Assembly: GCA_035275065.1 (NCBI GenBank) | Contig: DATENM010000023.1 | Span: 71,215 to 135,214, forward strand | Length of the DNA: 64,000 bases | Direction of reading: 5' to 3' | Source of the DNA: Blastocatellia bacterium | Lineage (GTDB): Bacteria; Acidobacteriota; Blastocatellia; UBA7656 | The notes under the pieces: generated by a model | The model's database searches: none | The model's input: the letters and a program-made list of their open reading frames with translations, nothing else | What the model was told of the DNA's origin: nothing | Shown: positions 1 to 64,000 of the stretch, in pieces | Numbering within the stretch: position 1 is the stretch's first letter | Layout: every line of letters starts with the position of its first letter | Translations under genes and position numbers: made by a program

Positions 1-315
1 TTCCACGAAGGCGGGCTCAATACGCACACATGGAAGTTTGTCACTCGCACGAAGCAGTCGAACCTGACGCTCAAGCGGGGCATCGTCAATAAGGCGCTCT
101 GGGACTGGTACCAAGATCAGATACAGGGCAAGATGCGATTCCGCAATGTAACGATCCTTGTCCACGACCCTTCGGGGAAGAGCGATGTACTCGAATTCCA
201 GATCATACAAGCCTTTCCGATCAAATGGGTCGGGCCTGAGCTTAGCGCGGCTCAGAACAATATAGCTGTTGAAACTGTCGAGTTCGCCCATCAAGGGCTC
301 GAACGGATCAAGTGA
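1..315 (+). CDS. Contractile-tail tube protein, C-terminal part (T4 gp19 / Afp1-Afp5 family); 5' end lies outside the window
   Basis: The open frame runs from position 1 to a TGA stop at 313-315. The C-terminal motif ...WVGPELSAAQNNIAVETVEFAHQGLERIK is typical of eCIS and phage tube proteins, and the downstream gene order matches afp5-afp6-afp7. Confidence 0.6.
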   Translation, partial: FHEGGLNTHTWKFVTRTKQSNLTLKRGIVNKALWDWYQDQIQGKMRFRNVTILVHDPSGKSDVLEFQIIQAFPIKWVGPELSAAQNNIAVETVEFAHQGLERIK

Positions 316-363
316 CAATGACCGAACAGGTGAGAATGACAAAACAATTGGAGGCGTAAGCAG

Positions 364-561
364 ATGCCAGTGTTTGTAGAGGAGATGACCAGCGATGTTT
401 CTGTGGCCGAAGGCGAGTTGCCGCTCAGCCCGTCGCAGGTCGAAAAGCTCGTGCAACTGGTCCTGAAAAGGCTCGCCGAAAACCAACGGGACGACAGGCG
501 GAGGCGCGAGGCGATACAGCTTCGCCGGCAAGCCGCCGAGCCGTTCGAGCCGGGTAGCTGA
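364..561 (+). CDS. Small hypothetical protein in the Afp6 position, between the tube and the LysM initiator
   Basis: 65-aa ORF with an RBS-like GGAGG upstream. It is tightly packed between the tube gene and the LysM gene. There is no recognisable domain, so the assignment rests on position only. Confidence 0.4.
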   Translation: MPVFVEEMTSDVSVAEGELPLSPSQVEKLVQLVLKRLAENQRDDRRRREAIQLRRQAAEPFEPGS

Positions 562-570
562 GGACGCCAG

Positions 571-1269
571 ATGTCGCTTCAGAAGGCGGTCATAGAAGTC
601 GATGCCAATGACCGCGGGCCGAACCTGCCCGCGCGAATCGTCGTGCAGTTTAATCCGGCCGAATATACCCTGGCGAAGGGCGCGCAGATTGCCGAGATCG
701 CGATCCCTGGCATCGACTCACCCATACTCCAATTCGTCCGGGGGCAAAATGAGAAGCTGACGCTGGAGCTTTTCTTCGATACGACGCAGTCCGGGATGGG
801 CGAGCAGGCAGTGCGCGACGTGCGCGAATTGACCGACCCGGTTTATCAGCTCGTCAAAATACAGTCGAAGACGCATGCGCCGCCACGCGTTCGCTTCATC
901 TGGGGCAACGGCCTCTCCTTTCGCGCCATAGTCGAGAGCGTTCAGCAAAAATTCACAGTCTTTAACCCGGCAGGGATCCCGCTGCGCGCCGCGCTCGCCG
1001 TTTCCTTCCGCGAGTACAAGACTCTCGAAGAGCAACTCAAAGAGCTGAACCTTCAGTCGGCCGATCACACCAAGCGCCGCAAGGTGCGCCAGGGCGATAC
1101 CCTGGCTCAGATCGCGTTCGAAGAGTACAGGGACGCTTCGAAGTGGCGGCGCATCGCTGAAGAGCCCGCAAACGCAACGGCCCTGGCCGACCCGCGCCGC
1201 CTCGTTCCCGGCACGGAGATCGTCATCCCGGCGCTGGATGTCTTCGGCAACCCGGACCGGAGGACTTAG
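571..1269 (+). CDS. Tube-initiator-like protein with a C-terminal LysM domain (Afp7-like)
   Basis: The N-terminal half is tube-like (QFNPAEYTL..., LTLELFFDT). The C-terminus carries a LysM motif (VRQGDTLAQIAFEEY...WRRIAE...LVPGTEIVIP). The stop codon abuts the next start (TAG then ATG). Confidence 0.7.
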   Translation: MSLQKAVIEVDANDRGPNLPARIVVQFNPAEYTLAKGAQIAEIAIPGIDSPILQFVRGQNEKLTLELFFDTTQSGMGEQAVRDVRELTDPVYQLVKIQSKTHAPPRVRFIWGNGLSFRAIVESVQQKFTVFNPAGIPLRAALAVSFREYKTLEEQLKELNLQSADHTKRRKVRQGDTLAQIAFEEYRDASKWRRIAEEPANATALADPRRLVPGTEIVIPALDVFGNPDRRT

Positions 1270-2394
1270 ATGTCATCGACGGAGGCCGTTCCAATTTACG
1301 GGGGACAGGATTTTTACGTCCCACAATTTCAGGTCAAGATCGCCGGCCGGCCGCCAGGGCAGGACGTGATACGCGACATCCAACAGGTAAGCTATAAGGA
1401 CAATATCCAGGAAATCGACAGCTTCGAGATCACGATCAACAACTGGGACGCGGCCGAGCGCGCCTTTAAGTATAGCGACAGCAACCTGTTCGACCCGGGC
1501 AAGGAATTGGAGCTTTGGATGGGCTATTTCGGCAAGGATAGTTTGCGATTGATGATTCGCGGGCAGATCACGGCGCTGCGCCCTGCCTTCCCCGCCAGCG
1601 GCAGTTCGACGCTCGCCATCAGCGGCCTTAATGTGCTGCACAAACTTCGCACAAAGCAGGAGTCTCATGCTTATGAGAACATGACCGACTCTCAGATCGC
1701 ACGACTGGTCGGCTCCCGGCTCGGCATAAAGATTTTGACCGGGAATGGTGCGGGCGAAGAGAAATACAAGTACATCTTCCAGGATAACCAGTACGACATC
1801 ATCTTTCTCATGGAGCGCGCCCGCCGCATAGGGTATGAGCTTGTAGCCGAGGAACAGGGGCAGAACGGACAGGCCGCAGAGACCGTCCTTAAATTCGCAC
1901 CCTCTTTAAACACCCGCAAGCTCACCTACCGCCTGAGCTACGGGCGCTCGCTCATCGAGTTCAAGCCCGATCTGACAACCGCAAACCAGGTAGGCGAAGT
2001 TACGGTTCGGGGATGGGACTCGCTGAACAAGAAAAAGATCGAGTACACGGCAAAGCGCAGCGAGATAGTCACCAAGGGGGTCGGGGCTGAAGGGAATCAG
2101 TCTGCCATCGAGCAATCATTCAACCAGCGGAAAGAGATCATAGCGACCAAGCCAATCGAGAGCGAGGCCGAGGCGAAAACGCTTGCGGTCCAGACCCTGG
2201 AAAAGATCGCCAAAGATATGGTGAAAGGGAGCGGCTCGACCGTGGGGCTGCCCGACCTGCGCGCGGGCAACGTCGTCGAGATAGATGGGCTCGGAAAGCG
2301 TTTCACCGGCAGGTACTTCATAACCTCCACCACACACGCCATCGGCGATAGCGGGTATACGACGCAGTTCGAATGCCGCCGCGAGGAAATATGA
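1270..2394 (+). CDS. Baseplate hub protein, phage late control gene D / gp27-like (N-terminal VgrG-like module)
   Basis: 374 aa. The C-terminal end (...RFTGRYFITSTTHAIGDSGYTTQFECRRE) is characteristic of the Phage_GPD family. It sits in the Afp8 position. Confidence 0.75.
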   Translation: MSSTEAVPIYGGQDFYVPQFQVKIAGRPPGQDVIRDIQQVSYKDNIQEIDSFEITINNWDAAERAFKYSDSNLFDPGKELELWMGYFGKDSLRLMIRGQITALRPAFPASGSSTLAISGLNVLHKLRTKQESHAYENMTDSQIARLVGSRLGIKILTGNGAGEEKYKYIFQDNQYDIIFLMERARRIGYELVAEEQGQNGQAAETVLKFAPSLNTRKLTYRLSYGRSLIEFKPDLTTANQVGEVTVRGWDSLNKKKIEYTAKRSEIVTKGVGAEGNQSAIEQSFNQRKEIIATKPIESEAEAKTLAVQTLEKIAKDMVKGSGSTVGLPDLRAGNVVEIDGLGKRFTGRYFITSTTHAIGDSGYTTQFECRREEI

Positions 2395-2969
2395 AGCAAC
2401 GAGAAAACGGCATCGTGATCGGTACGGTCATGGACCTTGATGACCCGGAAAAGCTTGGGCGGGTTAAAGTGCGGCTCGCGCAATACAACGACGAGCAGAG
2501 TTGCTGGGCGAGGCTCGTCGCGCCAATGGCGGGAAAGCAGCGCGGCTTTTTCTTCCGGCCTGAAAAAGAAGACGAGGTTCTGATCGCGTTCGAAAACGGA
2601 GACCCGCGCCGCGCCTACGTGCTTGGCGCACTCTGGAGCAAGGTCGATGCCCCGCCGCCGGATGACGGCAAAAAAGATAACAACTGGCGGTTCATCGTCT
2701 CGCGTTCGGGCCACATACTCAAGCTCGATGACACGAGCGGAGCTGAGAAGGTCGAAGTCATAGATAAAAGCGGCAAGCACAAGATCGTGCTCGACGCATC
2801 GGGCGATAAAATCCAGATCATCTGCGACAGCGGGAATGTAGAAGTGAAGGCCCCGGCCGGCTCCGTCAAAGTCGATGCGCAATCAATCGAGATAAACGCA
2901 TCGGCCGACATGACGCTGACGGCCGGGACCCAGCTCAAGATTCAGGGCAACAAGGTAGACATTAACTGA
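2391..2969 (+). CDS. Spike protein, gpV/gp5 OB-fold plus beta-helix (C-terminal VgrG-like module)
   Basis: MKQRENGIVIGTV...GRVKVRL...WARL is a Gp5/VgrG OB-fold. The C-terminal repeats (KVEVIDKSGKHKIVLDASGDKIQIICDSGNVEVKA) fit a beta-helix. The ATG overlaps the upstream stop as ATGA. The ORF track offers an alternative start at 2373. Confidence 0.7.
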   Translation: MKQRENGIVIGTVMDLDDPEKLGRVKVRLAQYNDEQSCWARLVAPMAGKQRGFFFRPEKEDEVLIAFENGDPRRAYVLGALWSKVDAPPPDDGKKDNNWRFIVSRSGHILKLDDTSGAEKVEVIDKSGKHKIVLDASGDKIQIICDSGNVEVKAPAGSVKVDAQSIEINASADMTLTAGTQLKIQGNKVDIN

Positions 2970-2979
2970 AGGGGGCGAC

Positions 2980-3369
2980 ATGGGGCAGCCGGCAGCAAAA
3001 CAAGGGGACCGTATTACGGCGACCGACATCCATCTCATACAGCCGCCCGGGCCGAGTTCGCCCGTCCCGACGCCTCACCCGTTCAGCGGGGTCATAGACG
3101 GGAATCTCAGCGGCAACGTCAATATTGAAGGTCGCGCGGCGGCGACCGTGAACAGCACGGCGACCAACACGCCCCCACACATCCCGCAGGGCGGGACGTT
3201 CGTTGTCCCGCCGAAAAACCGCGCGACGATCATCACCGGAAGCCTGACGGTTTCGATCAATGGAAAGCCGGCGGCGCGCTCCGGCGACACCGCGCTGACC
3301 TGCAATGACCCTGTTGATATGCCTGTAGGAACAGTTGTGGCGCAAGGAACGGTGAATATAGGTGGCTGA
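2980..3369 (+). CDS. PAAR-domain spike tip protein
   Basis: 129 aa, Gly-rich, with a literal PAAR motif (INGKPAARSGD) and a further ...GDTALTC motif. Confidence 0.75.
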   Translation: MGQPAAKQGDRITATDIHLIQPPGPSSPVPTPHPFSGVIDGNLSGNVNIEGRAAATVNSTATNTPPHIPQGGTFVVPPKNRATIITGSLTVSINGKPAARSGDTALTCNDPVDMPVGTVVAQGTVNIGG

Positions 3370-3769
3370 CATACGCGGAGATTTCATAGGTCAGGGCTGG
3401 CGGTTTCCGGTCAAGCCTGATTTGCAGGGCCGGTTGAACCTGGTTTCAGGCGACGAGGAGATACGCCAGAGCATATGGCTAATCCTGACGACCGCACCCG
3501 GCGAGCGGCAGATGAGGCCGGAGTTCGGATGCGGCATTTGCGATCTGGTCTTTGATGCAAACACGGCTATGCTGCACGGCCTGGTGCAGGAGAAGGTGAA
3601 GTCGGCCCTTACCAAATGGGAGCCGCGCATAGACGTTATCGATGTGCGGGTTGAAGCGCCGCCCGAACAGCGCAACCTGTTGTTGATCCAGGTCGATTAT
3701 CGCATCCGCGCCAACAACGCTTTTTTCAATCTGGTCTACCCATTCTTCCTGATTGAAGGAGCAGGGTGA
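3362..3769 (+). CDS. Baseplate wedge protein, GPW/gp25 family
   Basis: 135 aa. IRQSIWLILTTAPGER...PEFGCGI is the gp25-like signature. It overlaps the PAAR gene by 8 nt. Confidence 0.8.
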   Translation: MADIRGDFIGQGWRFPVKPDLQGRLNLVSGDEEIRQSIWLILTTAPGERQMRPEFGCGICDLVFDANTAMLHGLVQEKVKSALTKWEPRIDVIDVRVEAPPEQRNLLLIQVDYRIRANNAFFNLVYPFFLIEGAG

Positions 3770-5717
3770 TCGTATGCCTCTCGAAGAGCCAAAACTGGAC
3801 GACCGGGAGTTCGAGCAGTTGGTCAGGGAACTGCGCCTGCGCATCCCGCGCTACACAAAGGACTGGACCAACTTCAACGACAGTGACCCTGGCATCACGC
3901 TGCTACACCTTTTCGCGTGGCTTTCAGAGATGATGCTCTTCCGAATGAATCAGGTCCCGCTCAAGAACTATATAAAGTTCCTGAAACTGCTCGGCCAGGA
4001 ACTCCGGCCGGCGAGACCTGCCAGAGCGCGCCTGACCTTTACGGCAACCCCCGGAGCGCAGGCCAAACCGGTCCCGGAACGGGCGCAGGTTTCCGCGCAG
4101 ATCGATGATGGCGGCGAGCCCCTGATCTTTGAAACTGAAAGAGGGCTGGATGTGATAAGCCTCCCGCTCGAAGACGTGGGCATCTTCGATGGCGCGGCCT
4201 TCATAAATGTAACCGAAGCGAATAAGGCCCCCGGCACAAAGTTCCGCCCGTTCGGGTTTGCCCCCGACGTAGGTAACGCGTTTTATCTGGGGTTCAAGCC
4301 GCCTGACGAGCCGCTCGATGCGCAGGCCGAACCGTTCCCGCAAGAGATGACCTTCGCCGTCTTTTTGCCGCCGGAGACAACTGCCGGAAGGCCGCAGAAA
4401 TGCACAGGCGAGCAGAGCCCGCCCGTGCCCCCTGTCAGTCTCGTCTGGGAATTCCGCCCCAGGGCGAACGACACGACCTGGCAGCGACTGAACGTCTTCG
4501 AAGACGAGACGGCGGCCTTCACTCGCGAAGGATACATCCGCGTGGAAGGGCCGCGGGAGATAGAACCGTCTGTGGAGGCGCGCCTGAGCCCGACGCCTCG
4601 GTTCTGGATTCGCGTGCGGATTGCCGGGCCAGCTACTTACCCGGCGGGCCGAGCTCCGCAGATTGATTTCCTGCGCCCGAATACAGTCAATGCCGTGAAC
4701 CTCAGTACTGTGCGCGGGGAGATACTCGGCGAGAGCCAGGGGCAGCCGGGCGAGCAGTTTCAACTCTTGAGAAAACCCGTTGACAAAGCATCGCTGAAAT
4801 TGAGAACCGAGCTGCCCGACAGCGAGCCCGAACAGTGGACAAAGGTAGAGGATTTTTATGCCTCAAAGGCGGGCGATTCGCATTACACCCTCAACGCCAC
4901 AGCCGCGATCATTCAGTTCGGCGACGGGACGAAGGGCCGCATCCCCGAAGCGGGGGCGCAGGTGATTGCCACGGAATACCGATACGGCGGCGGCGCGCGC
5001 GGCAACAACGCGGGCAAGGGGTCTATAAAGAATCCGCAAACGGTACTGGAAGGCATAGATAAAGTTACCAACGAAAGGCCCGCTGTCGGCGGCGCCGACG
5101 AGCAGACGCTGGAAGAGATAAAAACCGAAGCGCCTTCGCTGCTCAGGCAGCGTAATCGCGCGGTGACGCCAGAGGATTTCAAGGCTTCGGTTGAAGAGAT
5201 GGGCGGTGTGGCTAAAGCGAGGGCCTTGTCGCTGTTCCACCCGGATCATCCGGGCGTAGAGGTGCCCGGCGCTGTCACGGTCGTGATTGTCCCTGACAAT
5301 GAAGAGAAACCACCAAAGCCTTCGGGTGATCTGATTCGCGAAATCTGCGCCGCGCTCGATGAAAAGCGGCTGCTTACGACCGAGGTCTTCGTCAAAGGCC
5401 CCGAGTATCAGGAAGTGCGCGTCGAGGCGCGCGTGACGGCCGAGCCATACGCTTCATTCAATGCCGTCACGATCTCTGTTATCAAAGCACTCGATAAGCT
5501 GCTGGACCCACGCCAGGGAAAATTCGGCGAGGAGCTGTTCCCAACAAGCTTGTACGGCACTATCTTGCAAGTGCCGAGCGTGGTGGCCGTGCTGTCGCTG
5601 AATGTCTTCGTCAACGGCAGGCGGCACGAAGGTCTTAAGCCAATCCAAGTGCCTCTCGACGGTCTGGTCTTCGGCCGTAATCACATCATCACGGTTGAGC
5701 CTCGACAGGATCAATAG
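3753..5717 (+). CDS. Baseplate J-like protein (gp6 / Afp11-like)
   Basis: 654 aa. The N-terminus (EFEQLVRELRLRIPRYTKDWTNFNDSDPGITLLHLFAWLSEMM) is the typical start of the Baseplate_J family. Confidence 0.8.
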   Translation: MKEQGDRMPLEEPKLDDREFEQLVRELRLRIPRYTKDWTNFNDSDPGITLLHLFAWLSEMMLFRMNQVPLKNYIKFLKLLGQELRPARPARARLTFTATPGAQAKPVPERAQVSAQIDDGGEPLIFETERGLDVISLPLEDVGIFDGAAFINVTEANKAPGTKFRPFGFAPDVGNAFYLGFKPPDEPLDAQAEPFPQEMTFAVFLPPETTAGRPQKCTGEQSPPVPPVSLVWEFRPRANDTTWQRLNVFEDETAAFTREGYIRVEGPREIEPSVEARLSPTPRFWIRVRIAGPATYPAGRAPQIDFLRPNTVNAVNLSTVRGEILGESQGQPGEQFQLLRKPVDKASLKLRTELPDSEPEQWTKVEDFYASKAGDSHYTLNATAAIIQFGDGTKGRIPEAGAQVIATEYRYGGGARGNNAGKGSIKNPQTVLEGIDKVTNERPAVGGADEQTLEEIKTEAPSLLRQRNRAVTPEDFKASVEEMGGVAKARALSLFHPDHPGVEVPGAVTVVIVPDNEEKPPKPSGDLIREICAALDEKRLLTTEVFVKGPEYQEVRVEARVTAEPYASFNAVTISVIKALDKLLDPRQGKFGEELFPTSLYGTILQVPSVVAVLSLNVFVNGRRHEGLKPIQVPLDGLVFGRNHIITVEPRQDQ

Positions 5718-5725
5718 GACCGTTT

Positions 5726-8386
5726 ATGCGACTTGAACCTCAAGGTGCGACATTCTGGTTGATCGGCGGCCAGGGCGGCTGGGAGAAGCGAACCGCCGAG
5801 ACGAGCCAGACTGCCGTAAACGACTCTGATGGCGTTCGCCTTGGGGCGGCGCGCGGCGGGCCGCTCTCGCTTGATGCGCCAGATTGCAGCCTCGGAGGTC
5901 TTATTCTTCCTCGCGGCTTTGCGCTCGACGGCCAGAACACTTTGTACCTTTTGAGCCGTGAAGACCTCTGCATCAAACGCTACGACCCGGAGACGCGCAC
6001 ATTTCAACGGCTGCCTGAGATTGGCGGCGCGGGGTCCGAGCCGCGCCAGTTTAAGAAGCCCAGGAACATCGCCATTGCGGGCAAATGGCTTTATGTAGCG
6101 GACTCTGAAAACCGCCGCGTCCAGGTATTTGATCTCGAAAACCTCGCGCTCACTGAAATCTGGGGGCCGACGGGAGCGCGCGCCGAGTGGCAGCCTGTTG
6201 ATGTCGCCGAACACAAAAGGAGTGTTTACATACTCGACCGTCACAAAGCCCGCATCTATCGCCATACGCCCGGAAGCCTTCTTCGAGAGCATTCCTCGTG
6301 TCCCGGCCGCGAGGACCAGTGGACCAGAATTGCGGTTGACCGGGAAGGTCGCATCTACTTGCTCAAAGAGATTAAAGATCAAGAACCTGTCCTTGAGATG
6401 TCTGACTGCAAAGGGCCTGGCTTTAAAGACGCCGGCACGCTTCGCGACCGATTCGACCCTCCGGCAATAAGGCTCGATGAGGCCGGGCGGTTCTGTCTTC
6501 CGCCGTCGCTCGCAAGACTATGCGCTCGGCAAATGCCGCGAGCCGCGCCCGCCCCGGAGGCGCAGCTAGGTCTGTGCGCGCCATTCGATAGGGAGCTGCG
6601 GAGATGTGAAGAACCGGCGGCTCCGAGGACGGTTCGGACCGCGGCAGGAGCTTTCCTGGTCTACGTCCTTGAGCGCGAGCAACGTCGTGTTCGCGCTTAC
6701 ACAATTGATGGGCTAAGACTGCGCCACGCCTGGGGCCACGCACTCGACTGGAAACCGGTCGATGTGGCCGCGCGCGGCATGATGGCCTGTGTGCTAGACG
6801 AAGACGGGACGGTCTATCGACACAGGGCTGGCCGGGAAGAGATACGCGCCGTTGTGCCCACGCGCGAAAGGCCGCCGATCCCTACGCGCATCGCCATTGA
6901 CAATAAAGGAGCGATCCTTCTTCACGCGCCCGGCGAGCCGACGGTCCTTGTCTATGACTGCCGGGAGAGCAGACGCGGGGAGAGACGCTATAGCGAAGTC
7001 GCCGACCTCTTTGAAGCAGCCGAACCGAAGGAAGCGCCCTCGCTATCTACCGGCCTGATCTTTGACAAGCAGGGCGAGCCGGTCGAATCGCTCGACCCAA
7101 AGGATCAGTCAGGGCTTGCGCTGTATCAGACCTCAGGTACGTGGCAGGGCAAACCGCTCGACAGCTCGATCTACAGATGTCAGTGGCATCGCATAGAATT
7201 GAACGCCTCCGGCCTTCCTCCAGGCAGCCGCATCGAAGTGAGAACCTACGCGCACGAGGAAGAGGAAGATGTTATAGGCGTGCCTGACCAACAGTGGCAG
7301 CACGCTTACACAATCCTTGCTCCTATTGAACCGCCACAGTGCGACCAGAAGGATGTTCGTAGATTTGAGTTCCTGGTTCAGAGCGGCAGCGGGCGTTACC
7401 TGTCGATCATGATGAAGCTCGACGCGGACAGCTTCAGCACCCCTGTCGTGCAATCGATCAAGGCGCATTACCCGCGAGAGTCTTATCTGAAATACCTGCC
7501 CGCGGCCTGGTCTGCCGACGACGAGAGTCGCATGTTTTTGGAGCGATTCCTGGCCATCTTCCAGACCGAGTGGGACGACATAGAACTGCGGATCGACGAG
7601 ATCGCGCAATACTTCGATCCCGAAGCGGTGCCGGACGGACCTTTCCTCGAATACCTCGCAAGGCAGTGGCTGGCCTTACCGCTTGAAGGCGACTGGAATC
7701 AAGGCCAGAAACGTAAACTGCTCGCCGCTGTGCCGAAGATATACCCGCATCGCGGCAAGCTTCGCGGCCTGCGCGATTTCATCGCGGTTTATCTGGCGAA
7801 CATGGCGAACCTGCCTGCCGACGAGGTGCGCGGCACGGATTTCCCGGTCATCGTCGAAGGGTTCAGAGAGCGGCAACACCTTATCCTCGCGGAGGGCGCA
7901 AGCAGGCTCGGACAATCAGGACCACCGCTGTGGAGCGCGAGTGTCACAAGAAGGCTGCAACTCGGGGTCTTCTCCCGCGAAGGCGAAGCAGAGCTTGTAT
8001 CTACGGGCGACCCTTCGCGCGACATCTTTCACCACTACGCTCACCGCTTCAGAGTGCTTGTCCCCGCAAGCTGGGTGCGAACCGCCGACGACGAGCGCAA
8101 GATACGGCGCGCGATTGAGGCCGAGAAGCCCGCGCAGACCCGCTATGACCTGTGCTTGCTTGATGCGCGATTCCGAGTCGGCGTGCAATCGACCGTCGGC
8201 GTTGACACGATTATGGGCGAAACGCCACTGACGACGCTGGGCTGTGAACATGTAACGGACCGTCCGCCGAGCCTGCCCCGCAGCGGGCGTCTCGGGTTGG
8301 ACACAATTTTGACTTCGGCCAGGGGAGACATGGTGATGCGACTCGCCCCGGGCGCTACCGTCGGAAAGGGGTCGCTGCTTGCCTAA
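5726..8386 (+). CDS. Large baseplate wedge component (Afp12 / P2 gpI-like), putative
   Basis: 886 aa, placed immediately after Baseplate_J, which is the conserved Afp12 position. There is no sharper domain call from sequence alone. Confidence 0.5.
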   Translation: MRLEPQGATFWLIGGQGGWEKRTAETSQTAVNDSDGVRLGAARGGPLSLDAPDCSLGGLILPRGFALDGQNTLYLLSREDLCIKRYDPETRTFQRLPEIGGAGSEPRQFKKPRNIAIAGKWLYVADSENRRVQVFDLENLALTEIWGPTGARAEWQPVDVAEHKRSVYILDRHKARIYRHTPGSLLREHSSCPGREDQWTRIAVDREGRIYLLKEIKDQEPVLEMSDCKGPGFKDAGTLRDRFDPPAIRLDEAGRFCLPPSLARLCARQMPRAAPAPEAQLGLCAPFDRELRRCEEPAAPRTVRTAAGAFLVYVLEREQRRVRAYTIDGLRLRHAWGHALDWKPVDVAARGMMACVLDEDGTVYRHRAGREEIRAVVPTRERPPIPTRIAIDNKGAILLHAPGEPTVLVYDCRESRRGERRYSEVADLFEAAEPKEAPSLSTGLIFDKQGEPVESLDPKDQSGLALYQTSGTWQGKPLDSSIYRCQWHRIELNASGLPPGSRIEVRTYAHEEEEDVIGVPDQQWQHAYTILAPIEPPQCDQKDVRRFEFLVQSGSGRYLSIMMKLDADSFSTPVVQSIKAHYPRESYLKYLPAAWSADDESRMFLERFLAIFQTEWDDIELRIDEIAQYFDPEAVPDGPFLEYLARQWLALPLEGDWNQGQKRKLLAAVPKIYPHRGKLRGLRDFIAVYLANMANLPADEVRGTDFPVIVEGFRERQHLILAEGASRLGQSGPPLWSASVTRRLQLGVFSREGEAELVSTGDPSRDIFHHYAHRFRVLVPASWVRTADDERKIRRAIEAEKPAQTRYDLCLLDARFRVGVQSTVGVDTIMGETPLTTLGCEHVTDRPPSLPRSGRLGLDTILTSARGDMVMRLAPGATVGKGSLLA

Positions 8387-9800
8387 AAAGGAGAGTGCGA
8401 ATATGAGCGAAGAGGATTACAAAGAATGCGCCGACCTGGCCCTTGAGCGGATGCGATATTTCACAGGGCGTTTTATGACTGCACGCGATTTTCGAGACGA
8501 GCAGGCTTATCATTGGACGCACAGGCTCCTGCACAACCGGATTCTACATGGCTGGGGTGTGGTCTGCGGGTTACATGTAACCGAGCATCCCTCAAAGGAC
8601 TGTCGTGATGATCACGTAAAGGTCAGTTCCGGCATGGCCATAGATTGTTGCGGAAGAGAGGTAGTCGTCAGCAAGAACCTCGTGCCTCCGCCGATACCGT
8701 GGAAGGAAAGGCCCGCCGAAACGGGTCAGTCATCAAACGAGAGCAAAGATCATGAAAAAGACCATGAGGGTGACCGGCGATACTACCCGCTGCTTTGCTT
8801 GGTGTATGAAGAGAAGCTTATAGAACAGGTCCCGGTCCTTTACAGTGAAGGCAACTGCGACGAGCAGAGGCGCGAATACAGCCGCATACTGGAAGGGTAC
8901 GAATTCAAGTGGAGCTGGGTGCGCCGCCGCGACCTGCCTAAGTACCACTGGAAGGTGCGCAGCAGAGGTTGCGACGATGAGTATGAACAGGATCGCACAG
9001 ATTACGATAGCACGGCCGATCAACAGGCGACGCAATCAGAGCAAGCTCTCGAAGAAGGGGGCAAGGAACAGACCCCTGAGCAGCGCGCGGATTACGAGGC
9101 CCGCGCAAGCTCACGCCCGCGCCCGTGTCCTGAGGACGATTGCGATTCTGACGGCGAGCACTACAAGAGTTGCCTCGCGCCCGCTTGTCCGCCGCACCAC
9201 TGTATCCCGATTGCCTGGATACGCTCCCGCCCCGGCTCGCCAATTGATAATGACGAAATCGTTATGATGGGCAGGCCGACGCTGCGCCCTCCGGTTCAAT
9301 CGCTCACGCACATCTGCGAAATCAACTGGCCGCATGGGGGAGTCATGTCGCGCGGTCACCTCGAACGGCTCAAGCGATTGAAGGTGCGATTCGACCGCAG
9401 GCTGAAGAAGCCGGAAAAAGGTGCGGGCAGGCGCGGCCCCTACGGCGTCAACGCTTCGACCTTCGTCGTGCAGTATGGCGCAAGGCAAGAGGACCTGGAT
9501 TTCGTCCCCTACACGACTTCCCCGCACGTCGAGCACGACTGCATAGGGGTTTATTCGCTTAGCCCTGAGGGGGCTGCCGAGGGCGAGCGGGCTTTTTCGC
9601 ATCTCGAAAACCAGGTCGTTTTCGTGACCCTGAAATGCGATTTCATTTTAGACTGCCACGGCGTGCCGGTTGACGGCAACCACCTCGGAGGGCTTTTGCC
9701 GACGGGAGATGGAATTCGCGGCGGCACGTTCGAGAGCTGGTTCCGAGTGCTGCCTGATCACGAGTACGAGAATTACAAGCGCGAGCACAGTCGCGACTAG
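8379..9800 (+). CDS. Paralog 1 of four: putative tail fibre or receptor-binding protein with the shared N-terminal domain
   Basis: 473 aa. The N-terminal ~100 aa (RYFTGRFMTARDFRDEQAYHW...HNRILHGWGVVCGLHV...VKVSSGMAIDCCGREVVV) is shared with the next three ORFs. The C-terminus is acidic and Cys-rich and is unique to this copy. Confidence 0.55.
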   Translation: MPKKESANMSEEDYKECADLALERMRYFTGRFMTARDFRDEQAYHWTHRLLHNRILHGWGVVCGLHVTEHPSKDCRDDHVKVSSGMAIDCCGREVVVSKNLVPPPIPWKERPAETGQSSNESKDHEKDHEGDRRYYPLLCLVYEEKLIEQVPVLYSEGNCDEQRREYSRILEGYEFKWSWVRRRDLPKYHWKVRSRGCDDEYEQDRTDYDSTADQQATQSEQALEEGGKEQTPEQRADYEARASSRPRPCPEDDCDSDGEHYKSCLAPACPPHHCIPIAWIRSRPGSPIDNDEIVMMGRPTLRPPVQSLTHICEINWPHGGVMSRGHLERLKRLKVRFDRRLKKPEKGAGRRGPYGVNASTFVVQYGARQEDLDFVPYTTSPHVEHDCIGVYSLSPEGAAEGERAFSHLENQVVFVTLKCDFILDCHGVPVDGNHLGGLLPTGDGIRGGTFESWFRVLPDHEYENYKREHSRD

Positions 9801-9819
9801 ACTGGAAGGAGTTACGGAT

Positions 9820-11712
9820 ATGAGCACCATGACGATGGCGCCGCAAACGGGCGGCCACCGCTGCAACTGCGGATGTTCCGACTGTATGGGTGAGTGCTGC
9901 GAGTTGGAGTATCTGGTGCAGCCGCGGTTCTTTTGTGGTCAGCTGTTGACGGACCAGGATCTCAACGCCCTGCTTGAATGGGTGAAAGGCAAAACGGCGC
10001 TCGCGCGCTACCGTGACGGCTGGGGAGTGGCCTGCGGACTTGATGTGCATTGCAGCGCGGGGCCGGGCAAGGAAGGGTTCGTGTCGGTGACTCCGGGATA
10101 TGCGATAGACTGCTGTGGCAACGACATCATCGTTCGCGAAGAGGCCGAGATAGACCTGTCGAAATACTGCCTTGTCGATGAAGGCCCTTGCAGGGACCGG
10201 GCTCCGATGTCCGCGCAAAGATCGGCAGCGCAATCGGGAACAACGCCCGGCACTCCGGGGCCGAATCTTAGTTTCGGCGGATGGGAGATTCAACAAAGCG
10301 AGGTCCAGGCGGTTGACCTTTTCATCGGTTACGCTGAGACCGCAAGCGACGCGCGAAACGCCCTTGCCAAAAGAGCCTGCGACGCCGTCGAAGTATGCGA
10401 ATACACGCGGACGCACGAGGGATATCATCTCTACGCGAAGAAGGCCGAACACTGCGACCATTCCGCTGAACGACGCGCGCTCGATTGGGAAGAAGAGTAC
10501 GGAAGAAAGCTCAAAGAACTCTTCAATGATCTTCAAGCCATCTCCACCATTGGCAATGCAAAGCAGAGGGTTGAGAGGTTGAGCCAGTGGCTCACGAGCC
10601 ACGCGCTCCACAGCTTCAGCTTCATCCGAGAATGGCTGTGCGAACTTCAAAGACTGAACGAACCGACGGCCGGCTGGTTCGAGAAGATGATCTTCTGGTT
10701 GGTGCAGGACTGGCGCAGCCATTACCTCGGGTGTGAATGTTACGGCTGCGGCCCCGACACGGGCGTGCATCTGGCGAGGGTATGGCTTTGGCGGCGAAAG
10801 GACGAGCGCGGCAGGGCTTACTGCAAGGTAATATATATCAATCCCTATCCGCCGTTCCGCCGCCCGCTTCAGAGGGAATGCTGGCCCGGCAGGCCCGGTT
10901 ATTTAAACGTCGCGCGCTTCATCTGGCAGCCTACCGACTACGTCGTAGGAGAGTTGAGCAGTCTTGGCTTTGGCAGTATTTCGACGGCGCCGTTTACATA
11001 TGGAAACCTCGAAGGGTTGCGCACGAAGTTTGCCGATGATCATCTGTTCGTGCCGCGCGGGGATGGCACGAGAGCCCAAAGATTGATCATCTATTCATAC
11101 CAGGACATCTGCCAGCAGAGCCGCGTGGTGCGTTTCGGGGTCGAAACGGCGCCCATCAGAACAGATGTAAACGTGAACGCTGCATTGACCAAAGAAGATG
11201 TGAAGCCGGTGAATCAAACAACCACAGGCACAGCCGCAAGCTCAGGCTCTACACCAACCACAGCCAACGCGGAGGATGCAAAGCCGGCTACCGGGCCGGG
11301 CTTAGAGCCGCCCGCTTCACCGACTACGCCCCTTGCTGATCCGACAGCGGGACCGCCGGTAAACTCAAACGGTCCGGCCTTAATTGCAAATAACAGCCCG
11401 GCCGCTGAGATAGTCATAGCGCCGGATGTCCCAATCACGCCAGCCGTTGCAAATCCGGTTGGCAGGACGGCAATTGACCCGGACACCCTTCCGCCAACCC
11501 ACCCCCTGCTTGAGATTCAGCAAGTGAAGGGTATCGGGCCCGTTTACGCGATGCGCCTCGAAGAGGCTGGCATTATGAACCTGCGAGACCTGTCCAAGAG
11601 CAATCCGGCCACAGTGAAGCAGGCGCTGGCCGGCGGCCCGCCGAATCGCCCGGCCGAAGATATTGTCCAGGAAGCCGCAGAGCGGATCAGAAAGTTGAAG
11701 GAAGGAACTTAA
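9820..11712 (+). CDS. Paralog 2 of four: shared N-terminal domain, Cys-rich N-terminus, Pro/Thr-rich linker and a C-terminal HhH-like motif
   Basis: 630 aa, starting MSTMTMAPQ after a GGAAGGAG RBS. It has a CNCGCSDCMGECC cluster and the shared domain (PRFFCGQLLTDQDL...YRDGWGVACGLDV...VTPGYAIDCCGNDIIV). A P/T/A-rich stretch follows. Near the C-terminus is LLEIQQVKGIGPVYAMRLEEAGIMNLRDL. Confidence 0.55.
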   Translation: MSTMTMAPQTGGHRCNCGCSDCMGECCELEYLVQPRFFCGQLLTDQDLNALLEWVKGKTALARYRDGWGVACGLDVHCSAGPGKEGFVSVTPGYAIDCCGNDIIVREEAEIDLSKYCLVDEGPCRDRAPMSAQRSAAQSGTTPGTPGPNLSFGGWEIQQSEVQAVDLFIGYAETASDARNALAKRACDAVEVCEYTRTHEGYHLYAKKAEHCDHSAERRALDWEEEYGRKLKELFNDLQAISTIGNAKQRVERLSQWLTSHALHSFSFIREWLCELQRLNEPTAGWFEKMIFWLVQDWRSHYLGCECYGCGPDTGVHLARVWLWRRKDERGRAYCKVIYINPYPPFRRPLQRECWPGRPGYLNVARFIWQPTDYVVGELSSLGFGSISTAPFTYGNLEGLRTKFADDHLFVPRGDGTRAQRLIIYSYQDICQQSRVVRFGVETAPIRTDVNVNAALTKEDVKPVNQTTTGTAASSGSTPTTANAEDAKPATGPGLEPPASPTTPLADPTAGPPVNSNGPALIANNSPAAEIVIAPDVPITPAVANPVGRTAIDPDTLPPTHPLLEIQQVKGIGPVYAMRLEEAGIMNLRDLSKSNPATVKQALAGGPPNRPAEDIVQEAAERIRKLKEGT

Positions 11713-11724
11713 CCTCCGGTAATC

Positions 11725-14244
11725 GTGATGGAAAGCAAGCGCGTCTATTATGTTGAAAGACAGCGGCTCACCGCCGCGGATCTTCAGTCCGAGCAGGAAT
11801 ACCTGAACGGGTTGGACCTGCGCCACAACCTCAACCAACACATGCCGGGCATCATTCGCGGTCTCCAAATCCGACTCGCCTCTGGCCAGTTCCAGGTTGA
11901 GCCCGGCATCGCGATTGATTCGTTCGGCCACGAGCTTTTGCTTCAACAGGCAGAGCCCCTATCGCTTAATGAAGGCGCCGAGTGCGTTGATACCTGGCTC
12001 ATCTACTGCCGCGAGCAGTCGCGGCTGCGTAAGCCCGGCCGCGCCCCATGCTCAGAGAATACTTTCGAGCGGTGGCGCGAGGCCCCACGCGTACTCGTTA
12101 CACCTGCTCACAAAGACAATGATCCAGAGTTGCCGGCAGAGGGTGCGGTTTTCCTGGGCAGGATCAACTGCGGGGACCGACGAGACATCGCCTATACGGG
12201 GTTGCGCGGCATAGGAGTCGCTGACCCCGGCGTGCGCGCGCTGATGCAGGTCGGCCCGCGTACGGATCGCGACCCTTATGGCTTTGTGTTGAGAGTTGCC
12301 GATGAGTCAGGCAACCTCGCTAAAAGAATCGCGATGGACCGGCGCGGCAATAATTACTTGTTCGGCATGGTGCAGTTACTCGATTGCCAACGGACGCTCG
12401 TTGTGCCATTGCTTCAGAATACGCTGCGCATGATGGTCAAGGCCAGTAAGCCTGGAGAATCTGGAAAGCAGATTCAGGTAATGATAAGGGAGACACAACA
12501 AGGGAATGAGATTAATCTGACATTGATTGACGAAAGCGGTACTCCGCAGCCCGAAGTGCTAACTGTCACGGCCGGCAGACCGCCCAAAGACATAGTAGAG
12601 GAGTTAAACAAGAAATCGGCACTGGCGACGTTCATCCTTGTCAACAAAGATACTGAACCCGGTGATGAGAATGTCCAGTTGCTGAGTGTGCAAGACGATG
12701 TCCACGCCATTCTGACCAGCGCCAGGGCAATGTTAGAGCTCGCCGACTGGTCGAAAGAGGCTCCGGCAGAAATCATACGGCGCGGGTGCTATGATCCATT
12801 GCCCAACGAGAGCTTAACTGATGGGGACGAGCCGAATGGTCTATCTTTTCGTCCTGTATCGAAGCCACCCAAAGGCACACCGCGGCCGAGAATCTACAGC
12901 GTAACAGTGCAATCCGGCGACCGCACTATAGAACGGCTGCGCCTTGATCTTGGCGAAAAGAAGGAAAACGATACCACCGTGCGGCTGTCGATAGGCGCGC
13001 CACCTCAGGACGATACGCCCTCCGGCATGTGGCTGTCGGTCAGCGGCAATTGCCTGGTTTCTCTCAACCCCAAGAAGGACCCAAAGGACGAGGACGAAGA
13101 AACCCTTCCCGCTAGAATCGAGGTAACTGGCTCGATTGAGCAGTCGCCTATAAAGCCCGACCCCACGAATCCACTCTTTCGAGATCTGCTCGTCGCCGCA
13201 TGGTTAGCCGGATTGCGTAGCTCGATTCAGGCTTCGACGACTATTAACGTTACCTTCGAGCAAGTCCCCCAGTTGATCGAAACCAAAAAGCCATGGGGCT
13301 ACACCGTGCGCCTGACCAACAACGAGAAAAAAGAGATCACCGCTGACAAGCTGCTTGAGACCATACCCGTTTCTAAGAAAGCGCCGATACGAAGCCTGGG
13401 GACGCAAGTCTCAATCCCTCCCAGCAGCAGCACCACCATCTCTGTGAGTCACGAGAAGGATGAAATCCCGGCGGGATTTATGGACATCGAAATCATGGCC
13501 AGCGGAAAGATCGGAAACTTCCCCTGGTGGAAATCCAACGAGAAGAAACATATCCCCGTCCTGGAAACGCCGGTGATCGATACCTCGGATGTCCCCGATT
13601 CGGTGCCGCCTTCGGCAACCTGGAGCCATGAATTCACTATCAGGAACACTGCTACGCTGCCCCTGACATTGAAGGAAGTGATCGTTACCGAAGATGCGAC
13701 CGTCCGCAATCTGTTGCCTATGCCGACCGAGATATTACCTGGGGGTGAGAGAGTTGTCGGGCCGGTCCCGCATCCAATCGAGGTAACGTCAGACCTGAGA
13801 ATCGCCTTATCCATGAAATACCAGTGGCAGAACGGCCCGGAAGATACGCTCTCGCTGGATGAGCCGAAAATAGTAAAAGTAGAACAACAACTCCAGTTTG
13901 TTGAGTTCGAGACCCCGGGCGAAATCGAAGTAGAAAGGGACTGGGCGTATGGGTTAAAGCTGAAGAACAAGAGTGCGATGCCGTTGACCGAAATCTCGCT
14001 CAAGCACAGGCTCATAAGCGAAAACCTTCCCGTAATGCCGTTTGTAGCCATACCCGATGTGCCGACAACTCTGGACCCGAACGAGTCCACGCTTTCGTTA
14101 CATATTGCCGGCGTCAAAGCTCCGGTTTCGACCCAGGACACGACAGTCCGGGTGGAGATCGAGGCGCAATACGAACGGGGCGGAAGGGCCTGGCTTTTGA
14201 AGCCGGTTTTCTCAGATGAGATCGAAGTCACCGATGGAAGTTAA
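11725..14244 (+). CDS. Paralog 3 of four: shared N-terminal domain with a long beta-rich C-terminal region
   Basis: 839 aa. Shared domain: RQRLTAADLQSEQEYLNGL..HN.......RGLQI....FQVEPGIAIDSFGHELLL. The remainder is unique. Confidence 0.55.
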   Translation: MMESKRVYYVERQRLTAADLQSEQEYLNGLDLRHNLNQHMPGIIRGLQIRLASGQFQVEPGIAIDSFGHELLLQQAEPLSLNEGAECVDTWLIYCREQSRLRKPGRAPCSENTFERWREAPRVLVTPAHKDNDPELPAEGAVFLGRINCGDRRDIAYTGLRGIGVADPGVRALMQVGPRTDRDPYGFVLRVADESGNLAKRIAMDRRGNNYLFGMVQLLDCQRTLVVPLLQNTLRMMVKASKPGESGKQIQVMIRETQQGNEINLTLIDESGTPQPEVLTVTAGRPPKDIVEELNKKSALATFILVNKDTEPGDENVQLLSVQDDVHAILTSARAMLELADWSKEAPAEIIRRGCYDPLPNESLTDGDEPNGLSFRPVSKPPKGTPRPRIYSVTVQSGDRTIERLRLDLGEKKENDTTVRLSIGAPPQDDTPSGMWLSVSGNCLVSLNPKKDPKDEDEETLPARIEVTGSIEQSPIKPDPTNPLFRDLLVAAWLAGLRSSIQASTTINVTFEQVPQLIETKKPWGYTVRLTNNEKKEITADKLLETIPVSKKAPIRSLGTQVSIPPSSSTTISVSHEKDEIPAGFMDIEIMASGKIGNFPWWKSNEKKHIPVLETPVIDTSDVPDSVPPSATWSHEFTIRNTATLPLTLKEVIVTEDATVRNLLPMPTEILPGGERVVGPVPHPIEVTSDLRIALSMKYQWQNGPEDTLSLDEPKIVKVEQQLQFVEFETPGEIEVERDWAYGLKLKNKSAMPLTEISLKHRLISENLPVMPFVAIPDVPTTLDPNESTLSLHIAGVKAPVSTQDTTVRVEIEAQYERGGRAWLLKPVFSDEIEVTDGS

Positions 14245-14271
14245 CCCGAGTCGGAAGGAGGTCCGAAATTT

Positions 14272-15525
14272 ATGACGACCGTGATTGTCCCGCGAGTGCA
14301 TTTTTTTGACAAACAGTTTTTGCGGGTGGACGAATTCAGAGATGAGCAGTTATACCAGCTTGCTGCCAGGCGTCGTCATAACGTAGCCCATCATTCCTGG
14401 GGCATCGTTCTGGGCCTGGAGATCGCGCAGGAAGATGGGGCGGTGATCGTTCGCCCCGGCATGGCTATTGATGGCTACGGGCGCGAGCTGGTGCTGCCCG
14501 ACAAGGAGTACCTTGCGGAGGGAGCTTTTGATGATCTAGGCGCAGACCGGCTCGATGTCTGGCTCGTCTATTCCCGCCGCGATGGGGAGGCTGCGCCCGA
14601 AGGATATGGTGGCTGCGGACCTGCGGGTGCGCGCGACGCTTATCGATCAGATGAGGTTCCACGGGTCATTGTCGAGAGGCCCGTTTCAAATACTGTTGAT
14701 GCGCGGCGTCCGCCGGGCGTGCAGGAGAGTGTGCTGAGCTCGAAAGTGCCCCTGATCTCTGACGATGATAATGACAGGTGGAGGGTCTATCTCGGCCGTA
14801 TCATTCGCCTTCCCGACGGCACGATTATGATCGATTCCGCGCAGCGGTCTTATGTCGGACTGGTAGGCGAGGTGATAGATCATCCGGCCAATGGTGCGCG
14901 CCTGGAGATCGGCAAACAATCGAGCAACAACGACAAGCGCAATATAGGTGAGGTTACATACGAATATGAGAAAGGCGAAGACGCTCAGCGGAAACAGTCG
15001 CGGCGCTTCGCTATATTCGTCCCTGAAGCTGACGTGTCGGGGTCGGCTGAACAGCAAGTGAAAATATCGCCTCGCTTCGACATTCTCCAAAGCGGAGTAA
15101 TGCGTATCCGCGGCAGAACTATAATCAACGGCAACCTACAGATCACCGATGGGGCCGTTCAGTTTAACGAGCCGGCCAGCTTTAGCCCGGAGAACGCCCC
15201 GCAGAAGCCTTCAATTTACCGGATAACATCCACAGCCGGCGGGGGCGACCAGTTACGAATAGACCTCGGCTCAGAAAACACTATCGACCGTGAGTTCGTC
15301 ATCGGGTTTTCTAATGAGGAAGGTGAGTTTGTCACTTGCCTCAAGCTAGAGCTGAAGGACAATGATCCAAATAAACTGACGCCACTCGTCACGATTAACG
15401 GAGACCTCATGTTGAATGGCGAGGTGGTAGGAGGCAATTTAGTTCCGCGCGCCTTGAGTCAGGAAGCCTTCAACGCCATCCTGGCAAGCTTCCAGGCGGG
15501 GGTCGCCGCCAGCAATAACGTATAG
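14272..15525 (+). CDS. Paralog 4 of four: shared N-terminal domain
   Basis: 417 aa. Shared domain: KQFLRVDEFRDEQLYQL...HNVAHHSWGIVLGLEI...VIVRPGMAIDGYGRELVL. The C-terminus is unique. Confidence 0.55.
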   Translation: MTTVIVPRVHFFDKQFLRVDEFRDEQLYQLAARRRHNVAHHSWGIVLGLEIAQEDGAVIVRPGMAIDGYGRELVLPDKEYLAEGAFDDLGADRLDVWLVYSRRDGEAAPEGYGGCGPAGARDAYRSDEVPRVIVERPVSNTVDARRPPGVQESVLSSKVPLISDDDNDRWRVYLGRIIRLPDGTIMIDSAQRSYVGLVGEVIDHPANGARLEIGKQSSNNDKRNIGEVTYEYEKGEDAQRKQSRRFAIFVPEADVSGSAEQQVKISPRFDILQSGVMRIRGRTIINGNLQITDGAVQFNEPASFSPENAPQKPSIYRITSTAGGGDQLRIDLGSENTIDREFVIGFSNEEGEFVTCLKLELKDNDPNKLTPLVTINGDLMLNGEVVGGNLVPRALSQEAFNAILASFQAGVAASNNV

Positions 15526-15545
15526 CAGGGAGGGGCTAGCGGTAT

Positions 15546-17564
15546 ATGGAACCGCGCATTGGACATTGGCACTGCCGCTACAGGCTAATAGGCGCGCGCC
15601 AGGAGGCTGCGCTTGCGGTCGAACGCCTTGAGCGAACGGTGCGGCCGCGCGTGTCCGCGGCTTATGCCGACGCCCTCGCCCACGCCTTCGAAAACGATCC
15701 GGCGGTCTATTGTCTGCGCCGCCTCAACGTGCGGCTTGTGCTCGACGGCGCAATGGCCGAAACCGAGGCGAACCTCGCACGTAGATGGGCCGACCGCTTA
15801 GGGTCTGCCGTGGTAACGAGCATTGCGCGTGACGGCGACCATAGCGACAACCTCGTTCGGTTCATGGATGAGCCTGATTATGTGGCGCACTTCCTCCTCG
15901 ACCTGTTGAATGATATGGCATGGCAGCGCTGGTATTACGGCGCGTTTTCAAAGCTCCGTGGTCGTCCGAAAAAAGAGGCAGTGCTGTTCTTATTGATGGA
16001 GCACCGAGAGCATCTTTCGGCAATCCTCCGGCGATTGGCGATCCTCGGCTGCCTCAGCCGAGTCCTCGCGCTGATTGACGAACCTGCCGCGCGCGCTCTT
16101 TGGTCCGAAGCTGGGGAGACTCGCGCCGAGCTCCACAACGCAGATGGGCATCGCATTTTCGTTCGCAGCGCGATTCACATACTCCGCCTGCTCGGCGTTT
16201 GGCCCACCTCAGCGCCTTCTGAGTCAGCCGTTCTTGAAGAGTACCTGAAGAACCGTCCATTGATGCCGGACTGGACGGACCGTCGCTCGCTTGCGGCAGC
16301 AGTGCTTAACGTAATACGCCACGCAACTGACCGCGCATACGTGTCGGGCTTGAACTCCGAAACCGCCGAGAAGCTCCCGGAAATCGGCGAACAAATCTCG
16401 TCGGAATTCGACTGGCTCGATGTTGAATGGCTGTGCAACGCGCTGTTTGCGATTCTGGCTAAAACCTTGCCCGAACTACGGCAGTCCACTTTGCCATCTC
16501 GCAATCCGGCAGCCACCCCCCTGCACCGCCAGATTGTCGAGCGCATCCGCGACCTGTTGCGGGCGGGCAAAGTCAGGCTCAATCTAAATGAGGCGGACAC
16601 GGCACTGAACGCTATCAGGCTCTATGCAGCGCTGGCGGCTGCCGACCCTGAGCTTGCAAGCCGGGCCGCCGCGCGAGCCGTTATCGATCACCTGTTGATA
16701 TGCGCCAGGTCGTTTGCGGAAGCTTCCGGCCCCCACACAATCCTGGCTGCGATGCGAATGGGCGGCGGCGCGCCCTCGTTCGCAATACTCCCTCGCCGCG
16801 CACAAGACGCACTTAACACGGCTGCAAGTTATGGCCCCGCCGCTGTAGAAGCTCTGGAAGAGATCATCGCGTCAAGAGTGGCTGGAGGCACAGAGGCTTT
16901 CACAAAGCGGTTTCAAACCGAGTGTGCGGGACTTTTTTTGGCGGCGCGAGCGATCATTGATGCGCGCATTACGCAGGTGGCCACGGCTTGCGGGGCGGGG
17001 CCGGTCTCATCTGTTTTGCTTGCCATCGGTATCGTATGGATGGGACCGCGCGCGCTTCGCGATACGATTACTGACGAGGGCCTCGCCTTCTGGTGCGGCC
17101 TTGCTCCTGAGGAGCATTGCGCCACAGAGATGCTCGCAGCCCTTGACGTTGAGGGTTGCCACCGACTTCTTGTGAAGGTGCGTGAGCTGTTTGAAGACCG
17201 CGCCGCGCTCTACTCGTCTCTTAAAGAGATTGCTGCGCCAGAATCCTGTCTGGCCGATTTGATCGCAGACCTGCCTCCCGGCGTGATCGTCAACGAATCG
17301 CTCGCGCTCACAGCGATCTACGCGATCAGACTTTGGGCGCAGTGGCTGCCCGGCCTGTCCGGTTCGAGCCCGCTTTACCTGCTGCGTAATATGTTGCGGC
17401 GAGCGGGCGCGCTGCAAATCAGCGATCATTGCGTAGATGTCCGTCTTCAGCCCGGCCCGTTCGACGTTGTGCTTGAGATGGCCTCCTACACGAAGGAACT
17501 CTCCGGGGTCACGTGGCTCGGAGGCCGGAAGGTTATCTTCCACATCGAGCGGAGCTCCGAATGA
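15546..17564 (+). CDS. Ala/Leu-rich helical protein in the Afp14 position; candidate tail-length (tape-measure-like) protein
   Basis: 672 aa with a predominantly helical composition, directly upstream of the AAA+ ATPase and overlapping its start. The assignment is by position and composition only. Confidence 0.35.
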   Translation: MEPRIGHWHCRYRLIGARQEAALAVERLERTVRPRVSAAYADALAHAFENDPAVYCLRRLNVRLVLDGAMAETEANLARRWADRLGSAVVTSIARDGDHSDNLVRFMDEPDYVAHFLLDLLNDMAWQRWYYGAFSKLRGRPKKEAVLFLLMEHREHLSAILRRLAILGCLSRVLALIDEPAARALWSEAGETRAELHNADGHRIFVRSAIHILRLLGVWPTSAPSESAVLEEYLKNRPLMPDWTDRRSLAAAVLNVIRHATDRAYVSGLNSETAEKLPEIGEQISSEFDWLDVEWLCNALFAILAKTLPELRQSTLPSRNPAATPLHRQIVERIRDLLRAGKVRLNLNEADTALNAIRLYAALAAADPELASRAAARAVIDHLLICARSFAEASGPHTILAAMRMGGGAPSFAILPRRAQDALNTAASYGPAAVEALEEIIASRVAGGTEAFTKRFQTECAGLFLAARAIIDARITQVATACGAGPVSSVLLAIGIVWMGPRALRDTITDEGLAFWCGLAPEEHCATEMLAALDVEGCHRLLVKVRELFEDRAALYSSLKEIAAPESCLADLIADLPPGVIVNESLALTAIYAIRLWAQWLPGLSGSSPLYLLRNMLRRAGALQISDHCVDVRLQPGPFDVVLEMASYTKELSGVTWLGGRKVIFHIERSSE

Positions 17565-19822
17565 AGTCCCACATGCCTCCAGAAGTCCTGCTGAATCGCG
17601 GCCCATACAGGCGCAGCGCGGAACACTTGCGCGACGAACTTGCACGCGTAGACCTGCTTGTGCGCGCGCAGGTAGTGCGCTGGCGTTTGACCATCGGACA
17701 GACAAAGGCGGAAGAGATGTGGGGCATGGTTTATGTGACCGACGCCGAGATTGACCGGTATATGAGTTCTCCTATCGCGCCGCCCGACCGACTGCCCGAA
17801 TCGTTGCTGCACGCCCTCAAGCCGTTCTGGGAGGCTGAAGCTTTAGCAGGCCGACAAATCCGCGAGAACGTGCAGGCCACGGCTTCTGAAGTCGATCTGA
17901 GGGTGAATTCACTCTCCACAGCATTTCAGCTAACCGACCTTGAGCGAGACCTCGTGCTGGTTTGTTTGCTGGCCGAACTCGACTTCCGCTACCGCCGCAT
18001 GCTCGGTTATCTCCAAGATGATGTTTCCCACAAAAAGCCGCCAGTTGAGCTGCTGCTCCAGATAATGCGCCCGCGGGCCGAATCGCTTGAAGAGGCCCGT
18101 GCGGCATTTGAGCCCGAAGGCACGCTTCTGTCAAAACGGCTTCTTGTCTTGAGCGGCGAAGATGACAATCGCGCAACGCGGTCTGTTCGGCTGGATGAAA
18201 GAATCGCGTCATACCTTCTCGGCTCGGACGGCCTGGACGCTCGCCTATCGAATGTCGTGGTGAGAAGCGCGGAGGCGGTGAAATGGGATGAGCTACTGTT
18301 TGATGATGCGCTCATCGCCCACCTGCGCCACCTGGCGGATTACGTGAGTCTCGGCAAAGCCATCCTGTTTTTTCACGGCCTTCGCGGCAGCGGTCGAGAA
18401 AAGGCTGCGCACGCCATCTGCACTCAAAACGGTATGCAGCTTCTGCGCGTGGACGTGGCGGCGGCCCTTCAGGAACAGACGCGATGGGAGGTTATCGTCG
18501 ATCTCGCGTTTCGAGAAGCGCGGCTCGCCGGGGCCGCCATTTACTGGGCAGATGTCGATCTTCTGCCGCAGGATGAGCAGGCGTCATATCGCGTGGATTA
18601 CCTGCGGCGCGCCGCCGGCAACTTTCAGGGGCTAACGATTCTGTCCGCAACTGTGGCGGGAGAAAGTTACGCGCAGTTTCGCACCTGCCTGCCTCTGCAT
18701 GTCGATTTCCCTGTCCCTCACTTCGAACGCCGCCGCAAGATATGGTTGGCCTATCTGCCGCCCGAAGATGAGCTGCCGAACAGAAATGAAATCGCGGAAA
18801 CGCTTGCCGGGGCGTTTCAGCTCAACGAAGGGCAGGTACGCGATTCGGTCGTCTCTGCGCGAGAGCTTGCGCGGCGGCGCGATGTCTTCAATCCGAAGGT
18901 TACGAGCGAAGACCTCTACGACGCCTGCCGTAAACAGGCCGGTCGTCGCTTGCTCGGATTCGCGCGGCGGATCGAGCCCTCGCGCAAGCTCTCGCTCGAC
19001 GACGTGATCCTGGCCGAGACTAATAAACGGCAGCTTAAGGAGCTATTGAACCGCATACGTCTGCGCAGCCGCCTCTATTCCGAGATGAAATTCGGGCGAA
19101 GCCTCGCCGAGCGCAAGGGCCTGCTGGTTTTGTTCGCCGGCTCGTCCGGCACCGGCAAGACCATGTCGGCCGAGCTGCTTGCCAGCGAAGAGGGGGTTGA
19201 CCTGTATAAGGTTGACCTTTCCGCCATCGTGAGCAAGTGGGTGGGAGAGACTGAAAAGAACCTCAACCGAGTATTTGCGGAAGCTGAGGACTCAAACGCG
19301 CTGCTGTTCTTTGACGAATGCGACGCCCTGTTCGGGCAGCGCGGCGAGATCAGAGAGGCGAAAGACCGGTGGGCCAACCTCGAAGTGAATTACCTTTTAC
19401 AGCGCGTGGAGGAGTATTCAGGGGTAGTCATTATGGCTACGAATCTGAGGCAGAATATCGATGATGCTTTCCTGCGTCGCATTCAAGTCATCATAGAGTT
19501 CCCTTCTCCGGACTCGGAATTACGCTTAAAGATATGGGAGCGGAGTCTCCCGCCGCCGCCACATTCAGACATCAGTGAAGACGATTTGCGAAACGTGGCT
19601 AACCGGTTTGCAATCACTGGTGGCAACATACGCAACATCGTGATCGATGCAGCCTTCCGCGCGCTGGCAGACCACCGTGCGGGGATTACTCTCCGCGACC
19701 TTGTGGATTCAATCGCGCGGGAATACCAGAAGATCGGCAAGCCTATCACTCAGGGAGATTTCGGCAAAGAGTTCTTCGGATGGGTTGTCGCTGATATCCT
19801 CTCTCCTCCCGCTGAAGGGTGA
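17561..19822 (+). CDS. AAA+ ATPase (Afp15 / CDC48-like eCIS assembly ATPase)
   Basis: Walker A is GSSGTGKT and Walker B is LLFFDECD, with a long N-terminal domain. The start MKSHMPPE overlaps the upstream stop. The ORF track offers an alternative start at 17513. Confidence 0.8.
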   Translation: MKSHMPPEVLLNRGPYRRSAEHLRDELARVDLLVRAQVVRWRLTIGQTKAEEMWGMVYVTDAEIDRYMSSPIAPPDRLPESLLHALKPFWEAEALAGRQIRENVQATASEVDLRVNSLSTAFQLTDLERDLVLVCLLAELDFRYRRMLGYLQDDVSHKKPPVELLLQIMRPRAESLEEARAAFEPEGTLLSKRLLVLSGEDDNRATRSVRLDERIASYLLGSDGLDARLSNVVVRSAEAVKWDELLFDDALIAHLRHLADYVSLGKAILFFHGLRGSGREKAAHAICTQNGMQLLRVDVAAALQEQTRWEVIVDLAFREARLAGAAIYWADVDLLPQDEQASYRVDYLRRAAGNFQGLTILSATVAGESYAQFRTCLPLHVDFPVPHFERRRKIWLAYLPPEDELPNRNEIAETLAGAFQLNEGQVRDSVVSARELARRRDVFNPKVTSEDLYDACRKQAGRRLLGFARRIEPSRKLSLDDVILAETNKRQLKELLNRIRLRSRLYSEMKFGRSLAERKGLLVLFAGSSGTGKTMSAELLASEEGVDLYKVDLSAIVSKWVGETEKNLNRVFAEAEDSNALLFFDECDALFGQRGEIREAKDRWANLEVNYLLQRVEEYSGVVIMATNLRQNIDDAFLRRIQVIIEFPSPDSELRLKIWERSLPPPPHSDISEDDLRNVANRFAITGGNIRNIVIDAAFRALADHRAGITLRDLVDSIAREYQKIGKPITQGDFGKEFFGWVVADILSPPAEG

Positions 19823-19823
19823 T

Positions 19824-22800
19824 ATGAGTGCCACTAAGGACCTGTCTTTAGACGTCACCCCGCAGCGCGACCGCCGCCCGCGCGAAGCATCCACCGGTAT
19901 GGATTCAAGCATTGGCGCTGGTCAGTCATTATTCGCTCCTGCGGCAGAGCGCGAAGGTGTCCTGCCTCCGTCTAACGGTGTTCCGTCGGCAGCCCGCGCT
20001 GCCAACCTCATGACCGCTGCGGAAACGTTGCCCGATGTCGCTGCTCGCGCACAGATGAGCATCGCTCTCCAACGCAATGTCGGCAACGCACGCATGGGGG
20101 CCATGTTCGGAGCGATGGCCGGACCTAAGGCTTCTCCGCCTGCACCGCCGCCAATTGCTTCGCCTGCGCAGGAGTCGAATCGCCCATCGCCCATACCTTC
20201 AGCAGTACCGGCACAGCCGGTCAGTCCCGCTGTGCCCCCGACCCAAGTGGAACCTGCCAGGCCCACAGCTCTGCCACCAGCAAAGACCGCGCCTGTGCCG
20301 ACTCTGCTCGCGCCGATCTCACCCGCGCCTACATCGCCCGCCGAGGCTCAGACGGTTCCATTCGCAGCGACACCGGCCAAATCGCAAGAGCCGCCCGTGT
20401 CGGCCAAAAAGGCCGCGACTGGAACTGCCGCGACTGAAAAGGCACCCGAGCCTGGCTCAGAAGAATCAGCCAAATCTGTTGAGGCCGCGCAGCCGGCGAA
20501 GAAAGGCTCGACCGCGCGCGGCGCCAAGCCTGGGGAAAAGGCCGAAGCGGGCAAAGCGCAGACGGCTTCCCCCGAAGGCGCGGCAGAAGAAGGCGGATCG
20601 GGCGCAGGGCGCGGCAAAGGCGGACGTTCGGTTCAGCTTAAGATGCCTGAGCCGCCTTCGGACCTGACGCCAGCCGCTCGCCAGCGTGTTCAAAAAGTGA
20701 AGGCATCGGCTGGCCAGGCGGCAGCCTCGCACGCGGCGTTGCCGTCGGCCCCGGAATCGGTGAAGCAGGCGCGCACCGCCGTGACCGAGCCGCAGCAGGA
20801 AGCCAACGCCCACGCGGGCGCAGACCTGGTTGACGCACTAGGACAACGGCCAAAACCGAGCCCGCAGATCGAGGCAATCTGCGCAGAGATCCGACTGGTG
20901 ATCGAGGAGAAGCGCCCACCTGACGAAAAATCGCTGGTCAAGGCTGACCCGGAACAGATGGGACAGGAGGCTGGCGATAAGGTGAAGGGCAATGTGCAGG
21001 GGGACGTGAAGCGCGTCGATCAGAGCTACGACTCGCTTGAGAAGACGCCCACAGGTACGCCGCAGCAGGGCCAGCCGCTTGAAGCTCTGCCCGCCAGTGC
21101 GCCTGTTCCAGCTATGAATGCGTCCCATGCAGCGCCCGACTCAGTGCCAGCGCAGAACGTCTCGCTTAATCAAGACTCCGAAGATGCCAAAGCGCGCATG
21201 GGCGAGGCAGGCATGAACAAAGCGCCTGCCAAACTGGTCCAGACCGGTCCCGTTGCCGAAGCCCGCGCCGCGCAGGGCGAGCTTGAGAAAACCGCCGCCG
21301 AGGACCCGGCCAAGGTGCTGGCCGCGCAGCAGGCATCATTGAGCAAGGCCAGCGCTGATATGGCGGCATTGCAACAACAGGCGCTCAACGCGCTCGCCAC
21401 CTCGCGCAGCAAGACAGTCTCCGGCACGACCGGCCAGCAGAAGCAGATGGTTGGGTCTGAAGAGCAGAAACGTACACAGGTGAGCGCGCAGGCACAGGCT
21501 ATCTTTACGGGTGCTCAAACTCGCGTCAACGGCCTGCTCCAGACGCTCCCGCAAACCGCCATGCAGAAGTGGGACGCGGGGATCACCATCGCCAAACGTC
21601 AGTTCAAACAAGAACTGAAGACGGTCGAGGAGTGGATCGAAAAGCGCCATGAGAGTATCTTAGTCAGTTTTGCGGACCGGCTCTTTGGTCTGCCTCCGTG
21701 GGTCACCGCCAAATACAACATCGCCGAGAAAAACTTCGGCAACGACGTGTGCAACCTTGCGCGCGAGATTTCTATTGAAGTCAACGGCATCATCATGACG
21801 TGCGAGGCGATTATCGCCGATGCACGGACAAAGATCGCAAATCTCTTTGCTTCGCTGCCCGAAAGCCTGCAAGCGTGGGCCGCTGGCGAGCAAGCAAAGC
21901 TTGGCGCGCAGCTCGATACGCTGCAAAATCACGCGCACGAAGTCCGCGACAACTTTGACCGCGAACTCGTAGGCCGCGCCGCGCAGAGCGTGCAGGAAGT
22001 CCGCGAGGAAATCCACGCGCTGCGTGAGAAGGCGAAGGGGTTCCTCGGCAGGCTCGCCGACGCGATTGATCGTTTCGCCCAAGACCCCGCGAAGTTCATC
22101 CTCGAAGGGTTGCTCGACCTGCTCGGCATCCCGCCCGCCTCGTTCTGGGCGGTGGTGGCGAAGATACAGAAGGTCATCGGCGACATAGCGGACGATCCTG
22201 AGAAGTTCGCCAACAATCTCATGGCCGCCGTCGGCAAGGGGTTCACACAGTTCTTCGACAACATCCTTGACCACCTGCTGCACGGCTTCCTCGATTGGCT
22301 GACGGGCGGGCTGGCGGCGGCCGGCGTCACGCTCCCGAAGGACCTGTCGCTCAAGAGCATCATCACATTCGTCCTGGAGTTGATGGGCATTACGTGGCCG
22401 CGCATTCGAAAACTTCTTGCGAAACACATTGGCGAAGAGAACGTCGCGCTGCTTGAAAAGGCCTATTCCATCGTCGCCAACCTGGTCGCGCTGGGGCCTG
22501 AGGGCATCTTCGAGATGATCAAGGAGAAGTTGAACCCGCAGGAGATTCTCGATCAGATCATCAAGGCGGCAGTAGATTACATGATGAGCGCCATCATCAA
22601 GGCCGTGAGCGCGCGCATCCTCCTGCTGTTCAACCCGGTGGGCGCAATCCTTCAGGCGATTGAGGCAATCTACAAAGTTCTCAAGTGGATCTTCACAAAC
22701 GCGGCGCGCATATTCCGATTGATCGAAACCATCGTGAACGGGATCGCGGACATCATCGCGGGCAACATCGGCGGCATGGCCAACGCTGTCGAGAAAGCAC

Positions 22801-24131
22801 TCGCCGGTCTCATCGCGCCGGTGATAGATTTCCTCGCAGACTACCTCGGCTTCGGCGACCTCCCGAATAAGGTGAAGGAGACTATCCTCGGCTTCCAGGC
22901 GTGGATCGAAGGAATACTCGACCAGGTGATCGGCTGGCTTGTAGAGAAGGGCAAAGCTCTGCTTAAGGCCGTCGGGCTGGGTGGCAAGGAGGGCGAGAAA
23001 AAGCCGGACGAAGGAGAAGTCGGTGAGTCGGTCGCATTTACCGCCGGCGGTGAGCAGCACCGGCTCTGGATTGCGGTTAAGGGCGGCAACGCCGTCATCA
23101 TGCTCGCCAGCGGAGCAGCCGCTCTACTTGACTTCTTGAATAGCGAGCGCGTACAGAAGGCCGTCGATAGTGACGACCAGAAGCCTGCGGATAAAAAGAT
23201 CAAAGACAAGGTGCCACGCGCCAGGGAGCTAGCCAACGAGGCCGATGTTGATGCGGAAAAAGTACTGAGTTTCATGTCGGGGCAAAAAGAGGACGAGGCC
23301 ACGCAAGAGAACAAGAAGGTCAAAACCGTGGAACACCAACTGGCGAACCTATTGACCGACATCCTGGGCGCGATCTCGAAGGACGGACTCACTATTTTTG
23401 ATGTTATAGGGAAGCCGATTGACCCGCTGCCCGAACAGCCGAAGCCAGAAGGATATGTATTTGTAATAAGCCATGGGTTTAAAGAATTGCAGCGAGCGGC
23501 GGGTAGGGGTAAGGAAGGTCCAGAACAATACCCTCAGGTCCACGTCGATGAGGTGGGGATAGTAAAGTCAGGTGCGGGAATACTTCGCTATGATTACGAC
23601 CTCGTCAAGAGGTATAATGCTGCGCTTACGAGGGCGAAGCTGGATGGGGACGAAGCGCCGGGCAATCCAGAAATGCCAGTAAACATGCTTGTGAGCGGCG
23701 CTAATAAACCACCGCATTTTAATGAAGGCATCCGTGCTCAGATGGAGCAACTCATTAGGGAGGTCGACGGCGGACAGAATGTTACCGGTGTAGAAGTAAT
23801 GCTTGGCCGCAAGCGAATCGATTACACGATAACAGTTGATAGGGGTGAAGGGGTAGAGAACGCGCTGGTCGAGTATAAACACTGGACCGGTAATTTGAAG
23901 GATGAGCGGCGCGCAGAGTTAGCCGCAAAACTCTTGACGCAATTGACAGCCTATGTCGATCACGCGCGGACCGGGGGTAATGATTATCGACGTCTGATTA
24001 TCGCGTGGCCGGCATTCTCCAGGTTGGACGCTACCAGCCAAGCCGCGTTCAACAATGTGTTTGAAGCTGTAAAGAAGCATAGCGACAGCAAGCCCGCGAA
24101 CGAAAAGGTCACGATTGAGATTAAGAATTGA
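19824..24131 (+). CDS. Large candidate eCIS cargo protein or effector
   Basis: 1435 aa from MSATKDL, with a GAAGGG RBS. It has IALQRNVGNARM near residue 80 and a ~250-aa P/A-rich segment. The C-terminus has ...TVDRGEGVENALVEYKHW (a D-x13-EYK arrangement). The last ~0.7 kb has visibly lower GC. Confidence 0.45.
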   Translation: MSATKDLSLDVTPQRDRRPREASTGMDSSIGAGQSLFAPAAEREGVLPPSNGVPSAARAANLMTAAETLPDVAARAQMSIALQRNVGNARMGAMFGAMAGPKASPPAPPPIASPAQESNRPSPIPSAVPAQPVSPAVPPTQVEPARPTALPPAKTAPVPTLLAPISPAPTSPAEAQTVPFAATPAKSQEPPVSAKKAATGTAATEKAPEPGSEESAKSVEAAQPAKKGSTARGAKPGEKAEAGKAQTASPEGAAEEGGSGAGRGKGGRSVQLKMPEPPSDLTPAARQRVQKVKASAGQAAASHAALPSAPESVKQARTAVTEPQQEANAHAGADLVDALGQRPKPSPQIEAICAEIRLVIEEKRPPDEKSLVKADPEQMGQEAGDKVKGNVQGDVKRVDQSYDSLEKTPTGTPQQGQPLEALPASAPVPAMNASHAAPDSVPAQNVSLNQDSEDAKARMGEAGMNKAPAKLVQTGPVAEARAAQGELEKTAAEDPAKVLAAQQASLSKASADMAALQQQALNALATSRSKTVSGTTGQQKQMVGSEEQKRTQVSAQAQAIFTGAQTRVNGLLQTLPQTAMQKWDAGITIAKRQFKQELKTVEEWIEKRHESILVSFADRLFGLPPWVTAKYNIAEKNFGNDVCNLAREISIEVNGIIMTCEAIIADARTKIANLFASLPESLQAWAAGEQAKLGAQLDTLQNHAHEVRDNFDRELVGRAAQSVQEVREEIHALREKAKGFLGRLADAIDRFAQDPAKFILEGLLDLLGIPPASFWAVVAKIQKVIGDIADDPEKFANNLMAAVGKGFTQFFDNILDHLLHGFLDWLTGGLAAAGVTLPKDLSLKSIITFVLELMGITWPRIRKLLAKHIGEENVALLEKAYSIVANLVALGPEGIFEMIKEKLNPQEILDQIIKAAVDYMMSAIIKAVSARILLLFNPVGAILQAIEAIYKVLKWIFTNAARIFRLIETIVNGIADIIAGNIGGMANAVEKALAGLIAPVIDFLADYLGFGDLPNKVKETILGFQAWIEGILDQVIGWLVEKGKALLKAVGLGGKEGEKKPDEGEVGESVAFTAGGEQHRLWIAVKGGNAVIMLASGAAALLDFLNSERVQKAVDSDDQKPADKKIKDKVPRARELANEADVDAEKVLSFMSGQKEDEATQENKKVKTVEHQLANLLTDILGAISKDGLTIFDVIGKPIDPLPEQPKPEGYVFVISHGFKELQRAAGRGKEGPEQYPQVHVDEVGIVKSGAGILRYDYDLVKRYNAALTRAKLDGDEAPGNPEMPVNMLVSGANKPPHFNEGIRAQMEQLIREVDGGQNVTGVEVMLGRKRIDYTITVDRGEGVENALVEYKHWTGNLKDERRAELAAKLLTQLTAYVDHARTGGNDYRRLIIAWPAFSRLDATSQAAFNNVFEAVKKHSDSKPANEKVTIEIKN

Positions 24132-24140
24132 GTCTGCGAA

Positions 24141-24869
24141 ATGATAGACATGTTAGAGATAGATACACTGATTGGAGGGTCGCTTTATTTTCAGCAACCA
24201 CTTTCATCCAAGGATGGTCTCCGCCTGATTAAGCTCGCAATCGAAGGGCTAGGCCCGTACATGGGTGTGCCATTTAAGGCATACCTTGACCACCAGTCTG
24301 ACATACTTACCAAACAGGACGCAGCCGCATTTGAAGCGAGCGGACAGGCAATTATCTTCAACCATGAGCCACTGGCTCGCGAAATGAATAGATCGACCTT
24401 CTTCCTGACCCACTCTTACCTTGGCACGCATCCGGACGTGAAACAGATTCGCGTATACCCGTCTGTGATTGCCAGTGGGCCGGAACTAGATCGGGTTTGG
24501 GATTTCATGACAGATGTGATGCCACGATTCGTCGAAGCTACTCAACCCGGTCTCGCCATGGCTACAGGCTCGCCCGAAGAGGATGATTATACTGAATACC
24601 TTCCGAACGCTGCGGAGATACATCCGGGAGAACTGCCGCCTTTTTTTACCCCCTGGAACTACATAGGCCCCGATTGCCTGACGCAAGAGCGGCGGCGCTT
24701 TCTCGACCGGCTCCCCGCAACGCGGTCTGAGCCGTTCGGCGAGGGGTGGCTACTACAGGTGGTCAGGAGCCTTTCGCAATGGCCGAGCCCTGAGTTTCTA
24801 GAAAGATTGCGTTCGGCTCCCAACCCACAACCGGTCGGCTACCGCCAGCCCAGAATAGATGAGCAATGA
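24141..24869 (+). CDS. Hypothetical protein downstream of the candidate effector (possible immunity, chaperone or cap protein)
   Basis: 242-aa ORF with lower GC than the structural genes and no recognisable domain. Confidence 0.4.
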   Translation: MIDMLEIDTLIGGSLYFQQPLSSKDGLRLIKLAIEGLGPYMGVPFKAYLDHQSDILTKQDAAAFEASGQAIIFNHEPLAREMNRSTFFLTHSYLGTHPDVKQIRVYPSVIASGPELDRVWDFMTDVMPRFVEATQPGLAMATGSPEEDDYTEYLPNAAEIHPGELPPFFTPWNYIGPDCLTQERRRFLDRLPATRSEPFGEGWLLQVVRSLSQWPSPEFLERLRSAPNPQPVGYRQPRIDEQ

Positions 24870-25201
24870 CGTTGGCGAATTTCAGTCTTTGGACAGACAC
24901 CGCCCGCACGCGGTTCTTCCTTATCCCTGACGACAAGCAATTTCCACTCGGTGACTTCGTGCTGCGCACGCTCACGGGCCGGGAGATGGAGGTTGACCCA
25001 ACCGCTCTGGCTGAGTACGAAATAAGCGAGCAGGAAGCAAAGGGATGGCTCAAGGGCGAATTCGGCAAGATGCTTGACGGCGCGCGGGCAGTAGCAGATC
25101 GGTTCATCGAGAAACTGAGACAGGGGCCGCCAGGGCCGGCCGAAGATAAGAAAACAGAAGATAAGAAAATGACAGACACGAAAGAATCAGGCGACTCGTG
25201 A
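24866..25201 (+). CDS. Small hypothetical protein with an acidic, Lys/Glu-rich C-terminal tail
   Basis: 111-aa ORF that overlaps the previous stop. There is no domain call. Confidence 0.35.
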   Translation: MTLANFSLWTDTARTRFFLIPDDKQFPLGDFVLRTLTGREMEVDPTALAEYEISEQEAKGWLKGEFGKMLDGARAVADRFIEKLRQGPPGPAEDKKTEDKKMTDTKESGDS

Positions 25202-25239
25202 CCTGGCAGCCTGCCATCAGCGTGCGCGACTTCGAGTCG

Positions 25240-26571
25240 TTAGGGCAGGTCGGTGCTGCGCAGAATCTTGTAACGATTCATCTTTCTATAAAGAGTCATC
25301 CTTGACCAGTGGAGCTTGTCGGCAGCGCGCGTCTTGTTCCAGTTCGTTGCGACAAGCGCCTGGATCATAAGCTCTCGCTCGTTGGGGTTGGCAGAGGTTA
25401 TCTCTGATATGTGTTTCTTGACCTGCTCCGGAAGATCGACGATATCTATTATCCTGCCCTGAAGATTGACGAAGATTGCTTCGACCACGTTCTTAAGCTC
25501 CCGGACATTCCCCGGCCAGCTATGCGACATAAGTAAATTCATGGCTTCGCCGGTAAATCCTTCAACGTGCATGCTAAACGATTGGTTCATTGCCTTGACG
25601 TAATAGGTAAGCAGCTTTGGGATGTCTTCGGTGCGATCTTTCAGCGATGGCAGTTGCATGCGAATCACATTCAGGCGGTAGTAGAGGTCCTGGCGGAAGC
25701 GTTTCTGCTCGACCGCTGCATCGAGATCCTGATTAGTGGCCGCAAGGATTCGCACACTCAAAGGCAAGGGCTTGTTGCTTCCCAATCTGTAAATCTCCTT
25801 GCCGTCTAAGGCGCGCAGCAGCTTGGCCTGGACTGAGGAACTGATGTCTCCGATCTCGTCGAAAAAGATCGTCCCCGTATTGGCGAGCGCCAGCTTGCCT
25901 TGGTAAGCGTATTGCGCTCCGGTAAAAGCTCCCTTCTCATGCCCGAAGAGCTCGCTTTCGAGCAACGAATCGGGAATGGCTGCACTGTTCAAGCAGACAA
26001 AAGGCTTGTTGGAGCGGGGGCTGTTTGCGTGAATCAACTCGGCTACGAGCTCTTTGCCCGTGCCCGTTTCGCCCGTAATCAAGACATTGCTTGTCCACTT
26101 GCGCAATTTGTTAATGAGAGCCCGCAAGTCACAAACCGCCGGGCTATTACCGATCAGCCGCTCGCCCCATCGTAATGCGCAACTCTGCTCAATTTTGGCG
26201 ATGGGTTCTCTATCGCCGGAAAGTAACTCCGCGAGGATCGTTATGATCTGTTGATCGGAAAGTGGAGGTTTAAGATAACGATTTACTCCGGCGTTCAGGG
26301 CCTCAATCGCCATCTCCTCGGAACTCTCGGCCACGGCCAATACGATAGGGACTTCCATTTTCAACGCACGGACCTGGCGGACGAATTCGAGCGCTGGCTT
26401 GGCCTTGCCCGGCGGCACGCTGATAATAGCCACGTCGGGTATCAAGGAAGAGAGGAGCTTCAACGCGTCGGCGCAATCCGAGGAATGCAATACCTGAAAG
26501 CCTTGCCGTGAAATCAGGCTTGCTATGACCGGGCGTGCAGATTCAATGACCATGATTTTGGAATCAGTCAT
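25240..26571 (-). CDS. Sigma-54-dependent transcriptional regulator (NtrC family enhancer-binding protein) with an atypical receiver domain
   Basis: Walker A is GETGTGKE and the GAFTGA motif is present, with a C-terminal HTH. The N-terminal receiver-like domain has Ser where the phospho-accepting Asp is expected (PDVAIISVPPG). Confidence 0.85.
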   Translation of the reverse strand: MTDSKIMVIESARPVIASLISRQGFQVLHSSDCADALKLLSSLIPDVAIISVPPGKAKPALEFVRQVRALKMEVPIVLAVAESSEEMAIEALNAGVNRYLKPPLSDQQIITILAELLSGDREPIAKIEQSCALRWGERLIGNSPAVCDLRALINKLRKWTSNVLITGETGTGKELVAELIHANSPRSNKPFVCLNSAAIPDSLLESELFGHEKGAFTGAQYAYQGKLALANTGTIFFDEIGDISSSVQAKLLRALDGKEIYRLGSNKPLPLSVRILAATNQDLDAAVEQKRFRQDLYYRLNVIRMQLPSLKDRTEDIPKLLTYYVKAMNQSFSMHVEGFTGEAMNLLMSHSWPGNVRELKNVVEAIFVNLQGRIIDIVDLPEQVKKHISEITSANPNERELMIQALVATNWNKTRAADKLHWSRMTLYRKMNRYKILRSTDLP

Positions 26572-26589
26572 GACAGGCTTCTCCTCTCC

Positions 26590-27113
26590 ATGGCCGAAGA
26601 CCTCCGCCGCAGAGGCGAGTTGGACTTACCCGAATGCTTGATTGACGGCGCCTTCATGGTCGCCAAAAAAGGGGCGGCAAAGTCGGAAAGACCAGGCGGG
26701 GCAAGGGGACTACGCGAGTGGCAGACTCTGCCGGTCTCGCTGTCGCCGCCTACACTCAATCTGCTAGCCCGTATGGGGTCACCCTTGTGACCAAAACTCT
26801 CGTTGAACGCTTTATCGCTGAGCAGCCTGAAGGATGGATCGGCGATAAAGCCTGCGACTCTGACCCGCTGGATGCGGAGCTTGAGGCGCTCGACATTGAA
26901 ATGATCGCGCCGCACAAGAGCAACCGCCAGAAGGCGAAGACGCAAGACGGGCGGAGGTTGCGGCGCTACGGGCGGCGCGGGAAAGCCGAGCGGCTGTTTG
27001 CGTGGTTGCAAAACCACCGGCGGGGATTGGGGCGTTATGCGTATCATGATGCGAACCACTTGGGCTTCGCCCATCTCGGCTGCGTCCTGATCTTACTCAG
27101 GGCTTATTTTTGA
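26590..27113 (+). mobile_element. Degraded IS5-family (IS427-group, DDE_Tnp_1) transposase remnant; frameshifted and N-terminally truncated
   Basis: Two frames carry transposase-like segments: ...DGAFMVAKKGAAK... and ...VERFIAEQPEGWIGDKACDSD...IAPHKSNRQ...GKAERLFAWLQNHRR...HLGFAHLGCVLILLRAY. There is no intact ORF. It is followed by a lower-GC tract at 27114-27470. Confidence 0.6.
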
Positions 27114-27472
27114 GATAGCTTGAAACTACGGTGAAGCGTTTCATGAGTTGAGGAGCTGAAACATTACCGTGGCGGCCATTGTGTTTGTTTAGCTTCGGCC
27201 GCCTGTAGCGAAGCATACGATATAACTATTTCCCCTGGAATATACACCGATTGGCTTTGTTTAACAATCCCGCAGCTGCCATAAAGCACCGGGCCTTAAA
27301 GGGGTATCGCGACGAAACGGCTCATAGATGACGACACCATCAGCGATCTGTTTGAGCAAATCAAGAAATGGGGAGCTCATAGCAGCGCCATTGTAACCTG
27401 TTGCTAGAATCGTATAGAAGCGGAGCGCCGGTATTGCTTCGACGAGCCACCCTTAGGTAGCGAATTGGATTT

Positions 27473-28387
27473 CTATTTATCTCGCTTTTCTTTCAGGAAG
27501 GTTCCCTCCTGCAATTCGGTGAATGCCTGGCGCAGTTGTTCCTGTGTGTTCATTACAATCGGGCCGTACCAGGCGACCGGCTCTTCAAGCGGCTTTCCAG
27601 AAACCAGCAGGAAGCGGATTCCGTCATCGCCAGCTTGCACCGCAACTTCGTCGCCGCGATCAAAGAGGATCAGCGAGCGGTTGTCCGCCTCTACGGGAGG
27701 AGAAGTGTCCAGCCACTTGATTGCCTCGGTCGGCACAGCGAGCGGCTCCGAAGCATTGCAGAATTTTCCGCTGCCGGCAAAAACATAAGCGAAGGCGTGG
27801 CGCGCGGTCTCAACGGGAAGCGTTTTTCGCCGGCCCGCAGAGACCGACACGTCAAGGTAAATCGGATCAGCGGCGACGCCATTGACAGGGCCGGTTTTCC
27901 CCCAGAAGCTGCCGCAGATGACGCGCACGTGTGTGCCATCGTCATCTGTGACCTCTGGAATGTCTGCGGCCTTCACTTCTTGATAACGCGGGGCAGTCAT
28001 CTTCAGAGCGGACGGCAGATTGCCCCATAACTGAAACCCATGCATCCGCCCCGCCGGATCGCCCTTTGGCATCTCCTGATGAATGATCCCGCTGCCGGCG
28101 GTCATCCACTGCACATCACCGGCACCGATGACTCCATTGTTGCCCATGCTATCGCCATGCTCGACGGTTCCCGCCAACACATAGGTGATGGTCTCGATGC
28201 CGCGATGCGGGTGCCACGGAAATCCTGCCAGATAGTCCTCTGGGACATCGTTGCGGAAATCATCAAGCAAGAGGAAGGGGTCAAAGTCCTTGGTATTGCC
28301 AAAACCGAATGCCCGACGCAGATGCACACCGGCACCTTCGAGCGTCGGTTTCGACTTGCTCAATCGCTTAACAGGTCGGATTGACAT
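27473..28387 (-). CDS. Pirin-family cupin protein
   Basis: HPHRGIETITYVLAGTVEHGDSMGN matches the pirin N-terminal cupin signature. 304 aa. Confidence 0.85.
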   Translation of the reverse strand: MSIRPVKRLSKSKPTLEGAGVHLRRAFGFGNTKDFDPFLLLDDFRNDVPEDYLAGFPWHPHRGIETITYVLAGTVEHGDSMGNNGVIGAGDVQWMTAGSGIIHQEMPKGDPAGRMHGFQLWGNLPSALKMTAPRYQEVKAADIPEVTDDDGTHVRVICGSFWGKTGPVNGVAADPIYLDVSVSAGRRKTLPVETARHAFAYVFAGSGKFCNASEPLAVPTEAIKWLDTSPPVEADNRSLILFDRGDEVAVQAGDDGIRFLLVSGKPLEEPVAWYGPIVMNTQEQLRQAFTELQEGTFLKEKRDK

Positions 28388-28594
28388 CTGAACTCCTCCG
28401 CAGAATATCTCTGCTAATTAAGGTAGAATCCTGCCGCGTCCTGGGTGGAGGGCCGACGAGGATGTTGTGTGTGATAGAAATGCTTTGTTGCATGCTTATT
28501 CTTCGATGCGCCGCAGCCGCCAACATGATTCTTACCATCCTATGGACGACGAAGCAAAAGAGGTAGGGTAACGCCGCGGCATCAGCGAAGCGCA

Positions 28595-28670
28595 ATACCA
28601 CTATAGGGGGATGCTCCCATACTCTTTAAAGTGGTAGCGAAAAACCATTCGTTTTGGTGATGTACTGCTC
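28595..28670 (+). repeat. Intergenic element copy A, subtype A/D (TACCAC...GTGGTAGCGAAAAACCATTCGTTTTGGTGATGT), upstream of the SRPBCC gene
   Basis: Direct alignment with copy D gives about 75% identity over about 70 nt. It contains the inverted repeat TACCAC/GTGGTA around a ~30-nt spacer. Confidence 0.7.
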
Positions 28671-28725
28671 GCCCCGGGCGCTCATAATCAGAAACGATGT
28701 GACACCACCCAAGTAAGGAGAACAC

Positions 28726-29187
28726 ATGTCAACGATTCACCTCCACCAGACAACCACCTTGACGCCCGAGCAGTACGTCGCCGGGCTCACAGACTTCGGG
28801 CCTGGCCGCGCGAAGCTCTTTGGCAACAGCGCTGACGAGTACCTCAAGGTGCATGATCAGGGCCGCACGCAGGCCGACGTGACGGAAGGCTCAGGCGGCA
28901 TCTGGGAACGCCTGCATTACGACTGGTCCGATCCTAACCGCGTCGTCCTCACAACGACCGACTCCAACTTGTGGGGAGGCGCGTCGGGCCACACTTACAC
29001 CTTCACGCGTCGGCCCGACGGCATGACCGACATTGACGTGGTCGTCGTACGCGACGGCAAGAATCTCAAGGGGCGGCTGCTCGGCTTCGTGGTCGGGACC
29101 ATCGGCAAGGGCGTTTTGGAAAAGGCGTTTAAGAACTCCGTCAAAGCCCTCGAAGCCCGGAACAGCGAGAGGAAAATGCATGCCTAA
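28726..29187 (+). CDS. SRPBCC (polyketide cyclase / START-like) family protein
   Basis: 153-aa ORF whose composition and length fit the SRPBCC fold. There is no sharper call. Confidence 0.5.
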   Translation: MSTIHLHQTTTLTPEQYVAGLTDFGPGRAKLFGNSADEYLKVHDQGRTQADVTEGSGGIWERLHYDWSDPNRVVLTTTDSNLWGGASGHTYTFTRRPDGMTDIDVVVVRDGKNLKGRLLGFVVGTIGKGVLEKAFKNSVKALEARNSERKMHA

Positions 29188-29193
29188 ACGGGC

Positions 29194-29712
29194 ATGGAAG
29201 CCACTGACCAAGAAACGTGGGAGCTCTACCTCGCAGGTATTCCGCCCGGCAAGGAAGCGCTCCTTTGGGTAACCGGCACTGTCACTCTCATAGGAGAAAT
29301 CACGATGCATCCTTTACGCAAACTACGGGAAGCTGGTAAAGCCACGCCCGCCCAGGTGAGCGCGCTGCTTGCCGAAAACATCGTATTCAAAAGCCCGATC
29401 CTGGTACGGCCGATTGAGGGGCGTGAAGTCATCGCGGCGATTTTCGCTCAGTCGAGCTCTACGCGTGGTTCCGGTACCTATACAGCCGAGTTTAAGCTCG
29501 ACGAGCGCACCACCTTCTTGCGCTGGCAGGGGACCATGGATGGCCACAAGATCGAGAGCTTGGAGGTCATCGTGGACAACGAGCAGGGGCTGATCGTGGA
29601 GCGCACTATTGCTCTTCGTCCGTATCCGGCGGTGAAACTGTTCCGCGACGCCATGTATGCATCGCTCAAGGATAAGCTGCCGCCCGATGTTTGGGACTAC
29701 CCAACGCCGTAG
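29194..29712 (+). CDS. SnoaL-like / NTF2-like family protein
   Basis: The pattern ...VSALLAENIVFKSP...GREVIAAIF...LRWQGTMDGHKIESLEVIVDNEQGLIVERTIALRP is typical of SnoaL_2 / NTF2-like proteins. The start could alternatively be the internal Met MHPLRKL. Confidence 0.45.
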   Translation: MEATDQETWELYLAGIPPGKEALLWVTGTVTLIGEITMHPLRKLREAGKATPAQVSALLAENIVFKSPILVRPIEGREVIAAIFAQSSSTRGSGTYTAEFKLDERTTFLRWQGTMDGHKIESLEVIVDNEQGLIVERTIALRPYPAVKLFRDAMYASLKDKLPPDVWDYPTP

Positions 29713-29849
29713 TGTGACCACGACGGGTCTTTTCAGATCGTTTCCTCACCATAGGAAGCATTAGCGGGGGGCAAAGTTGACACAATGCCTGTTCGTGGTT
29801 GCTGGATCACGCACGGATTCAATCAACGATACCTGAAGGAGTAATCAGT

Positions 29850-30374
29850 ATGAGACGAAAAACTTTCTTGCTTATTGTAGTTGCAATCGTGGTCGGCGTT
29901 GTCGCTTACAAGGCCCCCGCGTCTGGACAAACTGATGGGGAGGCCGCACCAGTCTTCGTAACTGAAATCCCCGCCGGATACCGCGACTGGAGGTTCATCT
30001 CTGTCGCACACGAGGAAGGCAACCTCAACAGTTTCGCTTCCGTTTTGGGCAACGACATCGCGATCAAGGCCTACCGCAAAGGCAAGCTTCCATTCCCAGA
30101 CGGCGCCATTATTGCAGCCCTACACTACCGCTTCGTCCCGTCTGCGGAAAACAATAAAGCTTTTGGGCGTGATCAATCGTTCGTCGCCGGGGCGCCGACG
30201 AACGTGCAGTTTATGATCAAGAACTCGAAGAAGTATGCCGCTACTGGAGGTTGGGGGTTCGGTCACTTCAACAGCGACGGCAAACCAGTTGACGACGCAT
30301 TTATGAAGACTTGCTTTCCTTGTCACCAGAAGATGAAAGAGAGCGATCTGGTCTTCACCCGTTACGCGCCTTGA
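29850..30374 (+). CDS. Cytochrome P460-family haem protein with a signal peptide (paralog 1)
   Basis: MRRKTFLLIVVAIV... is a signal peptide. A C-terminal CFPCH (CXXCH) motif is followed by ...DLVFTRYAP. It is paralogous to 41172-41738. Confidence 0.7.
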   Translation: MRRKTFLLIVVAIVVGVVAYKAPASGQTDGEAAPVFVTEIPAGYRDWRFISVAHEEGNLNSFASVLGNDIAIKAYRKGKLPFPDGAIIAALHYRFVPSAENNKAFGRDQSFVAGAPTNVQFMIKNSKKYAATGGWGFGHFNSDGKPVDDAFMKTCFPCHQKMKESDLVFTRYAP

Positions 30375-30585
30375 TACGCGGAACGACCGAAGAAAAGAAT
30401 GAGGCGATGGCCGCGCACAAACCGCCAATCAAGGATTCAATTGCTTTCCGGTGCATCAAGCATATGAATGCCCCTAATAGGATGACTATAAAAACGAGCA
30501 GCGTCAGAAAGAATCTAACCTTGTGCCGCCCCGGTCGCTTTGCACCTTGATCGTACCAACCCGGCGAGATGAAATGATAAGTCAT
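30355..30585 (-). CDS. Small hypothetical membrane protein (two hydrophobic segments)
   Basis: 76-aa ORF with two hydrophobic stretches (FFLTLLVFIVILLGAFICLM and LIGGLCAAIASFFSSVV) and a weak RBS. It could be a shadow ORF. Confidence 0.25.
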   Translation of the reverse strand: MTYHFISPGWYDQGAKRPGRHKVRFFLTLLVFIVILLGAFICLMHRKAIESLIGGLCAAIASFFSSVVPRIKARNG

Positions 30586-30697
30586 CCACAGCAGCGGCGC
30601 GTACCCGGTATAAGAGTGAGCCCTGAACGTCTGGACGCCATGAGAAATCCTCGGCTATAGTGCCTTCATCGCGCTACACTACAAGCTGAGGTCTCAA

Positions 30698-31930
30698 GTG
30701 GCGCTGGCACAGCACACACCGAAAGCCTTCCGCAGTTTTCAAGCCCGCCAGTCTGGCGACCTGGACTCGGCTGAGTGCTGGCGCTTGCTGAGGCCAAATG
30801 CAAGCCTCGCGACGAGCCCCTCAACGCACCCCCGTGTGACTGCAATCATCAATTCAATTTCCGCACTGGGCAAGCTCAGATGGCCAAGCGTCCTGCTGCT
30901 AGGCTGCTGCTTGCTGCTCAACGGTTGCCGCCCGCAATCGGGCAGCGTCACTCCCTCCATCGAGCTCACCAGGATTCCTCCGGCAGAAGCGGGCCGCATG
31001 GACAAGCTCGACATTATTCAAGGGCGGGTGACCGGCGCCCGTCCCGGGCAGCAGATCGTCTTATATGCCAAGGCGGGGGCATGGTGGTTACAACCCCTGT
31101 CGAACATCCCCTTCACAAAGATTCAGGCAGACTCAAGCTGGATCAACTCAACTCACCTTGGGTCGGCTTATGCGGCGCTGCTAGTCGAGCCAGGGTATCA
31201 GCCCCGCACCACGATGAGTGCGCTGCCAGAGCCGGGCGGTGATGTGGCGGCTGTAGTCATGGCGGAAGGCGCAACATCCGGGCCAAGCACCTCTCCTCCG
31301 CTTTCCTTCAGCGGCTATGAGTGGCGTGTACGCAGTGCGCCAAGCAGCCGCGGCGATACCATGAATCTCTACGACCCGGCCAATGCTTGGACTGACGCCG
31401 ACGGGGCGCTGCATCTCCGCGTCGCGAAGCAGAGTGGCAAATGGACGTGCGCGGAGGTGACCCTCACGCGTAGTCTTGGCTACGGCACTTATTCTTTCGT
31501 CGTGCGTGATACATCACAATTTGAGCCGGCGGTCGTTTTAGGCATGTACACCTGGGACTACGCCGGCGACGATCAGAACAACCGTGAGATGGATATAGAG
31601 ATCAGCCGCTGGGGCGATCCGACCAGCAAGAATGCGCAATATAATATCCAGCCTTTTTTTGTGCCGGCTAACGTAGCTCGCTTTACAACGCCCAGCGGAA
31701 TGCTCACTCATTCATTCCGCTGGGAGCCGGGAAGAGTAGCTTTCAGAACCGTTCGCGGGGCGATAAACGATCCTCGCTCTGATGTCGTCGGCGAACATGT
31801 CTTTACGTCGGGCGTTCCTTCTCCCGGTGTGGCATCGGTACGAATGGCGCTTTATGTCTACGGCAAGACCGATAACCCGGTGCAGAATGGCGCCGAGGTG
31901 GTCATCGAGAAATTTGAATACCTTCCGTGA
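30698..31930 (+). CDS. Lipoprotein with an N-terminal sensor-like domain and a C-terminal GH16-like (ExDxE) glucanase domain
   Basis: A lipobox LLLNGC lies at about residue 80, so the true start is likely downstream of 30698. The following ~110-aa domain is shared with the kinase at 35171. The C-terminus has EMDIEISRWGD, a GH16-style ExDxE motif. Confidence 0.5.
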   Translation: MALAQHTPKAFRSFQARQSGDLDSAECWRLLRPNASLATSPSTHPRVTAIINSISALGKLRWPSVLLLGCCLLLNGCRPQSGSVTPSIELTRIPPAEAGRMDKLDIIQGRVTGARPGQQIVLYAKAGAWWLQPLSNIPFTKIQADSSWINSTHLGSAYAALLVEPGYQPRTTMSALPEPGGDVAAVVMAEGATSGPSTSPPLSFSGYEWRVRSAPSSRGDTMNLYDPANAWTDADGALHLRVAKQSGKWTCAEVTLTRSLGYGTYSFVVRDTSQFEPAVVLGMYTWDYAGDDQNNREMDIEISRWGDPTSKNAQYNIQPFFVPANVARFTTPSGMLTHSFRWEPGRVAFRTVRGAINDPRSDVVGEHVFTSGVPSPGVASVRMALYVYGKTDNPVQNGAEVVIEKFEYLP

Positions 31931-34900
31931 CTGGAACATAGAAGCTCGCTGGCCATTCAGGTGGCTGGTGGCGGGGCTGATCATGGTCTCTTTTGCGGCT
32001 AGCACGCGGGCCTTAGATCCTAATCGGGCGATGTCCGACTACGTGCGTGACCGATGGGTCAACGAACAGGGATTTCCGGGCGGGCCTGTCTACGCCATTA
32101 CGCAAACCGCCGATGGGTATCTCTGGGTCGGCACGGAGAGGGGGCTGGTTCGCTTCGACGGATTAAGCTTCCGCCTGTTCGATCATACGAACTCTGCCGC
32201 GCTTCCGGCTGGTCCCATTCTCGACCTGATGGCAGACGTTGACGGAAGCCTCTGGATACGACCGCAGAGCCGGAATATGCTGCGTTACCAAGACGGAGTC
32301 TTTCAAGATGTCATGGCTGACCTCGACCCGGCGCGCCCAGGGGTCACGGCAATGTGTAGAGGCCCGCGTGGCGAAGCGCTGTTTGCGGTGCGCGGCTCGG
32401 GCATCTTCAGGGATGACGGTGGAAGATTTGTAAAGCTGGCCAGCACGGCTGAACATTCTAACTGGCTGGTCATCTCCCTGGCGGAGATGGCCGATGGCAA
32501 AGTCTGGGTAGGAACCAGAGATGCCGGCCTCTTTTCTATGAGCGATGGCCAGCTTGTCGCCTTGACGAATGGGGTGCCTGACAAAAAGATCAATTGTCTT
32601 CTGGCGGCTGGGGGTCGTGAATTGTGGGTCGCCACTGACAGTGGCATCGTGCGACAGAGCGGCGACGCGCCGGCGATGGTTCGCGGCACGGGCTCGCTCG
32701 ATCAAACGCAGGCCCTTGCAATGCTCAGCGACCGCCAGTCGAACATCTGGATCGGCACCAGCAACGGACTGTTGCGGGTCAACGCCAGCGGGGCGGCTTC
32801 ACTGGAAGCAAACGACCGCCGTTCGACCGGGGCTGTGAACACGATTTTTGAAGACCGCGAAGGCAATCTCTGGGTCGGAACGACGCAAGGTCTTGAGCGC
32901 CTGCGTGACACAGCTTTTATGACCTATGCGGTTTCGAGCGACTCTGCGTCACAGGGGAATGGTGCCATTTACGTTGACGGCGATGGCCGCACCTGGTTTG
33001 CCCCTTCGAGCGGCGGGCTCTTTTGGCAGCAGGGCGGACAGACGGGACAGGTGAAGAACGCCGGACTTGACCGAGACGAAATCTATTCGCTCGCGGGCAG
33101 TGCAGGCGAGTTGTGGGTAGGCCGTCGGCGAGGCGGGCTGACCCGGCTCAGGTACAACGGGAGTTCCTTCACGGCTGAGACCTATACGCGGGCCGGCGGA
33201 CTCGCTCAAGACAGCGTCTACGCCGTTCATCAGAGTCGCGACGGCAGCGTCTGGGCGGGAACCGTCAGCAGCGGCCTCAGCCGGCTGAAGGACGGCAAAT
33301 TCATCACCTATACAACCGCACAAGGTCTGCCCTCGAACTCTATAACCTCGATCCTGGAAAGCTCCGACGGGAGCATGTGGTTCGGGACGGCGAACGGATT
33401 GTGTTGGTTATCACATGATCGCTGGGCAGTCTATACGGACCTGGATGGCCTGCCACCTGGAAACATCAACTGTCTGATGGAAGATTCCAGCGGCATGATC
33501 TGGATCGGCACCGACAACGGGATTGCGATTCTCAGTGACGGCGACATTCAAGTTCCTCGTGAAGTGCCCGAAGCCTTACATGCAACGATATTGGGATTAG
33601 CCGAGGATCAGAATGGGCGGCTCTGGATCGCGACGACTAATCATGTATTGCGAGTTGACCGCGACCGGATACTGAGCGGCGTGATCGTCGAAACCGACAT
33701 ACGAGAGTTCGGTCTTGCCGACGGGTTACGCAGTGTCGGAGGAGTAAGGCGCCACCGGTCGGTCATCAGGGACGCGCTCGGACGCATCTGGCTGTCTACC
33801 GGAAGCGGGCTTTCGGTCGTTGATCCGCGGCAGGTGGCAGACCGTTCAACCCCCGCTCTGGTCCGCATCGAAGGGGTGACGGCGGATGGCAGCGCCGTTG
33901 ATCTTCATGGCGCGCTACATATTTCAAGCGCCCGCCAAAGGATCATCTTCAGCTATGCGGGCCTGAGCCTCACGGTGCCTGATCGCGTCAGGTACAAGTT
34001 TAAGCTGGATAGCTTCGATCAAAACTGGAGCGAGCCGGTCGCCAGCCGCGAGGCCGTCTACACGAACCTCGACCCCGGCCCCTATCGCTTTCGGGTCATG
34101 GCAAGCAACAGCGACGGACTCTGGAATAGTGCGGAATCAATCATCCAAATCGAGATTGATCCGGTATTCTGGCAGACCTGGTGGTTTCGCCTCTCAGTCT
34201 TGATGTCTATCGCGCTGGCCGTACTCGTCTTTTACCGCTTGCGCCTGCATCATCTAGCCAAACAGTTGAACCTGCGGTTTGAAGAGCGGCTCGCCGAGCG
34301 CACGCGCGTTGCTCAAGACTTGCACGACACCTTGCTGCAAGGGTTCTTGAGCGCGTCGATGCAGCTCCACGTCGCCGCCGATCATTTGCCCGAAGGGTCG
34401 GCGGCAAAGCCGCTAGTCAATCGCGTGCTCGACCTGATGCGGCAAGTGATCGAGGAGGGGCGGACGGCGCTGAAAGGTCTGCGTTCGTCTGATCGCGGCA
34501 TTCACGATCTCGCCCAGTCATTCTCCGACATTCAGCAGGAACTCGCCCTCGAAGCGCGAATAGATTATCGCGTCAGCGTCGAAGGGCGTCCCAGGCCCTT
34601 ACACCCTGTCATCCGCGATGAAGTCTACCGCATCGGTCGCGAAGCCGTGGTCAATGCGTTTCGTCACTCCCGTGCCGACACCATCGAAGTTGTGCTCGAA
34701 TACGCGTCGAAACAGTTAAGAATGCACATCCGCGATAACGGCTGTGGGATTGATCCGCAGGTGCTCAACACAGGGCGCGAAGGGCACTGGGGACTTTCAG
34801 GCATGCGCGAGCGGGCCGAAGAGATTGGTGCGAGGCTGAGACTCTTTAGCGCCGCCGACGCCGGTACGGAAGTCGAACTCCTCATCCCCGGCCATATCGC

Positions 34901-35000
34901 CTTTGAAACTTTGCCCTCTGACCGCCGCCGGTGGGTCGCCAGATTGATTGCGCTAAAAACAAGGCCGGAAAAGGCAAAAGCCAAACGGCAAGGAAAGTAG
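31887..35000 (+). CDS. Sensor histidine kinase with a periplasmic beta-propeller (Reg_prop / Y_Y_Y) sensor, one TM segment, HisKA_3 and HATPase_c; no receiver domain
   Basis: It has repeated ...LW(V/I)GT..GL.R... propeller motifs, a TM segment WWFRLSVLMSIALAVLVFY, the HisKA_3 motif ERTRVAQDLHDTLLQG and a C-terminal ATPase domain. The start is uncertain, with candidates from 31782 to 31983. Confidence 0.7.
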   Translation: MAPRWSSRNLNTFRDWNIEARWPFRWLVAGLIMVSFAASTRALDPNRAMSDYVRDRWVNEQGFPGGPVYAITQTADGYLWVGTERGLVRFDGLSFRLFDHTNSAALPAGPILDLMADVDGSLWIRPQSRNMLRYQDGVFQDVMADLDPARPGVTAMCRGPRGEALFAVRGSGIFRDDGGRFVKLASTAEHSNWLVISLAEMADGKVWVGTRDAGLFSMSDGQLVALTNGVPDKKINCLLAAGGRELWVATDSGIVRQSGDAPAMVRGTGSLDQTQALAMLSDRQSNIWIGTSNGLLRVNASGAASLEANDRRSTGAVNTIFEDREGNLWVGTTQGLERLRDTAFMTYAVSSDSASQGNGAIYVDGDGRTWFAPSSGGLFWQQGGQTGQVKNAGLDRDEIYSLAGSAGELWVGRRRGGLTRLRYNGSSFTAETYTRAGGLAQDSVYAVHQSRDGSVWAGTVSSGLSRLKDGKFITYTTAQGLPSNSITSILESSDGSMWFGTANGLCWLSHDRWAVYTDLDGLPPGNINCLMEDSSGMIWIGTDNGIAILSDGDIQVPREVPEALHATILGLAEDQNGRLWIATTNHVLRVDRDRILSGVIVETDIREFGLADGLRSVGGVRRHRSVIRDALGRIWLSTGSGLSVVDPRQVADRSTPALVRIEGVTADGSAVDLHGALHISSARQRIIFSYAGLSLTVPDRVRYKFKLDSFDQNWSEPVASREAVYTNLDPGPYRFRVMASNSDGLWNSAESIIQIEIDPVFWQTWWFRLSVLMSIALAVLVFYRLRLHHLAKQLNLRFEERLAERTRVAQDLHDTLLQGFLSASMQLHVAADHLPEGSAAKPLVNRVLDLMRQVIEEGRTALKGLRSSDRGIHDLAQSFSDIQQELALEARIDYRVSVEGRPRPLHPVIRDEVYRIGREAVVNAFRHSRADTIEVVLEYASKQLRMHIRDNGCGIDPQVLNTGREGHWGLSGMRERAEEIGARLRLFSAADAGTEVELLIPGHIAFETLPSDRRRWVARLIALKTRPEKAKAKRQGK

Positions 35001-35020
35001 AGCCGTGCGGTAAGCCTGAT

Positions 35021-35100
35021 CCACTACCACTTTCGTGTTATTAAAAAATTACTGACTGTAGGGATTCGCTTTTCAGTTGGAACCCATACTCTACGAGAGG
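35021..35100 (+). repeat. Divergent member of the intergenic element family (CTACCAC...AAAAAATTACTGACTGTAGGGATTCGCTTTTC), upstream of the second kinase
   Basis: It shares AAAAAATT.CTG.CT.TAGGGATTCGCTTT with the copy at 37100-37190 and the CTACCAC motif with copies B and C. Confidence 0.5.
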
Positions 35101-35170
35101 ACTGCTGTACCGCTGGAAACAATCTTGTGAGGCTGACAACGACAGCCTGGCTCCTCCGAAAAAAAGAACC

Positions 35171-36445
35171 TTGAGTTCAGAACTGGAAACATCTACGACA
35201 AGCCGTCTCGCCTGGACGGGACTTCTCCTACTGGCCGTTTGCGGCATGTTAGCCGGCGGCTGTCGCACTCGGCAAACGAACGTCGGGCCGTTCATCGAAT
35301 TCACCCGCGTCCCTCTCGCTGAAGAGGGCGGCCCGGACAAACTCGACGTGATCGAAGGGCGCGTCATCGGCGCGCATTCCGAATTGCAGATCGTCCTGTA
35401 TGCTCGTAGCGGCGCGTGGTACGTACAGCCCTTCGCGAATCAGACCTCCACGCAGATTCAGCCCGATTCCAGATGGCGGAGCGCGACGCACCTCGGAACC
35501 GAGTATGCCGCCTTGCTCGTCGAGCCTGGCTATCAACCGCCAACGGTCACGGACGCGCTACCCGGTGAAGGCAACGGAGTAGTTGCTGCGGCAATGGTGA
35601 AAGGCGTACCGGTCTTCTGGCAGCGGTGGTGGTTCCTGTTGTTGTGTGCGCTGGCTGCCATGTCTGCCCTGCTGGCGCTTTACAGCTATCGGCTACACCA
35701 GTCGGCTCGGCGACTGAACCTGCGCGTTGAAGAACGCCTCGCCGAGCGCACACGCGTCGCCCAGGAACTCCACGACACGCTGTTGCAGGGCGTAATCAGC
35801 GCTTCGATGCAACTGCATGTCGCGGTTGATGGCTTGCCCGAAGATTTGCCGGCGCGCGCTTCGCTCACCCATGTCCTGCATGTCCTGGGGCAGGTCCTTG
35901 AAGGAGGCAGGGAGGCGCTGCAACGTCTGCGCTCGTCTGACAGCGCTGACTCACTTGATATCGAACAGGTATTCTCCTGCATCCGGCAGGAGTTCGTCGC
36001 CCGTGAGCAGATCGATTTTCGCGTCACCGTCGAGGGCCGCCCACGGCCCGTGCACCCGATCATTCGCGATGAAATCTACCGCCTCGGTCGTGAAGCCGTA
36101 GCTCATGCGCTGCGCCGCGCGCACGCCGAGCACGTCGAAGTCGCGGTAGAATATAAAGCCAGACACCTGCGCATTGTCATCCGCGACGACGGTCGCGGGA
36201 CAGATGCGCAAGCGCCAGGCTCAGAGAACGACGAGCGACGAGGTTTGCGCAAGCAAGCCGAAGCCTTTGGCGCGCGGCTCAGAGTGCGAGGCCGGCCCGG
36301 CGCCGGAACCCTGGTTGAACTGACGGTTCCAGGCTATGTTGCTTTCCCAGGCCAGCCCGCAAATCGTTCGTTGAGCTGGCTGGCCGGCTTGTATCCGCTA
36401 AACGCCAGACCGGGATTATCGAAACCCGGTAAGGGAGGAGAGTAA
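35171..36445 (+). CDS. Sensor histidine kinase (HisKA_3 / NarX-like) with an N-terminal lipoprotein-type sensor domain shared with 30698-31930
   Basis: It has a lipobox MLAGGC and a sensor domain (FIEFTRVPLAEEGGPDKLDVIEGRVIG...YAALLVEPGYQPP) more than 50% identical to the GH16-like protein. A TM segment, ERTRVAQELHDTLLQG and an ATPase domain follow. Confidence 0.8.
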   Translation: MSSELETSTTSRLAWTGLLLLAVCGMLAGGCRTRQTNVGPFIEFTRVPLAEEGGPDKLDVIEGRVIGAHSELQIVLYARSGAWYVQPFANQTSTQIQPDSRWRSATHLGTEYAALLVEPGYQPPTVTDALPGEGNGVVAAAMVKGVPVFWQRWWFLLLCALAAMSALLALYSYRLHQSARRLNLRVEERLAERTRVAQELHDTLLQGVISASMQLHVAVDGLPEDLPARASLTHVLHVLGQVLEGGREALQRLRSSDSADSLDIEQVFSCIRQEFVAREQIDFRVTVEGRPRPVHPIIRDEIYRLGREAVAHALRRAHAEHVEVAVEYKARHLRIVIRDDGRGTDAQAPGSENDERRGLRKQAEAFGARLRVRGRPGAGTLVELTVPGYVAFPGQPANRSLSWLAGLYPLNARPGLSKPGKGGE

Positions 36446-37075
36446 ATGAGTGACCCGGCAAGCATCCGCGTCTTTAGCGTTGACGACCACCCCCTGCTGC
36501 GCGAGGGGATTGCCGCCATCATCAACAATCAACCGGATATGCAGATGATCGCTCAGGCGGCCACCGGCGGCGAAGCCATTCAACTGTTCCGACAGCATCA
36601 GCCCGACGTGACGCTCCTGGATTTGCGACTCCCCGATATGAGCGGCATTGATGTCTTGATCGCCCTGCGGTCGGAATTCCCCCAGGCGCGCGTCGTCATG
36701 CTGACTACATTCGAAGGCGACGTAGACATACGGCGTTCGCTTGAGGCCGGCGCGCGCGGTTATATGCTCAAGAATATGCCGCCGAAAGATCTGGTCGAAG
36801 CCATCCGCCAGGTACACGCAGGCAAGAAGCGCATCCCGGCGGAGGTGGCGGCCCACCTGACCGAGTTTTTCGGCGACGATGATTTGACCGGGCGCGAGAT
36901 AGATGTCCTGCGGCAGGTCGCCAGCGGCAACCGCAATCGCGAGATCGGCGAACATCTCTTCATCTCTGAAGAGACGGTCAAGGTGCACATCAAGCACATC
37001 ATGGAAAAGCTGGGCGCGAGCGACCGCACCCAGGCGGTGGCCATCGCCGTACGCCGCGGCATCATCCAGTTGTGA
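36446..37075 (+). CDS. NarL/LuxR-family response regulator (receiver plus HTH)
   Basis: Receiver motif: RVFSVDDHPLLREG...DVTLLDLRLPDMSG. LuxR HTH: LTGREIDVLRQVASGNRNREIGEHLFISEETVKVHIKHIMEKLG. Confidence 0.9.
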   Translation: MSDPASIRVFSVDDHPLLREGIAAIINNQPDMQMIAQAATGGEAIQLFRQHQPDVTLLDLRLPDMSGIDVLIALRSEFPQARVVMLTTFEGDVDIRRSLEAGARGYMLKNMPPKDLVEAIRQVHAGKKRIPAEVAAHLTEFFGDDDLTGREIDVLRQVASGNRNREIGEHLFISEETVKVHIKHIMEKLGASDRTQAVAIAVRRGIIQL

Positions 37076-37099
37076 GTGGCCTGCCTGACACAAGGCGCG

Positions 37100-37190
37100 A
37101 TCACGGAAGTGGTATAAAAAAATTCCTGCCTTTAGGGATTCGCTTTCCGTATGGGATGATTAATCTAAAGTAGAGGAGCGCCGCAAGTAC
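37100..37190 (+). repeat. Divergent member of the intergenic element family (GTGGTATAAAAAAATTCCTGCCTTTAGGGATTCGCTTTCC), upstream of DoxX
   Basis: It resembles the core GTGGTAGCAAAAAACCATTCC of copies B and C, and the 35021 copy downstream of that core. Confidence 0.5.
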
Positions 37191-37217
37191 ACCGATGACG
37201 GTCAAGGAGGCCCGGAC

Positions 37218-37643
37218 TTGCAAAGGCTATTTTTCTCTACATTCGCCGGCGGAAAACCCGGCATCGGCTTGCTGCTGTTGCGAGCCGGTGTCGGTTCGGC
37301 CGCCATCACGCAAGGCGGAGTCTATCTGGCCGACCGCAGCAACCTATCGCTTTGGACGTGGGCCATCGGGTTGTTGGCTATCGTCTGCGGCACCTCTCTT
37401 CTCATCGGCTTTCTGACGAAAGCGGCCTGCGTGTTGACGGCACTCGCGAGCATCGCCGTCGCGCTGCCGTGGCTGCCGGCCCCGCCGCTGAGTCTATTCA
37501 ATAGCAAACCGTCGCTCATCTTCGTGAATATCATGGCTGTCGCGATTATTCTGCTCGGGCCGGGAGCGTTTTCGCTCGATGCCCGTCTGTTCGGACGCCG
37601 CGAGATTATCATCCCGCACAATAACCGCTCGCCCAAATGCTGA
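37218..37643 (+). CDS. DoxX-family membrane protein
   Basis: 141 aa and hydrophobic, with a LLLLRAGVG...GPGAFSLDA pattern. Confidence 0.65.
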   Translation: MQRLFFSTFAGGKPGIGLLLLRAGVGSAAITQGGVYLADRSNLSLWTWAIGLLAIVCGTSLLIGFLTKAACVLTALASIAVALPWLPAPPLSLFNSKPSLIFVNIMAVAIILLGPGAFSLDARLFGRREIIIPHNNRSPKC

Positions 37644-37666
37644 TTGTCGTGCCGCCTGAATCGCGG

Positions 37667-37780
37667 CTACCACAATCGGGGTATCTCCATGCCCCACCGA
37701 CAGTGGTAGCAAAAAACCATTCCTTCTCGTGATGTGATCTTCGCTCTGATCCGCCATAGTGTGGGGTAGGGGCCACAGAG
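37667..37780 (+). repeat. Intergenic element copy B, subtype B/C (CTACCACAATC...AGTGGTAGCAAAAAACCATTCCTTCTCGTGATGTGATCTTCGCTCTGATCC), upstream of the alpha/beta hydrolase
   Basis: About 80% identical to copy C over about 110 nt. It has a nested inverted repeat, CTACCAC/GTGGTAG outside and GGGG/CCCC inside. Confidence 0.75.
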
Positions 37781-37804
37781 ACTACGAACAACGAAGGAGG
37801 ACTT

Positions 37805-38809
37805 ATGAGTGGTACAACAACGTCGCAGGCCGAAAGGCCGTTGGATGTCGCTGCCGACCCACGGCTTTCGCGGGGCACGAAGGCATTCTTAGAAGTCTTG
37901 AATTCTGCGGGCGGCCCGCCGCTTGAGGCTTTGCCGCCGCTCGTCGCGCGCGAGGTGCTGGTCAATGCACAGGCATCGGTCTCGGTTGACCTGTCAGGCA
38001 TCGAGGAGTCCGAAAAGACGATCAACGCCGATGGCTACACGATCAAGCTCAACATCGTGCGCCCGGCCGGTGTTAAAGGGCAATTGCCGGTCTTTGTCTT
38101 CATACATGGCGGCGGCTGGGTGTTGGGTGATTACCCGACGCACAAGCGCATGGTTCGTGACCTCGTCGTGCTTTCGGGGATGGCCGCTGTTTTCGTCAAC
38201 TATACGCGCACGCCCGACGCGAAGTATCCGCAGGCGATCAACGAAATCTACGCCGCCACCCGCTGGGTGGCCGAGCACGGCGGCGAGATTGATGTCGACG
38301 GCAAGAACCTGGCCGTCGTTGGCAACAGCGTCGGCGGCAATATGACGGCGGCGACCGCGCTGAAGGCGAAAGAGAATGGCGGCCCGCAAATCAAGCTTCA
38401 CATCATGATGTGGCCGGTGACAGACGCGAACTTCGAGAGAGAGTCATTCAAACAGTTCGGCGAGAAGCGTTTCCTCACGACGCCGTTGATGAAGTGGATG
38501 TGGGACCTCTACACGACTGACCCAAACCAGCGAAAGGAAATCTTCGCATCGCCCTTACAGGCCACAGCGGAGCAGTTGCGAGGCTTGCCGCCGGCGTTGA
38601 TTCAGGTCGCCGAAAGCGACATCTTGCGTGACGAGGGCGAAGCCTACGGGCGCAAGCTGGACGAGGCCGGCGTCGAGGTGACGACGGTGCGCTACAACGG
38701 CATGATTCATGACTTCGGGCTGCTGAATGGTTTGGCAGAAGAACCCGCCGTTCGTTCCCTGTTCAAACATGCGGCGGCGGAGTTGAAGAAATACCTGCGA
38801 CCGGAGTGA
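37805..38809 (+). CDS. Alpha/beta hydrolase, fold-3 (carboxylesterase/lipase-type)
   Basis: HGGGW oxyanion motif (FVFIHGGGWVLGD), a GNSVGG nucleophile elbow, and ...MIHDFG at the C-terminus. Confidence 0.8.
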   Translation: MSGTTTSQAERPLDVAADPRLSRGTKAFLEVLNSAGGPPLEALPPLVAREVLVNAQASVSVDLSGIEESEKTINADGYTIKLNIVRPAGVKGQLPVFVFIHGGGWVLGDYPTHKRMVRDLVVLSGMAAVFVNYTRTPDAKYPQAINEIYAATRWVAEHGGEIDVDGKNLAVVGNSVGGNMTAATALKAKENGGPQIKLHIMMWPVTDANFERESFKQFGEKRFLTTPLMKWMWDLYTTDPNQRKEIFASPLQATAEQLRGLPPALIQVAESDILRDEGEAYGRKLDEAGVEVTTVRYNGMIHDFGLLNGLAEEPAVRSLFKHAAAELKKYLRPE

Positions 38810-38873
38810 GGATGGTCGGCTGCCGCGCGCAGGTGAGGGCCGCGTTGCGAATCCCTCGGTCAGGCGCGGCGGC

Positions 38874-40589
38874 TTGCCTTCGGCAAGCGAAGGGGCTACA
38901 CCTAGTCCTATGAGCGACAGACCGCTACTTAATTCATCGGCGCAGGCGTCACGCTTCGACGAGATGGTGCCGAAGCTGACAGAGGCTCAGATGGCGCGCC
39001 TCGCTGCGCACGGCCACGTGCGGCGGGTCGAGCGTGGCGAGGTGCTGGTCGAAGCCGGCGAACGCACGGCGCAATTCTTTGTCGTCGTCGCCGGTCAGAT
39101 CCAAATCGTCAGACCGACGAGCACGAGCGAAGACCTCATCGTCGTCTACGGACCCGGTATGTTCACAGGCGAAGTGAATCTGCTTTCAGGCCGCCGCGGC
39201 TTCGCCCAAATCCGCGTCAGCGAGTCGGGCGAAGTCATCGAAGTGGAGCGTGATCGGTTGCTCGCGCTCGTGCAAACCGACAGCGAGCTGAGCGACATCC
39301 TGCTGCGCGCATTCATCCTCCGCCGCGTCGAGTTGATTGCGCATGGATTCGGCGACGCGGTCCTAATCGGGTCGAACCATTGCGCGGGAACGATTCGCAT
39401 TAAAGAATTCCTGACGCGCAACGGCCATCCCTACGCGTTCATCGACCTTGATCACGACTCAGGCGTGCAGGACTTGCTTGATCATTTCCGGGTCGGCGTC
39501 GAAGACGTGCCCGTGTTGATCTGTCGCGGCGAGATTGTGCTTCGTGATCCGAACAATCAGCAGATCGCCGACTGTCTCGGCTTCAACGAAGCCATAGACC
39601 AGACGCACGTCCGCGACCTGTTGATCGTTGGCGCAGGCCCCGCGGGATTGGCGGCGGCAGTCTACGGTGCGTCGGAAGGACTGAACGTGCTGGTGCTGGA
39701 AGCCAACGCGCCGGGCGGGCAGGCCGGTTCGAGTTCTAAGATCGAAAACTACCTCGGCTTTCCCACAGGCGTTTCAGGACAAGAACTCGCGGCGCGCGCC
39801 TACACGCAAGCGCAGAAGTTCGGCGCCGAGCTGCTGATTGCAAAAGGGGCCAGCCGTATCGCATGCGAGCGCAAGCCTTACGCCGTCGAAATCGTCAGCG
39901 GGCCGCGCGTGCCGGCGCGCACGATCATCATCGCTACGGGCGCAGAGTACCGCCGGCTGCCGCTCGATAATCTCTCGCAGTTTGAGGGTGCGGGGGTCTA
40001 CTACGGCGCGACCTTCGTCGAGTCGCAGTTGTGCCGCGGTGAAGAAATCATTGTCGTGGGCGGCGGCAACTCGGCGGGACAGGCGGCGGTGTTTCTCGCG
40101 CAGTCGGCCAGGCGCGTGCACTTGCTCGTGCGCTCAGACGGGCTGGCGGAGACGATGTCGCGCTACCTGATTCGCCGCATCGAAGAGAACCCGGCCATTG
40201 TCCTTCGACCAAACACCGAAATCGTTGCCCTTGAAGGAAGCGGCCATCTTGAGCGCGTGCGCTGGCGGAACAATCAGACCGGCGAGAGCGAGACTCGCGC
40301 GATCAACCATGTTTTTAGTATGGCCGGCGCAGTTCCAAACACGCACTGGCTCGCGGGCTGCGTCGCGCTTGACCGGAAAGGCTTCATCAAGACGGGGCCG
40401 GATTTAACGCCGGAGGATTTGGCGGCGGCGCATTGGCCGCTCACGCGGGCGCCGCGCCTGCTCGAAACCAGTCTGCCCGGTGTGTTCGCCGTCGGCGATG
40501 TGCGCGGCGGCAGTCTCAAGCGCGTGGCGTCGGCGGTCGGCGAAGGCTCAATTGCCGTCGCCTTCGTACATCAAGCGCTGCATGAATAA
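38874..40589 (+). CDS. Cyclic-nucleotide-binding domain fused to an FAD/NAD(P)-binding thioredoxin-reductase-like oxidoreductase that lacks the CxxC redox pair
   Basis: The N-terminal cNMP-binding-like region is ...GEVLVEAGERTAQFFVVVAGQIQI... The Rossmann motifs are VGAGPAGLAAAVYGA and VVGGGNSAGQAA. There is no CxxC anywhere in the protein. The start could be the internal MSDRPL. Confidence 0.7.
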   Translation: MPSASEGATPSPMSDRPLLNSSAQASRFDEMVPKLTEAQMARLAAHGHVRRVERGEVLVEAGERTAQFFVVVAGQIQIVRPTSTSEDLIVVYGPGMFTGEVNLLSGRRGFAQIRVSESGEVIEVERDRLLALVQTDSELSDILLRAFILRRVELIAHGFGDAVLIGSNHCAGTIRIKEFLTRNGHPYAFIDLDHDSGVQDLLDHFRVGVEDVPVLICRGEIVLRDPNNQQIADCLGFNEAIDQTHVRDLLIVGAGPAGLAAAVYGASEGLNVLVLEANAPGGQAGSSSKIENYLGFPTGVSGQELAARAYTQAQKFGAELLIAKGASRIACERKPYAVEIVSGPRVPARTIIIATGAEYRRLPLDNLSQFEGAGVYYGATFVESQLCRGEEIIVVGGGNSAGQAAVFLAQSARRVHLLVRSDGLAETMSRYLIRRIEENPAIVLRPNTEIVALEGSGHLERVRWRNNQTGESETRAINHVFSMAGAVPNTHWLAGCVALDRKGFIKTGPDLTPEDLAAAHWPLTRAPRLLETSLPGVFAVGDVRGGSLKRVASAVGEGSIAVAFVHQALHE

Positions 40590-40602
40590 CAAGGAGACGA
40601 GC

Positions 40603-40872
40603 ATGGCTGATGTTACTTGTCCTCATCTCGACGAGATCACGACAGTCAAACACGCGAAGCGCCGCGAGTGCGAAGAGTGCGTGAAGATCGGCGCGCGCTG
40701 GGTTCATCTACGCACCTGCCAGGAGTGCGGCACGACGCTATGCTGCGACAACTCGCCGAACCGCCACGCCACCAAACATGCGCAAGCAAGCGGGCATCCG
40801 GTGATCGCCTCGGCAGAGCCCGGCGAGCGATGGCTGTACTGCTATCCGCATGACGCCTTCGCGGAATACTGA
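40603..40872 (+). CDS. Standalone UBP-type zinc-finger (zf-UBP) domain protein
   Basis: 89 aa with a zf-UBP-like Cys/His pattern: CPHL...C..C......W.HLRTCQECG...CC.....HA..H...SGHP.......WLYCY. Preceded by an AAGGAG RBS. Confidence 0.6.
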   Translation: MADVTCPHLDEITTVKHAKRRECEECVKIGARWVHLRTCQECGTTLCCDNSPNRHATKHAQASGHPVIASAEPGERWLYCYPHDAFAEY

Positions 40873-41029
40873 GCCGACTAATCCCGACGCCACCGACCAT
40901 TTCAGGCGCAGGCGGATTGACTCACTCAGCGTTGCCCTCTTGGCTCTAGCTTCTGTCTGGTGCGGTTCGGCGACGCTTTTCTGCAACACGACCCGACCAT
41001 CTTCGGGCCGAACTCCATCCCGATCCCAT

Positions 41030-41145
41030 CTACCACAATCAAGGTATCTCGGTTGCCGCCAATAGTGGTAGCAAAAAACTATTCCTTCTCGTGATGTGTT
41101 CTCGCTCCAGATTGCTTATGGTGTTGATCAGCGCGACGGACGATT
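41030..41145 (+). repeat. Intergenic element copy C, subtype B/C, upstream of the second cytochrome P460 gene
   Basis: CTACCACAATCAAGGTATCTCGGTTGCCGCCAATAGTGGTAGCAAAAAACTATTCCTTCTCGTGATGTGTTCTCGCTCCAGAT. Aligned directly to copy B. Confidence 0.75.
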
Positions 41146-41171
41146 GGTTCGTCTTGGCAGGAGGAACGTTT

Positions 41172-41738
41172 ATGAGACAGAAGATTTTCTTGCTGGTTGC
41201 AGTTGCAGCCCTGACCGCTGTGATCGCCTATATGGCACCCGCATCTGGACAAGCCGATGGAGAGGCCGCACCAATCTACGGGATTAAGCTCCCTGCGGGA
41301 TATCGCGATTGGCGCATGATCTCCGTCGCCCACGTTGGGGAACCTCTGAACGATCTACGCGTCAAACTGGGCAACGATATAGCGATCAAGGCTTATCAAG
41401 AGGGAAAGCCATTTCCTGACGGCGCGATTATTGCCCGGCTCGCCTATCGAGCGGTCACGTCGGAGGAAAACAACCTAGTCTTTCGCGCGGCTGCCGAGCG
41501 ACAAGGTCTCCCGCCTGAACAGGTGACGAAGCTCTTAGCCGGGTCGTTGGTGGCCGGCCCCGCGACCAACGTTCAGTTCATGGTCAAGGACTCAAAAAAA
41601 TATGCCGCGACCGGCGGCTGGGGCTTCGCTCAATTCACCAATGATAAACCTGACGGCGCGGCGCTGCACAAGACCTGCTATGCCTGCCACGCGCCCGCCA
41701 AAGATCACGACTTTGTCTTCACTCGTTACGCGCCTTAA
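41172..41738 (+). CDS. Cytochrome P460-family haem protein with a signal peptide (paralog 2)
   Basis: MRQKIFLLVAVAALTAV is a signal peptide. It has CYACH (CXXCH) followed by ...DFVFTRYAP at the C-terminus. About 55% identical to 29850-30374. Confidence 0.7.
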   Translation: MRQKIFLLVAVAALTAVIAYMAPASGQADGEAAPIYGIKLPAGYRDWRMISVAHVGEPLNDLRVKLGNDIAIKAYQEGKPFPDGAIIARLAYRAVTSEENNLVFRAAAERQGLPPEQVTKLLAGSLVAGPATNVQFMVKDSKKYAATGGWGFAQFTNDKPDGAALHKTCYACHAPAKDHDFVFTRYAP

Positions 41739-41800
41739 TGAATCAGCTTGCACCTGATCGTTGAAGGGGCGTAGATCGACGACAAACCATAGGAGATACC

Positions 41801-42490
41801 ATGAAACAAATCACTAACGGCGACTTGAAGCTAGAGGCGGTCGTCATCCCTGTTTCGGACGTTGACCGCGCAAAGGAGTTCTACGGAAACCTTGGTTGGC
41901 GACTCGACGCCGACTTCGCCTTCGATAACGGCCTCCGTGTCTTGCAGTTCACGCCGCCCAACTCGGCTTGCTCGATCCAATTCGGCAGCAACGTCACCTC
42001 GGCTGCGCCCGGCTCGGCCCAGGGCTTCTATCTGATCGTTTCTGACATCGAGTCTGCACGCAACGAACTCGCGAGCCACGGGGTCGATGTTAGCGAAGTA
42101 TTTCACGCCGGGACGCCCGGCGCGCAGTTCCAGTCCGGCAGCAGCGGGCGCATCAGCGGGCCTGCGCCCGATCATGAGAGCTACCGCTCGTTCGCCACAT
42201 TCAGTGACCCGGATGGAAATGGCTGGCTGCTCCAGGAGGTCACGACGCGGCTTCCGGGCCGCGAGTGGGAGGAGACGCGAGCCGAAGCTACGGATGTCGC
42301 AACCCTTGCAGAGCTTCTTCACGAGACAGAGGAGCACCACGGCCAATTCGAGAAGACGCATGCCGAGCACCGTTGGTCGGACTGGTACGCGCCCTACCTG
42401 AGCGCGCGCCAGCAGGGGAGCAGTCCGGAGCAGGCCGCCGCCGCAGCCGACCGCTACGCGGAGGAGGTCCTTCACATTCTTCCCCGATGA
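41801..42490 (+). CDS. VOC (glyoxalase / bleomycin-resistance) family protein
   Basis: 229 aa with the VOC-type pattern ...LEAVVIPVSDVDRAKEFYGNLGW....FYLIVSDIESAR.EL...G.. Confidence 0.65.
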   Translation: MKQITNGDLKLEAVVIPVSDVDRAKEFYGNLGWRLDADFAFDNGLRVLQFTPPNSACSIQFGSNVTSAAPGSAQGFYLIVSDIESARNELASHGVDVSEVFHAGTPGAQFQSGSSGRISGPAPDHESYRSFATFSDPDGNGWLLQEVTTRLPGREWEETRAEATDVATLAELLHETEEHHGQFEKTHAEHRWSDWYAPYLSARQQGSSPEQAAAAADRYAEEVLHILPR

Positions 42491-42588
42491 AGCCCTACGA
42501 GCGAAGGCATTCTCCAAGTCAGCCGACCGCTGGGGTAGTGACTGTCTTCTACAGTGACTGCCTGAGGAAACCATGACCACCACAAACA

Positions 42589-42798
42589 CAATCTCTCCGC
42601 CCCTGCGCGAACCCTAACTTCAGGGGCAGATCGTCGTCGTGATCGGCGGCAGCTCCGGAATCGGACTTGAGACAGCCAGACGAGCACGCGCCGAGGGAGC
42701 CGACGTTGTCATCACCGGACGCAACCCGGAGCGCCTCCAGCAGGCGGCGCGAGAACTCGATGCGCGGAGCAGCGCCGCCTTTGACGCGGTTGAAGCCT
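42589..42798 (+). pseudogene. Short-chain dehydrogenase (SDR) N-terminal remnant, interrupted by an in-frame TAA and truncated after about 60 codons
   Basis: MTTTNTISPPLREP then a stop, then LQGQIVVVIGGSSGIGLETARRARAEGADVVITGRNPERLQQAARELDARSSAAFDAVEA and another stop. The SDR cofactor-binding motif GGSSGIG is present, but the catalytic part is absent. Confidence 0.5.
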
Positions 42799-42900
42799 GA
42801 CGCTTCAAGGAGACAAAGCCCTTGCTGTTTAGTGTACGAGGTCGCAAGCTTTCCACTCGGGTTCCCGTTAAGATTGAAGTGGTCTTAGAGGTGTCCGACT

Positions 42901-43197
42901 ATGAATGCCTGGAATCAAAATCGCCTGACCGCGAGACTCGGGATTGACTATCCCATCATTAGGAGTGATGGCAAAGACACAAATCGCAACAGCAACAACG
43001 AAGGGAGAAGGAACTGCCGCGTACCTTTATGTACGGCGGTATGGGAGACCAGATTTTGGCTTAGTAGCCCGGGCCAGGATGGTCCTCGCTTAGCTGCTGA
43101 TCAAAGACCGGCACTGCATAAGCGAACCGTAGTACCACGAAATAGGGATGCCTCGCTACCCTTGAAAGTGGTAGTGAAAAACTATTCGATTTCGTGA
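42901..43197 (+). pseudogene. Possible nitronate-monooxygenase N-terminal remnant within non-coding-like sequence
   Basis: Only the first ~20 aa (LTARLGIDYPIIR) resemble the NMO N-terminus. The rest of the ORF has a low-complexity, non-coding-like composition. Confidence 0.25.
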
Positions 43198-43205
43198 TGT
43201 ATAAC
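43132..43205 (+). repeat. Intergenic element copy D, subtype A/D, upstream of the Zn-dependent alcohol dehydrogenase
   Basis: TACCACGAAATAGGGATGCCTCGCTACCCTTGAAAGTGGTAGTGAAAAACTATTCGATTTCGTGATGTATAACC. Aligned to copy A. Confidence 0.7.
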
Positions 43206-43328
43206 CTACTCCGAAGGTTCATAGTCTGTAGTCGCAAGAGCGATGAACCAGGCGATGGTTAGTAGGCAAAGGGCACGAAGGCGGCAGCGAGTGCCTTTCA
43301 ACAATGGCTTCAAATTCATGGAGGACTT

Positions 43329-44363
43329 ATGGCAACGACAAAAGCCGCAACAGCGCCAATGAAGGTGGCGCAGGTTCCTACGCCGGGAGCCGATTTCCAG
43401 ATCGTCGAACGCGAGATTCCCACCCCCGACGCGGGACAGGTGCGCATCAAGGTGCAGGCATGCGGCGTCTGCCACAGCGATGTGCTCACGAAGGACGGCG
43501 GGTTGCCTGGCATTCAGTATCCCCGCGTGCCGGGACACGAAGTCGTGGGCATCATTGATGAAGTAGGTGCCGGCGTTTCCGAGTGGACAGTGGGACAGCG
43601 CGTCGGCGTCGGCTGGCATGGCGGCTACGACGGCACGTGCAGCGCGTGTCGGCGCGGAGATTTTATCAATTGCCGGAATATGAAAATTGCGGGCATCAGC
43701 TATGACGGCGGCTATCAGGAGTACATGATCGCTCCCGCTGAAGCTCTGGCGGCGATACCGGAAAGTCTGAGCGACACAGAAGCCGCGCCGCTGCTCTGCG
43801 CAGGGGTCACCACCTTCAACGCGCTGCGACACAGCGGCGCGTCGCCGGGCGATTTGGTGGCGGTACAGGGCATCGGTGGCTTGGGCCATCTCGGCATTCA
43901 ATTCGCCAACAAATTCGGCTACAGGGTCGCGGCCATCGGGCGTGGGCCGGAAAACGCCGCGCTCGCAAAGCAACTCGGAGCGGCTGTGTATATAGACAGC
44001 CGGGCGGCGAACGCGGCAGAGGAGCTGCAAAAGCTGGGCGGCGCAAAGGTAATTCTGGCGACGGCGCCAAGCTCGAAAGCAATGTCTGAGGTGATTGACG
44101 GTCTTGGGCCGAACGGCAAGCTAATGGTCGTGGGCGCGGACTTCACACCGATTGAAGTCACGCCGCCACAGCTCATTTTTGGAAGTCGAACGATTCAGGG
44201 CTGGGCCTCGGGGACACCGATGGATTCTGAGGATACCCTCCGCTTCGCCGAACTGACCGGCGTTCGCCCGATGATTGAAACCTATCCGCTGGAAAGGGCG
44301 GCGGAGGCTTACGCGCGGATGCTGAGCGGTGACGCGCAGTTCCGCGTCGTGCTAACGATGTGA
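43329..44363 (+). CDS. Zinc-dependent alcohol dehydrogenase (MDR family)
   Basis: GVCHSDV catalytic-zinc motif, a structural-zinc Cys cluster (CSACRRGDFINC) and the GIGGLGH cofactor motif. 344 aa. Confidence 0.85.
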   Translation: MATTKAATAPMKVAQVPTPGADFQIVEREIPTPDAGQVRIKVQACGVCHSDVLTKDGGLPGIQYPRVPGHEVVGIIDEVGAGVSEWTVGQRVGVGWHGGYDGTCSACRRGDFINCRNMKIAGISYDGGYQEYMIAPAEALAAIPESLSDTEAAPLLCAGVTTFNALRHSGASPGDLVAVQGIGGLGHLGIQFANKFGYRVAAIGRGPENAALAKQLGAAVYIDSRAANAAEELQKLGGAKVILATAPSSKAMSEVIDGLGPNGKLMVVGADFTPIEVTPPQLIFGSRTIQGWASGTPMDSEDTLRFAELTGVRPMIETYPLERAAEAYARMLSGDAQFRVVLTM

Positions 44364-44971
44364 AGAAGGCGGTTTTTCATATGCGATCTGACATAGTTCC
44401 AGGGGCCGTCTTTCCTGACTACGAGCTTCCCGATCACACCACGAAACGCCGGAAGCTCTCCGAACTCCAAGGTCAAGAGCCAATGGTGCTCGTCCTCAGC
44501 CGCGGCGGCTTCTGCCCCAAAGACCGCCGCCAGCATGAAGGATTGGTTCAACTCCATCGTGAGATCGAGGTCGGCTATTGCCGGCTAGTCACGATCAGCA
44601 CCGACAACATCACCGAGACGAATGAATATCGCAGCGGCGTCGGCGCCCACTGGCCTTTCCTCTCTGATGCAGGGCGCACCATCCAAAAAGACCTCGACAT
44701 CGCCGAATACACAGACCCGCTGCACAATCCAATGATCCCGCACACGATTGTCCTCGAACCGGGTCTGGTCATTTACAAAATCTACATGGGCTATTGGTTC
44801 TTCGGGCGGCCCACGGTGGAAGAACTGCGCCAGGACCTGCGCGCCGTGCTCAAGAAATGCCGACCCGATTGGGACATCACAACGCCCGAGCTGAAAGCGG
44901 CGTGGCAGGAAGGTCACAAGGAACTCTTCTACCCGTATGGCAAAAGCTATGTCCAAACTCTCAATGAATAG
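44360..44971 (+). CDS. Thioredoxin-fold peroxiredoxin-like protein (AhpC/TSA/Bcp-like)
   Basis: ...VLVLSRGGFCPKDRRQHEGL... resembles the Bcp/Prx F-C-P motif. The start overlaps the alcohol dehydrogenase stop (ATGtga). An alternative start is MRSDIV at 44381. Confidence 0.5.
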   Translation: MKKAVFHMRSDIVPGAVFPDYELPDHTTKRRKLSELQGQEPMVLVLSRGGFCPKDRRQHEGLVQLHREIEVGYCRLVTISTDNITETNEYRSGVGAHWPFLSDAGRTIQKDLDIAEYTDPLHNPMIPHTIVLEPGLVIYKIYMGYWFFGRPTVEELRQDLRAVLKKCRPDWDITTPELKAAWQEGHKELFYPYGKSYVQTLNE

Positions 44972-45264
44972 CCTATAGCGGTTTAGCAAATCAAATCTTT
45001 GTTACCCGTTCTTTTTCTCTCAATCGTCTATGCCCGCTTTGCTCCGCCTTCTTAGTCACTGTTCGGCCCATTCTGTGCTACAGCTGTGGTACGAGATCGC
45101 CGACAAGGCCGAACTCGCGAAATCGAGAGGAGTTCTACCACAATGATCTTTAGGGGTTGCCACACATGAAAGTGGGCCCCTGCCGGAGGGGTTGCCGAGC
45201 AGTGGAGCAGTCGGGTTGGGATCAGCGGGTTCTATAAAACCACGCGGGTAAGTCATGAATGTCT

Positions 45265-46755
45265 TCAATGGCCTGGCGATGGCGGGATGATGCGAAAGGT
45301 CTCATAGCGAAAGCTAAGGAGGATGCTGTCATCGGTCTCGGCTCTGACCACAACCTGATAGGCCGGCGGGAACGTATCGTGTCCGGCTTTTTTCAATTCG
45401 TTCTTCAATTCGAGCAGGTGTTCGGGCGAACTGAAAAACTCAGCCGCTGCTTGCGCGCCGGCTGAATTCACTCCCGAAAAGATCAGGATGCGGTCTTGGT
45501 GATCGCCGGCGCTTTCGCCCGGCAGCACGGTAATTAAGCCGAAAACTACCGCCAGATGCTGCTGTTGGTCCCGTTCGAGCGCATAACGCGCTGCTACCGA
45601 TTGCTCGGTAGCCGTGCCGACGATGGCATCCAGGTACTTCACATGTAGCGGGCATTTTTCCAGCAAGCGGGTCACAGCCGGGCTGTATGCCGGCGCGCCA
45701 AATAAGATGACGTTGCGTCGCCGCAGAGTCGGCATCGTCGTGACCATTTCGGGAAACATCTGCGGCGCAACGCCGGCTGCGTTCAGGGTCTTGAACGCCG
45801 TCAGCGCGCCTAATACGTCTCCCCAATACGTGGCGTTGGTGGTGATCGCCAAGTTCAGGTTAGTGGTCGCCGCATAACGCCTGGCGTATAGCTCATAAAG
45901 CGGCGGCGGCATAGGCCGCTCGTCAGGGTCGGTAAGCGGGGTCGGGGAGGTCGCGGCGAAAGAAGAAGCTCGACGCACCGAGAAACTAGGAGGATTAGCG
46001 ACACAGAGCACCACGTCGGCATTGGGCTGAAGCAGCGGCCCCCACGCTTCAGCCAGGATCGGCGCGGGGCTGTGTGAAACCGCGCTGGCGACCGGCCTGA
46101 CTCTCATACTCCAGTAGAGGACGCAGACAACGAGCGCCGTCACCACGACGCCTGCGCCAAAGGCAAGCAGCCGGCTTCTTTTCCAGTCACGCCGACTTGT
46201 CGTTTCGGCTGGGAGCGATTCATCGTGCGCCGTGGCGGATTGGAATAGCGGTGACGCGAGCGGCTCGACCGTGGTGTCGGCGCCATTGGCTTTTTGCGGC
46301 GGCTGGCTCTCAACAAAGTGCGGGCAGTAGGAGCCCTTCAGCAACTCGATGCGCAGCGCGGCGTCGGGCTGTTCGTGCTCGTAAAACTCTTGCAGCTTTT
46401 TCCTGAGCGCAAAGGCGCGGGTGCGCACCGCCGAATCATCGCCCGGCGAATAACTGGCCGGCCGCCCCAGCGCTTCGATGCCGATTAGATACTCGGTCAA
46501 TTCGTGGCCGCGACCGGCCATCTCCATTTCACAAACGTATCTCAGGAAGCATTTCAACTGGTCGGTGCGGGCAAAGGTCTGGCTGTGGAGAACGGCTTCG
46601 AGCGCCGCGCGCTTCTGCTCGCTCGTCAGAGACTGGTCAGTTCCGAGTGCCGTTCCGCTCATAAGAGTTTTTACTCCTGCGATTATGCCCGTGGTGGAAA
46701 CAGTGCGGGGGGATGTTACCAAACGTTTATTAACGTTACAAGACTTGCCGGCCAA
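45265..46755 (-). CDS. Hypothetical single-pass membrane protein with a cytoplasmic N-terminal domain and a large extracytoplasmic C-terminal domain (possible ToxR/CadC-like topology)
   Basis: 496-aa ORF with one TM segment (LLAFGAGVVVTALVVCVLYW). The N-terminal region, ...LKCFLRYVCE..., could be wHTH-like. The call is weak. Confidence 0.35.
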   Translation of the reverse strand: MAGKSCNVNKRLVTSPRTVSTTGIIAGVKTLMSGTALGTDQSLTSEQKRAALEAVLHSQTFARTDQLKCFLRYVCEMEMAGRGHELTEYLIGIEALGRPASYSPGDDSAVRTRAFALRKKLQEFYEHEQPDAALRIELLKGSYCPHFVESQPPQKANGADTTVEPLASPLFQSATAHDESLPAETTSRRDWKRSRLLAFGAGVVVTALVVCVLYWSMRVRPVASAVSHSPAPILAEAWGPLLQPNADVVLCVANPPSFSVRRASSFAATSPTPLTDPDERPMPPPLYELYARRYAATTNLNLAITTNATYWGDVLGALTAFKTLNAAGVAPQMFPEMVTTMPTLRRRNVILFGAPAYSPAVTRLLEKCPLHVKYLDAIVGTATEQSVAARYALERDQQQHLAVVFGLITVLPGESAGDHQDRILIFSGVNSAGAQAAAEFFSSPEHLLELKNELKKAGHDTFPPAYQVVVRAETDDSILLSFRYETFRIIPPSPGH

Positions 46756-46970
46756 TTATAGCCCAAGTAGAGTAGGCCCGGTCATCCTACGATTTTACCA
46801 ATAAATAGACAGACCGATTGGCTTTGCGGTTAGAGATTTTGTCCATTGATGTTGCCGAGATTCGCTCAGTTGATGGAATGAAGGTTTCGCCGGCCTTGTA
46901 TGAGTAAGGCCACATCCGTCCTAAGTTCCCGCGGCATGACCAGCCGCGGCGCATCTTCACAGGAGGAAAG

Positions 46971-49900
46971 ATGAAAATGAGAATGCGTTCTGTACTTCTT
47001 ATGCTAGGCAGTGTGGCGATGCTCTGCGTTTTGGCCGCCACTAGCAAGGCGCAGACCAGCGGTGAGATCACCGGTCTGGTAACGGATTCATCGGGCGCGG
47101 CGGTGACGGGCGCTACCGTGACGGTCACCAACAAAGCGACTGGCGCGACGCGCAAAGCGACGACCAACAGCGAAGGACTTTATACCTTCCCATCGCTGCT
47201 GCCCGGCGACTACGAATTGAAAGTCGAGCAAACCGGCTTCAAGGTGGCGCGGCTCGATGACATCAAGCTCGAAGTTCAGCAGACGGCGCGACTGGATGTG
47301 ACGATGGAAGTCGGCGCGGTCGGCGAGATGGTGACGATTAGCGGCAGTGGCGTGCTGCTCAACACCGAAAACTCGACAGTCGGCACCGTGATTGAAAACA
47401 AGATGGTGACGGAATTGCCGCTGAATGGTCGGCAATATCTGAATCTCGTCGCGCTTTCGCCCAACGCCAACGTGCTGGCGCCTGCCGCGGGGCAAGCGGG
47501 CGCCCGTCAGGGCGGCGAGCGCGCCCAGCAAGCGATCTCCGCCGGCGGGCAGCGCATCTTCTTCGATTACTACACGCTCGACGGCGTCAACAACATGGAC
47601 GTGAACTTCAACACCTACGTCGCCCTGCCGTCCATTGACGCGATTCAGGAGTTCAAGGTTCAAATCGGTGTTTATCCGGCGGAGTATGGGCACCAGAGCA
47701 CGCAAGTGAACGTGCTCACCAAGTCGGGGGGCAACGCCTACCACGGCGCGCTCTTTGAATTTCTGCGCAACGACGCGCTGGACGCCAAGCAGTACCAGTT
47801 CACCACCGCCAAGCCGAAGAATCCGTTCAAGTGGAATGACTTCGGCTACGAGTTTGACGGGCCTGTGCGCATCCCCCGCCTCTTCAACGGGCAGGACAGA
47901 CTATTTTTTATGTCCAACTACGAGGCGCTGCGCCGCCGGCAGAGCGTGTTGAACACCTTTACCGTACCGACGTCCAGGATGTTTGCCGGCGACTTCAGCG
48001 AGTTGCTGCCCTCGACGATCATTTACGATCCGAACACGGGACAGCCTTTTCCGGGCAACATCATTCCCACGAACCGGCTCGACCCGATCTCGCTGAAGTT
48101 TTTGAAATACTACAATTCCGCCAGTGTGCTCAGAACCAACAACTACGCGCAGACCAGTTCGCAACCCTTCAACCGGGACGGCTTTGTTCTCAGACTCGAT
48201 TTCATCGAGTCGCCGAAGTCGCAATGGATGGGCCGGTACAACTGGGGCGACGAAAACACCTCCGCGCAAGGTCTCAATCTCGCGGGGACGAAGGTGCTGA
48301 CCAACTACGAACAATACACAGGGTCCAACACGCGGACCTTGACTCCCAACCTCGTCAACGACGCACGGTTCGGCTATACGCGTTTCTTCAACTCGCTTGG
48401 CACCCTGAGCGCCGGCAGTCTGGATGTAATTTCCGACATCGGCATTCCGAACCAGAATCCCGGCGATCCGATCACCTGGGGGATTCCGAACGTTGTATTT
48501 AACGGGGGCGGGTTCACCGCAATCGGCGACGCCAACGACGGCCCATTCGCAATTGACAACAATAGTCTGCAATTCGTTGATAAGTTGTCGTGGATACATG
48601 GCAAGCACACCTTCGCCTTCGGGGGCGAGTACAGCCGGCAAAACTTCAATCAGGTGGGCAACCAGTTCTCACGCGGCGTGTTTACCTTCCAAGCGGGCGC
48701 GACAAAGAATCCTGTGAATGGAACCGGCGGCTTCTCCTTCGCCGAATTCCTGCTCGGGAAACTCTTCGTATCGACCAATGCGGCTGCGGTCGCCAATGCG
48801 AAATTCCAGCGCAACGTCTTCCACACGTTTATTGACGACACCTGGAAGGTCACTCCCAAGCTGACACTGTCGCTGGGCTTGCGATACGAATTGACGCCGC
48901 CCTTCACCAATACGCTGGGCAACTATTTCACGGTGAAGATACCGAAGATCGAGTTTATTGCTAATGCTCCGCAAGCCGACTGGCCATTCTTCGTGCGGCA
49001 GGGCGATGGCTGCACGGATCCGTATAAGGGCCTGGCTATCCATTGGACCAGCACGAAGGCGGTCTGTGGCGGCGGTCTGAACAACAACCTCCGACAGACC
49101 AAATACAAGAACTTCGCGCCGCGCATCGGCATCGCCTACGCGCTCAATGACAAGACCGTGATCCGTACCGGCTTTGGCATCTTCTACATGCAGGACATCG
49201 CCAATGCCGAGTACTTCGACATGGCCCGCAATATCGCGGCCCGCGTCGATCTCACCACGACGCCCGCACTTCCGATAACCTGGAACAATGCGATTCCCGG
49301 CGGCGGCGGCACCGTCGTTCAGGTGCCGCCGCCGTTTGCGTGGGCAGTCGCTTACGACCACGCGACGCCTTACACCATGCAGTACCTGTTGAGCGTGCAA
49401 CGGCAGCTCGGCAACAACTGGCTAGTGGAAGTGGGCTATCTGGGGTCGCAAAGCCGGCACCTCTACGGCTTCCAAAACATCAACCAGGCGCTGCCGGGCC
49501 CCTTAAGTAGCATCAACTCGCGCCGACCGTTTGCCAACTTCGGGGTGCTCTCCTATGTCAATGATGGGTTCAACGCCAGCTACAACGCCGGCAGCGTGAA
49601 GCTCACACGGCGCTTCGGCCAGGGGCTTAGCTTGAACACGAATTACACCTATGCCAAGTCGATTGACAATGCCAGCGGCACCCGCACACAGGGCCTCGAC
49701 ACACTCTTCCCGCAAGACAGCAGTTGCCTGGCTTGCGAGCGCGGGCTGTCGTCGTTCGATGTTCGCCATCGCTGGGTTCTCGGCGCCGTCTATGAACTGC
49801 CGATAGGCAAAGGCAAGCCGCTGGGCATCAACAACTCAATCGCCGACGCGTTTGTCGGCGGCTGGCAGTTGAGCACGAACACGACGATCCAGAGCGGCGT

Positions 49901-50348
49901 TCCGCAGACCCTCACCATAGGCATCAACAATGCCGGCACCAACAATCCATTACCAGATCGCCCCAGCTACTCAGGCGTAGGCAATGGCTATGCGGCGAGC
50001 CGCACCCCCACACGTTGGCTAGACCCTGCCTCCTTCATCGTGTCGCCCGCCGGCACCTTTGGCAATGTCGGGCGCAATACCATACTCACGCCGCATTTCC
50101 AGTCGATTGACATGGCGTTGGGGAAATACTTCCACATGCCTTACAGCGAACACCATGCCCTACAGTTCCGGCTCGAAGCGTTCAACGTCTTCAACCACCC
50201 TGTGTGGGGCGCGCCGAACGGAAACATTCTGGCGGGGCCGGCATTTCCGGGAGCGCCCGCCAATGCCGCGCATCAGGGCTTCGGCGTCATCAGCTCAACG
50301 GCCATACCGATGCGCCAGATTCAACTGGGGCTGAAGTATTCGTTCTGA
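46971..50348 (+). CDS. TonB-dependent outer-membrane receptor with an N-terminal carboxypeptidase-regulatory-like domain
   Basis: Signal peptide, then TGLVTDSSGAAVTGATVTVTNKATG (CarboxypepD_reg-like), then a plug (ELPLNGRQYLNLV) and a 1125-aa beta-barrel ending in an aromatic residue (...KYSF). Confidence 0.85.
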   Translation: MKMRMRSVLLMLGSVAMLCVLAATSKAQTSGEITGLVTDSSGAAVTGATVTVTNKATGATRKATTNSEGLYTFPSLLPGDYELKVEQTGFKVARLDDIKLEVQQTARLDVTMEVGAVGEMVTISGSGVLLNTENSTVGTVIENKMVTELPLNGRQYLNLVALSPNANVLAPAAGQAGARQGGERAQQAISAGGQRIFFDYYTLDGVNNMDVNFNTYVALPSIDAIQEFKVQIGVYPAEYGHQSTQVNVLTKSGGNAYHGALFEFLRNDALDAKQYQFTTAKPKNPFKWNDFGYEFDGPVRIPRLFNGQDRLFFMSNYEALRRRQSVLNTFTVPTSRMFAGDFSELLPSTIIYDPNTGQPFPGNIIPTNRLDPISLKFLKYYNSASVLRTNNYAQTSSQPFNRDGFVLRLDFIESPKSQWMGRYNWGDENTSAQGLNLAGTKVLTNYEQYTGSNTRTLTPNLVNDARFGYTRFFNSLGTLSAGSLDVISDIGIPNQNPGDPITWGIPNVVFNGGGFTAIGDANDGPFAIDNNSLQFVDKLSWIHGKHTFAFGGEYSRQNFNQVGNQFSRGVFTFQAGATKNPVNGTGGFSFAEFLLGKLFVSTNAAAVANAKFQRNVFHTFIDDTWKVTPKLTLSLGLRYELTPPFTNTLGNYFTVKIPKIEFIANAPQADWPFFVRQGDGCTDPYKGLAIHWTSTKAVCGGGLNNNLRQTKYKNFAPRIGIAYALNDKTVIRTGFGIFYMQDIANAEYFDMARNIAARVDLTTTPALPITWNNAIPGGGGTVVQVPPPFAWAVAYDHATPYTMQYLLSVQRQLGNNWLVEVGYLGSQSRHLYGFQNINQALPGPLSSINSRRPFANFGVLSYVNDGFNASYNAGSVKLTRRFGQGLSLNTNYTYAKSIDNASGTRTQGLDTLFPQDSSCLACERGLSSFDVRHRWVLGAVYELPIGKGKPLGINNSIADAFVGGWQLSTNTTIQSGVPQTLTIGINNAGTNNPLPDRPSYSGVGNGYAASRTPTRWLDPASFIVSPAGTFGNVGRNTILTPHFQSIDMALGKYFHMPYSEHHALQFRLEAFNVFNHPVWGAPNGNILAGPAFPGAPANAAHQGFGVISSTAIPMRQIQLGLKYSF

Positions 50349-50619
50349 GCGACGGACGTGAATCAAACGCCGGCAGTAGTCAGAAAGGAGTCTGTGATGC
50401 GGATGGTGAGCATGGCGGCCACAACCGCGTGCTCACCATTTTTTTCAACGTCGCATTGAACTCTGGCTTAATCGCCGTTTATGCTGAACCTCCTGGCCGG
50501 TTGACACGGCAACTTCACAAAACGAAGACGCAACCTGGGTGAGCACGCACAGCGACTTTCTTGAGAGCTACGGCAACCAGGATTCGCAACGTTGAGCAAA
50601 GCAAGGAACTGTCTCGGCA

Positions 50620-51909
50620 ATGTCTAAACTAAGAGGACTGCGGTGGTGGATGATCGGGCTGATTATGCTCGGCTCGGTCATCAACTACTTGACGCGCAGC
50701 ACGCTCTCGGTCGCCGCGCCGACGCTGCTCGAAGACCTGAAGATCGGCACTGAGCAGTATTCCTGGGTCGTCGGCACGTTTCAAGGCGCGATCATGCTGC
50801 AACCGCTCTGCGGTTACGTGCTTGATGTAATTGGGCTGAAGCGTGGCTACGCGCTATTCGCTGCCGCCTGGTCGCTCATCAGCATGGGGCACGGACTGGC
50901 GCACAACTGGCAAACGCTCGCCGGCCTGCGCGGGCTGCTGGGGTTGGCCGAAGGCTCGGCGAACCCCGCTGGGATGAAGGCAACGGCGGAGTGGTTCCCT
51001 GCCAATGAGCGCGGGCTCGCAGGCGGCGTCTACAACATCGGCGCTTCGTTCGGCTCGATGCTCGCGCCGCCGCTGGTCGCGTGGGCGATCTTGCAATATA
51101 ACTGGCAATCGGCCTTCGTGATGACAGGGGCGTTGGGCTTGGTCTGGGTAGCCGTGTGGCTGTGGCTCTATCACCCACCGGAGAAACACCCCTCGCTTTC
51201 CTCAGCCGAGTTCGACTACATCGCCGCCGGGCAGGAGAAGCATTTGCAGCACGACGGCACGCGGCCCGCGATGCTCGCGCTGCTCAGGCGGCGAAATTTC
51301 TGGGGCATCGCGCTGCCGCGTTTTCTAGCTGACCCGGCCTGGGGAACGCTGACATTCTGGATGCCGCTCTACCTCGCGCAGACGCGCGGCTGGGATTTGA
51401 AGCAGATCGCGCTCTTCGCGTGGCTGCCGTTTCTGGCGGCAGACATCGGCTGCGTTTTTGGCGGCACGTTCAGCCTGTGGTTGCAAAAGTACTGGCGCAT
51501 CAGCCTCATTGACGCGCGGCGCGCGGCCTTCACGCTCGGCGCTGTTATGATGCTTGGTGTCGGCTTCGTCGGCTTTGTACAAAGCCCATATGCCGCGATT
51601 GCGCTACTTAGCCTCGCCGGCTTCGCCCATCAGACGTTGTCCGTAACCGTGATCACGATGTCGTCGGATCTGTTCAAGAAGAACGAAGTCGCGACGGTCG
51701 CAGGGATGGCGGGCACGTTCGGCAACGCCGGGCTGCTGATCTTTTCGCTGCTGATCGGCGCGCTGGTGACGAAGATCGGCTACGCGCCGTTTTTCATTTG
51801 TCTCGGCTTGCTTGATGTCATCGGCGCGGTGATCTTGTGGACCGTGGTCAGAACGGATGTGAAGGCAGCCGAAGCGGTCGGGGAAGCAGCCGAAGCGGTC
51901 GGGATTTGA
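50620..51909 (+). CDS. MFS transporter (anion:cation symporter / hexuronate-like subfamily)
   Basis: 429 aa with about 12 predicted TM helices and the motif GLRGLLGLAEGSANPAG. Confidence 0.8.
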   Translation: MSKLRGLRWWMIGLIMLGSVINYLTRSTLSVAAPTLLEDLKIGTEQYSWVVGTFQGAIMLQPLCGYVLDVIGLKRGYALFAAAWSLISMGHGLAHNWQTLAGLRGLLGLAEGSANPAGMKATAEWFPANERGLAGGVYNIGASFGSMLAPPLVAWAILQYNWQSAFVMTGALGLVWVAVWLWLYHPPEKHPSLSSAEFDYIAAGQEKHLQHDGTRPAMLALLRRRNFWGIALPRFLADPAWGTLTFWMPLYLAQTRGWDLKQIALFAWLPFLAADIGCVFGGTFSLWLQKYWRISLIDARRAAFTLGAVMMLGVGFVGFVQSPYAAIALLSLAGFAHQTLSVTVITMSSDLFKKNEVATVAGMAGTFGNAGLLIFSLLIGALVTKIGYAPFFICLGLLDVIGAVILWTVVRTDVKAAEAVGEAAEAVGI

Positions 51910-51922
51910 GAAGGGACTTGCG

Positions 51923-53566
51923 ATGAGTGGCTCGGTTACCGTGATCCAAAACCCCATCCTGCGCGGATTCAATCCCGACCCTTCGATTGTGCGCGTCGGC
52001 GACGATTACTACATCGCCACCTCGACCTTTGAATGGTTCCCCGGCGTGCAGATTCATCACTCGCGTGACCTCATACACTGGCGATTGCTGACGCGCCCGC
52101 TCTGCCGTCCGAGCCAGTTGAATATGATCGGCGACCCGGACTCCTGCGGCGTATGGGCGCCATGTTTGTCATATGATGGTGAGTTATTTTACCTGATCTA
52201 CACCGACGTCAAACGCTACGGGCGCACATCCGCTACGGGCAGCGTCGGCGCGGGCTTGCGCGACATGCACAACTACCTGGTGACCTCTCCGGCGATTGAC
52301 GGCGAGTGGTCGGACCCTGTCTATCTGAACAGCAGCGGCTTCGACCCGTCGTTGTTTCACGATACGGACGGGCGAAAATATTTGGTGAACATGCTCTGGG
52401 ATCACCGACCCGGCAAGAACCGGTTCGGCGGCATCGTGCTCGAAGAGTACTCGACCGCCGAACATCAGTTGATCGGCGAGCGGCACAACATCTTCACAGG
52501 GACAGCTATCGGCTTCACCGAAGCGCCGCACCTCTACAAACGTAACGGGTATTACTACCTGATCACAGCCGAGGGCGGCACAGGCTGGGGACACGCAGTG
52601 ACGATGGCGCGTTCGCGCGAATTGCTGGGGCCATATGAGCTGCACCCCGATACGTACATCCTGACGGCGCGCAACCGACCGGATGCGGAACTGCAACGGG
52701 CAGGGCACGCCGACCTCGTCGAGACGCAGCACGGCGACACCTACATGGTTTATCTCTGCGGTCGCCCGCTGCGCAATCGCGGGCGCTGCGTGCTAGGTCG
52801 CGAGACAGCCATTCAACGCATGCGATGGGGCGCGGACGACTGGCTCTACACAGAGGACGGCGACGCCTTCCCGCAACGCGAAACCGCCGCGCCTGATTTA
52901 CCGCCGCACACGCTTACGCCCGCGCCGGCGCGCAAAGATTTCGACGTCCCCGTGCTACCCATCGAGTTTCAATGGCTGCGCTCGCCCTGGCCGGATGAGC
53001 TGTTCAGCCTGACGGCGCGGCCCGGCTACTTGCGTTTGTTCGGGCGCGAGACGACCGGCAGCCTCTTCCGCCAATCCCTTGTCGCGCGGCGGCAACAAGC
53101 CCACTGCTACAGCGCCGCGACGGTCGTCGAGTTCGAGCCGCAACACTACCAGCAACAGGCCGGGCTTATCTGCTACTACAACGGCTCCAAGTTCCATTAC
53201 CTTTACGTCTCGACGGATGAGACGGGCGGCAAGCACCTCCGCGTAATGACGTGCCACCCGGAGTTGCCAGACACATTCACCACGCCGATTCCCATTGCCT
53301 CAGGCATACCCGTCCATCTGCGTGTAGAGGTGGATTACGAGCGGCTGCGCTTCGCCTTTCGCGTCGGCGGCGATGAGTGGCAGTGGCTGCTGGAGCAGTT
53401 CGACGCGAGTATCTTGTCGGATGAAGCCGGCCCACCCACGGTCCCGAATTTCACCGGCGCGTTTGTCGGGATGTGCTGTCAGGACTTGGCCGGCACAGGG
53501 CGTCCGGCGGACTTCGACTACTTTGAATATCGCGAGCGTGAATTCTCCGCCGCGCTTCTGCCTTAG
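51923..53566 (+). CDS. Glycoside hydrolase family 43 beta-xylosidase / alpha-L-arabinofuranosidase
   Basis: NPILRGFNPDPSIVRVGDDYYIATSTFEWFPGV is the classic GH43 XynB-type N-terminus. 547 aa including the C-terminal beta-sandwich. Confidence 0.85.
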   Translation: MSGSVTVIQNPILRGFNPDPSIVRVGDDYYIATSTFEWFPGVQIHHSRDLIHWRLLTRPLCRPSQLNMIGDPDSCGVWAPCLSYDGELFYLIYTDVKRYGRTSATGSVGAGLRDMHNYLVTSPAIDGEWSDPVYLNSSGFDPSLFHDTDGRKYLVNMLWDHRPGKNRFGGIVLEEYSTAEHQLIGERHNIFTGTAIGFTEAPHLYKRNGYYYLITAEGGTGWGHAVTMARSRELLGPYELHPDTYILTARNRPDAELQRAGHADLVETQHGDTYMVYLCGRPLRNRGRCVLGRETAIQRMRWGADDWLYTEDGDAFPQRETAAPDLPPHTLTPAPARKDFDVPVLPIEFQWLRSPWPDELFSLTARPGYLRLFGRETTGSLFRQSLVARRQQAHCYSAATVVEFEPQHYQQQAGLICYYNGSKFHYLYVSTDETGGKHLRVMTCHPELPDTFTTPIPIASGIPVHLRVEVDYERLRFAFRVGGDEWQWLLEQFDASILSDEAGPPTVPNFTGAFVGMCCQDLAGTGRPADFDYFEYREREFSAALLP

Positions 53567-53585
53567 TTTTCAAGAGAGGACATTG

Positions 53586-54488
53586 ATGACACCTACCAGA
53601 TTCTTTCGCGCCATAATGAAAAAAATCCTGACGCTAGCCATCTTCATCCTGGTGATAAGCATAACTGGCGCTCCGTCTGCCCAGTCCCCTGCTGATTGGA
53701 CCGAACCATTTCCGCCCTTCAAGATCGCCGGGAATCTCTACTATGTTGGAAGCCGTGGCCTCGCCAACTATCTGATCACGACGCCGCAGGGACACATCCT
53801 GATCAACAGCGATCTTGAGGAGAACGTCCCGCTTATCCGCGCGAGCGTCGAGAGGCTCGGATTCAAGTTCACAGACATCAAGGTCCTGCTCATCAGCCAC
53901 GCGCACTGGGATCACGACGCTGCGAGCGACACCATCAAGAAGCTGACCGGCGCGAAGTACATGGTTATGGATACGGACGTGCCGGTCGTTGAATCGGGCG
54001 GCAAGGCGGACTTTCAGTATGGCAACGATGCAACGACCTTCTACAAGCCCACGAAGGTAGATCGCGTGCTGCACGATGGCGATGAGGTCAAGCTAGGGAA
54101 CACCGTACTGATGGCGCACCTCACGCCCGGCCACACGAAGGGTTGTACGACATGGACGATGAAGGTGCAGGAGGCAGGTAAGACCTACAACGTTGTGATC
54201 ATCGGCAGTCCCAACGTGAATCCCGGCTACCGGCTGGTGAACAACTCGGCCTATCCGCAGATTGCGGCGGATTACGAAAAGACCTTCCGCGTCTTGAAGT
54301 CCTTGCCGTGTGACATTTTTCTCGGTGCGCATGGCAACTACTTCGATCTCGAAACGAAATACGCGCGGCTGAAAGAGGTCGGCCTTGCCGCCTTCGTTGA
54401 TCCTGTGGGCTACAAGAATTACGTGGCCGACAGAGAAGAAACTTTCAAGGTCGAACTCGCAAAGCAAAGAGCCGCTCTGCCAAGATGA
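53586..54488 (+). CDS. Subclass B3 metallo-beta-lactamase-fold hydrolase with a signal peptide
   Basis: HAHWDH is a B3-type HxHxDH zinc motif. GHTKGCTTW and GAHG follow downstream. The signal peptide is MKKILTLAIFILVISI. Preceded by an AGAGAGGA RBS. Confidence 0.7.
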   Translation: MTPTRFFRAIMKKILTLAIFILVISITGAPSAQSPADWTEPFPPFKIAGNLYYVGSRGLANYLITTPQGHILINSDLEENVPLIRASVERLGFKFTDIKVLLISHAHWDHDAASDTIKKLTGAKYMVMDTDVPVVESGGKADFQYGNDATTFYKPTKVDRVLHDGDEVKLGNTVLMAHLTPGHTKGCTTWTMKVQEAGKTYNVVIIGSPNVNPGYRLVNNSAYPQIAADYEKTFRVLKSLPCDIFLGAHGNYFDLETKYARLKEVGLAAFVDPVGYKNYVADREETFKVELAKQRAALPR

Positions 54489-54571
54489 CCCATGAATGGA
54501 TGGGGTGGTATAACAACGTGGTCGGCGCGCGGAGCGGATTTCTGATGGTGACTTTGCGCCAGGGGTAAGGT

Positions 54572-55247
54572 ATGTCGAACGATTCGGGAGGTGAGCGAGA
54601 GTTGAGTTCTGAGGCCGTCTTCGACTCGGATGTCGAAAATGTTTGTCGGGTCGTGACGGCAGTGCCGGGGCCGCGCGGACAACTGCCCATCACGGCGGAA
54701 GACCTGATTGGCCGTCCCAGCGGCGACATCTTCGGCTGGACACAGGATGTCGGGATGGGTTGGAATCCAGCGCAGCTACGACGTCCCGAAGTCCTGATCC
54801 TGAGCACGCAGGGCGGCATACGCCTGCCCGACGGCACGCCCCTCGCGCTCGGCTATCATACGGGACATTACGAAGTCGGATTGCTGATGCAGGCCGCCGC
54901 CGAAGAGTTACGCCGGCAAGGCTGCATCCCTTTCGCGGGCTACTGCACAGACTATCGGCAAGGTGCGTGACGGCGATCTGATCCGCGTCGTAATAGACCC
55001 GATCAAGCTGGAGGGAAGCATTGATCTGGTTGAAGCGCGCGGGCCGAATGACTACGTGCCGGCTGAGGCGATGTTAGCGGCAAGGATGCCGCGCCCTGAC
55101 TTACGGCCTGACGCGGCTCTGCCCGCCGACACGAGACTGTGGGCGGCGCTCCAGAATGCGAGCGGAGGCCCGTGGCGTGGCAGCGTCTATGATGTTGACC
55201 GAATCGTTCGCGTCATCGAAGCGGGACTGCGCGCGCTGGACTCTTAA
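54572..55247 (+). pseudogene. Xylonate / L-arabinonate dehydratase (IlvD/EDD family, YjhG/YagF-like) with a large internal deletion
   Basis: The N-terminal 132 aa (...[34 protein letters not shown]...[14 protein letters not shown]) match the YjhG N-terminus. The 94-aa frame 54963-55247 ([10 protein letters not shown]...[29 protein letters not shown]) matches the YjhG C-terminus. The middle ~400 aa, which carry the catalytic core, are absent, and the two pieces are in different frames. Confidence 0.65.
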
Positions 55248-55293
55248 CCGGGCGCTTGCTCAAGCAGCGGCTAATCAATTGGAGAATGCGACA

Positions 55294-56124
55294 GTGAAAA
55301 TCTACCGAGTAAAAGATGGCGTCATCATTCAAGACGGCACGAGTGCTTACTCATTCGAGACTGACTGGGACGAGCTAATCAACCGCGAAGACCTCTCCGG
55401 TTACTTGCACAATCTACTCGGCACTGCCGGCTTGCCTTCAGTGGGCAGCGATTTCAGCGAAAAGATTCTGCCGCCGATTGTCAGCCAGGAAGTCTGGGCG
55501 GCGGGTGTCACTTACTACCGAAGCCGCGCGGCGCGCATTGAGGAATCGCAAGATGCGGGCGGCGGCGACTTCTACGACCGCGTCTACATGGCGGAGCGCC
55601 CGGAGCTCTTCTTCAAGGCGACCGCGCACCGTGTCGCAGGCCACGGCGGGGCTGTGCGCATACGCCAGGATTCACACTGGAACGTGCCCGAACCGGAACT
55701 CACGCTCGTCGTCACGCGCACGGGTAAGATCGTCGGCTACACCATCGGCAACGACATGAGTTCGCGCGACATAGAGGGCGCGAACCCGCTCTACCTGCCG
55801 CAGGCCAAAGTCTATGACCGTAGCTGCGCGCTCGGCCCTTGCATCCTCGTCGCGGAAGAACGGCTTCCCGCCGCGACCGAAACCAAGCTGCGCATCGGGC
55901 GCGCAGGCCGTACGGTCTTCGCGGGGGAGACGACGCTCGCGCAGCTCAAGCGCACGCCTGAGTCGCTGGTCGAATTTCTCTTTCGCGACAACTCGTTCCC
56001 GCAAGGCTGCTTCCTGCTGACGGGTACGGGTATCGTCCCGCCCGACGATTTCACTTTGCAGCCGGGCGACGAGATCAGCATCACCATCGAACCCATCGGC
56101 ACGCTCGCGAGCGTCGTCGAATAG
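55294..56124 (+). CDS. Fumarylacetoacetate-hydrolase-family protein, probable 2-keto-3-deoxy-xylonate/arabinonate dehydratase (Weimberg pathway)
   Basis: FAH-fold motifs: ...[17 protein letters not shown]...GTGIVPPDD... A GTG start with a GGAGAA RBS is preferred over the upstream ATG at 55156, which would overlap the pseudogene. Confidence 0.6.
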
Positions 56125-56149
56125 CCGCCGCGCGCAGGAGTTCTAACAT

Positions 56150-58959
<2,810 letters not shown>

Positions 58960-59011
58960 GCCGCTCAATAAAGGTTGCGGCATTGAATCAGAAGACTAAG
59001 ACCGAAAGGAA

Positions 59012-60595
59012 TTGCTTGTCATGCGTGTACGTCTTGTCAGTTTCGCTCTGATCATTGTGATCTTAATTGCACCCTTCGCAGTCGCTCAAAAGGTTGACCT
59101 GAACGTTGATGCATCCAAGGCCGGGGCGAAGATCGACCGCCATATCTTCGGCCAGTTCGCCGAGCATCTCGGCCACGGCGTTTACGAAGGTATATGGGTC
59201 GGCCCGGGTTCCTCAATTCCCAACACTCGCGGCATCCGCAACGACGTTGTGGCCGCGCTCAAAGCCATCAAGGTGCCGAACGTGCGCTGGCCCGGCGGCT
59301 GCTTCGCCGACGAATACCACTGGCGTAAAGGCATCGGCCCGCAGCGGCCAGAGACGCTCAATCCCAACTGGGGCGGCGTTATCGAGCCGAACACGTTCGG
59401 CACTCACGAGTTCATGGATTTCCTCGACCAGATCGGTGCTGAAGCCTACCTCTCAGTTAATGTCGGCTCCGGTACTCCGCAAGAAGCTGCCGAGTGGTTG
59501 GAGTACCTGACCACAGCGCAGCCGACCGCGCTTGCCAGGGAGCGCACCGCCAATGGTCACCCGGCTCCTTACCGTGTCGCCTTCCTCGGCATCGGCAACG
59601 AAAGCTGGGATTGCGGCGGCAACATGACGCCCGACTACTACCTGAGCCAGCTCAAGCTCTACAGCCGCTTCGTCAGGAATTATAATCCCGCGCAGCAGGA
59701 CAACCAACAGATGCTCAAGATCGCCGTCGGCCCGGGCGGCGGCGAGCCGCGCTTCAACGAATGGACCGAAGCCGTCATGAAGGCATGGCAGAATCACCAG
59801 TGGAGTTGGGATATACAAGGTCTATCGCTGCACAGCTACACGGTTTTGAACTGGGAGAAGAAGTTCGCATCCGTCGGCTTCGGTGAGGCCGAATACAGTC
59901 AGATACTCAAGGGCACATTAGAGATGGAAGGGCTTGTCAGTAAGCACGCGGCCATCATGGACAAGTACGATCCGCAAAAAAAAGTCGCCCTTGTGGTGGA
60001 TGAATGGGGCGCGTGGTATGCGCCTTTGCCCGGCAGCAATCCGGGCTTTCTGGTCCAGCAGAACAGTCTGCGTGACGCGATACTTGCGGCACTCAACCTC
60101 AACATCTTCGTTCGACATGCCGAGCGCGTGCGCATGGCCAACATCGCGCAGATGATCAATGTCCTGCAAGCGATGATTCTGACCGATAAAGAGAAGATGG
60201 TGCTAACGCCGACCTATTACGTCTACAAGATGTACGTGCCGTTTCAGGATGCCACGTTCGTGCCGGTCACGTTCAGCGCCGGCAGCTACACTCACGGCGG
60301 CATCACGTTGCCGCGCGTGGACGCCATCGCCGCCAAAGACAAAGCCGGCAAGCTATGGCTTGAAATCACCAATGTCGATCCCAATCAAGCAGTCGAGATC
60401 GAGGTCGCCTTGGCCGGCATCACGCCGAAATCGGCAGCCGGGGAAACACTGACCGCGCCCAGAGTCGATAGCGTGAACCGCTTTGACGCACCGCATACGG
60501 TCGTGCCGAAACCCATCTCGGCGAAGGTGCAGGGTGGCAAGCTGACTCTGAGACTAGAACCCAAGTCGGTGACCGTGATCTCTGTCGAGCAATGA
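59012..60595 (+). CDS. Glycoside hydrolase family 51 alpha-L-arabinofuranosidase
   Basis: DRHIFGQFAEHLG....VRWPGGCFADEYHW is the GH51 AbfA signature. Signal peptide present. 527 aa. Confidence 0.85.
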   Translation: MLVMRVRLVSFALIIVILIAPFAVAQKVDLNVDASKAGAKIDRHIFGQFAEHLGHGVYEGIWVGPGSSIPNTRGIRNDVVAALKAIKVPNVRWPGGCFADEYHWRKGIGPQRPETLNPNWGGVIEPNTFGTHEFMDFLDQIGAEAYLSVNVGSGTPQEAAEWLEYLTTAQPTALARERTANGHPAPYRVAFLGIGNESWDCGGNMTPDYYLSQLKLYSRFVRNYNPAQQDNQQMLKIAVGPGGGEPRFNEWTEAVMKAWQNHQWSWDIQGLSLHSYTVLNWEKKFASVGFGEAEYSQILKGTLEMEGLVSKHAAIMDKYDPQKKVALVVDEWGAWYAPLPGSNPGFLVQQNSLRDAILAALNLNIFVRHAERVRMANIAQMINVLQAMILTDKEKMVLTPTYYVYKMYVPFQDATFVPVTFSAGSYTHGGITLPRVDAIAAKDKAGKLWLEITNVDPNQAVEIEVALAGITPKSAAGETLTAPRVDSVNRFDAPHTVVPKPISAKVQGGKLTLRLEPKSVTVISVEQ

Positions 60596-60631
60596 TGCAC
60601 GACCGCACGTGAAGTGGACTGGAGGTTTGCA

Positions 60632-63325
60632 ATGCTATCTCGAACGATGTCGCAACGGTGCGCGGCGATGGCGGTGGCCCTGCTCGTCTTCGCGTCGTGT
60701 GCGTTCCCTTTAGTGGCGCAACAGCGCCCCGCGAAGGCCCCCTACCTCGACCCATCGCTTTCCGCCGAACGGCGCGACGACGACCTCGTCTCCCGCATGA
60801 CACTCGAAGAGAAGATCTCGCAGATGATGAACGCCGCCCCGGCCATCTCGCGTCTAGGCATTCCGGAATACGATTGGTGGAACGAAGCGCTTCACGGCGT
60901 TGCATTTTCAGGAGTCGCGACCGTCTTCCCGCAGGCGATTGGGCTTGGCGCCACCTTCGACACGGATCTCGTCGGTCGCGTCGCGGAGGTCATCTCGACA
61001 GAAGCCAGGGCGAAGTACAACGAGGCGCAGCGGCAGGGGAATCACGGTCGCTTTTATGGGCTTACATTCTGGTCGCCGAACATCAACATCTTCCGCGACC
61101 CGCGCTGGGGCCGCGGCCAGGAAACCTACGGCGAAGACCCTTATCTCACGTCGCGTCTCGGCGTTGCCTTCGTGCGCGGCTTGCAGGGCAACGATCCGAA
61201 ATACCTCAAGGTAGTTTCAACGCCGAAGCACTATGCCGTACACAGCGGGCCGGAGCCATTGCGCCACGGCTTCGACGCGGCGGCGAGCGACCGCGACCTG
61301 CGCGAAACCTACTTGCCCGCATTCCGCGCCACCGTGATCGAGGGAAAGGCGGCCTCCGTGATGTGCGCTTACAATCGCGTCAACGGCCAGCCGTGCTGTG
61401 AGAACACACGGCTCCTGGCCGACATTCTTCGCGGCGAGTGGGGCTTCGCAGGCTACGTCGTGTCGGACTGCGGCGCGGTCGGCGATATCTTCGCGAACCA
61501 CAAGGTCGCGCCTTCACAAGAGGCCGCCTCCGCGCGCGCCGTGAAGGCGGGGACCGACCTCGATTGCGGCGACGAGTACGCGACGCTGCTCGCGGCAGTG
61601 AAGCAGGGGATCATCTCGGAAAGCAACATAGACCGCGCCGTGAAGCGCCTGTTCGTCGCACGGTTCCGGCTTGGAATGTTCGACCCGCCAGAGATGGTCC
61701 CGTTTTCAAAGATTCCCTTCTCCGAGAACGACTCAGCCGAGCACAGACGACTGGCAGCCGAAGCGGCGCGCGAATCAATGGTGCTGCTCAAGAACGATGG
61801 CGCCCTGCCGCTGCGCAAGGACCTCGGCACGATTGCGGTCATCGGCCCGAACGCCGACGACATAGACGTTTTGCTTGGCAACTACAATGGCCAGACGTCG
61901 CATGCCGTAACGCCGCTTGAGGGCATCCGCCGCGCCGTCTCTAAGACGACGACGGTCGTCTCGGTGCGAGGCGCGTCGCTCACGTCCGTGGATGGGGTGC
62001 CCATCCCGTCGTCTTCTCTCACACCAGCCGGCGGAGGGGCTGGCGAGCATGGGTTGCGCGCCGAGTACTTCGCCAATCGCGACCTCTCTGGAACTCCCGC
62101 CATCACTCGCGTCGATCCGGAAGTTGCTTTCGACTGGGGTGTCGGGTCGCCGGCGGCAGAGATCCCTGTCGACAACTTCTCGGCGCGGTGGACAGGAAAA
62201 CTCGTCGCGCCCGTGTCGGGCACATATGCGCTCGGTGCGACTGCCGACGATGGCGTCCGCGTCTATCTCGACGGCAAGCTCATCGCGGAGGATTGGACCG
62301 AGCATGCGCCGAGGACAATCACCGCTCAGGTGACGCTCGAAGCGGGCCGCGCCTATGACGTGAAAGTCGAGTACTTCGAGAGCCACGTCGGCGCTGTCGC
62401 CAAGCTCGTCTGGATGCCGCCGTCATCACGCGAGGTCTCTTTCTCCGAAGCGGTCGCTACAGCGAAGAGGTCCGATGCCGTCCTGATGGTGCTCGGCATT
62501 TCGTCCAAGCTCGAAGGCGAAGAGATGAACGTCACCGAGCCCGGCTTTAAGGGCGGCGACCGCACGTCAATTGACCTGCCGGAACGCCAGCAGCGATTGC
62601 TCGAAGCGGTCGCGGCAACCGGCAAGCCCATTGTCGTCGTGCTGTTGAGCGGCAGCGCGCTTGCGGTGAACTGGGCGGCCGACCACGCCAACGCAATTCT
62701 CCAGGCGTGGTATCCGGGCGAAGAAGGCGGCACGGCTCTGGCCGATGTGCTCTTTGGCGATTACAACCCGGCGGGGCGACTGCCCGTGACGTTCTACAAA
62801 TCCCTCGATCAGTTGCCGCCGTTCGAGAGCTACGCGATGGACGGGCGGACCTACCGGTACTTCAAGGGCGAGCCGCTCTACCCGTTCGGCTATGGCCTCA
62901 GCTACACACGCTTCGGCTACTCGAATCTCGTCGTGCCGAAAACGGTCGCGGCTGGCGCTCCGATTACGGTTCGGGCGACCGTGGCAAACATTGGCACGAG
63001 GGCGGGTGACGAAGTTATCGAGCTTTACGTGACGGACGTTGAAGCTTCGGTGCGCGTCCCTGTTCGCTCACTTCAGGGCGTACAAAGGATTCACCTCGCG
63101 CCCGGCGAGCGACGCGAGGTGAGCTTCACGCTCGAACCGCGCCAGCTCGCGATCATTAATGATTCGGGAGCGACCGTGGTCGAGCCCGGTGAGTTCACTG
63201 TGGCGGTCGGCGGCAAGCAGCCGGGGTTCAAAGGGCGCACCGACGCGGCGACCACATCGGTCGTCGAAGGACGCTTCCGAGTGACAGGCAAGGCGACCGT
63301 GATCCGCAACGAGCCGAGTCGCTGA
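60632..63325 (+). CDS. Glycoside hydrolase family 3 beta-glucosidase/beta-xylosidase with an inserted PA14 domain
   Basis: GH3 N-terminal motifs: ...LTLEEKISQMMN...GIPEYDWWNEALHGV... and ...VVSDCGAV.... PA14-like insert: GLRAEYFANRDLSGTP...VDPEVAFDWG. Signal peptide present, with a GGAGG RBS. Confidence 0.85.
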   Translation: MLSRTMSQRCAAMAVALLVFASCAFPLVAQQRPAKAPYLDPSLSAERRDDDLVSRMTLEEKISQMMNAAPAISRLGIPEYDWWNEALHGVAFSGVATVFPQAIGLGATFDTDLVGRVAEVISTEARAKYNEAQRQGNHGRFYGLTFWSPNINIFRDPRWGRGQETYGEDPYLTSRLGVAFVRGLQGNDPKYLKVVSTPKHYAVHSGPEPLRHGFDAAASDRDLRETYLPAFRATVIEGKAASVMCAYNRVNGQPCCENTRLLADILRGEWGFAGYVVSDCGAVGDIFANHKVAPSQEAASARAVKAGTDLDCGDEYATLLAAVKQGIISESNIDRAVKRLFVARFRLGMFDPPEMVPFSKIPFSENDSAEHRRLAAEAARESMVLLKNDGALPLRKDLGTIAVIGPNADDIDVLLGNYNGQTSHAVTPLEGIRRAVSKTTTVVSVRGASLTSVDGVPIPSSSLTPAGGGAGEHGLRAEYFANRDLSGTPAITRVDPEVAFDWGVGSPAAEIPVDNFSARWTGKLVAPVSGTYALGATADDGVRVYLDGKLIAEDWTEHAPRTITAQVTLEAGRAYDVKVEYFESHVGAVAKLVWMPPSSREVSFSEAVATAKRSDAVLMVLGISSKLEGEEMNVTEPGFKGGDRTSIDLPERQQRLLEAVAATGKPIVVVLLSGSALAVNWAADHANAILQAWYPGEEGGTALADVLFGDYNPAGRLPVTFYKSLDQLPPFESYAMDGRTYRYFKGEPLYPFGYGLSYTRFGYSNLVVPKTVAAGAPITVRATVANIGTRAGDEVIELYVTDVEASVRVPVRSLQGVQRIHLAPGERREVSFTLEPRQLAIINDSGATVVEPGEFTVAVGGKQPGFKGRTDAATTSVVEGRFRVTGKATVIRNEPSR

Positions 63326-63365
63326 TTGGGAATATCTACCCTCTTGACCAGAAGGAGCATTAACG

Positions 63366-64000
63366 GTGAAACCGCATCTCTCTCGACGCGACTTCTTAAA
63401 AACATCGGCCATCGCCGCCGGCCTGCGATTAACGGCCTGGCGAACTCGTGCGGTGACCGCGGCTCAGTCGGCCCGCACCATCGCGCGCGGGCCATTCCAG
63501 CCGACATGGGAATCGCTCGTGCAGAACTACCGCGTGCCCGAATGGTTCCGCGACGCCAAGTTCGGCATCTGGGCGCACTGGACGGCTCAGTGCGTGCCGG
63601 AGCAGGGCGACTGGTACGCGCGTAGAATGTATCAACAGGGCGACTCAGCTTACGACTACCATGTTAAAACTTATGGCCACCCCTCTAAGTTCGGCTTCAT
63701 GGAGATTGACCGCCTATGGAAGGCGGAGCGCTGGGAGCCTGAGAAGCTGATGGCGCTTTACAAGCGCGCCGGCGCGAAATACTTTTTCGCCCTTGCCAAC
63801 CACCACGATAACTTCGATGCCTACGATTCGAAGTATCACGCCTGGAACTCGGTCAATGTCGGCCCGAAGAAGGACATCGTTGGGACGTGGGCCAAAGTCG
63901 CGCGTGCAAGCGGCCTGCGCTTCGGCGTCAGCAACCACTCGGCTCACGCCTGGCACTGGTTCCAGGTTGCCTACGGGTACGATGCCGAGGGGCCACAGGC
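63366..64000 (+). CDS. Glycoside hydrolase family 29 alpha-L-fucosidase with a twin-arginine signal; 3' end lies outside the window
   Basis: GTG start. SRRDFLKTSAIAAGL is a TAT motif. The GH29 motifs are PEWFRDAKFGIWAHW...GDWYARRMY...KYFFALANHHDNFDAYDSKYHAWNSV. The frame is open to the window end. Confidence 0.75.
   Translation, partial: MKPHLSRRDFLKTSAIAAGLRLTAWRTRAVTAAQSARTIARGPFQPTWESLVQNYRVPEWFRDAKFGIWAHWTAQCVPEQGDWYARRMYQQGDSAYDYHVKTYGHPSKFGFMEIDRLWKAERWEPEKLMALYKRAGAKYFFALANHHDNFDAYDSKYHAWNSVNVGPKKDIVGTWAKVARASGLRFGVSNHSAHAWHWFQVAYGYDAEGPQ

Follow-up and report, generated by a model that had tools for sequence, protein, structure and literature searches.

Probable contractile injection system operon on the chromosome of a Blastocatellia bacterium (Acidobacteriota), with a polymorphic effector and its putative immunity gene

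The window, that is, the whole stretch of 64,000 nucleotides of a Blastocatellia bacterium analysed here, begins with 18 collinear plus-strand genes which form one tight train over positions 1-25201, the first gene being cut by the window start. All the gene junctions in this train lie between -8 and +48 nt, in keeping with the single operon of overlapping and abutting genes described in the initial annotation. By homology, the products are assigned as a tube protein, an Afp7-like initiator, a hub, a spike, a PAAR protein, gp25, Baseplate_J, a Tail_P2_I wedge protein and four fibre-like paralogues, followed distally by a 672-aa protein, an Afp15-like AAA+ ATPase, a 1435-aa effector and two small genes (Table 1). 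The acidobacterial origin proposed earlier is borne out, since a Blastocatellia MAG encodes a protein with 100% identity to the 672-aa one and the loci closest to this one, at 75-84% identity, come from Pyrinomonadaceae/Blastocatellia. The order Afp7-hub-spike-PAAR-gp25-BaseplateJ-P2_I-fibre-fibre is kept in about 70 loci of Acidobacteriota, Chloroflexota, Actinomycetota, Planctomycetota and Proteobacteria.

The upstream part was viewed on locus L082 (Logan assembly of SRR5195144), which shares a stretch of 15,717 identical bases with the window. The operon portion seen begins about 6 kb upstream of the window and runs in the order DUF3467, Pvc16_N cap, CarboxypepD_reg protein, sheath, tube, sheath and the tube gene truncated in the window, so that the sheath and first tube genes expected upstream are indeed present, together with the cap, and the operon has two paralogues each for the sheath and the gp19 tube. 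The full second tube gene (L082 6102-6542) encodes 146 aa and starts 125 nt ahead of the window. Positions 1-25201 are likely to be the distal three quarters of a chromosomal operon for a contractile injection system (CIS) and not a prophage, a judgement which covers the loading, cargo, regulation and action proposed below. The machine is a real, fairly ordinary phage-tail-like injection system of a kind already known.

Table 1. Features of the operon and its convergent neighbour, in window coordinates
Feature	Position	Strand	Basis
Second tube (gp19-like) gene, C-terminal 104 residues; putative tube or tube-initiator paralogue	1..315	+	Pfam Phage_T4_gp19, 3e-24
65-aa protein, Afp6 position, possible spike plug	364..561	+	Position
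Putative Afp7/Cis7-like tube initiator, C-terminal LysM-like segment	571..1269	+	Pfam CIS_tube, 6e-35
Putative hub half of split VgrG/Cis8 (gp27/gpD-like)	1270..2394	+	NCBIfam VgrG_rel, 1e-42
Putative spike half of split VgrG/Cis8 (gp5-like OB fold + beta-helix)	2391..2969	+	Pfam Phage_base_V, 4e-27
Putative PAAR tip protein	2980..3369	+	Pfam PAAR_motif, 1.5e-14
gp25-like putative sheath initiator (Afp9/Cis9 equivalent), 3' of PAAR	3362..3769	+	Pfam GPW_gp25, 7e-28
Putative Baseplate_J wedge protein (Cis11 equivalent)	3774..5717	+	Pfam Baseplate_J, 3e-17
Putative Tail_P2_I-type wedge protein (Cis12/TssG-like), long N-terminal NHL beta-propeller extension	5726..8386	+	Pfam Tail_P2_I, 1e-5
Fibre-like paralogue 1: N-terminal baseplate anchor, acidic Cys-rich C-terminal part	8403..9800	+	NCBIfam CIS13_fam, 1e-22
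Fibre-like paralogue 2: anchor, Pro/Thr-rich linker, C-terminal helix-hairpin-helix motif	9820..11712	+	CIS13_fam, 4e-10
Fibre-like paralogue 3 (838 aa): anchor, long C-terminal region	11728..14244	+	N-terminal alignment with other three
Fibre-like paralogue 4 (417 aa)	14272..15525	+	CIS13_fam, 4e-6; N-terminal alignment
672-aa protein, Afp14 position	15546..17564	+	Position
Afp15/Cis15-like AAA+ ATPase, N-terminal winged-helix domain	17561..19822	+	Pfam WHD, 1.6e-39; AAA, 1.2e-27
1435-aa putative polymorphic cargo or effector, four modules	19824..24131	+	Alignment A1, homologue search
Effector N-terminal module	19824-20108	+	LQRNVGNA motif at 20067-20090
Effector Pro/Ala-rich linker	20109-20618	+	
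Effector conserved amphipathic-helix core	20631-23111	+	Alignment A1
Effector variable C-terminal toxin-like domain	23271-24128	+	Alignment A1
242-aa putative cognate immunity protein	24141..24869	+	Co-variation with effector C-terminal domain
111-aa conserved last operon gene	24866..25201	+	34-77% identity in relatives
Sigma-54 enhancer-binding response regulator, convergent (REC, AAA+ with GAFTGA, HTH_8)	25240..26571	-	Pfam Response_reg, Sigma54_activat, HTH_8

The HMM searches recovered almost all the family assignments predicted earlier, the exception being Pfam Phage_GPD, which gave no match to the hub gene. The hub and spike genes overlap by 4 nt and are separate ORFs in 76/76 related loci. 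The hub aligns with residues ~28-345, the N-terminal halves, of the single-chain spikes of AlgoCIS, CIS-Sc, tCIS and PVC, and the spike half with residues ~375-557 of the same solved chains, Afp8 (1.7e-13) and Pvc8 (5.7e-11) included. The particle would accordingly carry a VgrG-like spike made of two polypeptides (hub and OB/beta-helix) and tipped by PAAR. The Afp7-like protein has a LysM score of 20.8 bits, slightly below the cut-off; its best solved match is 9gtp_P of CIS-Sc (2e-20), then tCIS and AlgoCIS, and no phmmer match was found to Afp/PVC chains. The 65-aa protein gave no family match in profile searches and occupies the same position in many related loci (49-81% identity). The wedge would consist of the Baseplate_J protein and the Tail_P2_I (TssG-like) protein, with gp25 as the sheath initiator. 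In phmmer searches, the former matches 9gtp_1K, the Cis11 of CIS-Sc, with 2e-54 over residues 1-640 and AlgoCIS with merely 5e-5, and has no match in Afp/PVC (Afp11, Pvc11). The latter matches Tail_P2_I at residues 605-688 (25.9 bits vs a cut-off of 20.6) and NHL repeat structures at residues 47-186 (1e-19), and has no phmmer match to 9GTP chains.

The four fibre-like paralogues share, as judged from their sequences, an N-terminal anchor of the Cis19/Alg19 type (eBAP-like), unlike the Afp13/Pvc13 type, while their C-terminal parts diverge. G52, G56, L57, G77, D81 and G84 are common to all four (alignments A2 and A5), and the CIS13_fam match of paralogue 1 is restricted to its N-terminal ~80 residues. 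Paralogue 2 scores just under the HHH_5 cut-off (7e-6, 26.9 bits vs 27), and paralogue 3, whose position is kept in relatives, has no family match in profile searches; by eye, its C-terminal region resembles beta-sandwich repeats. These proteins recall the Anabaena thylakoid-anchored tCIS (PDB 7B5H; PMC8894136), because CIS13_fam is found on the N-termini of 3/4 of them and the anchor profile A5 matches the N-terminus of All3314 (3e-4); tCIS chains are also matched by the Afp7-like and spike proteins. However, tCIS Cis13 bears a transmembrane helix which anchors the machine (PMC8894136), whereas in 0/4 of the paralogues here does any hydrophobic segment exceed the transmembrane threshold. The anchor and its match to All3314 fit the baseplate type with eBAP3-5 and Tail_P2_I (Nachmias et al. 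2026, PMC12923769). In that survey, which counts up to five fibre genes in a locus and up to four fibres on a baseplate, Tail_P2_I-type eCIS loci with eBAP3/eBAP5 fibres have the fibre genes directly 3' of the Tail_P2_I gene, as here, and they share with the present locus the several fibre genes and an anchor related to the N-terminus of the tCIS crown protein. Pfam DUF6519 (eBAP5) has no match at the locus, and the main text of the survey does not mention Acidobacteria.

The system belongs, on these comparisons, to a widespread branch closer to the Streptomyces system than to Afp/PVC. CIS-Sc of Streptomyces coelicolor (type IId; PDB 9GTP/9GTR; PMC12237407) is the best solved match, and both it and the present locus have a Pvc16-type cap and lack a recognisable tape-measure gene. 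Its wedge, of two Cis11 and one Cis12, is pyocin-like (PMC12237407), and Baseplate_J is likewise paired with a Tail_P2_I protein here. The two systems differ in Cis8 (a single 643-aa chain in CIS-Sc vs two genes), in fibre genes (none vs four), in the sheath (two paralogues here), in the Tail_P2_I protein, which does not match 9GTP chains, and in the dependence of CIS-Sc on the membrane protein CisA (PMC12237407), as strong transmembrane segments are predicted for none of the genes here. With Afp/PVC (Serratia, Photorhabdus; type Ia eCIS) the locus shares the overall logic, the tube, Afp7, Afp8, PAAR, gp25, Baseplate_J, AAA+ ATPase and cap families and the effector genes at the 3' end, but the cap gene is at the 3' end there and at the 5' end here. 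The afp5-afp15 order given in the initial annotation stands as far as collinear plus-strand genes of these families are concerned, but PAAR precedes gp25, Afp8 is split in two, four genes occupy the Afp13 position and no Afp14 homologue is shown. The label "Afp/PVC-type" was too specific, in view of the Cis11 match, the Tail_P2_I-type wedge, the fibre anchors, the split Cis8 and the gp25/PAAR swap.

The 1435-aa protein, whose gene comes directly after that of the ATPase, would be the cargo. In alignment A1 its N-terminus and core are conserved and its C-terminus is variable. The core is common to 57 homologues, some with DUF4157/eCIS_core at the N-terminus and Ntox15, Endonuclea_NS_2 or AHH at the C-terminus, and the 830-aa core has 45-57% identity with the "linker" of DUF4157 proteins ending in these domains. 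The C-terminal domain is found in just 22 representative clusters, 2/22 being on eCIS_core proteins, at their C-termini. The protein therefore resembles the DUF4157 long-linker effectors (Geller et al. 2021, PMC8213781) in its core and C-terminal domain, but profile searches found in it no DUF4157/HExxH domain, the mark of this effector class; the place is taken by an alternative N-terminal module of ~95 aa with the motif LQ[RQ]xxGN[AST], which is present in about 20/57 homologues and in 0 of the DUF4157-bearing ones. This module may serve as a loading signal, and the exchangeable C-terminal domain would be the toxin part. By description, the Sle1-type effectors of actinobacterial CIS (PMC13277306) are similar, being rich in helices, among them hydrophobic ones, and having a functional domain at the C-terminus that varies; in the Micromonospora eburnea case nucleic acids are the presumed target of the C-terminal domain, and an immunity gene lies downstream (PMC13277306). 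The Sle1 gene, however, lies upstream of the sheath beside the small DUF4157 protein Sle2 (PMC13277306), whereas the effector gene here is 3' of the ATPase, and the portion of the locus seen contains no DUF4157 gene.

In L085 and L086, where the effector has the same C-terminal domain, a homologue of the 242-aa protein is encoded 3' of it (43% in L085; 26%, 3e-14, in L086), and in L083 and L084 effectors with other C-termini are followed by genes unrelated to this protein; L087, with the same toxin domain, has no detectable homologue. This co-variation is the pattern of toxin and immunity genes, and the 242-aa protein is, from its sequence relationships, most likely the immunity protein for the effector's C-terminal domain. 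The 111-aa gene comes after each of the effector/immunity pairs examined, regardless of toxin type. The Afp15-like ATPase, perhaps with the 672-aa protein, whose gene shares its last 4 nt with the beginning of the ATPase gene and would be translationally coupled to it, would assemble or load the particle.

When the sheath contracts, the tube would be pushed into a target together with the spike and the cargo. Another bacterium is the most likely target, given the immunity partner of the toxin and the lack of a membrane anchor in the fibre-like proteins. Release from the producer is unproven, since a cytoplasmic location is described for CIS-Sc and for related systems of Chloroflexota/Deinococcota (PMC12237407, PMC12998442) and profile searches saw no lysis genes in the operon; the "extracellular" of the initial annotation was, for the same relatives, an assumption. 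The same machine might instead stay in the producer, as a cytoplasmic CIS like CIS-Sc, and, under stress, discharge at or across the producer's own membrane, for regulated cell death or remodelling. The CIS-Sc matches of the Baseplate_J and Afp7-like proteins and the lack of a visible lysis cassette speak for this, as do the Roseiflexaceae locus L011, which has the same gene order including fibre-like homologues (imaging showed CIS of Roseiflexus and Deinococcota to lie free in the cytoplasm; PMC12998442), and the occurrence of an effector/immunity pair in an actinobacterial SLP-like system (PMC13277306). We nevertheless consider it possible but on the unlikely side, because Cis8 is fused in CIS-Sc, which has no fibre genes and needs CisA, because hydrophobic segments here are below threshold in the fibre-like proteins and weak in the Baseplate_J protein, the 672-aa protein and the effector, and because the pairing of a polymorphic toxin with an immunity gene that co-varies with it is the signature of antagonism between cells.

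It is rather improbable that the 1435-aa protein is mainly a tape measure with a fused toxin, whose 830-aa helical core sets the tube length and is expelled on firing. No other candidate or Afp14 homologue was identified among the operon genes, the 672-aa protein being modelled as globular, and none is annotated in CIS-Sc either (PMC12237407); the core is rich in helices, has stretches that are amphipathic and apolipoprotein-like, and includes two hydrophobic segments, and actinobacterial CIS have tape-measure-related effectors with variable C-termini (PMC13277306). However, neither sequence nor profile comparison matched the protein to a tape-measure protein, homologues of its core bear DUF4157, the mark of effectors, SLP particles are unaltered by Sle1/Sle2 deletion (PMC13277306), and two such proteins stand in tandem at some loci (L087), which is odd for a length ruler. 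Finally, although every structural gene is a phage-tail homologue and the Baseplate_J and Tail_P2_I wedge is reported to resemble the pyocin R2 baseplate (PMC12237407), a prophage tail module or R-type tailocin without a toxin-delivery role is highly implausible, because an Afp15-type AAA+ ATPase, a Pvc16_N cap, a CIS_tube Afp7-like protein and an eCIS-family effector are present, the capsid and terminase genes sought upstream as the sign of a prophage, as well as portal, integrase and lysis genes, are absent from 6.2 kb upstream, 39 kb downstream and the relatives' flanks, and the relatives' clusters lie in unrelated neighbourhoods without phage genes.

As for the regulation of this CIS operon, the convergent response regulator, in whose translation GAFTGA is visible, probably controls it, as suggested by the conservation of this sigma-54 activator gene, which also neighbours the operon in L083, L084 and L085, and by sigma-54-like promoters in relatives. 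Expression would probably start from a sigma-54 promoter 5' of the first gene, turned on by this enhancer-binding protein. The motif (T/G)GGAAC-N6-TGCA occurs in L001, L002 and L004, 30-55 nt ahead of the operon's first gene, and TGTAACA/TGTTACA dyads lie upstream of it; the motif was seen in these three close relatives only, its total count over all loci being at chance level. The regulators listed for eCIS are of the RfaH, GerE or BTAD types (PMC8213781), whereas the adjacent one here is a sigma-54 activator.

Judged from its genes, the locus is a member of the branch of the contractile injection system (CIS) superfamily that has a Tail_P2_I wedge and a split spike. Its 18 genes form one unbroken plus-strand train across window positions 1-25201. 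The junctions, computed with start codons from public gene calls on the same DNA, range from -8 to +48 nt and include four overlaps of 4 or 8 nt, and such a tight one-strand train is consistent with a single operon; the G + C content is 54-63% throughout. Of the CIS/eCIS core set, the following are present: sheaths (upstream), a gp19 tube and a CIS_tube initiator, a VgrG-like spike, PAAR, gp25 and Baseplate_J. In addition, an Afp15-type AAA+ ATPase and a Pvc16_N/DUF4255 cap, the traits which set CIS apart from phage tails and tailocins, are both found. By homology the locus is shown to encode the components of a contractile particle together with an ATPase of the Afp15 type and an effector of the eCIS family. 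The assignments predicted in the initial annotation were recovered by profile searches except for Pfam Phage_GPD, which gave no match, and the hub was assigned via NCBIfam and the solved spikes rather than via that Pfam family. The Tail_P2_I wedge protein carries an N-terminal extension of about 600 residues, the first part of which matches eukaryotic NHL beta-propellers (Thin and TRIM71, 1e-19 to 1e-10); the extension is retained in two acidobacterial relatives, L083 and L085 (faint NHL matches), and may be an additional binding module of the baseplate.

Genes and sequence features of the CIS locus, its upstream part, its surroundings and related loci (window positions unless a locus name is given)
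Feature	Position	Strand	Evidence or remark
265-aa gene, 3' end	L082, first gene		L004 homologue looks coiled-coil
DUF3467 gene	L082, next		
Cap	L082 741-1334		Pvc16_N
CarboxypepD_reg protein	L082 1366-2301; L004 4570-5499		
Sheath, 547 aa	L082, next		Phage_sheath_1/1C
Tube, 144 aa	L082, next		
Second sheath, 562 aa	L082, next		Phage_sheath_1/1C
Tube, 146 aa	L082, next		the gene truncated by window start
gp19 tube, cut by window start	1-315	+	Phage_T4_gp19 3e-24
65-aa protein, Afp6 position	364-561	+	no family match
Afp7-like initiator	571-1269	+	CIS_tube 6e-35; LysM 20.8 bits, slightly below cut-off
VgrG hub half	1270-2394	+	NCBIfam VgrG_rel 1e-42
Spike half	2391-2969	+	Phage_base_V 4e-27
PAAR	2980-3369	+	1.5e-14
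gp25	3362-3769	+	7e-28
Baseplate_J	3774-5717	+	3e-17
Tail_P2_I wedge protein	5726-8386	+	Tail_P2_I 1e-5, above cut-off, residues 605-688
NHL-like part of wedge protein	5864-6284	+	
Fibre-like paralogue 1	8403-9800	+	common N-terminal domain, ~90 residues
Fibre-like paralogue 2	9820-11712	+	common N-terminal domain, ~90 residues
HHH_5 of paralogue 2	11512-11623	+	26.9 bits, cut-off 27
Fibre-like paralogue 3	11728-14244	+	common N-terminal domain, ~90 residues
Fibre-like paralogue 4	14272-15525	+	common N-terminal domain, ~90 residues
672-aa protein		+	Afp14 position
AAA+ ATPase	17561-19822	+	WHD 1.6e-39, AAA 1.2e-27
Putative effector, 1435 aa	19824-24131	+	starts 1 nt past ATPase stop
Effector module 1	N-terminal ~95 residues	+	conserved; contains ARAQMSIALQRNVGNARM
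Effector module 2	20109-20618	+	variable Pro/Ala-rich linker; length differs greatly among orthologues
Effector module 3	residues 270-1096	+	strongly conserved core; nearly invariant 770-1050
Effector module 4	C-terminal ~350 residues	+	different between loci
242-aa gene	24141-24869	+	
111-aa gene	24866-25201	+	
Sigma-54 activator response regulator	25240-26571	convergent	38 nt past operon
Cytochrome P460 paralogues	29799-30374; 41091-41738		3e-35; 3e-34
Sensor kinase and second HisKA_3 kinase	31782-36445		
Sigma-54-like -24/-12 element and dyads	L004 2600-2845; L001 2089-2224; L002 2490-2720		
IS-type transposase gene	L085 19791-21101		rve, HTH_32
Tandem effector modules	L087 5447-14643		

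The part of the locus lying before the window was read from L082, a locus on a 35-kb Logan contig; it shares 15,717 identical bases with the window and reaches 6.2 kb further upstream. Exact-sequence look-ups gave matches for the 647-aa Baseplate_J protein and the 672-aa protein and none for the Afp7-like, hub and PAAR proteins. As to the source, the 672-aa protein of the operon (locus tag VJ464_04370) is 100% identical to an NCBI protein named 'Blastocatellia bacterium', encoded on a contig of 223 kb, and Blastocatellia are a class within the Acidobacteriota. The sheath and the first tube gene, which had been expected upstream of the window, were found on L082, and the same upstream layout was seen by hmmscan in L004, the closest genome of the GTDB set (Pvc16_N, 8.7e-37). 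The cap gene stands at the 5' end here, whereas that of Afp/PVC stands at the 3' end. Between the cap and the first sheath lies a gene for a CarboxypepD_reg (Ig-like) protein of about 310 aa, a position at which Afp/PVC have no gene. The opposite possibility raised in the initial annotation, namely the tail module of an intact prophage with capsid and terminase genes, was looked for upstream and nothing of that kind was seen; a prophage or tailocin is rejected, since no head genes (capsid, portal or terminase) occur in the 6.2 kb upstream on L082, in the window from 25 to 56 kb or in the upstream flanks of the relatives. The remaining genes of the window encode a pirin, cytochrome P460, histidine kinases, hydrolases, an outer-membrane barrel, an MFS transporter and GH43, and the DNA upstream of the cluster in eight relatives consists of unrelated housekeeping genes, different in each genome.

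Relatives were scanned for in one genome per species, which gave 103 loci, 80 of them being kept; the closest of these (75-84% identity) belong to Pyrinomonadaceae, Blastocatellia and other Acidobacteriota. The order Afp7-hub-spike-(PAAR)-gp25-BaseplateJ-P2_I-fibre-fibre is preserved in about 70 of the 80, including loci of the Chloroflexota, Actinomycetota (Streptoalloteichus, Saccharopolyspora, Kutzneria and others), Planctomycetota, Proteobacteria and Firmicutes; the lineage is widespread and horizontally spread. Among the solved systems, Cis11 of the Streptomyces coelicolor CIS (CIS-Sc, 9GTP) is by far the best match to the Baseplate_J protein in pairwise comparison (full length, 2e-54), whereas AlgoCIS gives just 5e-5. 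The Afp7-like protein likewise places CIS-Sc first, followed by 9rce, the thylakoid-anchored CIS of Anabaena (tCIS) and AlgoCIS, and neither of these two proteins matched any Afp/PVC chain (Afp11/Pvc11 for Baseplate_J) in phmmer searches at E <= 0.01. CIS-Sc, a type IId system, works in the cytoplasm (PMC12237407), and related systems of the Chloroflexota and Deinococcota are likewise intracellular (PMC12998442). However, type IId is devoid of fibre genes, whereas four fibre-like genes follow the baseplate genes here, and it has a CisA-like membrane adaptor encoded downstream of its baseplate genes, whereas the fibre-like genes here encode no segment over the hydropathy threshold.

The spike is a further point of difference. 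Every solved CIS has a single-chain spike, but here hub and spike are two genes, whose products align to residues ~28-345 and ~375-557, respectively, of the one-chain counterparts in AlgoCIS, CIS-Sc, tCIS, Afp and PVC. Because hub and spike each have an ORF of their own in all 76 of the 76 related loci, the split is a lineage trait, and a frameshift or pseudogene is ruled out as its cause. Afp/PVC have a single-gene Afp8 and gp25 before PAAR, while PAAR precedes gp25 here. The label 'Afp/PVC-type' given initially was therefore too specific, in view of the missing Afp11/Pvc11 match, the split spike, the PAAR/gp25 order and the 5' cap; the initial observation was confirmed, and its reading was right in kind, with only the subtype to be corrected. 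The locus belongs to a known and widespread CIS lineage, the baseplate and fibre type of which is already catalogued.

The four fibre-like genes take the Afp13 position, downstream of the Tail_P2_I gene, and all of them keep this position in the acidobacterial relatives L083-L085. In their common anchor domain G52, G56, L57, G77, D81 and G84 are invariant in 16 sequences, and three of the four proteins match NCBIfam CIS13_fam with their N-termini. The alignment profile of the anchor, A5, matches the N-terminus of tCIS All3314 (7b5h_AA residues 12-104, E = 3e-4) and, more weakly, that of 9wt0_a, a 1443-aa PKD-domain protein (E = 0.03). Loci with Tail_P2_I have been reported to use eBAP3-5 anchors, with a baseplate holding at most four fibres and a locus holding at most five fibre genes (PMC12923769), so that the fibre arrangement is one already known. 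Compared by published description and by the CIS13_fam and A5 matches, the predicted anchors match the eBAP3-5/Cis19/Alg19 type. In tCIS the particle is anchored by the transmembrane helix of Cis13 (PMC8894136); such anchoring is ruled out for the four fibre-like proteins, as none of them has a transmembrane helix in a Kyte-Doolittle scan (19-residue window, mean >= 1.6). Their C-termini are unlike each other, being acidic and Cys-rich, a Pro/Thr linker plus helix-hairpin-helix, long and beta-sandwich-looking, and short, and paralogue 1 gave nothing meaningful in a PDB sequence search. The helix-hairpin-helix of paralogue 2 (HHH_5, after a long Pro/Thr-rich linker) also occurs in L084 and is absent from L083 and L085; this motif is usually linked to DNA binding and is unexpected for a fibre.

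The 672-aa gene, the stop of which overlaps the ATPase start, encodes a protein with no family match and no PDB match in profile and PDB sequence searches. A metagenome scan gave no relatives, and just 29 homologues were found; all those that have a named source or a known contig neighbourhood come from loci of the acidobacterial type. An AF2 model built from 21 sequences (pLDDT 80.8) is globular, with about 30 short helices and a few strands, whereas a tape measure should form one long, uninterrupted helix. The protein appears to be of novel fold and coupled to the ATPase, and it might conceivably serve as an assembly or loading partner of that enzyme. No tape measure gene (Afp14) was identified in the operon, and CIS-Sc is likewise without an identified one (PMC12237407). 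The core of the effector is helical, yet matches no tape measure; its helical, amphipathic character recalls, by description, the tape-measure-like Sle1 effectors of actinobacterial CIS (PMC13277306). A profile of this core matched apolipoproteins alone in the PDB, which was put down to amphipathic-helix composition, and the effector sequence found nothing meaningful there.

The modules of the effector were defined by alignment with three acidobacterial orthologues. Its Pro/Ala-rich linker accounts for the compositional anomaly of the 20-22 kb bin (G + C 0.63, AT skew +0.25), which coincides with this low-complexity stretch. The core is common to 57 homologues, about 20 of which have the LQ[RQ]xxGN[AST] N-terminal module; about a dozen longer ones carry DUF4157/eCIS_core with HExxH in its place, and some, including PF13699 proteins, end in Ntox15, Endonuclea_NS_2 or AHH toxin domains. 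The architecture 'DUF4157, long linker, toxin' has been described for eCIS effectors (PMC8213781). The DUF4157 effectors of Geller et al. have the same long conserved linker, end in an exchangeable toxin and are likewise encoded 3'-terminally in the eCIS operon, but the effector here lacks DUF4157: it gives no PF13699 (eCIS_core) match even at E <= 5 and contains no HExxH.

The C-terminal domain of the effector is rare and structurally unassigned. A homologue search with this domain alone gave one protein, and the family became visible via an exhaustive search of representatives, in which 22 clusters among 1.84 billion were found; elsewhere the domain terminates long proteins, among which two carry eCIS_core. 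D184, E201 and K203 are invariant in it and form a PD-(D/E)xK-like motif, and its model reached a pLDDT of just 68.5. In L085 (43%) and L086 (3e-14) the same domain is followed by a protein homologous to the 242-aa one, while the effectors of L083 and L084 end differently and have unrelated genes behind them; the exception is L087, in which no homologue of the 242-aa protein was detectable. Such covariation is what a polymorphic toxin and its immunity protein would show, and the effector C-terminus and the 242-aa protein probably form such a pair. The 111-aa last gene, whose product has no family match, is conserved (34-77% identity) behind each of the effector/immunity pairs examined, irrespective of toxin type, and occurs also in distant loci using GerE regulators. 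L087 has two effector-plus-small-gene modules in tandem with a GerE regulator, beside flagellar export genes, and neither an ATPase nor a 672-aa gene between its fibre genes and effectors.

The gene facing the operon end encodes a sigma-54 activator response regulator (REC, AAA+ with GAFTGA, HTH_8), and such a gene adjoins the operon in all three acidobacterial relatives examined (L083-L085). In L085 it lies on the same strand as the operon, not convergent, and an IS-type transposase gene stands between the two. In three of the four closest relatives with 5' ends (L001, L002 and L004), (T/G)GGAAC-N6-TGCA, a sigma-54-like -24/-12 element, is found 30-55 nt before the first gene; the total count of this motif over all loci is at chance level and only its position is telling. 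Inverted repeats TGTAACA/TGTTACA lie 100-200 nt further upstream in the same three loci and are plausible candidate binding sites for the conserved activator. No convincing sigma-54 promoter was seen within the window or the retrieved 6.2 kb upstream, which stop short of the 5' region of the first operon gene. The operon is probably under a sigma-54 switch. More distant loci (L087 and others) have GerE regulators, a type described for eCIS (PMC8213781). Within 10 kb of the response-regulator gene there are also a 1072-aa sensor kinase (Reg_prop/Y_Y_Y propellers, HisKA_3) and then a second HisKA_3 kinase, both without an obvious tie to the operon.

As for the mode of action, we infer that the 1435-aa protein would be loaded, that the 242-aa protein would give immunity, that sigma-54 would control the system and that the target would be bacterial. 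The fibre-like proteins without membrane anchor and the toxin/immunity pair favour attack on other cells; by analogy, the nearest characterized relatives favour a cytoplasmic role. A more elaborate scheme, tentative and rather doubtful as a whole, is a DUF4157-independent cargo platform, in which the ~95-aa LQ[RQ]xxGN[AST] module would be a new loading signal, the 830-aa amphipathic core a tape-measure-like carrier in the tube lumen, the C-terminus an exchangeable toxin of a rare, structurally unassigned family and the 672-aa novel-fold protein a loading adaptor of the ATPase, the weapon being switched on by the two-component sigma-54 activator. Control by such an activator is not among the modes listed for eCIS in PMC8213781.

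Acidobacteriota are abundant in soil and hard to grow, and their cell-cell interactions are little known. Here a Blastocatellia lineage carries a complete injection machine along with a putative polymorphic toxin and the gene of its probable immunity protein, which points to interbacterial antagonism. What is gained is a corrected class (Tail_P2_I wedge, split spike and several fibres, not Afp/PVC-like), a DUF4157-less variant of a long eCIS effector family with a rare, testable toxin module, and the hypothesis, open to test, that a sigma-54/two-component system controls the operon. In practical terms these gains are modest, and the current picture of CIS biology is unchanged. Public genomes already contain the lineage widely, and its type of baseplate and fibre has been catalogued. 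Beyond the operon, the window holds two cytochrome P460 paralogues 11 kb apart, around which other redox genes are found, namely those for a cNMP-binding pyridine-nucleotide-disulphide oxidoreductase, AhpC/TSA and a zinc alcohol dehydrogenase.

Follow-up and report, generated by a model that had tools for sequence, protein, structure and literature searches.

Four consecutive paralogous genes in the window, a 64,000-nucleotide stretch of DNA from a soil Blastocatellia MAG, probably specify four distinct fibre or "leg" proteins that attach to the baseplate of a contractile injection system (CIS). The domain with which these proteins, here P1 to P4 in gene order, all begin corresponds to eBAP3, an eCIS baseplate anchor domain. 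Loci of the eBAP3 type with several fibres have already been published, and the locus described here is a clear but ordinary acidobacterial example with four fibres, so that the overall finding is confirmatory rather than surprising. The features of the locus are collected in Table 1.

The locus is an eCIS-like CIS. Upstream of P1-P4 lie the CIS tube/LysM, spike, PAAR, gp25, Baseplate_J and Tail_P2_I genes, and downstream of them is an AAA+ ATPase gene with a WHD domain; T6SS membrane-complex genes were not seen in the locus. The adjoining 672-aa gene, called tape-measure-like in the first-pass annotation, has no family match in Pfam, NCBIfam or PHROGs. That annotation assigned the array to the Afp13 tail-fibre position, and the four genes indeed occupy the Afp13/Cis13 place, immediately behind Baseplate_J and Tail_P2_I. 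It also described four consecutive tandem ORFs with a common N-terminal domain, which pairwise BLASTP and family profiles confirm; of the lengths given (473, 630, 839 and 417 aa), the second and fourth stand, whereas genes called independently on a metagenome contig of identical sequence have 465, 630, 838 and 417 aa. Because this call gives 465 aa for P1, its start is most likely ATG 8403, behind a AAAGGAGAG ribosome-binding site, rather than TTG 8379, from which the 473-aa translation contains 17 Cys. P2 starts at ATG 9820, a 680-aa ORF with a TTG start having been rejected, and P3 at ATG 11728, with GTG at 11725 also possible. P4 has a 100% identical counterpart among NCBI hypothetical proteins, from a Blastocatellia MAG.

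Table 1. The paralog array and the wedge gene preceding it, with positions in the window
Feature	Position	Strand	Description
Cis12-type baseplate wedge gene, 886 aa	5726..8386	+	NHL repeat region, Tail_P2_I, C-terminal loop-like region
Cis12 C-terminal ~80 aa, candidate "triangular loops"	8147..8383 (approximate)	+	mini-repeats hG.(Q/D)(S/T)
P1, family A, 465 aa	8403..9800	+	shoulder domain, acidic low-complexity linker, C-terminal beta-sandwich
P1 shoulder (eBAP3-type) domain, ~aa 14-175	8442..8927	+	
P1 C-terminal Ig-like / CopC-like / macroglobulin-like beta-sandwich	9300..9752 (approximate)	+	
P2, family B, 630 aa	9820..11712	+	orthologous to position-2 genes
P2 predicted shoulder domain, conserved core, aa 27-115	9898..10164	+	N-domain HMM E 7e-28; CIS13_fam E 3e-10
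P2 C-terminal helix-hairpin-helix, HHH_5, aa 565-601	11512..11622	+	Pfam 26.9 bits, cut-off 27
P3, family C long paralog, 838 aa	11728..14244	+	predicted shoulder domain, P4-similar region, distal extension
P3 predicted shoulder-domain region common to P4, aa 4-131	11728..12117	+	BLASTP E 2e-17; P4-family HMM E 4e-30
P4, family C short paralog, 417 aa	14272..15525	+	shoulder domain, beta-rich body, C-terminal helix
P4 shoulder domain, ~aa 8-190	14293..14841	+	

The N-terminal domains of the four proteins are homologous. The shared domain begins in the first 5-30 residues of each, with pairwise BLASTP identities of 25-41% and E values that range from 2e-17 (P3/P4, over 127 aa) through 2.5e-13 (P1/P4), 1.9e-10 (P1/P2) and 8e-6 (P1/P3) to 0.002 (P2/P4) and 0.003 (P2/P3) for the weakest pairs. 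Family profiles, for which mostly non-window homologues served as input, connect all four: the P4-family HMM matches P3 (4e-30), P1 (3e-21) and P2 (5e-6), and the P1-family HMM matches P2 (3e-19, aa 21-229), P4 (3e-17) and P3 (6e-11). The consensus of 14 sequences, RxRYFxGQLLTAxDFxxEQxYxxxxxRRHNRxLHGWGVVxGLxV...PGxAIDCxGREIVL, agrees with the motif derived at first pass. The homology extends over ~200 aa between P1 and P2, running on to ~aa 229 of the latter, and over ~130 aa between P3 and P4, which are closer paralogs and additionally share a collinear block (P3 386-430 / P4 306-344, E 0.001). The sharing of a domain was thus correctly recognized, but not its length, given as ~100 aa, the structural domain comprising ~150-200 aa; because the homologous region exceeds ~100 aa, the accompanying claim that everything after it differs is true only beyond ~residue 200.

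In the AF2 monomer models of P1 and P4 (mean pLDDT 79 and 84, respectively), the N-domains both adopt the "shoulder" fold, a helix plus a beta-sandwich, that is found in TssK, phage RBPs, Cis19 and Alg19. TssK is the best or near-best structural match, and shoulders of TssK and RBPs, instead of fibre shafts, head the ranking. Homology to P1 and P4 suggests that the N-domains of P2 and P3 have the same fold. This fold, along with the homology to eBAP3 anchors and to the N-terminus of a haloarchaeal Cis13, bears out the proposal that the common domain is a baseplate-attachment module.

The initial search for homologues, with a 93-aa profile, retrieved only proteins of at most 181 aa, many on short contigs, with little architecture information. 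The shared domain has no match in Pfam or PHROGs, a tblastn search of 50,697 phage genomes was negative, and of the family libraries only NCBIfam gave a match, to CIS13_fam (NF053767). Full membership of P1-P4 in the latter family was rejected, the four scoring 80.8, 39.8, 15.1 and 26.2 bits, respectively, over profile positions 4-109 only, all below the cut-off of 370, compared with 579 bits over positions 1-392 for the positive control HBOR_RS17690. Membership in T6SS TssK was likewise rejected: P1-P4 have no match to this family in Pfam or NCBIfam and share only the shoulder fold with it, and the gene context is eCIS-like. DUF6519 (eBAP5) gave no match at E <= 0.01 in P1-P4 or ten orthologues. 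Among PDB sequences, the shared domain matches Cis19 (7b5h, E 7e-6) and 9wt0_a (E 8e-5); neither the P1-family profile nor P2 or P3 at full length produced anything meaningful there, apart from a weak similarity between the P2 C-terminus and the HhH region of DinB-type polymerases. The Anabaena Cis13 (All3316) was not detected by sequence.

The first-pass annotation could match the domain to no named family; it now has one, eBAP3. Like eBAP3 proteins, P1-P4 possess an N-terminal anchor with a shoulder-like fold, have a Tail_P2_I gene upstream and are homologous to listed eBAP3 genes. Specifically, in a Mesorhizobium prunaredense locus (L016, FTPD01000045), whose ORFs show 53% identity to P1 by tblastn, the N-domain HMM matches three copies (E 2e-27, 1e-24 and 5e-21) that are FTPD01000045_660/661/662 of the eBAP3 list (Supplementary Data 5 of PMC12923769). 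The correspondence is confirmed by the same collagen match, at aa 594-650 in PMC12923769 and 599-651 here, and the gene upstream of these eBAP3 genes, FTPD01000045_659, combines NHL and Tail_P2_I as the Cis12 of the window does.

Tandem arrays of two to four copies are the rule in related loci. The 80 loci found with a 6-sequence alignment carry four copies in 15 cases, three in 50, two in 12 and one in 3, several of the low counts falling on cut or short contigs; copy number, flagged at first pass as worth comparing among homologous loci, accordingly varies from one to four. A Cis12 homologue is located directly upstream of the array in 79 of the 80 loci. The paralogs form three conserved positional families, namely A (P1), B (P2) and C (P3 and P4). 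The nearest cross-locus neighbour belongs to the same positional family for 238 of 239 N-domains, and the median N-domain identity is 77% between orthologues compared with 36% between paralogs within a locus. Conservation across phyla spans almost all of P1 and P4, with 33-48% identity for the C-termini, and the distal part of P3 is the only part that is replaced between lineages. The C-termini had been interpreted as alternative receptor-binding cassettes, an idea contradicted by the positional orthologues with a conserved C-terminus that each paralog has across phyla: P1-P4 are a fixed, ancient set with family-specific anchors, not swappable alternatives.

Beyond the anchor, the families differ in architecture. 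P1 has 520 full-length homologues, its C-terminal region matches position-1 genes in 42 of the 80 loci, and collagen triple-helix repeats occur in family-A orthologues only. P2 consists of a Cys-rich N-terminus (CNCGCSDCMGECC), the predicted shoulder domain, a middle region, a Pro/Thr/Ala linker and a C-terminal helix-hairpin-helix; HHH_5 is the terminal domain also in other members of family B (L012, with 43.1 bits, L055, L027 and L002). The distal extension of P3, ~400 aa long and beta-rich, is probably Ig-like: P3 has a weak choice_anch_D match, and the orthologue in L004 contains DUF7507 and a HYDIN/VesB-like Ig domain. This extension is poorly conserved outside Acidobacteriota, and self-BLAST detected no internal repeats in P3. 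For P4, there are 184 homologues at E <= 1e-5, and most of the 120 listed are 390-430 aa long.

Under the reading that we prefer, each paralog would open with a ~150-200-aa shoulder, the eBAP3 anchor of the TssK / phage-RBP / Alg19-Cis19 type, which, by analogy with every solved relative, would form a homotrimer. The central helices of this trimer would clasp a loop of the presumed docking partner, the upstream TssG-like Tail_P2_I wedge protein Cis12, and the remainder of each protein would protrude from the baseplate. Family A would contribute a short protein with an Ig/MG-like head, family B a linker with a terminal helix-hairpin-helix domain, and family C, duplicated in the window, a long, Ig-rich P3 with a variable tip and a short, conserved P4. 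All four would be incorporated in the particle and would bind receptors, P3 being the best candidate for target recognition. Because collagen triple-helix repeats are confined to family-A orthologues, it can be argued that family A trimerises with itself.

The docking step is proposed by analogy with known pairs. The homotrimeric shoulder of Alg19 binds a C-terminal triangular loop of Alg12, and Alg19 mediates cell binding (bioRxiv 10.1101/2025.10.08.681156); published models seat eBAP3 on the loops of Tail_P2_I, a baseplate carrying as many as four fibres, and the Tail_P2_I-type wedge gene has been likened to TssG (PMC12923769). In the window, Cis12 contains Pfam Tail_P2_I at aa 605-688 (25.9 bits, above the cut-off), a weak NHL match and, close to the C-terminus, the mini-repeats RFRVGVQSTVGVDTIMGE, GRLGLDTILTS and MRLAPGATVGKGSLLA, the motifs of which are kept in orthologues from two-, three- and four-copy loci. 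These candidate loops may insert into the shoulder trimers, as in Alg12-Alg19 (bioRxiv 10.1101/2025.10.08.681156) and TssG-TssK (PDB 6N38). By eye, however, the number of loop-like segments shows no correlation with paralog copy number (2, 3 or 4). The lack of an increase from two-copy to four-copy loci counts against the preferred reading, since it leaves no explanation of how four different trimers dock. Two features of the distal regions also count against the preferred reading: the C-terminal conservation of P1 and P4 is unusual for receptor-binding tips, such that a structural role fits as well, and a helix-hairpin-helix is an odd receptor-binding module.

The full-length conservation of P1 and P4 across phyla and the fixed A/B/C set would also suit TssK-like anchors that tie the baseplate to the membrane, or another structure, of the producer, in a system acting from inside the cell rather than through target-recognising fibres. 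TssK, which links the baseplate to the membrane in the T6SS, is among the best structural matches; the N-domain is homologous to that of the Halogeometricum borinquense Cis13, for which a part in membrane attachment has been proposed (PMC11566945), and the Anabaena Cis13 anchors CIS in thylakoid membranes (PMC8894136). Nevertheless, we consider such producer anchors unlikely, given that no transmembrane helix was found in P1-P4 (maximum Kyte-Doolittle 19-residue mean 1.42), that the distal modules are of adhesin type (Ig/MG-like, with DUF7507, collagen or CarboxypepD_reg in orthologues), that the distal turnover of P3 resembles that of target-binding tips, that Alg19, the closest experimentally tested shoulder-domain fibre, binds target cells, and that the locus shows no T6SS membrane-complex genes. 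The conserved terminal helix-hairpin-helix of family B enters another reading, in which the paralogs of the large clade with an NHL + Tail_P2_I Cis12, instead of being interchangeable receptor-binding fibres, form an obligate, stoichiometric periphery of several TssK-like trimers, A, B and C each bring their own co-evolved anchor and docking site to it, and family B tethers the particle to DNA, either of the extracellular matrix or of the nucleoid. Taken as a whole, this combination seems quite improbable; if true, the tether would be an anchoring or targeting mode not described for any CIS.

Alternatively, A, B and C could co-assemble through their related shoulders as heterotrimers, one mixed trimer per docking site with three different distal arms, which would suit a number of Cis12 segments that does not rise with copy number. 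The A/B/C triad recurs with striking constancy from phylum to phylum, 50 loci having three copies, and the Cis19 crown trimers have been called pseudo-C3 (PMC8894136). Mixed trimers are nonetheless highly unlikely: the solved relatives, TssK, phage RBPs, Alg19 and Cis19, are all homotrimers, two-copy and four-copy loci exist, the collagen repeats of family A need three like chains, the paralogs differ greatly in length, and the N-domains within a locus are only ~36% identical. Finally, although eCIS effectors are often encoded near structural genes, the first-pass alternative of cargo proteins with an N-terminal loading or packaging domain can be practically dismissed, because the shared domain has a structural, baseplate-type fold of ~150-200 aa rather than the short, disordered form of known eCIS cargo signals, no toxin or enzyme domain was found in P1-P4 (Pfam, NCBIfam, PHROGs), and the gene set is conserved, with the order wedge gene - paralogs - ATPase kept in 79 of the 80 loci, unlike effectors, whose usual place is the variable cluster end.

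What the comparison of loci adds is that the multiple "fibres" of this clade are a conserved A/B/C set, not a shuffling repertoire. This sharpens the question of how one TssG-like wedge holds several TssK-like trimers and which of these recognises the target. For the re-targeting of eCIS, the comparison points to the distal part of the long family-C paralog, P3, as the one naturally exchangeable region.

Among the known systems, the Streptomyces type IId CIS, which lack fibre genes (PMC12237407), were rejected as relatives. Afp13/Pvc13 (eBAP1) share with P1-P4 the operon position and the presumed role of a baseplate-attached fibre but have a ~50-aa helical-bundle anchor and an adenovirus-like beta-spiral shaft; no similarity in sequence or fold was found, and the shoulder of helix plus beta-sandwich in the models excludes this type for P1-P4. 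The T6SS pair TssK-TssG (PDB 6N38, 5M30, 5Y0E) resembles the system described here in the N-terminal shoulder fold and in a Tail_P2_I/TssG-like partner with trimer-holding loops, but involves a single TssK instead of four diverged paralogs, with different C-terminal domains, and comes with a T6SS membrane complex, the genes of which were not seen in the locus. Alg19 (AlgoCIS) and the Cis19 "crown" (Anabaena thylakoid CIS; eBAP4; PDB 7b5h) are trimeric baseplate appendages, as P1-P4 are predicted to be, but each of those systems has one such gene, of ~1450 aa, whose product includes a bulky shaft and chains of PKD/Ig domains, the baseplate partner is of the Afp12 type instead of Tail_P2_I, and the sequence similarity is marginal. 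The Cis13 of the T6SS-like CIS of H. borinquense (NF053767; PMC11566945) is homologous to P1 over the ~150-aa N-terminus (E 5e-14, with 28% identity over 157 aa), and each of the four paralogs matches the first 80-110 positions of its profile, whereas the C-terminal two thirds are unrelated and the single gene, HBOR_RS17690, is located beside the sheath gene in the annotated 18-kb stretch, not in an array after Cis12. The closest counterparts are the eBAP3 loci (Nachmias, Wang, Feng, Jiang & Levy, Nat Commun 2026, PMC12923769), in which a Tail_P2_I gene is followed by as many as four fibre genes. These fibres resemble P1-P4 in the ~200-aa N-terminal shoulder-like anchor, the location directly downstream of Tail_P2_I, the presence of several genes per locus, the diverged C-terminal architectures and the TssK/TssG analogy. 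Four-gene eBAP3 loci are rare (19/2585; PMC12923769), and the locus described here comes from the MAG of an uncultured member of Blastocatellia, no Acidobacteria entry having been found in the supplementary text of that paper. The eBAP3 paper stresses versatility and rapid evolution, whereas the loci compared here display conserved positional families A, B and C, each with its own family-specific anchor.

The N-terminal regions of P1 to P4, the four consecutive paralogs of the contractile injection system (CIS) locus (see the table below), are homologous. Pairwise BLASTP comparisons of these regions yield E-values from 2e-17 (P3/P4) to 3e-3 (P2/P3), with 25-41% identity, and profiles of the P1 and P4 families, built mostly from sequences outside the window, each detect the remaining three paralogs (E 4e-30 to 5e-6). 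The four genes are real and lie where the first-pass annotation placed them, and its consensus motif agrees with that of a 14-sequence alignment, but the common region is longer than the ~100 aa proposed there: P1 and P2 align over ~200 aa, and P3 and P4 over ~130 aa and a further collinear block. The likely gene coordinates follow from the gene calls of 465, 630, 838 and 417 aa on an identical metagenome contig; a hypothetical protein from a Blastocatellia MAG has exactly the sequence of P4 (100% identity). The 5' end of the plus-strand CIS operon is cut off by the start of the window.

Genes and domains of the CIS locus and its flank
Feature	Position	Strand	Remark
CIS tube/LysM	571-1269	+	
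VgrG-related protein	1270-2394	+	
Spike	2373-2969	+	
PAAR	2980-3369	+	
gp25	3362-3769	+	
Baseplate_J	3753-5717	+	
Cis12, 886 aa	5726-8386	+	NHL + Tail_P2_I
Cis12 mini-repeats	8147-8383		last ~80 residues
P1, 465 aa	8403-9800	+	likely start; plausible ribosome-binding site
P2, 630 aa	9820-11712	+	likely start; plausible ribosome-binding site
P2 helix-hairpin-helix (HHH_5)	11512-11622	+	aa 565-601; borderline in window, clear in orthologues
P3, 838 aa	11728-14244	+	likely start; plausible ribosome-binding site
P4, 417 aa	14272-15525	+	likely start; plausible ribosome-binding site
672-aa protein	15546-17564	+	without family match
AAA+ ATPase	17513-19822	+	winged-helix domain
Large ORF, 1435-1494 aa	19647-24131		
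Sigma-54-dependent response regulator	25240-26571	-	Response_reg + Sigma54_activat + HTH_8

The shared domain, initially assigned to no named family, partially matches NCBIfam NF053767 ('CIS13 family contractile injection system protein'), which covers the first 80-110 residues of P1-P4 at scores far below the cut-off. HBOR_RS17690, the Cis13 protein in the T6SS-like CIS of Halogeometricum borinquense, is the true family member and scores 579 bits; P1 is 28% identical to it over 157 aa. The domain profile hits Cis19, the 'crown' protein of Anabaena (PDB 7b5h, E 7e-6), and the PKD-domain protein 9wt0 (E 8e-5). AlphaFold2 modelling, proposed as a check in the first-pass annotation, was performed for P4 and P1 from alignments of 87 and 93 sequences (mean pLDDT 84 and 79, respectively); the predicted fold is the 'shoulder', and the P4 model retrieves TssK (E 4e-5) and Cis19 (E 5e-4) in Foldseek over ~200-216 columns.

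Nachmias et al. 2026 distinguish five types of N-terminal domain that anchor proteins to the eCIS baseplate, including the shoulder-like, TssK-resembling eBAP3 (~200 aa), which occurs in 1420 genes located downstream of Tail_P2_I genes (PMC12923769). The domain of P1-P4 appears to be eBAP3, because the three domain copies in a related locus of M. prunaredense (L016, FTPD01000045) are genes _660, _661 and _662 in the published eBAP3 list, the upstream gene FTPD01000045_659 combines NHL and Tail_P2_I as does Cis12, the baseplate wedge protein encoded directly upstream of P1, and the collagen match of this locus falls in the same place in both analyses. Assignment to DUF6519/eBAP5 is rejected, with no Pfam DUF6519 match at E <= 0.01 in P1-P4 or in ten orthologues. 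Three relatives from long contigs (P0033, P0055 and P0117) consist of ~170-180 aa, with little beyond the shoulder domain and a conserved GxGPxTPGCG motif in common; they are possible examples of the minimal 'attachment-only' forms that the literature mentions.

Relatives were sought with one conserved peptide pattern in genomes from 185,579 species of bacteria and archaea, and the best 80 of the 397 found were compared. These come from Acidobacteriota, Chloroflexota, Actinomycetota, Pseudomonadota, Verrucomicrobiota, Gemmatimonadota and one Methanoperedens archaeon, with acidobacterial MAGs being the closest. Copy number, another check suggested at first pass, indeed varies among these 80 loci: 15 hold four copies, 50 three, 12 two and 3 a single one, and several low counts belong to truncated or short contigs. 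A Cis12 homologue is present in 79 of the 80, and synteny is kept from the tube gene through the ATPase. The archaeal locus (L070, Candidatus Methanoperedens MAG, 9965-12854) carries, after its Cis12 homologue, two tandem domain copies, the first of which has its C-terminal domain in common with P1; this suggests that the entire module has moved between the domains of life.

Comparison of the C-terminal regions delineates three positional families. P1 is the counterpart of the first array gene elsewhere (family A), with a terminal beta-sandwich domain in common; in three-copy loci, this family contains an insertion of ~400 aa, with collagen repeats inside it in both orthologues scanned (L016 and L018). 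P2 corresponds to the second gene (family B), with its terminal HhH domain, and P3 and P4 to the third (family C), duplicated in the four-copy lineage. The anchor domains sort in the same way: the nearest cross-locus neighbour belongs to the same family in 238 of 239 cases, and the median identity is 77% between orthologues versus 36% between paralogs of the same locus. Among orthologues in four-copy loci, the N-terminal domains are 38-88% identical and the remainder of each protein 24-72%; alignments of P1 and P4 extend almost from end to end even across phyla; for P3, only 135-373 of 756 residues align outside Acidobacteriota.

The C-terminus of P1 is an Ig/CopC/macroglobulin-like beta-sandwich; P3 is beta-rich, with DUF7507 and Ig-like matches in an orthologue, and P4 is beta-rich, with a helix at the C-terminal end. 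The terminal HHH_5 of family B, preceded by a long Pro/Thr/Ala linker, is conserved across phyla (also in L012:11212-13011, L055:12699-14693 and L027:12607-14238), and the Pfam table of Nachmias et al. 2026 lists it 24 times, at least in part at the C-terminus of DUF6519 fibres, without comment in that paper (PMC12923769). This motif at a fibre tip is one typical of DNA-binding proteins. Scans of P1-P4 revealed no transmembrane helix and, in Pfam, NCBIfam and PHROGs, neither a toxin nor an enzyme family. Cysteines number 17 in P1 (473-aa translation from TTG 8379), 23 in P2, where the N-terminal CNCGCSDCMGECC contributes, 7 in P3 and 2 in P4; many of those in P1 and P2 are invariant in the family alignment, so families A and B may have metal-binding or disulfide clusters of their own.

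Downstream of the array, the 672-aa gene, previously termed tape-measure-like, has no match in Pfam, NCBIfam or PHROG; it is nonetheless conserved in 52 of the best 80 of 397 relatives and, in the loci checked for gene order, follows the fibre array and precedes the AAA+ ATPase gene. The large ORF beyond the ATPase matches tape-measure proteins in PHROG only weakly (E 5e-5), has a homologue in only one of these 80 loci, and is therefore a candidate lineage-specific component or cargo. The response regulator gene, convergent and directly after the CIS operon, possibly encodes a regulator of the CIS.

Most likely, P1-P4 form four different homotrimers that are appended to the baseplate, with the eBAP3/TssK-like shoulder of each docking on loops of Cis12, the TssG-like protein. 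The original proposal of a baseplate-attachment domain joined to differing distal parts is largely right. The best candidate for an exchangeable target-binding fibre is P3. A role of the paralogs as structural, anchoring legs similar to TssK has a lower probability, with the high conservation of P1 and P4 in its favour. Heterotrimers of the paralogs are less likely because the solved relatives form homotrimers, only family A has collagen repeats, and some loci hold two or four copies. That P1-P4 are cargo proteins is unlikely.

The proposed anchoring of homotrimers to Cis12 can be compared with AlgoCIS, in which, as determined experimentally, a C-terminal triangular loop of Alg12 clasps the shoulder of the Alg19 homotrimer, as TssG does TssK, and Alg19 mediates cell binding (10.1101/2025.10.08.681156). 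The C-terminus of Cis12 contains hG.(Q/D)(S/T) mini-repeats, in order RFRVGVQSTVGVDTIMGE, GRLGLDTILTS and MRLAPGATVGKGSLLA, which are conserved among orthologues and resemble the triangular loops with which Alg12 and TssG bind trimers. Judged by eye, such loop-like segments are about equally numerous in two-, three- and four-copy loci and do not track paralog copy number. In the catalogue of Nachmias et al. 2026, counting loci of any of the five eBAP types, 23.4% of fibre-containing eCIS loci have more than one fibre gene, and 19 loci have four (PMC12923769). The four-fibre arrangement is already known as a class, described since January 2026, to which the present analysis adds the modest insight that the paralogs are conserved positional families.

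Follow-up and report, generated by a model that had tools for sequence, protein, structure and literature searches.

A putative baseplate fibre protein with a tethered helix-hairpin-helix tip in a contractile injection system operon of a Blastocatellia bacterium

The 64,000-nt stretch of DNA analysed here (the window) comes from a Blastocatellia (Acidobacteriota) MAG and carries a contractile injection system (CIS) operon. The operon encodes a tube/LysM protein, a two-gene VgrG, PAAR, gp25, Cis11, Cis12, four paralogs with a Cis13-type N-terminal domain, and the AAA ATPase Cis15. Related loci have an identical gene order, and sheath and gp19 tube genes are also present there. An apparent VgrG frameshift was dismissed as an artefact, because the two-gene VgrG arrangement is conserved in related loci. 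The baseplate wedge proteins are encoded by cis11 (baseplate J-like) and cis12 (Tail_P2_I plus NHL repeats) at positions 3774–8386 on the + strand, the strand that also encodes all features described below. Four consecutive ORFs follow. The first (8403–9800; 465 aa) is Cys-rich, has a C-terminal GGTFESWFRV motif, and is a conserved upstream partner of the second (9820–11712; 630 aa), which is the subject of this analysis. The third (11728–14244; 838 aa) and the fourth (14272–15525; 417 aa) are Cys-poor. The preliminary description had called the ORF of interest a second paralog, as it indeed is, since the Cis13-type N-terminal domain is common to all four products. A PHROGs scan of the four paralogs and a 672-aa neighbour gave zero matches, and a transmembrane scan of all proteins of the locus found no such segment in any of the four paralogs.

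The ORF is complete, running from an ATG at 9820 to a stop codon at 11710–11712, and an independent gene call yields the same 630-aa product. A ribosome-binding site, GGAAGGAG (9804–9811), can be read 8 nt upstream of the ATG. An identical protein at NCBI is named [quoted passage not shown].

What are the parts of this protein? First, the N-terminus bears a Cys cluster, CNCGCSDCMGECCELEY (residues 15–31; 9862–9912). The Cys-rich stretch that had been singled out from the letters alone, CNCGCSDCMGECC (residues 15–27), is conserved in ~90% of homologs and is not a chance occurrence. Across 120 homologs, Cys fills 93%–98% of the positions aligned with C17, C26, C27, and C39, and 82%–88% of those aligned with C15 and C19. 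The family consensus is CxCGCxxCxxxCCxL[DE]CL; the CxC/CC spacing is conserved, the family's C31 is Tyr in the target protein, and AF2 models residues 1–30 with low confidence (pLDDT 45–64). The cluster may be a metal-thiolate motif of metallothionein or Zn-cluster type, or it may form disulfides. Second, residues ~32–125 (9913–10194) form a Cis13-type domain with a TssK/phage RBP-shoulder-like fold, presumed to be a trimeric baseplate-attachment domain. It matches NCBIfam CIS13_fam (NF053767) with an E value of 3.2e-10 over residues 33–113, covering only model positions 5–86, and the full-length score of 39.8 bits lies below the equivalog cutoff of 370. Third, a central body with many conserved Cys (residues ~149–442; 10264–11145; AF2 pLDDT mostly >90) is predicted to consist of a long beta-hairpin, a four-helix bundle (215–303), and an alpha/beta domain (316–442). 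The core upstream of the linker is 440 aa long and Cys-rich, and family-wide Cys conservation and co-loss identify three co-varying pairs: 305–354, 212–431, and 31–106, the last of which the target protein lacks. Fourth, residues 443–560 (11146–11499) make up an acidic linker (pI 4.1) of 17.8% Pro, 16.9% Ala, and 15.3% Thr, together 50%, which is presumed to be a disordered tether. A low-complexity Pro/Thr/Ala-rich linker had been noted before, but as ~130 aa in the middle of the protein; it is 118 aa long and lies in the C-terminal third. A tandem repeat search in the linker DNA found none. Fifth, the protein ends in a C-terminal (HhH)2 domain (residues 561–630; 11500–11709).

Pfam HHH_5 (PF14520) scores 26.9 bits on the full-length protein, just under the gathering cutoff of 27 bits, and 33.0 bits (E 8.5e-8) on the isolated module, which passes it; 37 of 40 family modules match the same model. 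The first helix-hairpin-helix motif is VKGIGPVYAMRLEEAGIMNLRDL (residues 569–591; 11524–11592), and the canonical hairpin h-x-x-h-x-G-h-G-x-x-x-A-x-x-h-h is present in LEIQQVKGIGPVYAMRLEEAGI (residues 564–585). In an alignment of 40 family modules, conservation reaches 90% or more at G571, I572, L580, G584, I585, and L591; the G-I-G hairpin hardly varies and has conserved basic residues downstream. A five-helix (HhH)2 fold is predicted confidently, with a Pro-rich insertion in the second hairpin of the target protein. The preliminary description had asked whether the motif might instead belong to a generic coiled coil, an idea that does not survive the fold prediction. Its suggestion of a flexibly tethered domain, by comparison, fits well: the predicted (HhH)2 fold lies behind a low-complexity linker that, relative to close homologs, is the least conserved region of the protein and has the most indels.

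The best PDB profile matches of the module all act on nucleic acids (the Rad51/RadA N-domain at 9.7e-9, L32e, Pol IV, and Pol X), with the NusA acidic repeats scoring lower (5e-5). Charge, taken as a proxy for DNA binding, is neutral and not decisive: family modules have a mean net charge of −0.2 and a pI of 6.9, and the target module, at +1, is not clearly basic. The tip profile matches 23,825 library proteins at E ≤ 1e-3, marking it as a generic mobile domain. A search of 1.84 billion representatives returned as its top matches tandem arrays of 3–26 generic HhH modules, with no functional clue beyond that of a common mobile module.

HhH-tipped proteins of this family are widespread. At least 104 are found in Acidobacteriota, Chloroflexota, Actinomycetota, and Proteobacteria; cultured carriers include Actinoplanes spp., Paractinoplanes polyasparticus, and Nocardioides pini. 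The module is always C-terminal, behind a spacer of 1–498 aa. On the core tree, the state of the tip has changed at least 22–27 times. Some relatives carry Ig-like shaft domains (DUF7507, DUF11, PKD_6) ahead of the tip. Most of the other tailed members have Arg/Lys-rich tails, as in Streptomyces, Amycolatopsis, and Chloroflexota: a net charge of at least +4 in the last 20 residues is seen in 19 of 32 tailed non-HhH members versus 20% of background ORFs (p 1e-6, kinship ignored). No HhH module was found elsewhere in 83 related loci or in the window, and no stand-alone HhH ORF lies beside the tail-less cores. Neither the tip nor the core had a tblastn match among 50,697 phage records, and the literature searched yielded no paper that connects HhH domains with CIS or phage fibres.

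How does the protein compare with known systems? One of the closest known systems is Cis13 (All3316) of the Anabaena thylakoid-anchored CIS, with which it shares the homologous N-terminal baseplate-binding domain and a gene position after cis11/cis12. The C-terminal part of All3316 decides where the baseplate is held (PMC8894136). All3316 is short, consisting of the N-domain, a triple helix, and a transmembrane helix (PMC8894136), whereas the target protein additionally has a Cys-rich body of ~300 aa, a disordered tether, and an HhH tip. Since the paralogs have no transmembrane segment, they can be rejected as membrane anchors of the Anabaena type; the maximum 19-residue Kyte-Doolittle hydropathy of the target is 1.06. 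The best structural match of the core is the crown trimer of Cis19 (All3314; PDB 7B5H; Foldseek E 2e-5, probability 0.96), although TM-scores are low (0.17), identity is 12%–13%, and the profile match is weak and confined to the N-domain (E 0.003). Six Cis19 trimers surround the baseplate, and their flexible distal parts have been proposed to be small target-binding fibres; unlike the target, Cis19 has 1476 aa, another distal part, and no HhH. In haloarchaea, the outer part of a Cis13/Cis19-type protein has been postulated to hold the CIS at the cytoplasmic membrane.

Other likenesses are more distant. The N-domain has the shoulder-domain fold of TssK (the T6SS baseplate) and of phage RBPs, but no sequence similarity to TssK, the lactococcal siphophage RBPs (1358, p2), HFTV1 gp42, or the cyanophage A-1(L) fibre is detectable (PHROGs and phage tblastn empty), and the head and tip domains of these proteins are unrelated to those of the target. 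Afp13 and Pvc13 of classical eCIS occupy the same operon position and share a presumed peripheral fibre role, yet Pfam, NCBIfam, and PDB sequence and fold searches found no homology to such fibres. Afp13 and Pvc13 are adenovirus-fibre-like and, to our knowledge, have no HhH tip. The protein had been described as unusual for a tail fibre, which is true against described fibres but not within its own family, where Cys cluster and HhH tip are the rule. Among HhH proteins, archaeal RadA and eukaryotic Rad51 carry (HhH)2 as an N-terminal appendage of a recombinase ATPase, whereas in the target it tips a structural fibre at the C-terminus. ComEA-type competence DNA receptors provide a precedent for an HhH domain that works outside the cytoplasm and binds DNA regardless of sequence; their similarity to the target is weak and partial (ComEA-related 2duy, E 9e-5, 22 residues), and they are otherwise unrelated.

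The reading we favour, with a probability of roughly 0.4, is that the protein is a peripheral, fibre-like component of the CIS baseplate whose tip, on its flexible tether, serves as a multivalent anchor to a polyanion, with DNA as the most likely one. The Cis13/TssK-type N-domain, behind the conserved Cys cluster, would fix the protein to the Cis11/Cis12 wedge, the presumed attachment site by analogy with Anabaena Cis11–Cis13 contacts. The compact Cys-rich body, the ~118-residue acidic Pro/Thr/Ala tether, and the 70-residue (HhH)2 domain would then follow outward in that order. By analogy with Cis13 and Cis19, six trimers might sit at the baseplate; if so, a particle would carry as many as 18 weak binders and gain avidity from their number. 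The tip itself would act as a low-specificity anchor to the phosphate backbone, probably that of double-stranded DNA. Candidate ligands would be the producer's nucleoid before release, or else extracellular DNA, whether it surrounds lysed producers, belongs to the biofilm matrix, or lies on target cells. In relatives without the HhH tip, the same task may fall to a C-terminal tail that is rich in Arg/Lys and follows a Pro-rich spacer.

The first alternative, which we consider rather unlikely, is that the tethered (HhH)2 is a protein–protein module, engaging either another HhH/SAM-like domain, so that adjacent fibres are bundled or particles cross-linked into arrays, or a host factor encoded off-locus. 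However, the sequence profile places nucleic-acid enzymes and RadA above NusA, and the canonical G-h-G hairpin is kept. A comparison of gene content between HhH-tipped and other loci associated no family with the tip (all p > 0.2); no locus gene co-varies with it, and there is therefore no sign of a dedicated protein partner encoded in the locus. The Arg/Lys-rich tails that replace the tip in relatives are also easier to reconcile with a polyanion than with a specific protein as the ligand. Second, the CIS could be a classical extracellular particle with the HhH tip binding a non-DNA polymer of the target cell, such as phosphodiester-linked teichoic acids, LPS, or capsule phosphates. Like receptor-binding tips, the module has a distal position and has been exchanged repeatedly as a unit, and the Ig-like shafts of some relatives and the lack of a transmembrane segment in every paralog agree with this. 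Pro/Thr linkers and pairwise co-varying Cys, both found here, are typical of extracellular proteins. Cys counts, however, are not biased to even numbers (81 even versus 64 odd), which leaves an all-disulfide extracellular fold unproven, and we know of no precedent for HhH domains that bind non-nucleic-acid polymers. This account seems unlikely. Third, the module may be a neutral accretion without specific function in this protein, being a very common mobile domain that about one third of the family does without (some tail-less members may be truncated gene calls). Against this very improbable reading, 104 of 166 full-core members, drawn from at least four phyla, have kept the module, and invariably at the same end of the protein (counts that take no account of phylogeny), and among close homologs it is 60%–64% identical and free of indels while linker identity is 32%–56%. 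Fourth, the “effector-like module” of the preliminary description, or a nuclease borne by the fibre, is effectively refuted: a JGI label, “flap endonuclease-1-like 5' DNA nuclease” (COG3743), stands on several family members and the module resembles H3TH/HhH parts of DNA enzymes, but the labelled members show the HhH part only, Pfam and NCBIfam find no PIN-like or nuclease family, the core fold is fibre/TssK-like, and no catalytic domain is detectable by Pfam, NCBIfam, PHROGs, or fold searches.

What would a polyanion-binding tip mean for CIS biology? Where they have been studied, the outer parts of Cis13/Cis19-type proteins decide where a CIS is held or what it recognises, and a widespread family has a DNA-binding-type domain at that very position. 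Why a CIS should bind DNA is a matter of speculation. It is possible, if doubtful, that these CIS particles dock to DNA through tethered (HhH)2 modules, either to the producer's nucleoid before lysis or, once lysis has occurred, to extracellular DNA from the matrix or from lysed neighbours. If true, DNA docking would be a third mode of CIS anchoring, in addition to attachment to membranes (T6SS, thylakoid CIS) and to free particles that carry receptor-binding fibres, and the Arg/Lys-tailed relatives would represent a simpler version of it. The HhH module is small and soluble. The tip may also be usable as a swappable targeting module on engineered particles. For soil CIS, the HhH-tipped family offers a concrete, testable handle on function and targets.

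The 630-aa product of the ORF at 9820–11712 (+) is a baseplate fibre-like protein of a contractile injection system (CIS). On a flexible, variable tether it holds a helix-hairpin-helix (HhH) domain, bearing out the preliminary description's reading of a flexible tethered domain. The closest relatives of the HhH domain make contact with nucleic-acid backbones; in related proteins, Arg/Lys-rich tails stand in for it. As read from the sequence, the ORF is complete (630 codons), with a ribosome-binding site (GGAAGGAG) 8 nt 5' of it. An independent gene call on a public contig yields the same 630-aa product, and the NCBI entry [quoted passage not shown] is identical to it.

The gene is housed in a CIS operon. 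The first gene is a 65-aa ORF, followed by a CIS tube/LysM protein, a spike in two genes (a 374-aa VgrG-like protein and a 192-aa OB-fold protein), PAAR, gp25, Cis11 (baseplate J), Cis12 (Tail_P2_I with NHL repeats), four genes in a row whose products have a Cis13-type N-terminal domain in common, a 672-aa protein without assigned function (15546–17564), a WHD-AAA ATPase (Cis15), and a ~1435-aa protein (19824–24131). Our gene is number two of the four Cis13-type genes, in agreement with its earlier designation as the second paralog. The stop and start codons of the spike genes (1270–2394 and 2391–2969) overlap. A frameshift was rejected as the cause of this split because the same two-gene spike recurs in three related loci (L001, L002, and L084), meaning that it is genuinely two-gene. 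In Cis12 (5726–8386), an NHL-repeat (beta-propeller-type) N-terminal region precedes the Tail_P2_I/CIS12 part; this region is an unusual baseplate extension, and homologous loci also have NHL matches, albeit faint ones. The 672-aa and ~1435-aa proteins are large, conserved in the loci, and encoded on either side of the Cis15 ATPase gene. Neither window protein has a match in Pfam or NCBIfam; the L002 homolog of the ~1435-aa protein bears an eCIS_core (DUF4157) domain, which is typical of cargo or adaptor proteins of extracellular CIS (eCIS). Just downstream of the operon, on the opposite strand, is a sigma-54-dependent response regulator (25240–26571, −), and after it come two HisKA_3 sensor kinases (31782–36445, +), one with Reg_prop/Y_Y_Y propeller repeats; these are possible regulators of the CIS locus. 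The rest of the window, from 30 to 64 kb, is ordinary chromosome.

What kind of CIS protein is this? An N-terminal Cys cluster (CNCGCSDCMGECC, residues 15–27) is followed by a Cis13-type N-domain (residues ~32–125, matching the N-terminus of NCBIfam CIS13_fam with E 3.2e-10), a body (~149–442) modelled by AlphaFold2 as a long beta-hairpin, a four-helix bundle, and an alpha/beta domain, an acidic linker (443–560, pI 4.1), and the HhH module (561–630). The linker is 50% Pro+Thr+Ala, consistent with its earlier description as rich in these residues, and no repeat was found in its DNA. AlphaFold2, using a 120-sequence alignment, predicts the body confidently (mean pLDDT 85, most blocks >90); residues 1–30, which include the Cys cluster, reach just 45–64. 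The top three Foldseek matches in the PDB are chains of 7B5H (E 2e-5 to 8e-4), and the core (the first ~440 residues) also resembles the HFTV1 tail fibre gp42 (7.7), the cyanophage A-1(L) long tail fibre (6.9), TssK (6.6), and the phage p2 RBP (6.6). The 7B5H chains are All3314, or Cis19, which surrounds the baseplate of the Anabaena CIS as six “crown” trimers and whose flexible distal parts have been suggested to be small target-binding fibres. Anabaena Cis13, also trimeric, binds the baseplate through its N-domain and fixes the CIS in the thylakoid membrane by a C-terminal helix (PMC8894136), and attachment of haloarchaeal CIS to the cytoplasmic membrane via Cis12/Cis13 has been postulated. 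Our protein lacks any hydrophobic segment (maximum hydropathy 1.06), and its membership of the CIS13 equivalog was rejected (39.8 bits versus 370). We therefore name it Cis13/Cis19-like. From the Anabaena proteins, we infer its trimeric state, copy number, and baseplate position.

The HhH module is real. The preliminary description had noted an HhH-like C-terminal motif, with a generic coiled coil as the alternative; the Pfam match, the profile match to Rad51/RadA, and the AlphaFold2 model all support the HhH fold. Specifically, Pfam HHH_5 (cutoff 27 bits) scores 26.9 bits with the full-length protein and 33.0 bits (E 8.5e-8) with the isolated module, and matches 37 of 40 homologous modules; Cdd1 and DUF4332 give weaker, overlapping matches. 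A profile of the 40 modules covers the entire N-terminal (HhH)2 domain of P. furiosus Rad51/RadA (E 9.7e-9), followed by haloarchaeal L32e, Pol IV, and Pol X, and lower down by NusA acidic repeats (5e-5) and a ComEA-related protein (9e-5). Residues 556–630 have a pLDDT of 92.4. The module was not found elsewhere in the window or in 83 related loci, on either strand. In the protein library, its profile matches 23,825 proteins at E≤1e-3, the best being tandem arrays of the module. Outside the window, proteins P0121–P0270 from this search contain 3 to 26 tandem (HhH)2 copies in up to ~3100 aa, most having HhH-type Pfam families only; they recall topoisomerase V-like HhH arrays.

The protein has 254 homologs in the protein database and 270 relatives in a scan in which each GTDB species is represented by one genome. 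These occur in Acidobacteriota, Chloroflexota, Nitrospinota, Trueperaceae, Verrucomicrobiales, Actinomycetota (Amycolatopsis, Kutzneria, Actinoplanes, Nocardioides, and two Streptomyces), and Proteobacteria (Massilia, Lysobacter, and Kiloniellaceae), with synteny kept in the related loci inspected. Of the 166 non-redundant members whose core is complete, 104 end in the HhH module, 30 stop at the core, 19 have a basic tail (last 20 residues at net +4 or higher), and 13 have another tail. The spacer ahead of the module is 1–498 aa long (median 87) and may be a short link, Pro/Thr-rich as here, or made of Ig-like domains, e.g., DUF7507, DUF11, or PKD_6. Net +4 or more is reached by 19/32 non-HhH tails longer than 15 aa and by just 20% of background ORFs in the same loci (binomial p 1e-6, kinship ignored); basic tails (e.g., ...PRKRSRNR) are mostly preceded by a Pro-rich stretch. 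In a neighbour-joining core tree, the tip state changes at least 27 times, versus 56 when shuffled. Thus, the tip is heritable yet has been swapped time and again, as a functional module at the distal end should be. Identity to the closest homologs is 70–92% in the Cys cluster and N-domain, 60–64% without indels in the HhH module, and 32–56% in the linker, with up to 34 gapped positions.

All 23 cysteines (3.7% of the protein) lie within residues 1–431; paralog 1 (8403–9800) has 17 (3.6%), and other locus proteins contain 0–1.8%. The N-terminal cluster, correctly picked out from the sequence beforehand, follows the family signature CxCGCxxCxxxCCxL[DE]CL: C17, C26, C27, and C39 are kept in 93–98% of homologs, and C15 and C19 in 82–88%. 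We conclude that it plays a conserved structural part at the end nearest the baseplate; it may bind metal, form disulfides after release, or both. Tyr31 (9910–9912) and Arg106 (10135–10137) are Cys in 93–96% of relatives, and these positions are lost together in 14 of 167 sequences and singly in 2 and 3. Three public contigs, not necessarily independent assemblies, carry the same protein, which argues against a one-off assembly error. Similarly, Cys 305 and 354 are both lost in 42 cases (singly in 2 and 1) and Cys 212 and 431 in 88 (singly in 27 and 0), with weaker co-loss for 117–335, 78–274, and 98–310. Such pairwise loss of sequence-distant cysteines looks like disulfides or two-ligand sites. 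There is no bias toward even numbers of Cys per core (81 even versus 64 odd; typical count 23–31). The GWGVxCGL and AIDCCG cysteines are common to paralog 1 and our protein and absent from paralogs 3 (11728–14244) and 4 (14272–15525). Paralog 1 ends in a conserved ..GDG..GGTFESWFRV motif and then a charged tail, and in 50 of 55 non-redundant loci, spanning several phyla, the homolog of our gene is immediately preceded by an ORF whose product has this G..F.SWF ending. Hence, the two genes are a conserved pair, and their products may form one complex.

What might the tip do? We put the probability of a nucleic-acid anchor at roughly 40%. The tip would be a low-specificity polyanion anchor, with DNA the most plausible ligand. 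Six trimers, as for Cis13 and Cis19, would give 18 tips per particle, each with an estimated reach of ~10 nm on average and ~40 nm fully extended, so weak single contacts at many tips would add up. CIS particles assemble in the cytoplasm, beside the nucleoid, and lysis releases extracellular types along with genomic DNA, so the particles could conceivably be tethered to the nucleoid or captured in extracellular DNA. Lysis is the stated release route of extracellular CIS (PMC8213781). Counting against an anchor, the HhH modules are charge-neutral, the module is mobile and very common, and the HhH fold also mediates protein contacts. A protein-interaction role is about half as probable as an anchor, and the absence of any locus gene that co-varies with the tip argues weakly against a dedicated locus-encoded protein partner. 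The same weight goes to the tip being a receptor-binder for a non-DNA surface ligand. The “effector-like module” proposed initially, or a nuclease, deserves very little weight because the protein has no detectable catalytic domain.

The Cis13/TssK-type attachment domain, Pro/Thr linkers, and the HHH_5 domain are already known, and databases already name the protein “HhH domain-containing.” No description of such a CIS fibre family was found in the searchable literature. The novelty lies in how these parts are combined and in the conservation of that arrangement: across a widespread family of CIS fibres, an (HhH)2 domain or a basic tail forms the distal module. The finding is of moderate interest now; DNA docking, if demonstrated, would make it considerably more interesting.

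Follow-up and report, generated by a model that had tools for sequence, protein, structure and literature searches.

A DUF4157-less, tape-measure-related candidate nuclease effector at the end of an acidobacterial eCIS operon

The window analyzed here is a 64,000-nucleotide stretch of a Blastocatellia bacterium contig (Acidobacteriota; DATENM010000023.1). It contains an eCIS operon encoding sheath, tube, Cis7, VgrG, PAAR, gp25, baseplate J and a P2_I-like protein, followed by four CIS13-like fibre proteins, an AAA ATPase and, as the final large ORF, a 1435-aa protein. These structural genes upstream bear out the eCIS context that a sequence-only reading had assigned to the last gene. Where eCIS operons canonically have Cis14, after the fibre genes and before the ATPase gene, lies a conserved 672-aa ORF (15546-17564). 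Neither the 1435-aa protein nor the operon nor any other part of the window contains DUF4157, the domain by which eCIS effectors are usually recognized. The genes at the end of the operon are:

17513..19822, plus strand: Cis15-type AAA+ ATPase (WHD + AAA; Pfam WHD 1.6e-39, AAA 1.2e-27)
19824..24131, plus strand: candidate tape-measure-related polymorphic toxin gene (1435 aa plus stop codon), the operon's largest ORF
24141..24869, plus strand: d1, predicted cognate immunity protein (242 aa), co-varying with the type of C-terminal domain
24866..25201, plus strand: d2, conserved small accessory ORF (111 aa), with an ATGA overlap with d1

Translation of 19824-24131 gave the proposed 1435 residues and a stop codon. 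The frame is open from 19647, upstream of the ATG at 19824; we took this ATG as the start because a Shine-Dalgarno-like GAAGGG site lies directly 5' of it, a single nucleotide separates it from the ATPase stop codon, and the alignments of homologues P0003, P0007, and P0009 begin at residue 1. In the public ENA annotation (P0001) the gene begins only at residue 192, so that the conserved N-terminus is left out. With this start, the protein divides into the following regions:

19824..20105, plus strand: N-terminal region, hydrophilic and disorder-prone (residues 1-94; first 35 residues with a mean Kyte-Doolittle value of -0.92)
20040-20099, plus strand: conserved motif AARAQMSIALQRNVGNARMG (residues 73-92)
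20106..20627, plus strand: Pro/Ala-rich variable linker (residues 95-268; 22% Ala, 19.5% Pro; 83% disorder-promoting)
20628..23111, plus strand: conserved family core (residues 269-1096)
23112..23408, plus strand: helical linker between core and toxin domain (residues 1097-1195; helices in the model)
23409..24128, plus strand: predicted C-terminal toxin domain (CTD) with a PD-(D/E)xK fold (residues 1196-1435)

The LQRxxGN motif reported near residue 80 is present as IALQRNVGNARM at residues 80-91 (20061-20096), and its conserved form across the family is LQ(R/Q)xxGN. Of the 58 full-length family members, 32 have a motif of this form in their N-terminal 200 aa, compared with an expectation of 0.17 and a maximum of 3 in composition-preserving shuffles, and one is also found in a second, core-less ORF of locus L005. 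The association with DUF4157 toxins that had been proposed for it is seen in homologues P0030, P0038, and P0063, where the motif precedes DUF4157. The motif-bearing region is, purely on inference, a candidate loading or docking signal. The Pro/Ala-rich disordered stretch described after it also exists, but it is shorter than the ~250 aa proposed, spanning residues 95-268 (about 175 aa), and its sequence is unconserved across homologues.

The core is common to all but one of the first-round homologues (n=57), the exception being P0010, which aligned over the N-terminus only. It opens with a segment (residues 269-475) that is mostly low-confidence or disordered in the AlphaFold2 model, yet conserved in sequence. 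Four long helices follow (residues ~476-753), then hydrophobic helices resembling those of tape-measure proteins (residues 755-1049); a small beta-sheet module closes the core (residues 1068-1096). The AlphaFold2 model of the core is all-alpha (pLDDT 74), in line with the large helical middle region noted earlier. Hydropathy peaks of about 1.65 lie at residues 924-950 and 992-1010; as membrane-inserting segments, the hydrophobic helices are borderline at best. The 1435-aa protein itself matches a tape-measure PHROG at residues 798-1008 with an E-value of 4.6e-5, which points to a weak relation of its own, while family members match nine tape-measure PHROGs (best E 4.9e-19); the best PDB sequence match of the core is the monocin tape-measure protein FtbJ (E 0.016). 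A tblastn search with the core against 50,697 phage genomes gave no match, and a Foldseek search against viral models returned nothing significant. [quoted passage not shown] The PHROG and FtbJ matches justify the caveat, raised with the initial toxin proposal, that this region might act as a tape measure. Given this homology, "tape-measure-related effector (Tme-like)" describes the protein better than a simple globular cargo. Alignments to homologues end inside or shortly before the helical linker that follows (residues 1097-1195).

Beyond this linker, the CTD was modeled with confidence (pLDDT 92, pTM 0.87) as alpha-beta-beta-beta-alpha-beta, the canonical REase topology, preceded by an additional beta/alpha subdomain of some 100 residues. 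Its Q1373 is nearly invariant, and the invariant residues of the CTD family are:

23733, plus strand: R1304
23793, plus strand: E1324
23820, plus strand: D1333 (in RIDYT)
23871, plus strand: E1350
23877, plus strand: K1352

The invariant E, D, and ExK sit on the expected beta-strands of the model. Fold matches over more than 100 residues were to restriction-endonuclease-fold nucleases, including CdiA-CT and TseT toxins, with modest scores. No Pfam, NCBIfam, or PDB sequence model matched the CTD significantly; sub-threshold Pfam matches of family members were to NERD, PDDEXK_9, Tox-REase-9, DpnII, and PDDEXK_1. A D-x13-E-x-K arrangement had been read as the nuclease motif. The sequence in question, TVDRGEGVENALVEYKHW, is found at residues 1337-1354, but the spacing from D1339 to E1350 is x10, and D1339 lies in a variable segment and is unconserved; the invariant aspartate is D1333 (D-x16-E-x-K). 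Shuffling the CTD yields the bare pattern D-x(8-20)-[DE]xK in 71% of the copies, so the pattern carries no weight alone, and the evidence consists of family invariance and the predicted fold. The PD-(D/E)xK-like assignment thus stands on the confident model, its canonical topology and the invariant E/D/ExK, with the wrong aspartate named. The model supports a PD-(D/E)xK fold for the CTD, a putative nuclease. It is a previously uncatalogued restriction-endonuclease-fold domain.

Among the first-round homologues, about 25 types of C-terminal tail are joined to the common core, and some homologues also carry an N-terminal DUF4157. Three of the tails contain Ntox15 (residues 1220-1368 of 1374), Endonuclea_NS_2 (residues 1611-1682 of 1772), and AHH (residues 1389-1464 of 1493), known DNase toxin domains in the position equivalent to the CTD. 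The gene downstream varies with the tail. A homologue of d1 lies directly 3' of the toxin gene in all five loci with the PD-(D/E)xK CTD type: the window itself, L003 (43% identity), L004 (26% identity) and, by HMM, L013 (E 1.5e-13) and L005 (E 4e-7). None was found in six distinct loci with other CTD types. At L007, the d1 slot straight after an Ntox15 toxin holds a Tdi1 immunity protein (GAD-like 1e-23, Tdi1_C 2e-16). Since its presence tracks the CTD type, we predict that d1 is the cognate immunity gene. The overlapping d2, whose ATGA junction with d1 indicates translational coupling, follows the toxin and immunity genes in 12 of 12 related loci irrespective of toxin type; it had no family match in domain and family profile searches and is a candidate chaperone or adaptor. 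Taken together, the polymorphic C-terminus, the known DNase domains in the CTD slot and the co-varying downstream gene uphold the toxin reading, and these comparative data strongly support toxin status for the 19824-24131 product.

We consider it probable that the 1435-aa protein serves this acidobacterial eCIS as a polymorphic nuclease effector that lacks DUF4157 and is built on a scaffold of phage tape-measure origin. Its N-terminal region would be recognized during assembly by the Cis15 ATPase, the likely loading factor, and/or by the tube or baseplate. By analogy with tape-measure proteins, Tme, and AlgoCIS cargos, the largely helical, partly unfolded protein would then be loaded into the tube and sit in its lumen until sheath contraction expelled it. 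Amphipathic and hydrophobic core helices may interact with the membrane of the target, a role that has been suggested for tape-measure proteins and for Tme, after which the nuclease would cut target nucleic acid, most probably DNA, while d1 shielded the producer and its kin. GC3 is lower across the CTD and d1, consistent with a toxin-immunity cassette that may be swapped by recombination at the linker.

A structural role is possible, if somewhat unlikely: the protein could be primarily a tail-length ruler, a stoichiometric trimer or hexamer that spans the tube lumen, is attached to the spike or tube initiator and carries the nuclease domain as an accessory. The relation of the core to tape-measure proteins would fit such a ruler, as would its four long helices (52-74 residues) and its near-constant length across phyla between two variable ends. 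In phages and in the Tme cluster the tape-measure gene sits between the tube genes and Cis7, a position without such a gene here, and purified Tme comes with spike and tube-initiator proteins (PMC11126660). However, the separate 672-aa ORF in the Cis14 slot is itself a candidate ruler, which at 0.229 nm per residue would measure about 154 nm (bioRxiv 10.64898/2026.05.27.728243), and AlgoCIS has a dedicated tape-measure protein (Alg14) besides its cargos. This alternative overlaps with the effector reading because tape-measure proteins are themselves ejected.

We give little credence to a reading in which the protein acts inside or on the producer population and not on competitors. The nuclease would then release or fragment DNA of the producer itself, in extracellular DNA release, programmed cell death or development, and d1 would merely restrain it until deployment. 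Streptomyces Tme, which shares the overall architecture, does have an intracellular, developmental role (PMC11126660), and the related Sle1 effector likewise works in its producer (PMC13277306). Yet the four CIS13-type fibre proteins are typical of released, target-binding eCIS, extreme polymorphism of toxin-immunity cassettes is a signature of inter-strain conflict (PMC3482391), and among the cassettes is a Tde/Tdi pair, of a kind known to serve the T6SS in competition between bacteria. Still less credible is a CTD that is an unrelated or non-enzymatic (binding or assembly) module with an REase-like fold, and d1 its assembly partner. That no curated nuclease family scored above threshold, that fold-search scores were modest and that the raw sequence motif is expected by chance all lean this way; the invariant E, D, and ExK on the expected strands, the bona fide DNase toxins in the equivalent position of paralogues and the co-variation of d1 with the CTD, as for an immunity gene, weigh against it.

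The protein resembles Tme (BN159_7576) of Streptomyces davawensis, a nuclease effector that is associated with a CIS and related to tape-measure proteins (Nagakubo et al. 2024, PMC11126660). Compared by architecture, both are encoded by the largest ORF of their CIS cluster, and both have long stretches of disorder, a hydrophobic helical region with remote homology to the tape-measure proteins of phages and a C-terminal nuclease domain, here a predicted one. Some family members, P0031 among them, match Tme exactly in layout (DUF4157, core, Endonuclea_NS_2/EndA-like nuclease). Unlike Tme, the 1435-aa protein lacks DUF4157, has an adjoining predicted immunity gene and carries a predicted PD-(D/E)xK fold instead of an EndA/His-Me type nuclease. 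Sle1 of the Streptomyces lividans phage-tail-like particle is likewise a tape-measure-related CIS effector without DUF4157 (PMC13277306), but it relies on an adjoining DUF4157 partner (Sle2), a gene absent from the window, and its C-terminal domain is globular and helical, with no nuclease.

The AlgoCIS cargos Cgo1 and Cgo2 share the order of disordered N-terminal domain, middle module, and C-terminal effector domain, encoded beside an eCIS (Xu et al. 2022, PMC8894135). Their loading needs the disordered N-terminal domain and the ATPase Alg15, with DUF4157 dispensable (bioRxiv 10.64898/2026.05.27.728243), and a similar route through a Cis15-type ATPase and N-terminal domain may serve the 1435-aa protein. 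In contrast to it, the Cgo proteins have DUF4157 and no roughly 830-aa tape-measure-like core, the AlgoCIS tape measure being the separate Alg14. Among PD-(D/E)xK toxins, the CTD resembles in fold CdiA-CT EC869 (PDB 4g6u), CdiA-CT 1026b (4g6v), and TseT/Tox-REase-5 (7dym, 9oz0), with only 9-13% identity and Pfam Tox-REase models below significance. It differs from them in its extra N-terminal subdomain and in its presumed delivery by eCIS instead of T5SS/CDI or T6SS. Among the Tox-REase families consulted in the table of Zhang et al. 2012 (PMC3482391), none is given a PVC delivery route.

PVC-type polymorphic toxins (Zhang et al. 2012, PMC3482391; PMC8213781) are likewise encoded near eCIS genes, and they too join a conserved N-terminal part for trafficking to a variable toxin at the C-terminus through a very long "linker". 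The PVC-metallopeptidase (DUF4157) class includes homologues of the 1435-aa protein, although the protein itself does not have the metallopeptidase domain that defines it. Geller et al. 2021 (PMC8213781) noted that linkers between DUF4157 and the toxin domain can exceed 1000 aa, and our analysis identifies the long "linker" as a conserved tape-measure-related domain. The protein would be a variant of the recently described Tme-like effector class and no new kind of system.

The window begins within an eCIS operon, at whose 3′ end, directly after the Cis15 ATPase gene, lies the gene of a 1435-aa protein. No ORF in the CIS gene cluster is larger; the runner-up in the operon has 886 aa. The genes in and beside the operon are as follows.

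1–312: gp19-type tube protein, C-terminus only, first in the window
after the gp19-type tube gene and before Cis7: 65-aa ORF
571–1269: Cis7 tube/LysM protein
after Cis7: 374-aa tail protein (phrog_52, 1.7e-32)
after the 374-aa protein, in this order: VgrG-like spike, PAAR, gp25, baseplate J and P2_I-like protein
8379–15525 (+): four consecutive ORFs of 473, 680, 839 and 417 aa, with CIS13-family N-terminal segments (E 1e-22 to 0.01)
15546–17564 (+): 672-aa ORF, after the fibre genes and before the ATPase
17513–19822: WHD+AAA ATPase (Cis15), directly upstream of the 1435-aa protein gene
19824–24131 (+): gene of the 1435-aa protein (1435 residues by translation)
24141–24869 (+): d1, predicted immunity gene, 242 aa, directly after the 1435-aa protein gene
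24866–25201 (+): d2, small ORF, 111 aa, sharing an ATGA overlap with d1
25240–26571 (−): sigma-54-dependent response regulator, convergent, directly after the operon

The upstream part of the operon, recovered from a Logan contig with an identical P2_I-like protein, runs sheath, tube, sheath, tube, 65-aa ORF, Cis7. The four CIS13-type ORFs, of which one bears an HHH_5 motif, suggest that the tail has several fibre proteins, either alternative or stacked. The convergent sigma-54 response regulator, which may control the eCIS operon, is kept at the same position in the related loci L006 and L007. In L003, a sigma-54 activator is found close to the end of the operon; in L004 and L005, the position is taken by a regulator of the GerE/LuxR type. 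Beyond these genes, the window consists of ordinary chromosome, with genes for a TonB-type outer-membrane protein, GH43, GH3 and arabinofuranosidase.

The reading frame of the 1435-aa protein is open from 19647. We took the ATG at 19824 as its start because a GAAGGG ribosome-binding-like site lies upstream, the stop codon of the ATPase gene is 1 nt away, and the homologues P0003, P0007 and P0009 can be aligned from residue 1 and have similar starts (MSATKD.. / MVANKD..). In the public annotation of the identical protein (P0001, on an ENA contig of 223 kb), the gene begins at residue 192. That record leaves unannotated 574 nt of conserved coding sequence between ATPase and toxin (window 19824–20399 (+); L001 9427–10000), a stretch that encodes a conserved N-terminal motif. 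In L005, the equivalent N-terminal part is annotated as a separate 151-aa gene.

The full-length protein matched nothing in Pfam, NCBIfam or the PDB sequences. We compared it with homologues, of which a first set of 57 proteins came from a large protein database. Pairwise alignments placed a conserved core at residues 269–1096. The ~240 C-terminal residues recurred in only three other proteins of this set besides the identical P0001, and clustering the last 200 residues of the homologues gave about 25 unrelated tail types. Among the homologues, a DUF4157 (eCIS_core) domain occurs near the N-terminus, in P0031, P0035, P0055 and P0063, and known DNase toxin domains occur at the extreme C-terminus. 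Recognisable tails were the following.

P0008, residues 1220–1368 of 1374, and also P0035: Ntox15
P0031: Endonuclea_NS_2
P0055: AHH

A second, profile-based search added members from Gemmatimonadota, Bacteroidota, Myxococcota, Cyanobacteria, Gammaproteobacteria and Streptomyces, whose tails were again Ntox15, Endonuclea_NS_2 or HNH. Judged from sequence, the layout of the family is a polymorphic toxin architecture, with a conserved trafficking part and variable C-terminal toxins in the sense of Zhang et al. (2012). The nearest genomic relatives were Blastocatellia/Pyrinomonadaceae MAGs, at 70–73% identity across the core, and more distant ones came from Sphingomonas and another alphaproteobacterium. 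At the end of the core, we observed a three-stranded beta module (residues 1068–1096, window 23025–23111 (+); sheet 1070–1094 in the model) with the consensus GExVxFxAxGExHxLW..G..A..MVAS. Lying directly ahead of the variable part, this module persists even in the remotest members of the family and may have a pre-toxin or processing role.

The core appears to be a remote relative of phage tape-measure proteins. The 1435-aa protein itself matched the tape-measure family phrog_991 (E 4.6e-5, residues 798–1008), and when 30 family members were scanned singly, nine different tape-measure PHROGs were matched inside the shared core, the lowest E being 4.9e-19. When the hydrophobic part of the core was used as a profile, its best PDB sequence match, a marginal one (E 0.016), was the Listeria monocin protein FtbJ, the tape-measure protein of that particle (PMC11830787). 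When the core was compared by tblastn with 50,697 phage genomes, there was no match, so the relation to phage tape-measure proteins is seen only with profiles. Foldseek comparison of the core model with viral models likewise returned nothing significant, and floppy helical models of this kind compare poorly. The sequence-only reading had described a large helical middle region, and the AlphaFold2 model bears this out: residues 269–1195 are nearly all helix (pLDDT 74, pTM 0.37), consisting in order of four helices of 52–74 residues, shorter hydrophobic helices, the three-stranded sheet and a helical linker. Hydropathy peaks at ~1.65 at residues 924–950 and 992–1010, which is borderline for transmembrane helices. 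Apolipoproteins A-I and E, the main PDB-sequence profile matches of the core (E about 5e-8), were rejected as homologues; we read these matches as compositional, reflecting a shared amphipathic-helix periodicity.

We then considered the C-terminal domain (CTD, residues 1196–1435). When 1.84 billion representatives were scanned exhaustively with HMMER, only 22 relatives of it turned up. In every full-length relative, the domain sits at the C-terminus, and the remaining matches are short proteins or fragments. Among its carriers, P0060 and P0063 have both DUF4157 and the core, and P0059 and P0072 have the core without DUF4157. An alignment of 16 CTD sequences showed that R1304, E1324, D1333, E1350 and K1352 are invariant and Q1373 nearly so, often within QxxxY. 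The C-terminal string on which a PD-(D/E)xK assignment had been proposed, TVDRGEGVENALVEYKHW, is indeed present; its Asp-to-Glu spacing is x10 and not the x13 originally given. Of copies of the CTD with shuffled sequence, 71% also contain a D-x(8-20)-[DE]xK pattern, and the bare motif is therefore meaningless by itself. D1339 was rejected as the catalytic aspartate, its column in the CTD alignment being variable and gapped.

The AlphaFold2 model of the CTD is confident (pLDDT 92, pTM 0.87). Its elements, in domain numbering, are H102–120, E124–132, E135–144, E149–156, H165–186 and E193–199, the alpha-beta-beta-beta-alpha-beta order of the restriction-endonuclease (REase) core. E1324 falls on beta1, D1333 on beta2, E1350 and K1352 on beta3, and Q1373 on alpha2. 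The predicted structure thus combines the core fold with the features of PD-(D/E)xK enzymes, namely an acidic residue on beta2, (D/E)xK on beta3 and an extra Glu. A Foldseek search with the model returned nothing at E <= 1e-3; the list above that value consisted mostly of AddB, a Cas4-family protein, EcoO109I, BamHI, MspJI, FokI and HamA. Individual CTD members gave Pfam matches to NERD, PDDEXK_9, Tox-REase-9, DpnII and PDDEXK_1, all of them sub-threshold. We conclude that the CTD is a divergent restriction-endonuclease-fold family missed by current models, and we infer nuclease activity for it.

The gene that follows, d1, co-varies with this domain. Across 12 related loci, seven collected by exact protein look-up and five from genomes, the d1 family was present in all five with this type of CTD, the window included, and in none of the six distinct loci with other tails. 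Its homologues are 43% identical in L003 and 26% identical in L004, and were detected by HMM in L013 (E 1.5e-13) and L005 (E 4e-7). In L007, the gene after an Ntox15 toxin encodes a GAD-like + Tdi1_C protein, the known immunity partner of Ntox15/Tde DNases, as in the Tde1–Tdi1 pair of the Agrobacterium T6SS. By its position and distribution, d1 is a probable cognate immunity gene of the kind that characterises polymorphic toxin systems. GC3 drops from 0.75 in the core to 0.55–0.56 in the CTD and d1, and GC is 0.50–0.52 over window positions 23400–24600 (toxin domain and immunity gene) compared to 0.60 in the toxin core, a pattern consistent with horizontal exchange of a toxin-immunity cassette.

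The small ORF d2 behaves differently from d1: it follows the toxin-immunity pair in all 12 loci, regardless of toxin type. It is conserved, has the N-terminus LWTDxxRTRFFLIPDD, had no family match, and could be a dedicated chaperone or adaptor. A d2-like segment is also fused to the C-terminus of a second large ORF in L005 (5447–8704 (+), 1085 aa). This ORF has an N-terminal LQNRVGN motif and neither a tape-measure-like core nor any Pfam domain. A 249-aa ORF comes after it, and the two may form a further pair of cargo and immunity protein relying on the same N-terminal tag.

The sequence-only reading had pointed to an LQRxxGN motif near residue 80, and we located it as IALQRNVGNARM at residues 80–91. 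In the form [LM]-Q-(Q/R)-x-(V/I)-G-N-(A)-(R)-(M), it occurs within the first 200 residues of 32 of the 58 full-length family members, against 0.17 expected by shuffling. Its suspected association with DUF4157 also holds, since the motif precedes DUF4157 in P0030, P0038 and P0063. Because it occurs both before DUF4157 and in the core-less ORF of L005, the motif is a separable module. The ~108 N-terminal residues are common to only a subset of homologues. The Pro/Ala-rich linker that had been described is real (22% Ala and 19.5% Pro over residues 95–268) and shorter than proposed, about 175 aa rather than ~250 aa.

Several properties of this region recall eCIS cargo. The first 35 aa have a mean Kyte-Doolittle hydropathy of −0.92 and residues 1–268 contain 64–83% disorder-promoting residues, so that the protein has the predicted hydrophilic, disordered N-terminal loading region expected of such cargo. 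Published signal features of eCIS-associated toxins (EATs; PMC11297309) are matched only in part, the net charge of residues 6–21 being 0 and the first 8 aa including no aromatic residue. DUF4157, which an EAT would have in the protein itself or in a neighbouring gene, was found neither in the protein nor in the operon or window. The PF13699 (DUF4157) profile had no match in the protein, which has no HExxH, and the whole window has no HExxHxxQ; a cryptic DUF4157 in the protein was rejected on the lack of HExxH and of a Pfam match. A recent preprint on the engineering of AlgoCIS reported that cargo loading requires a disordered N-terminal domain, not DUF4157, and that the ATPase Alg15 is needed for loading; its authors found the N-terminal domain to be without conservation across systems (bioRxiv 10.64898/2026.05.27.728243). 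A search of the literature library for the motif string found no paper. We infer a role for LQ(R/Q)xxGN in loading or docking.

These observations raise the question of whether the 1435-aa protein is a tail-length ruler, cargo, or both. A ruler is favoured by the slot that tape-measure genes typically occupy in phages, from the tube gene to Cis7, which holds just the 65-aa ORF, and no tape-measure gene, in both the window and the Logan contig. Two points speak against a ruler: the canonical eCIS position of Cis14 is occupied by the 672-aa ORF, and AlgoCIS has a dedicated tape-measure protein, Alg14, of 526 aa, corresponding to 0.229 nm per residue (bioRxiv 10.64898/2026.05.27.728243). The 672-aa ORF is kept beside the ATPase in L003, L006, L007 and L008. 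It had no match in Pfam, NCBIfam, PHROG or PDB by which it could be recognised as a Cis14 tape-measure protein. It is a candidate for the protein that actually sets tail length in this eCIS.

A bolder proposal, which we think improbable when taken as a whole, would make the protein in the tail lumen ruler and weapon at once. A single tape-measure-derived scaffold would then carry exchangeable toxin cassettes, and LQ(R/Q)xxGN would act as a cross-phylum, DUF4157-independent address tag that docks proteins at the cap, the ATPase or the tube end. The ubiquitous d2 would serve as dedicated chaperone or adaptor, and the CTD and d1 would be an REase-fold toxin-immunity pair, delivered by the eCIS and uncatalogued before.

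Our preferred reading, a tape-measure-related polymorphic nuclease effector of the eCIS, has consequences of its own. Many eCIS toxins with DUF4157 have a long ‘linker’, which here turns out to be a conserved domain, apparently tape-measure-related and common to Acidobacteriota, Proteobacteria, Actinobacteria, Nitrospirota, Bacteroidota, Myxococcota and Cyanobacteria. This domain is the chassis on which at least two dozen toxin warheads are mounted. For engineered injection systems, a natural payload-swap site is offered by the conserved break point that separates the core from the CTD. LQ(R/Q)xxGN provides a short, concrete candidate loading signal that is open to testing by mutation, and the CTD with d1 adds a predicted REase-fold toxin-immunity family that current Pfam/NCBIfam models do not detect. 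A DUF4157-free version with clear immunity genes bears on the nature of the eCIS loading signal, and the immunity genes bear on why such genes often appear to be missing for antibacterial eCIS toxins.

Of the proteins described so far, Tme of Streptomyces davawensis comes closest. This protein of 2247 aa co-purifies with spike and tube-initiator proteins of the CIS and has a DUF4157 at the N-terminus, extensive disorder, transmembrane-like helices with HHpred similarity to the tape-measure protein of phage 80alpha, and a C-terminal EndA-like nuclease (PMC11126660). Like Tme, the 1435-aa protein is the largest ORF of its CIS cluster and combines remote tape-measure homology with helical and hydrophobic segments. 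Unlike Tme, it has no detectable DUF4157 in its N-terminal region, and the nuclease fold predicted for its CTD belongs to another superfamily than the EndA-like domain. It also differs from the Tme-like group in having a clear immunity gene and in its position, which is not immediately upstream of the baseplate/tube-initiator genes as in the conserved Tme synteny. Two other groups of toxins are relevant: ‘linkers’ of > 1000 aa between DUF4157 and toxin domains were already noted by Geller et al. (PMC8213781), and PVC-type polymorphic toxins were defined by an N-terminal metallopeptidase (Zhang et al., PMC3482391). While it departs from the Tme-like group in two defining features, DUF4157 and synteny, the 1435-aa protein resembles Tme and the long-linker and PVC-type toxins, and probably works like them.
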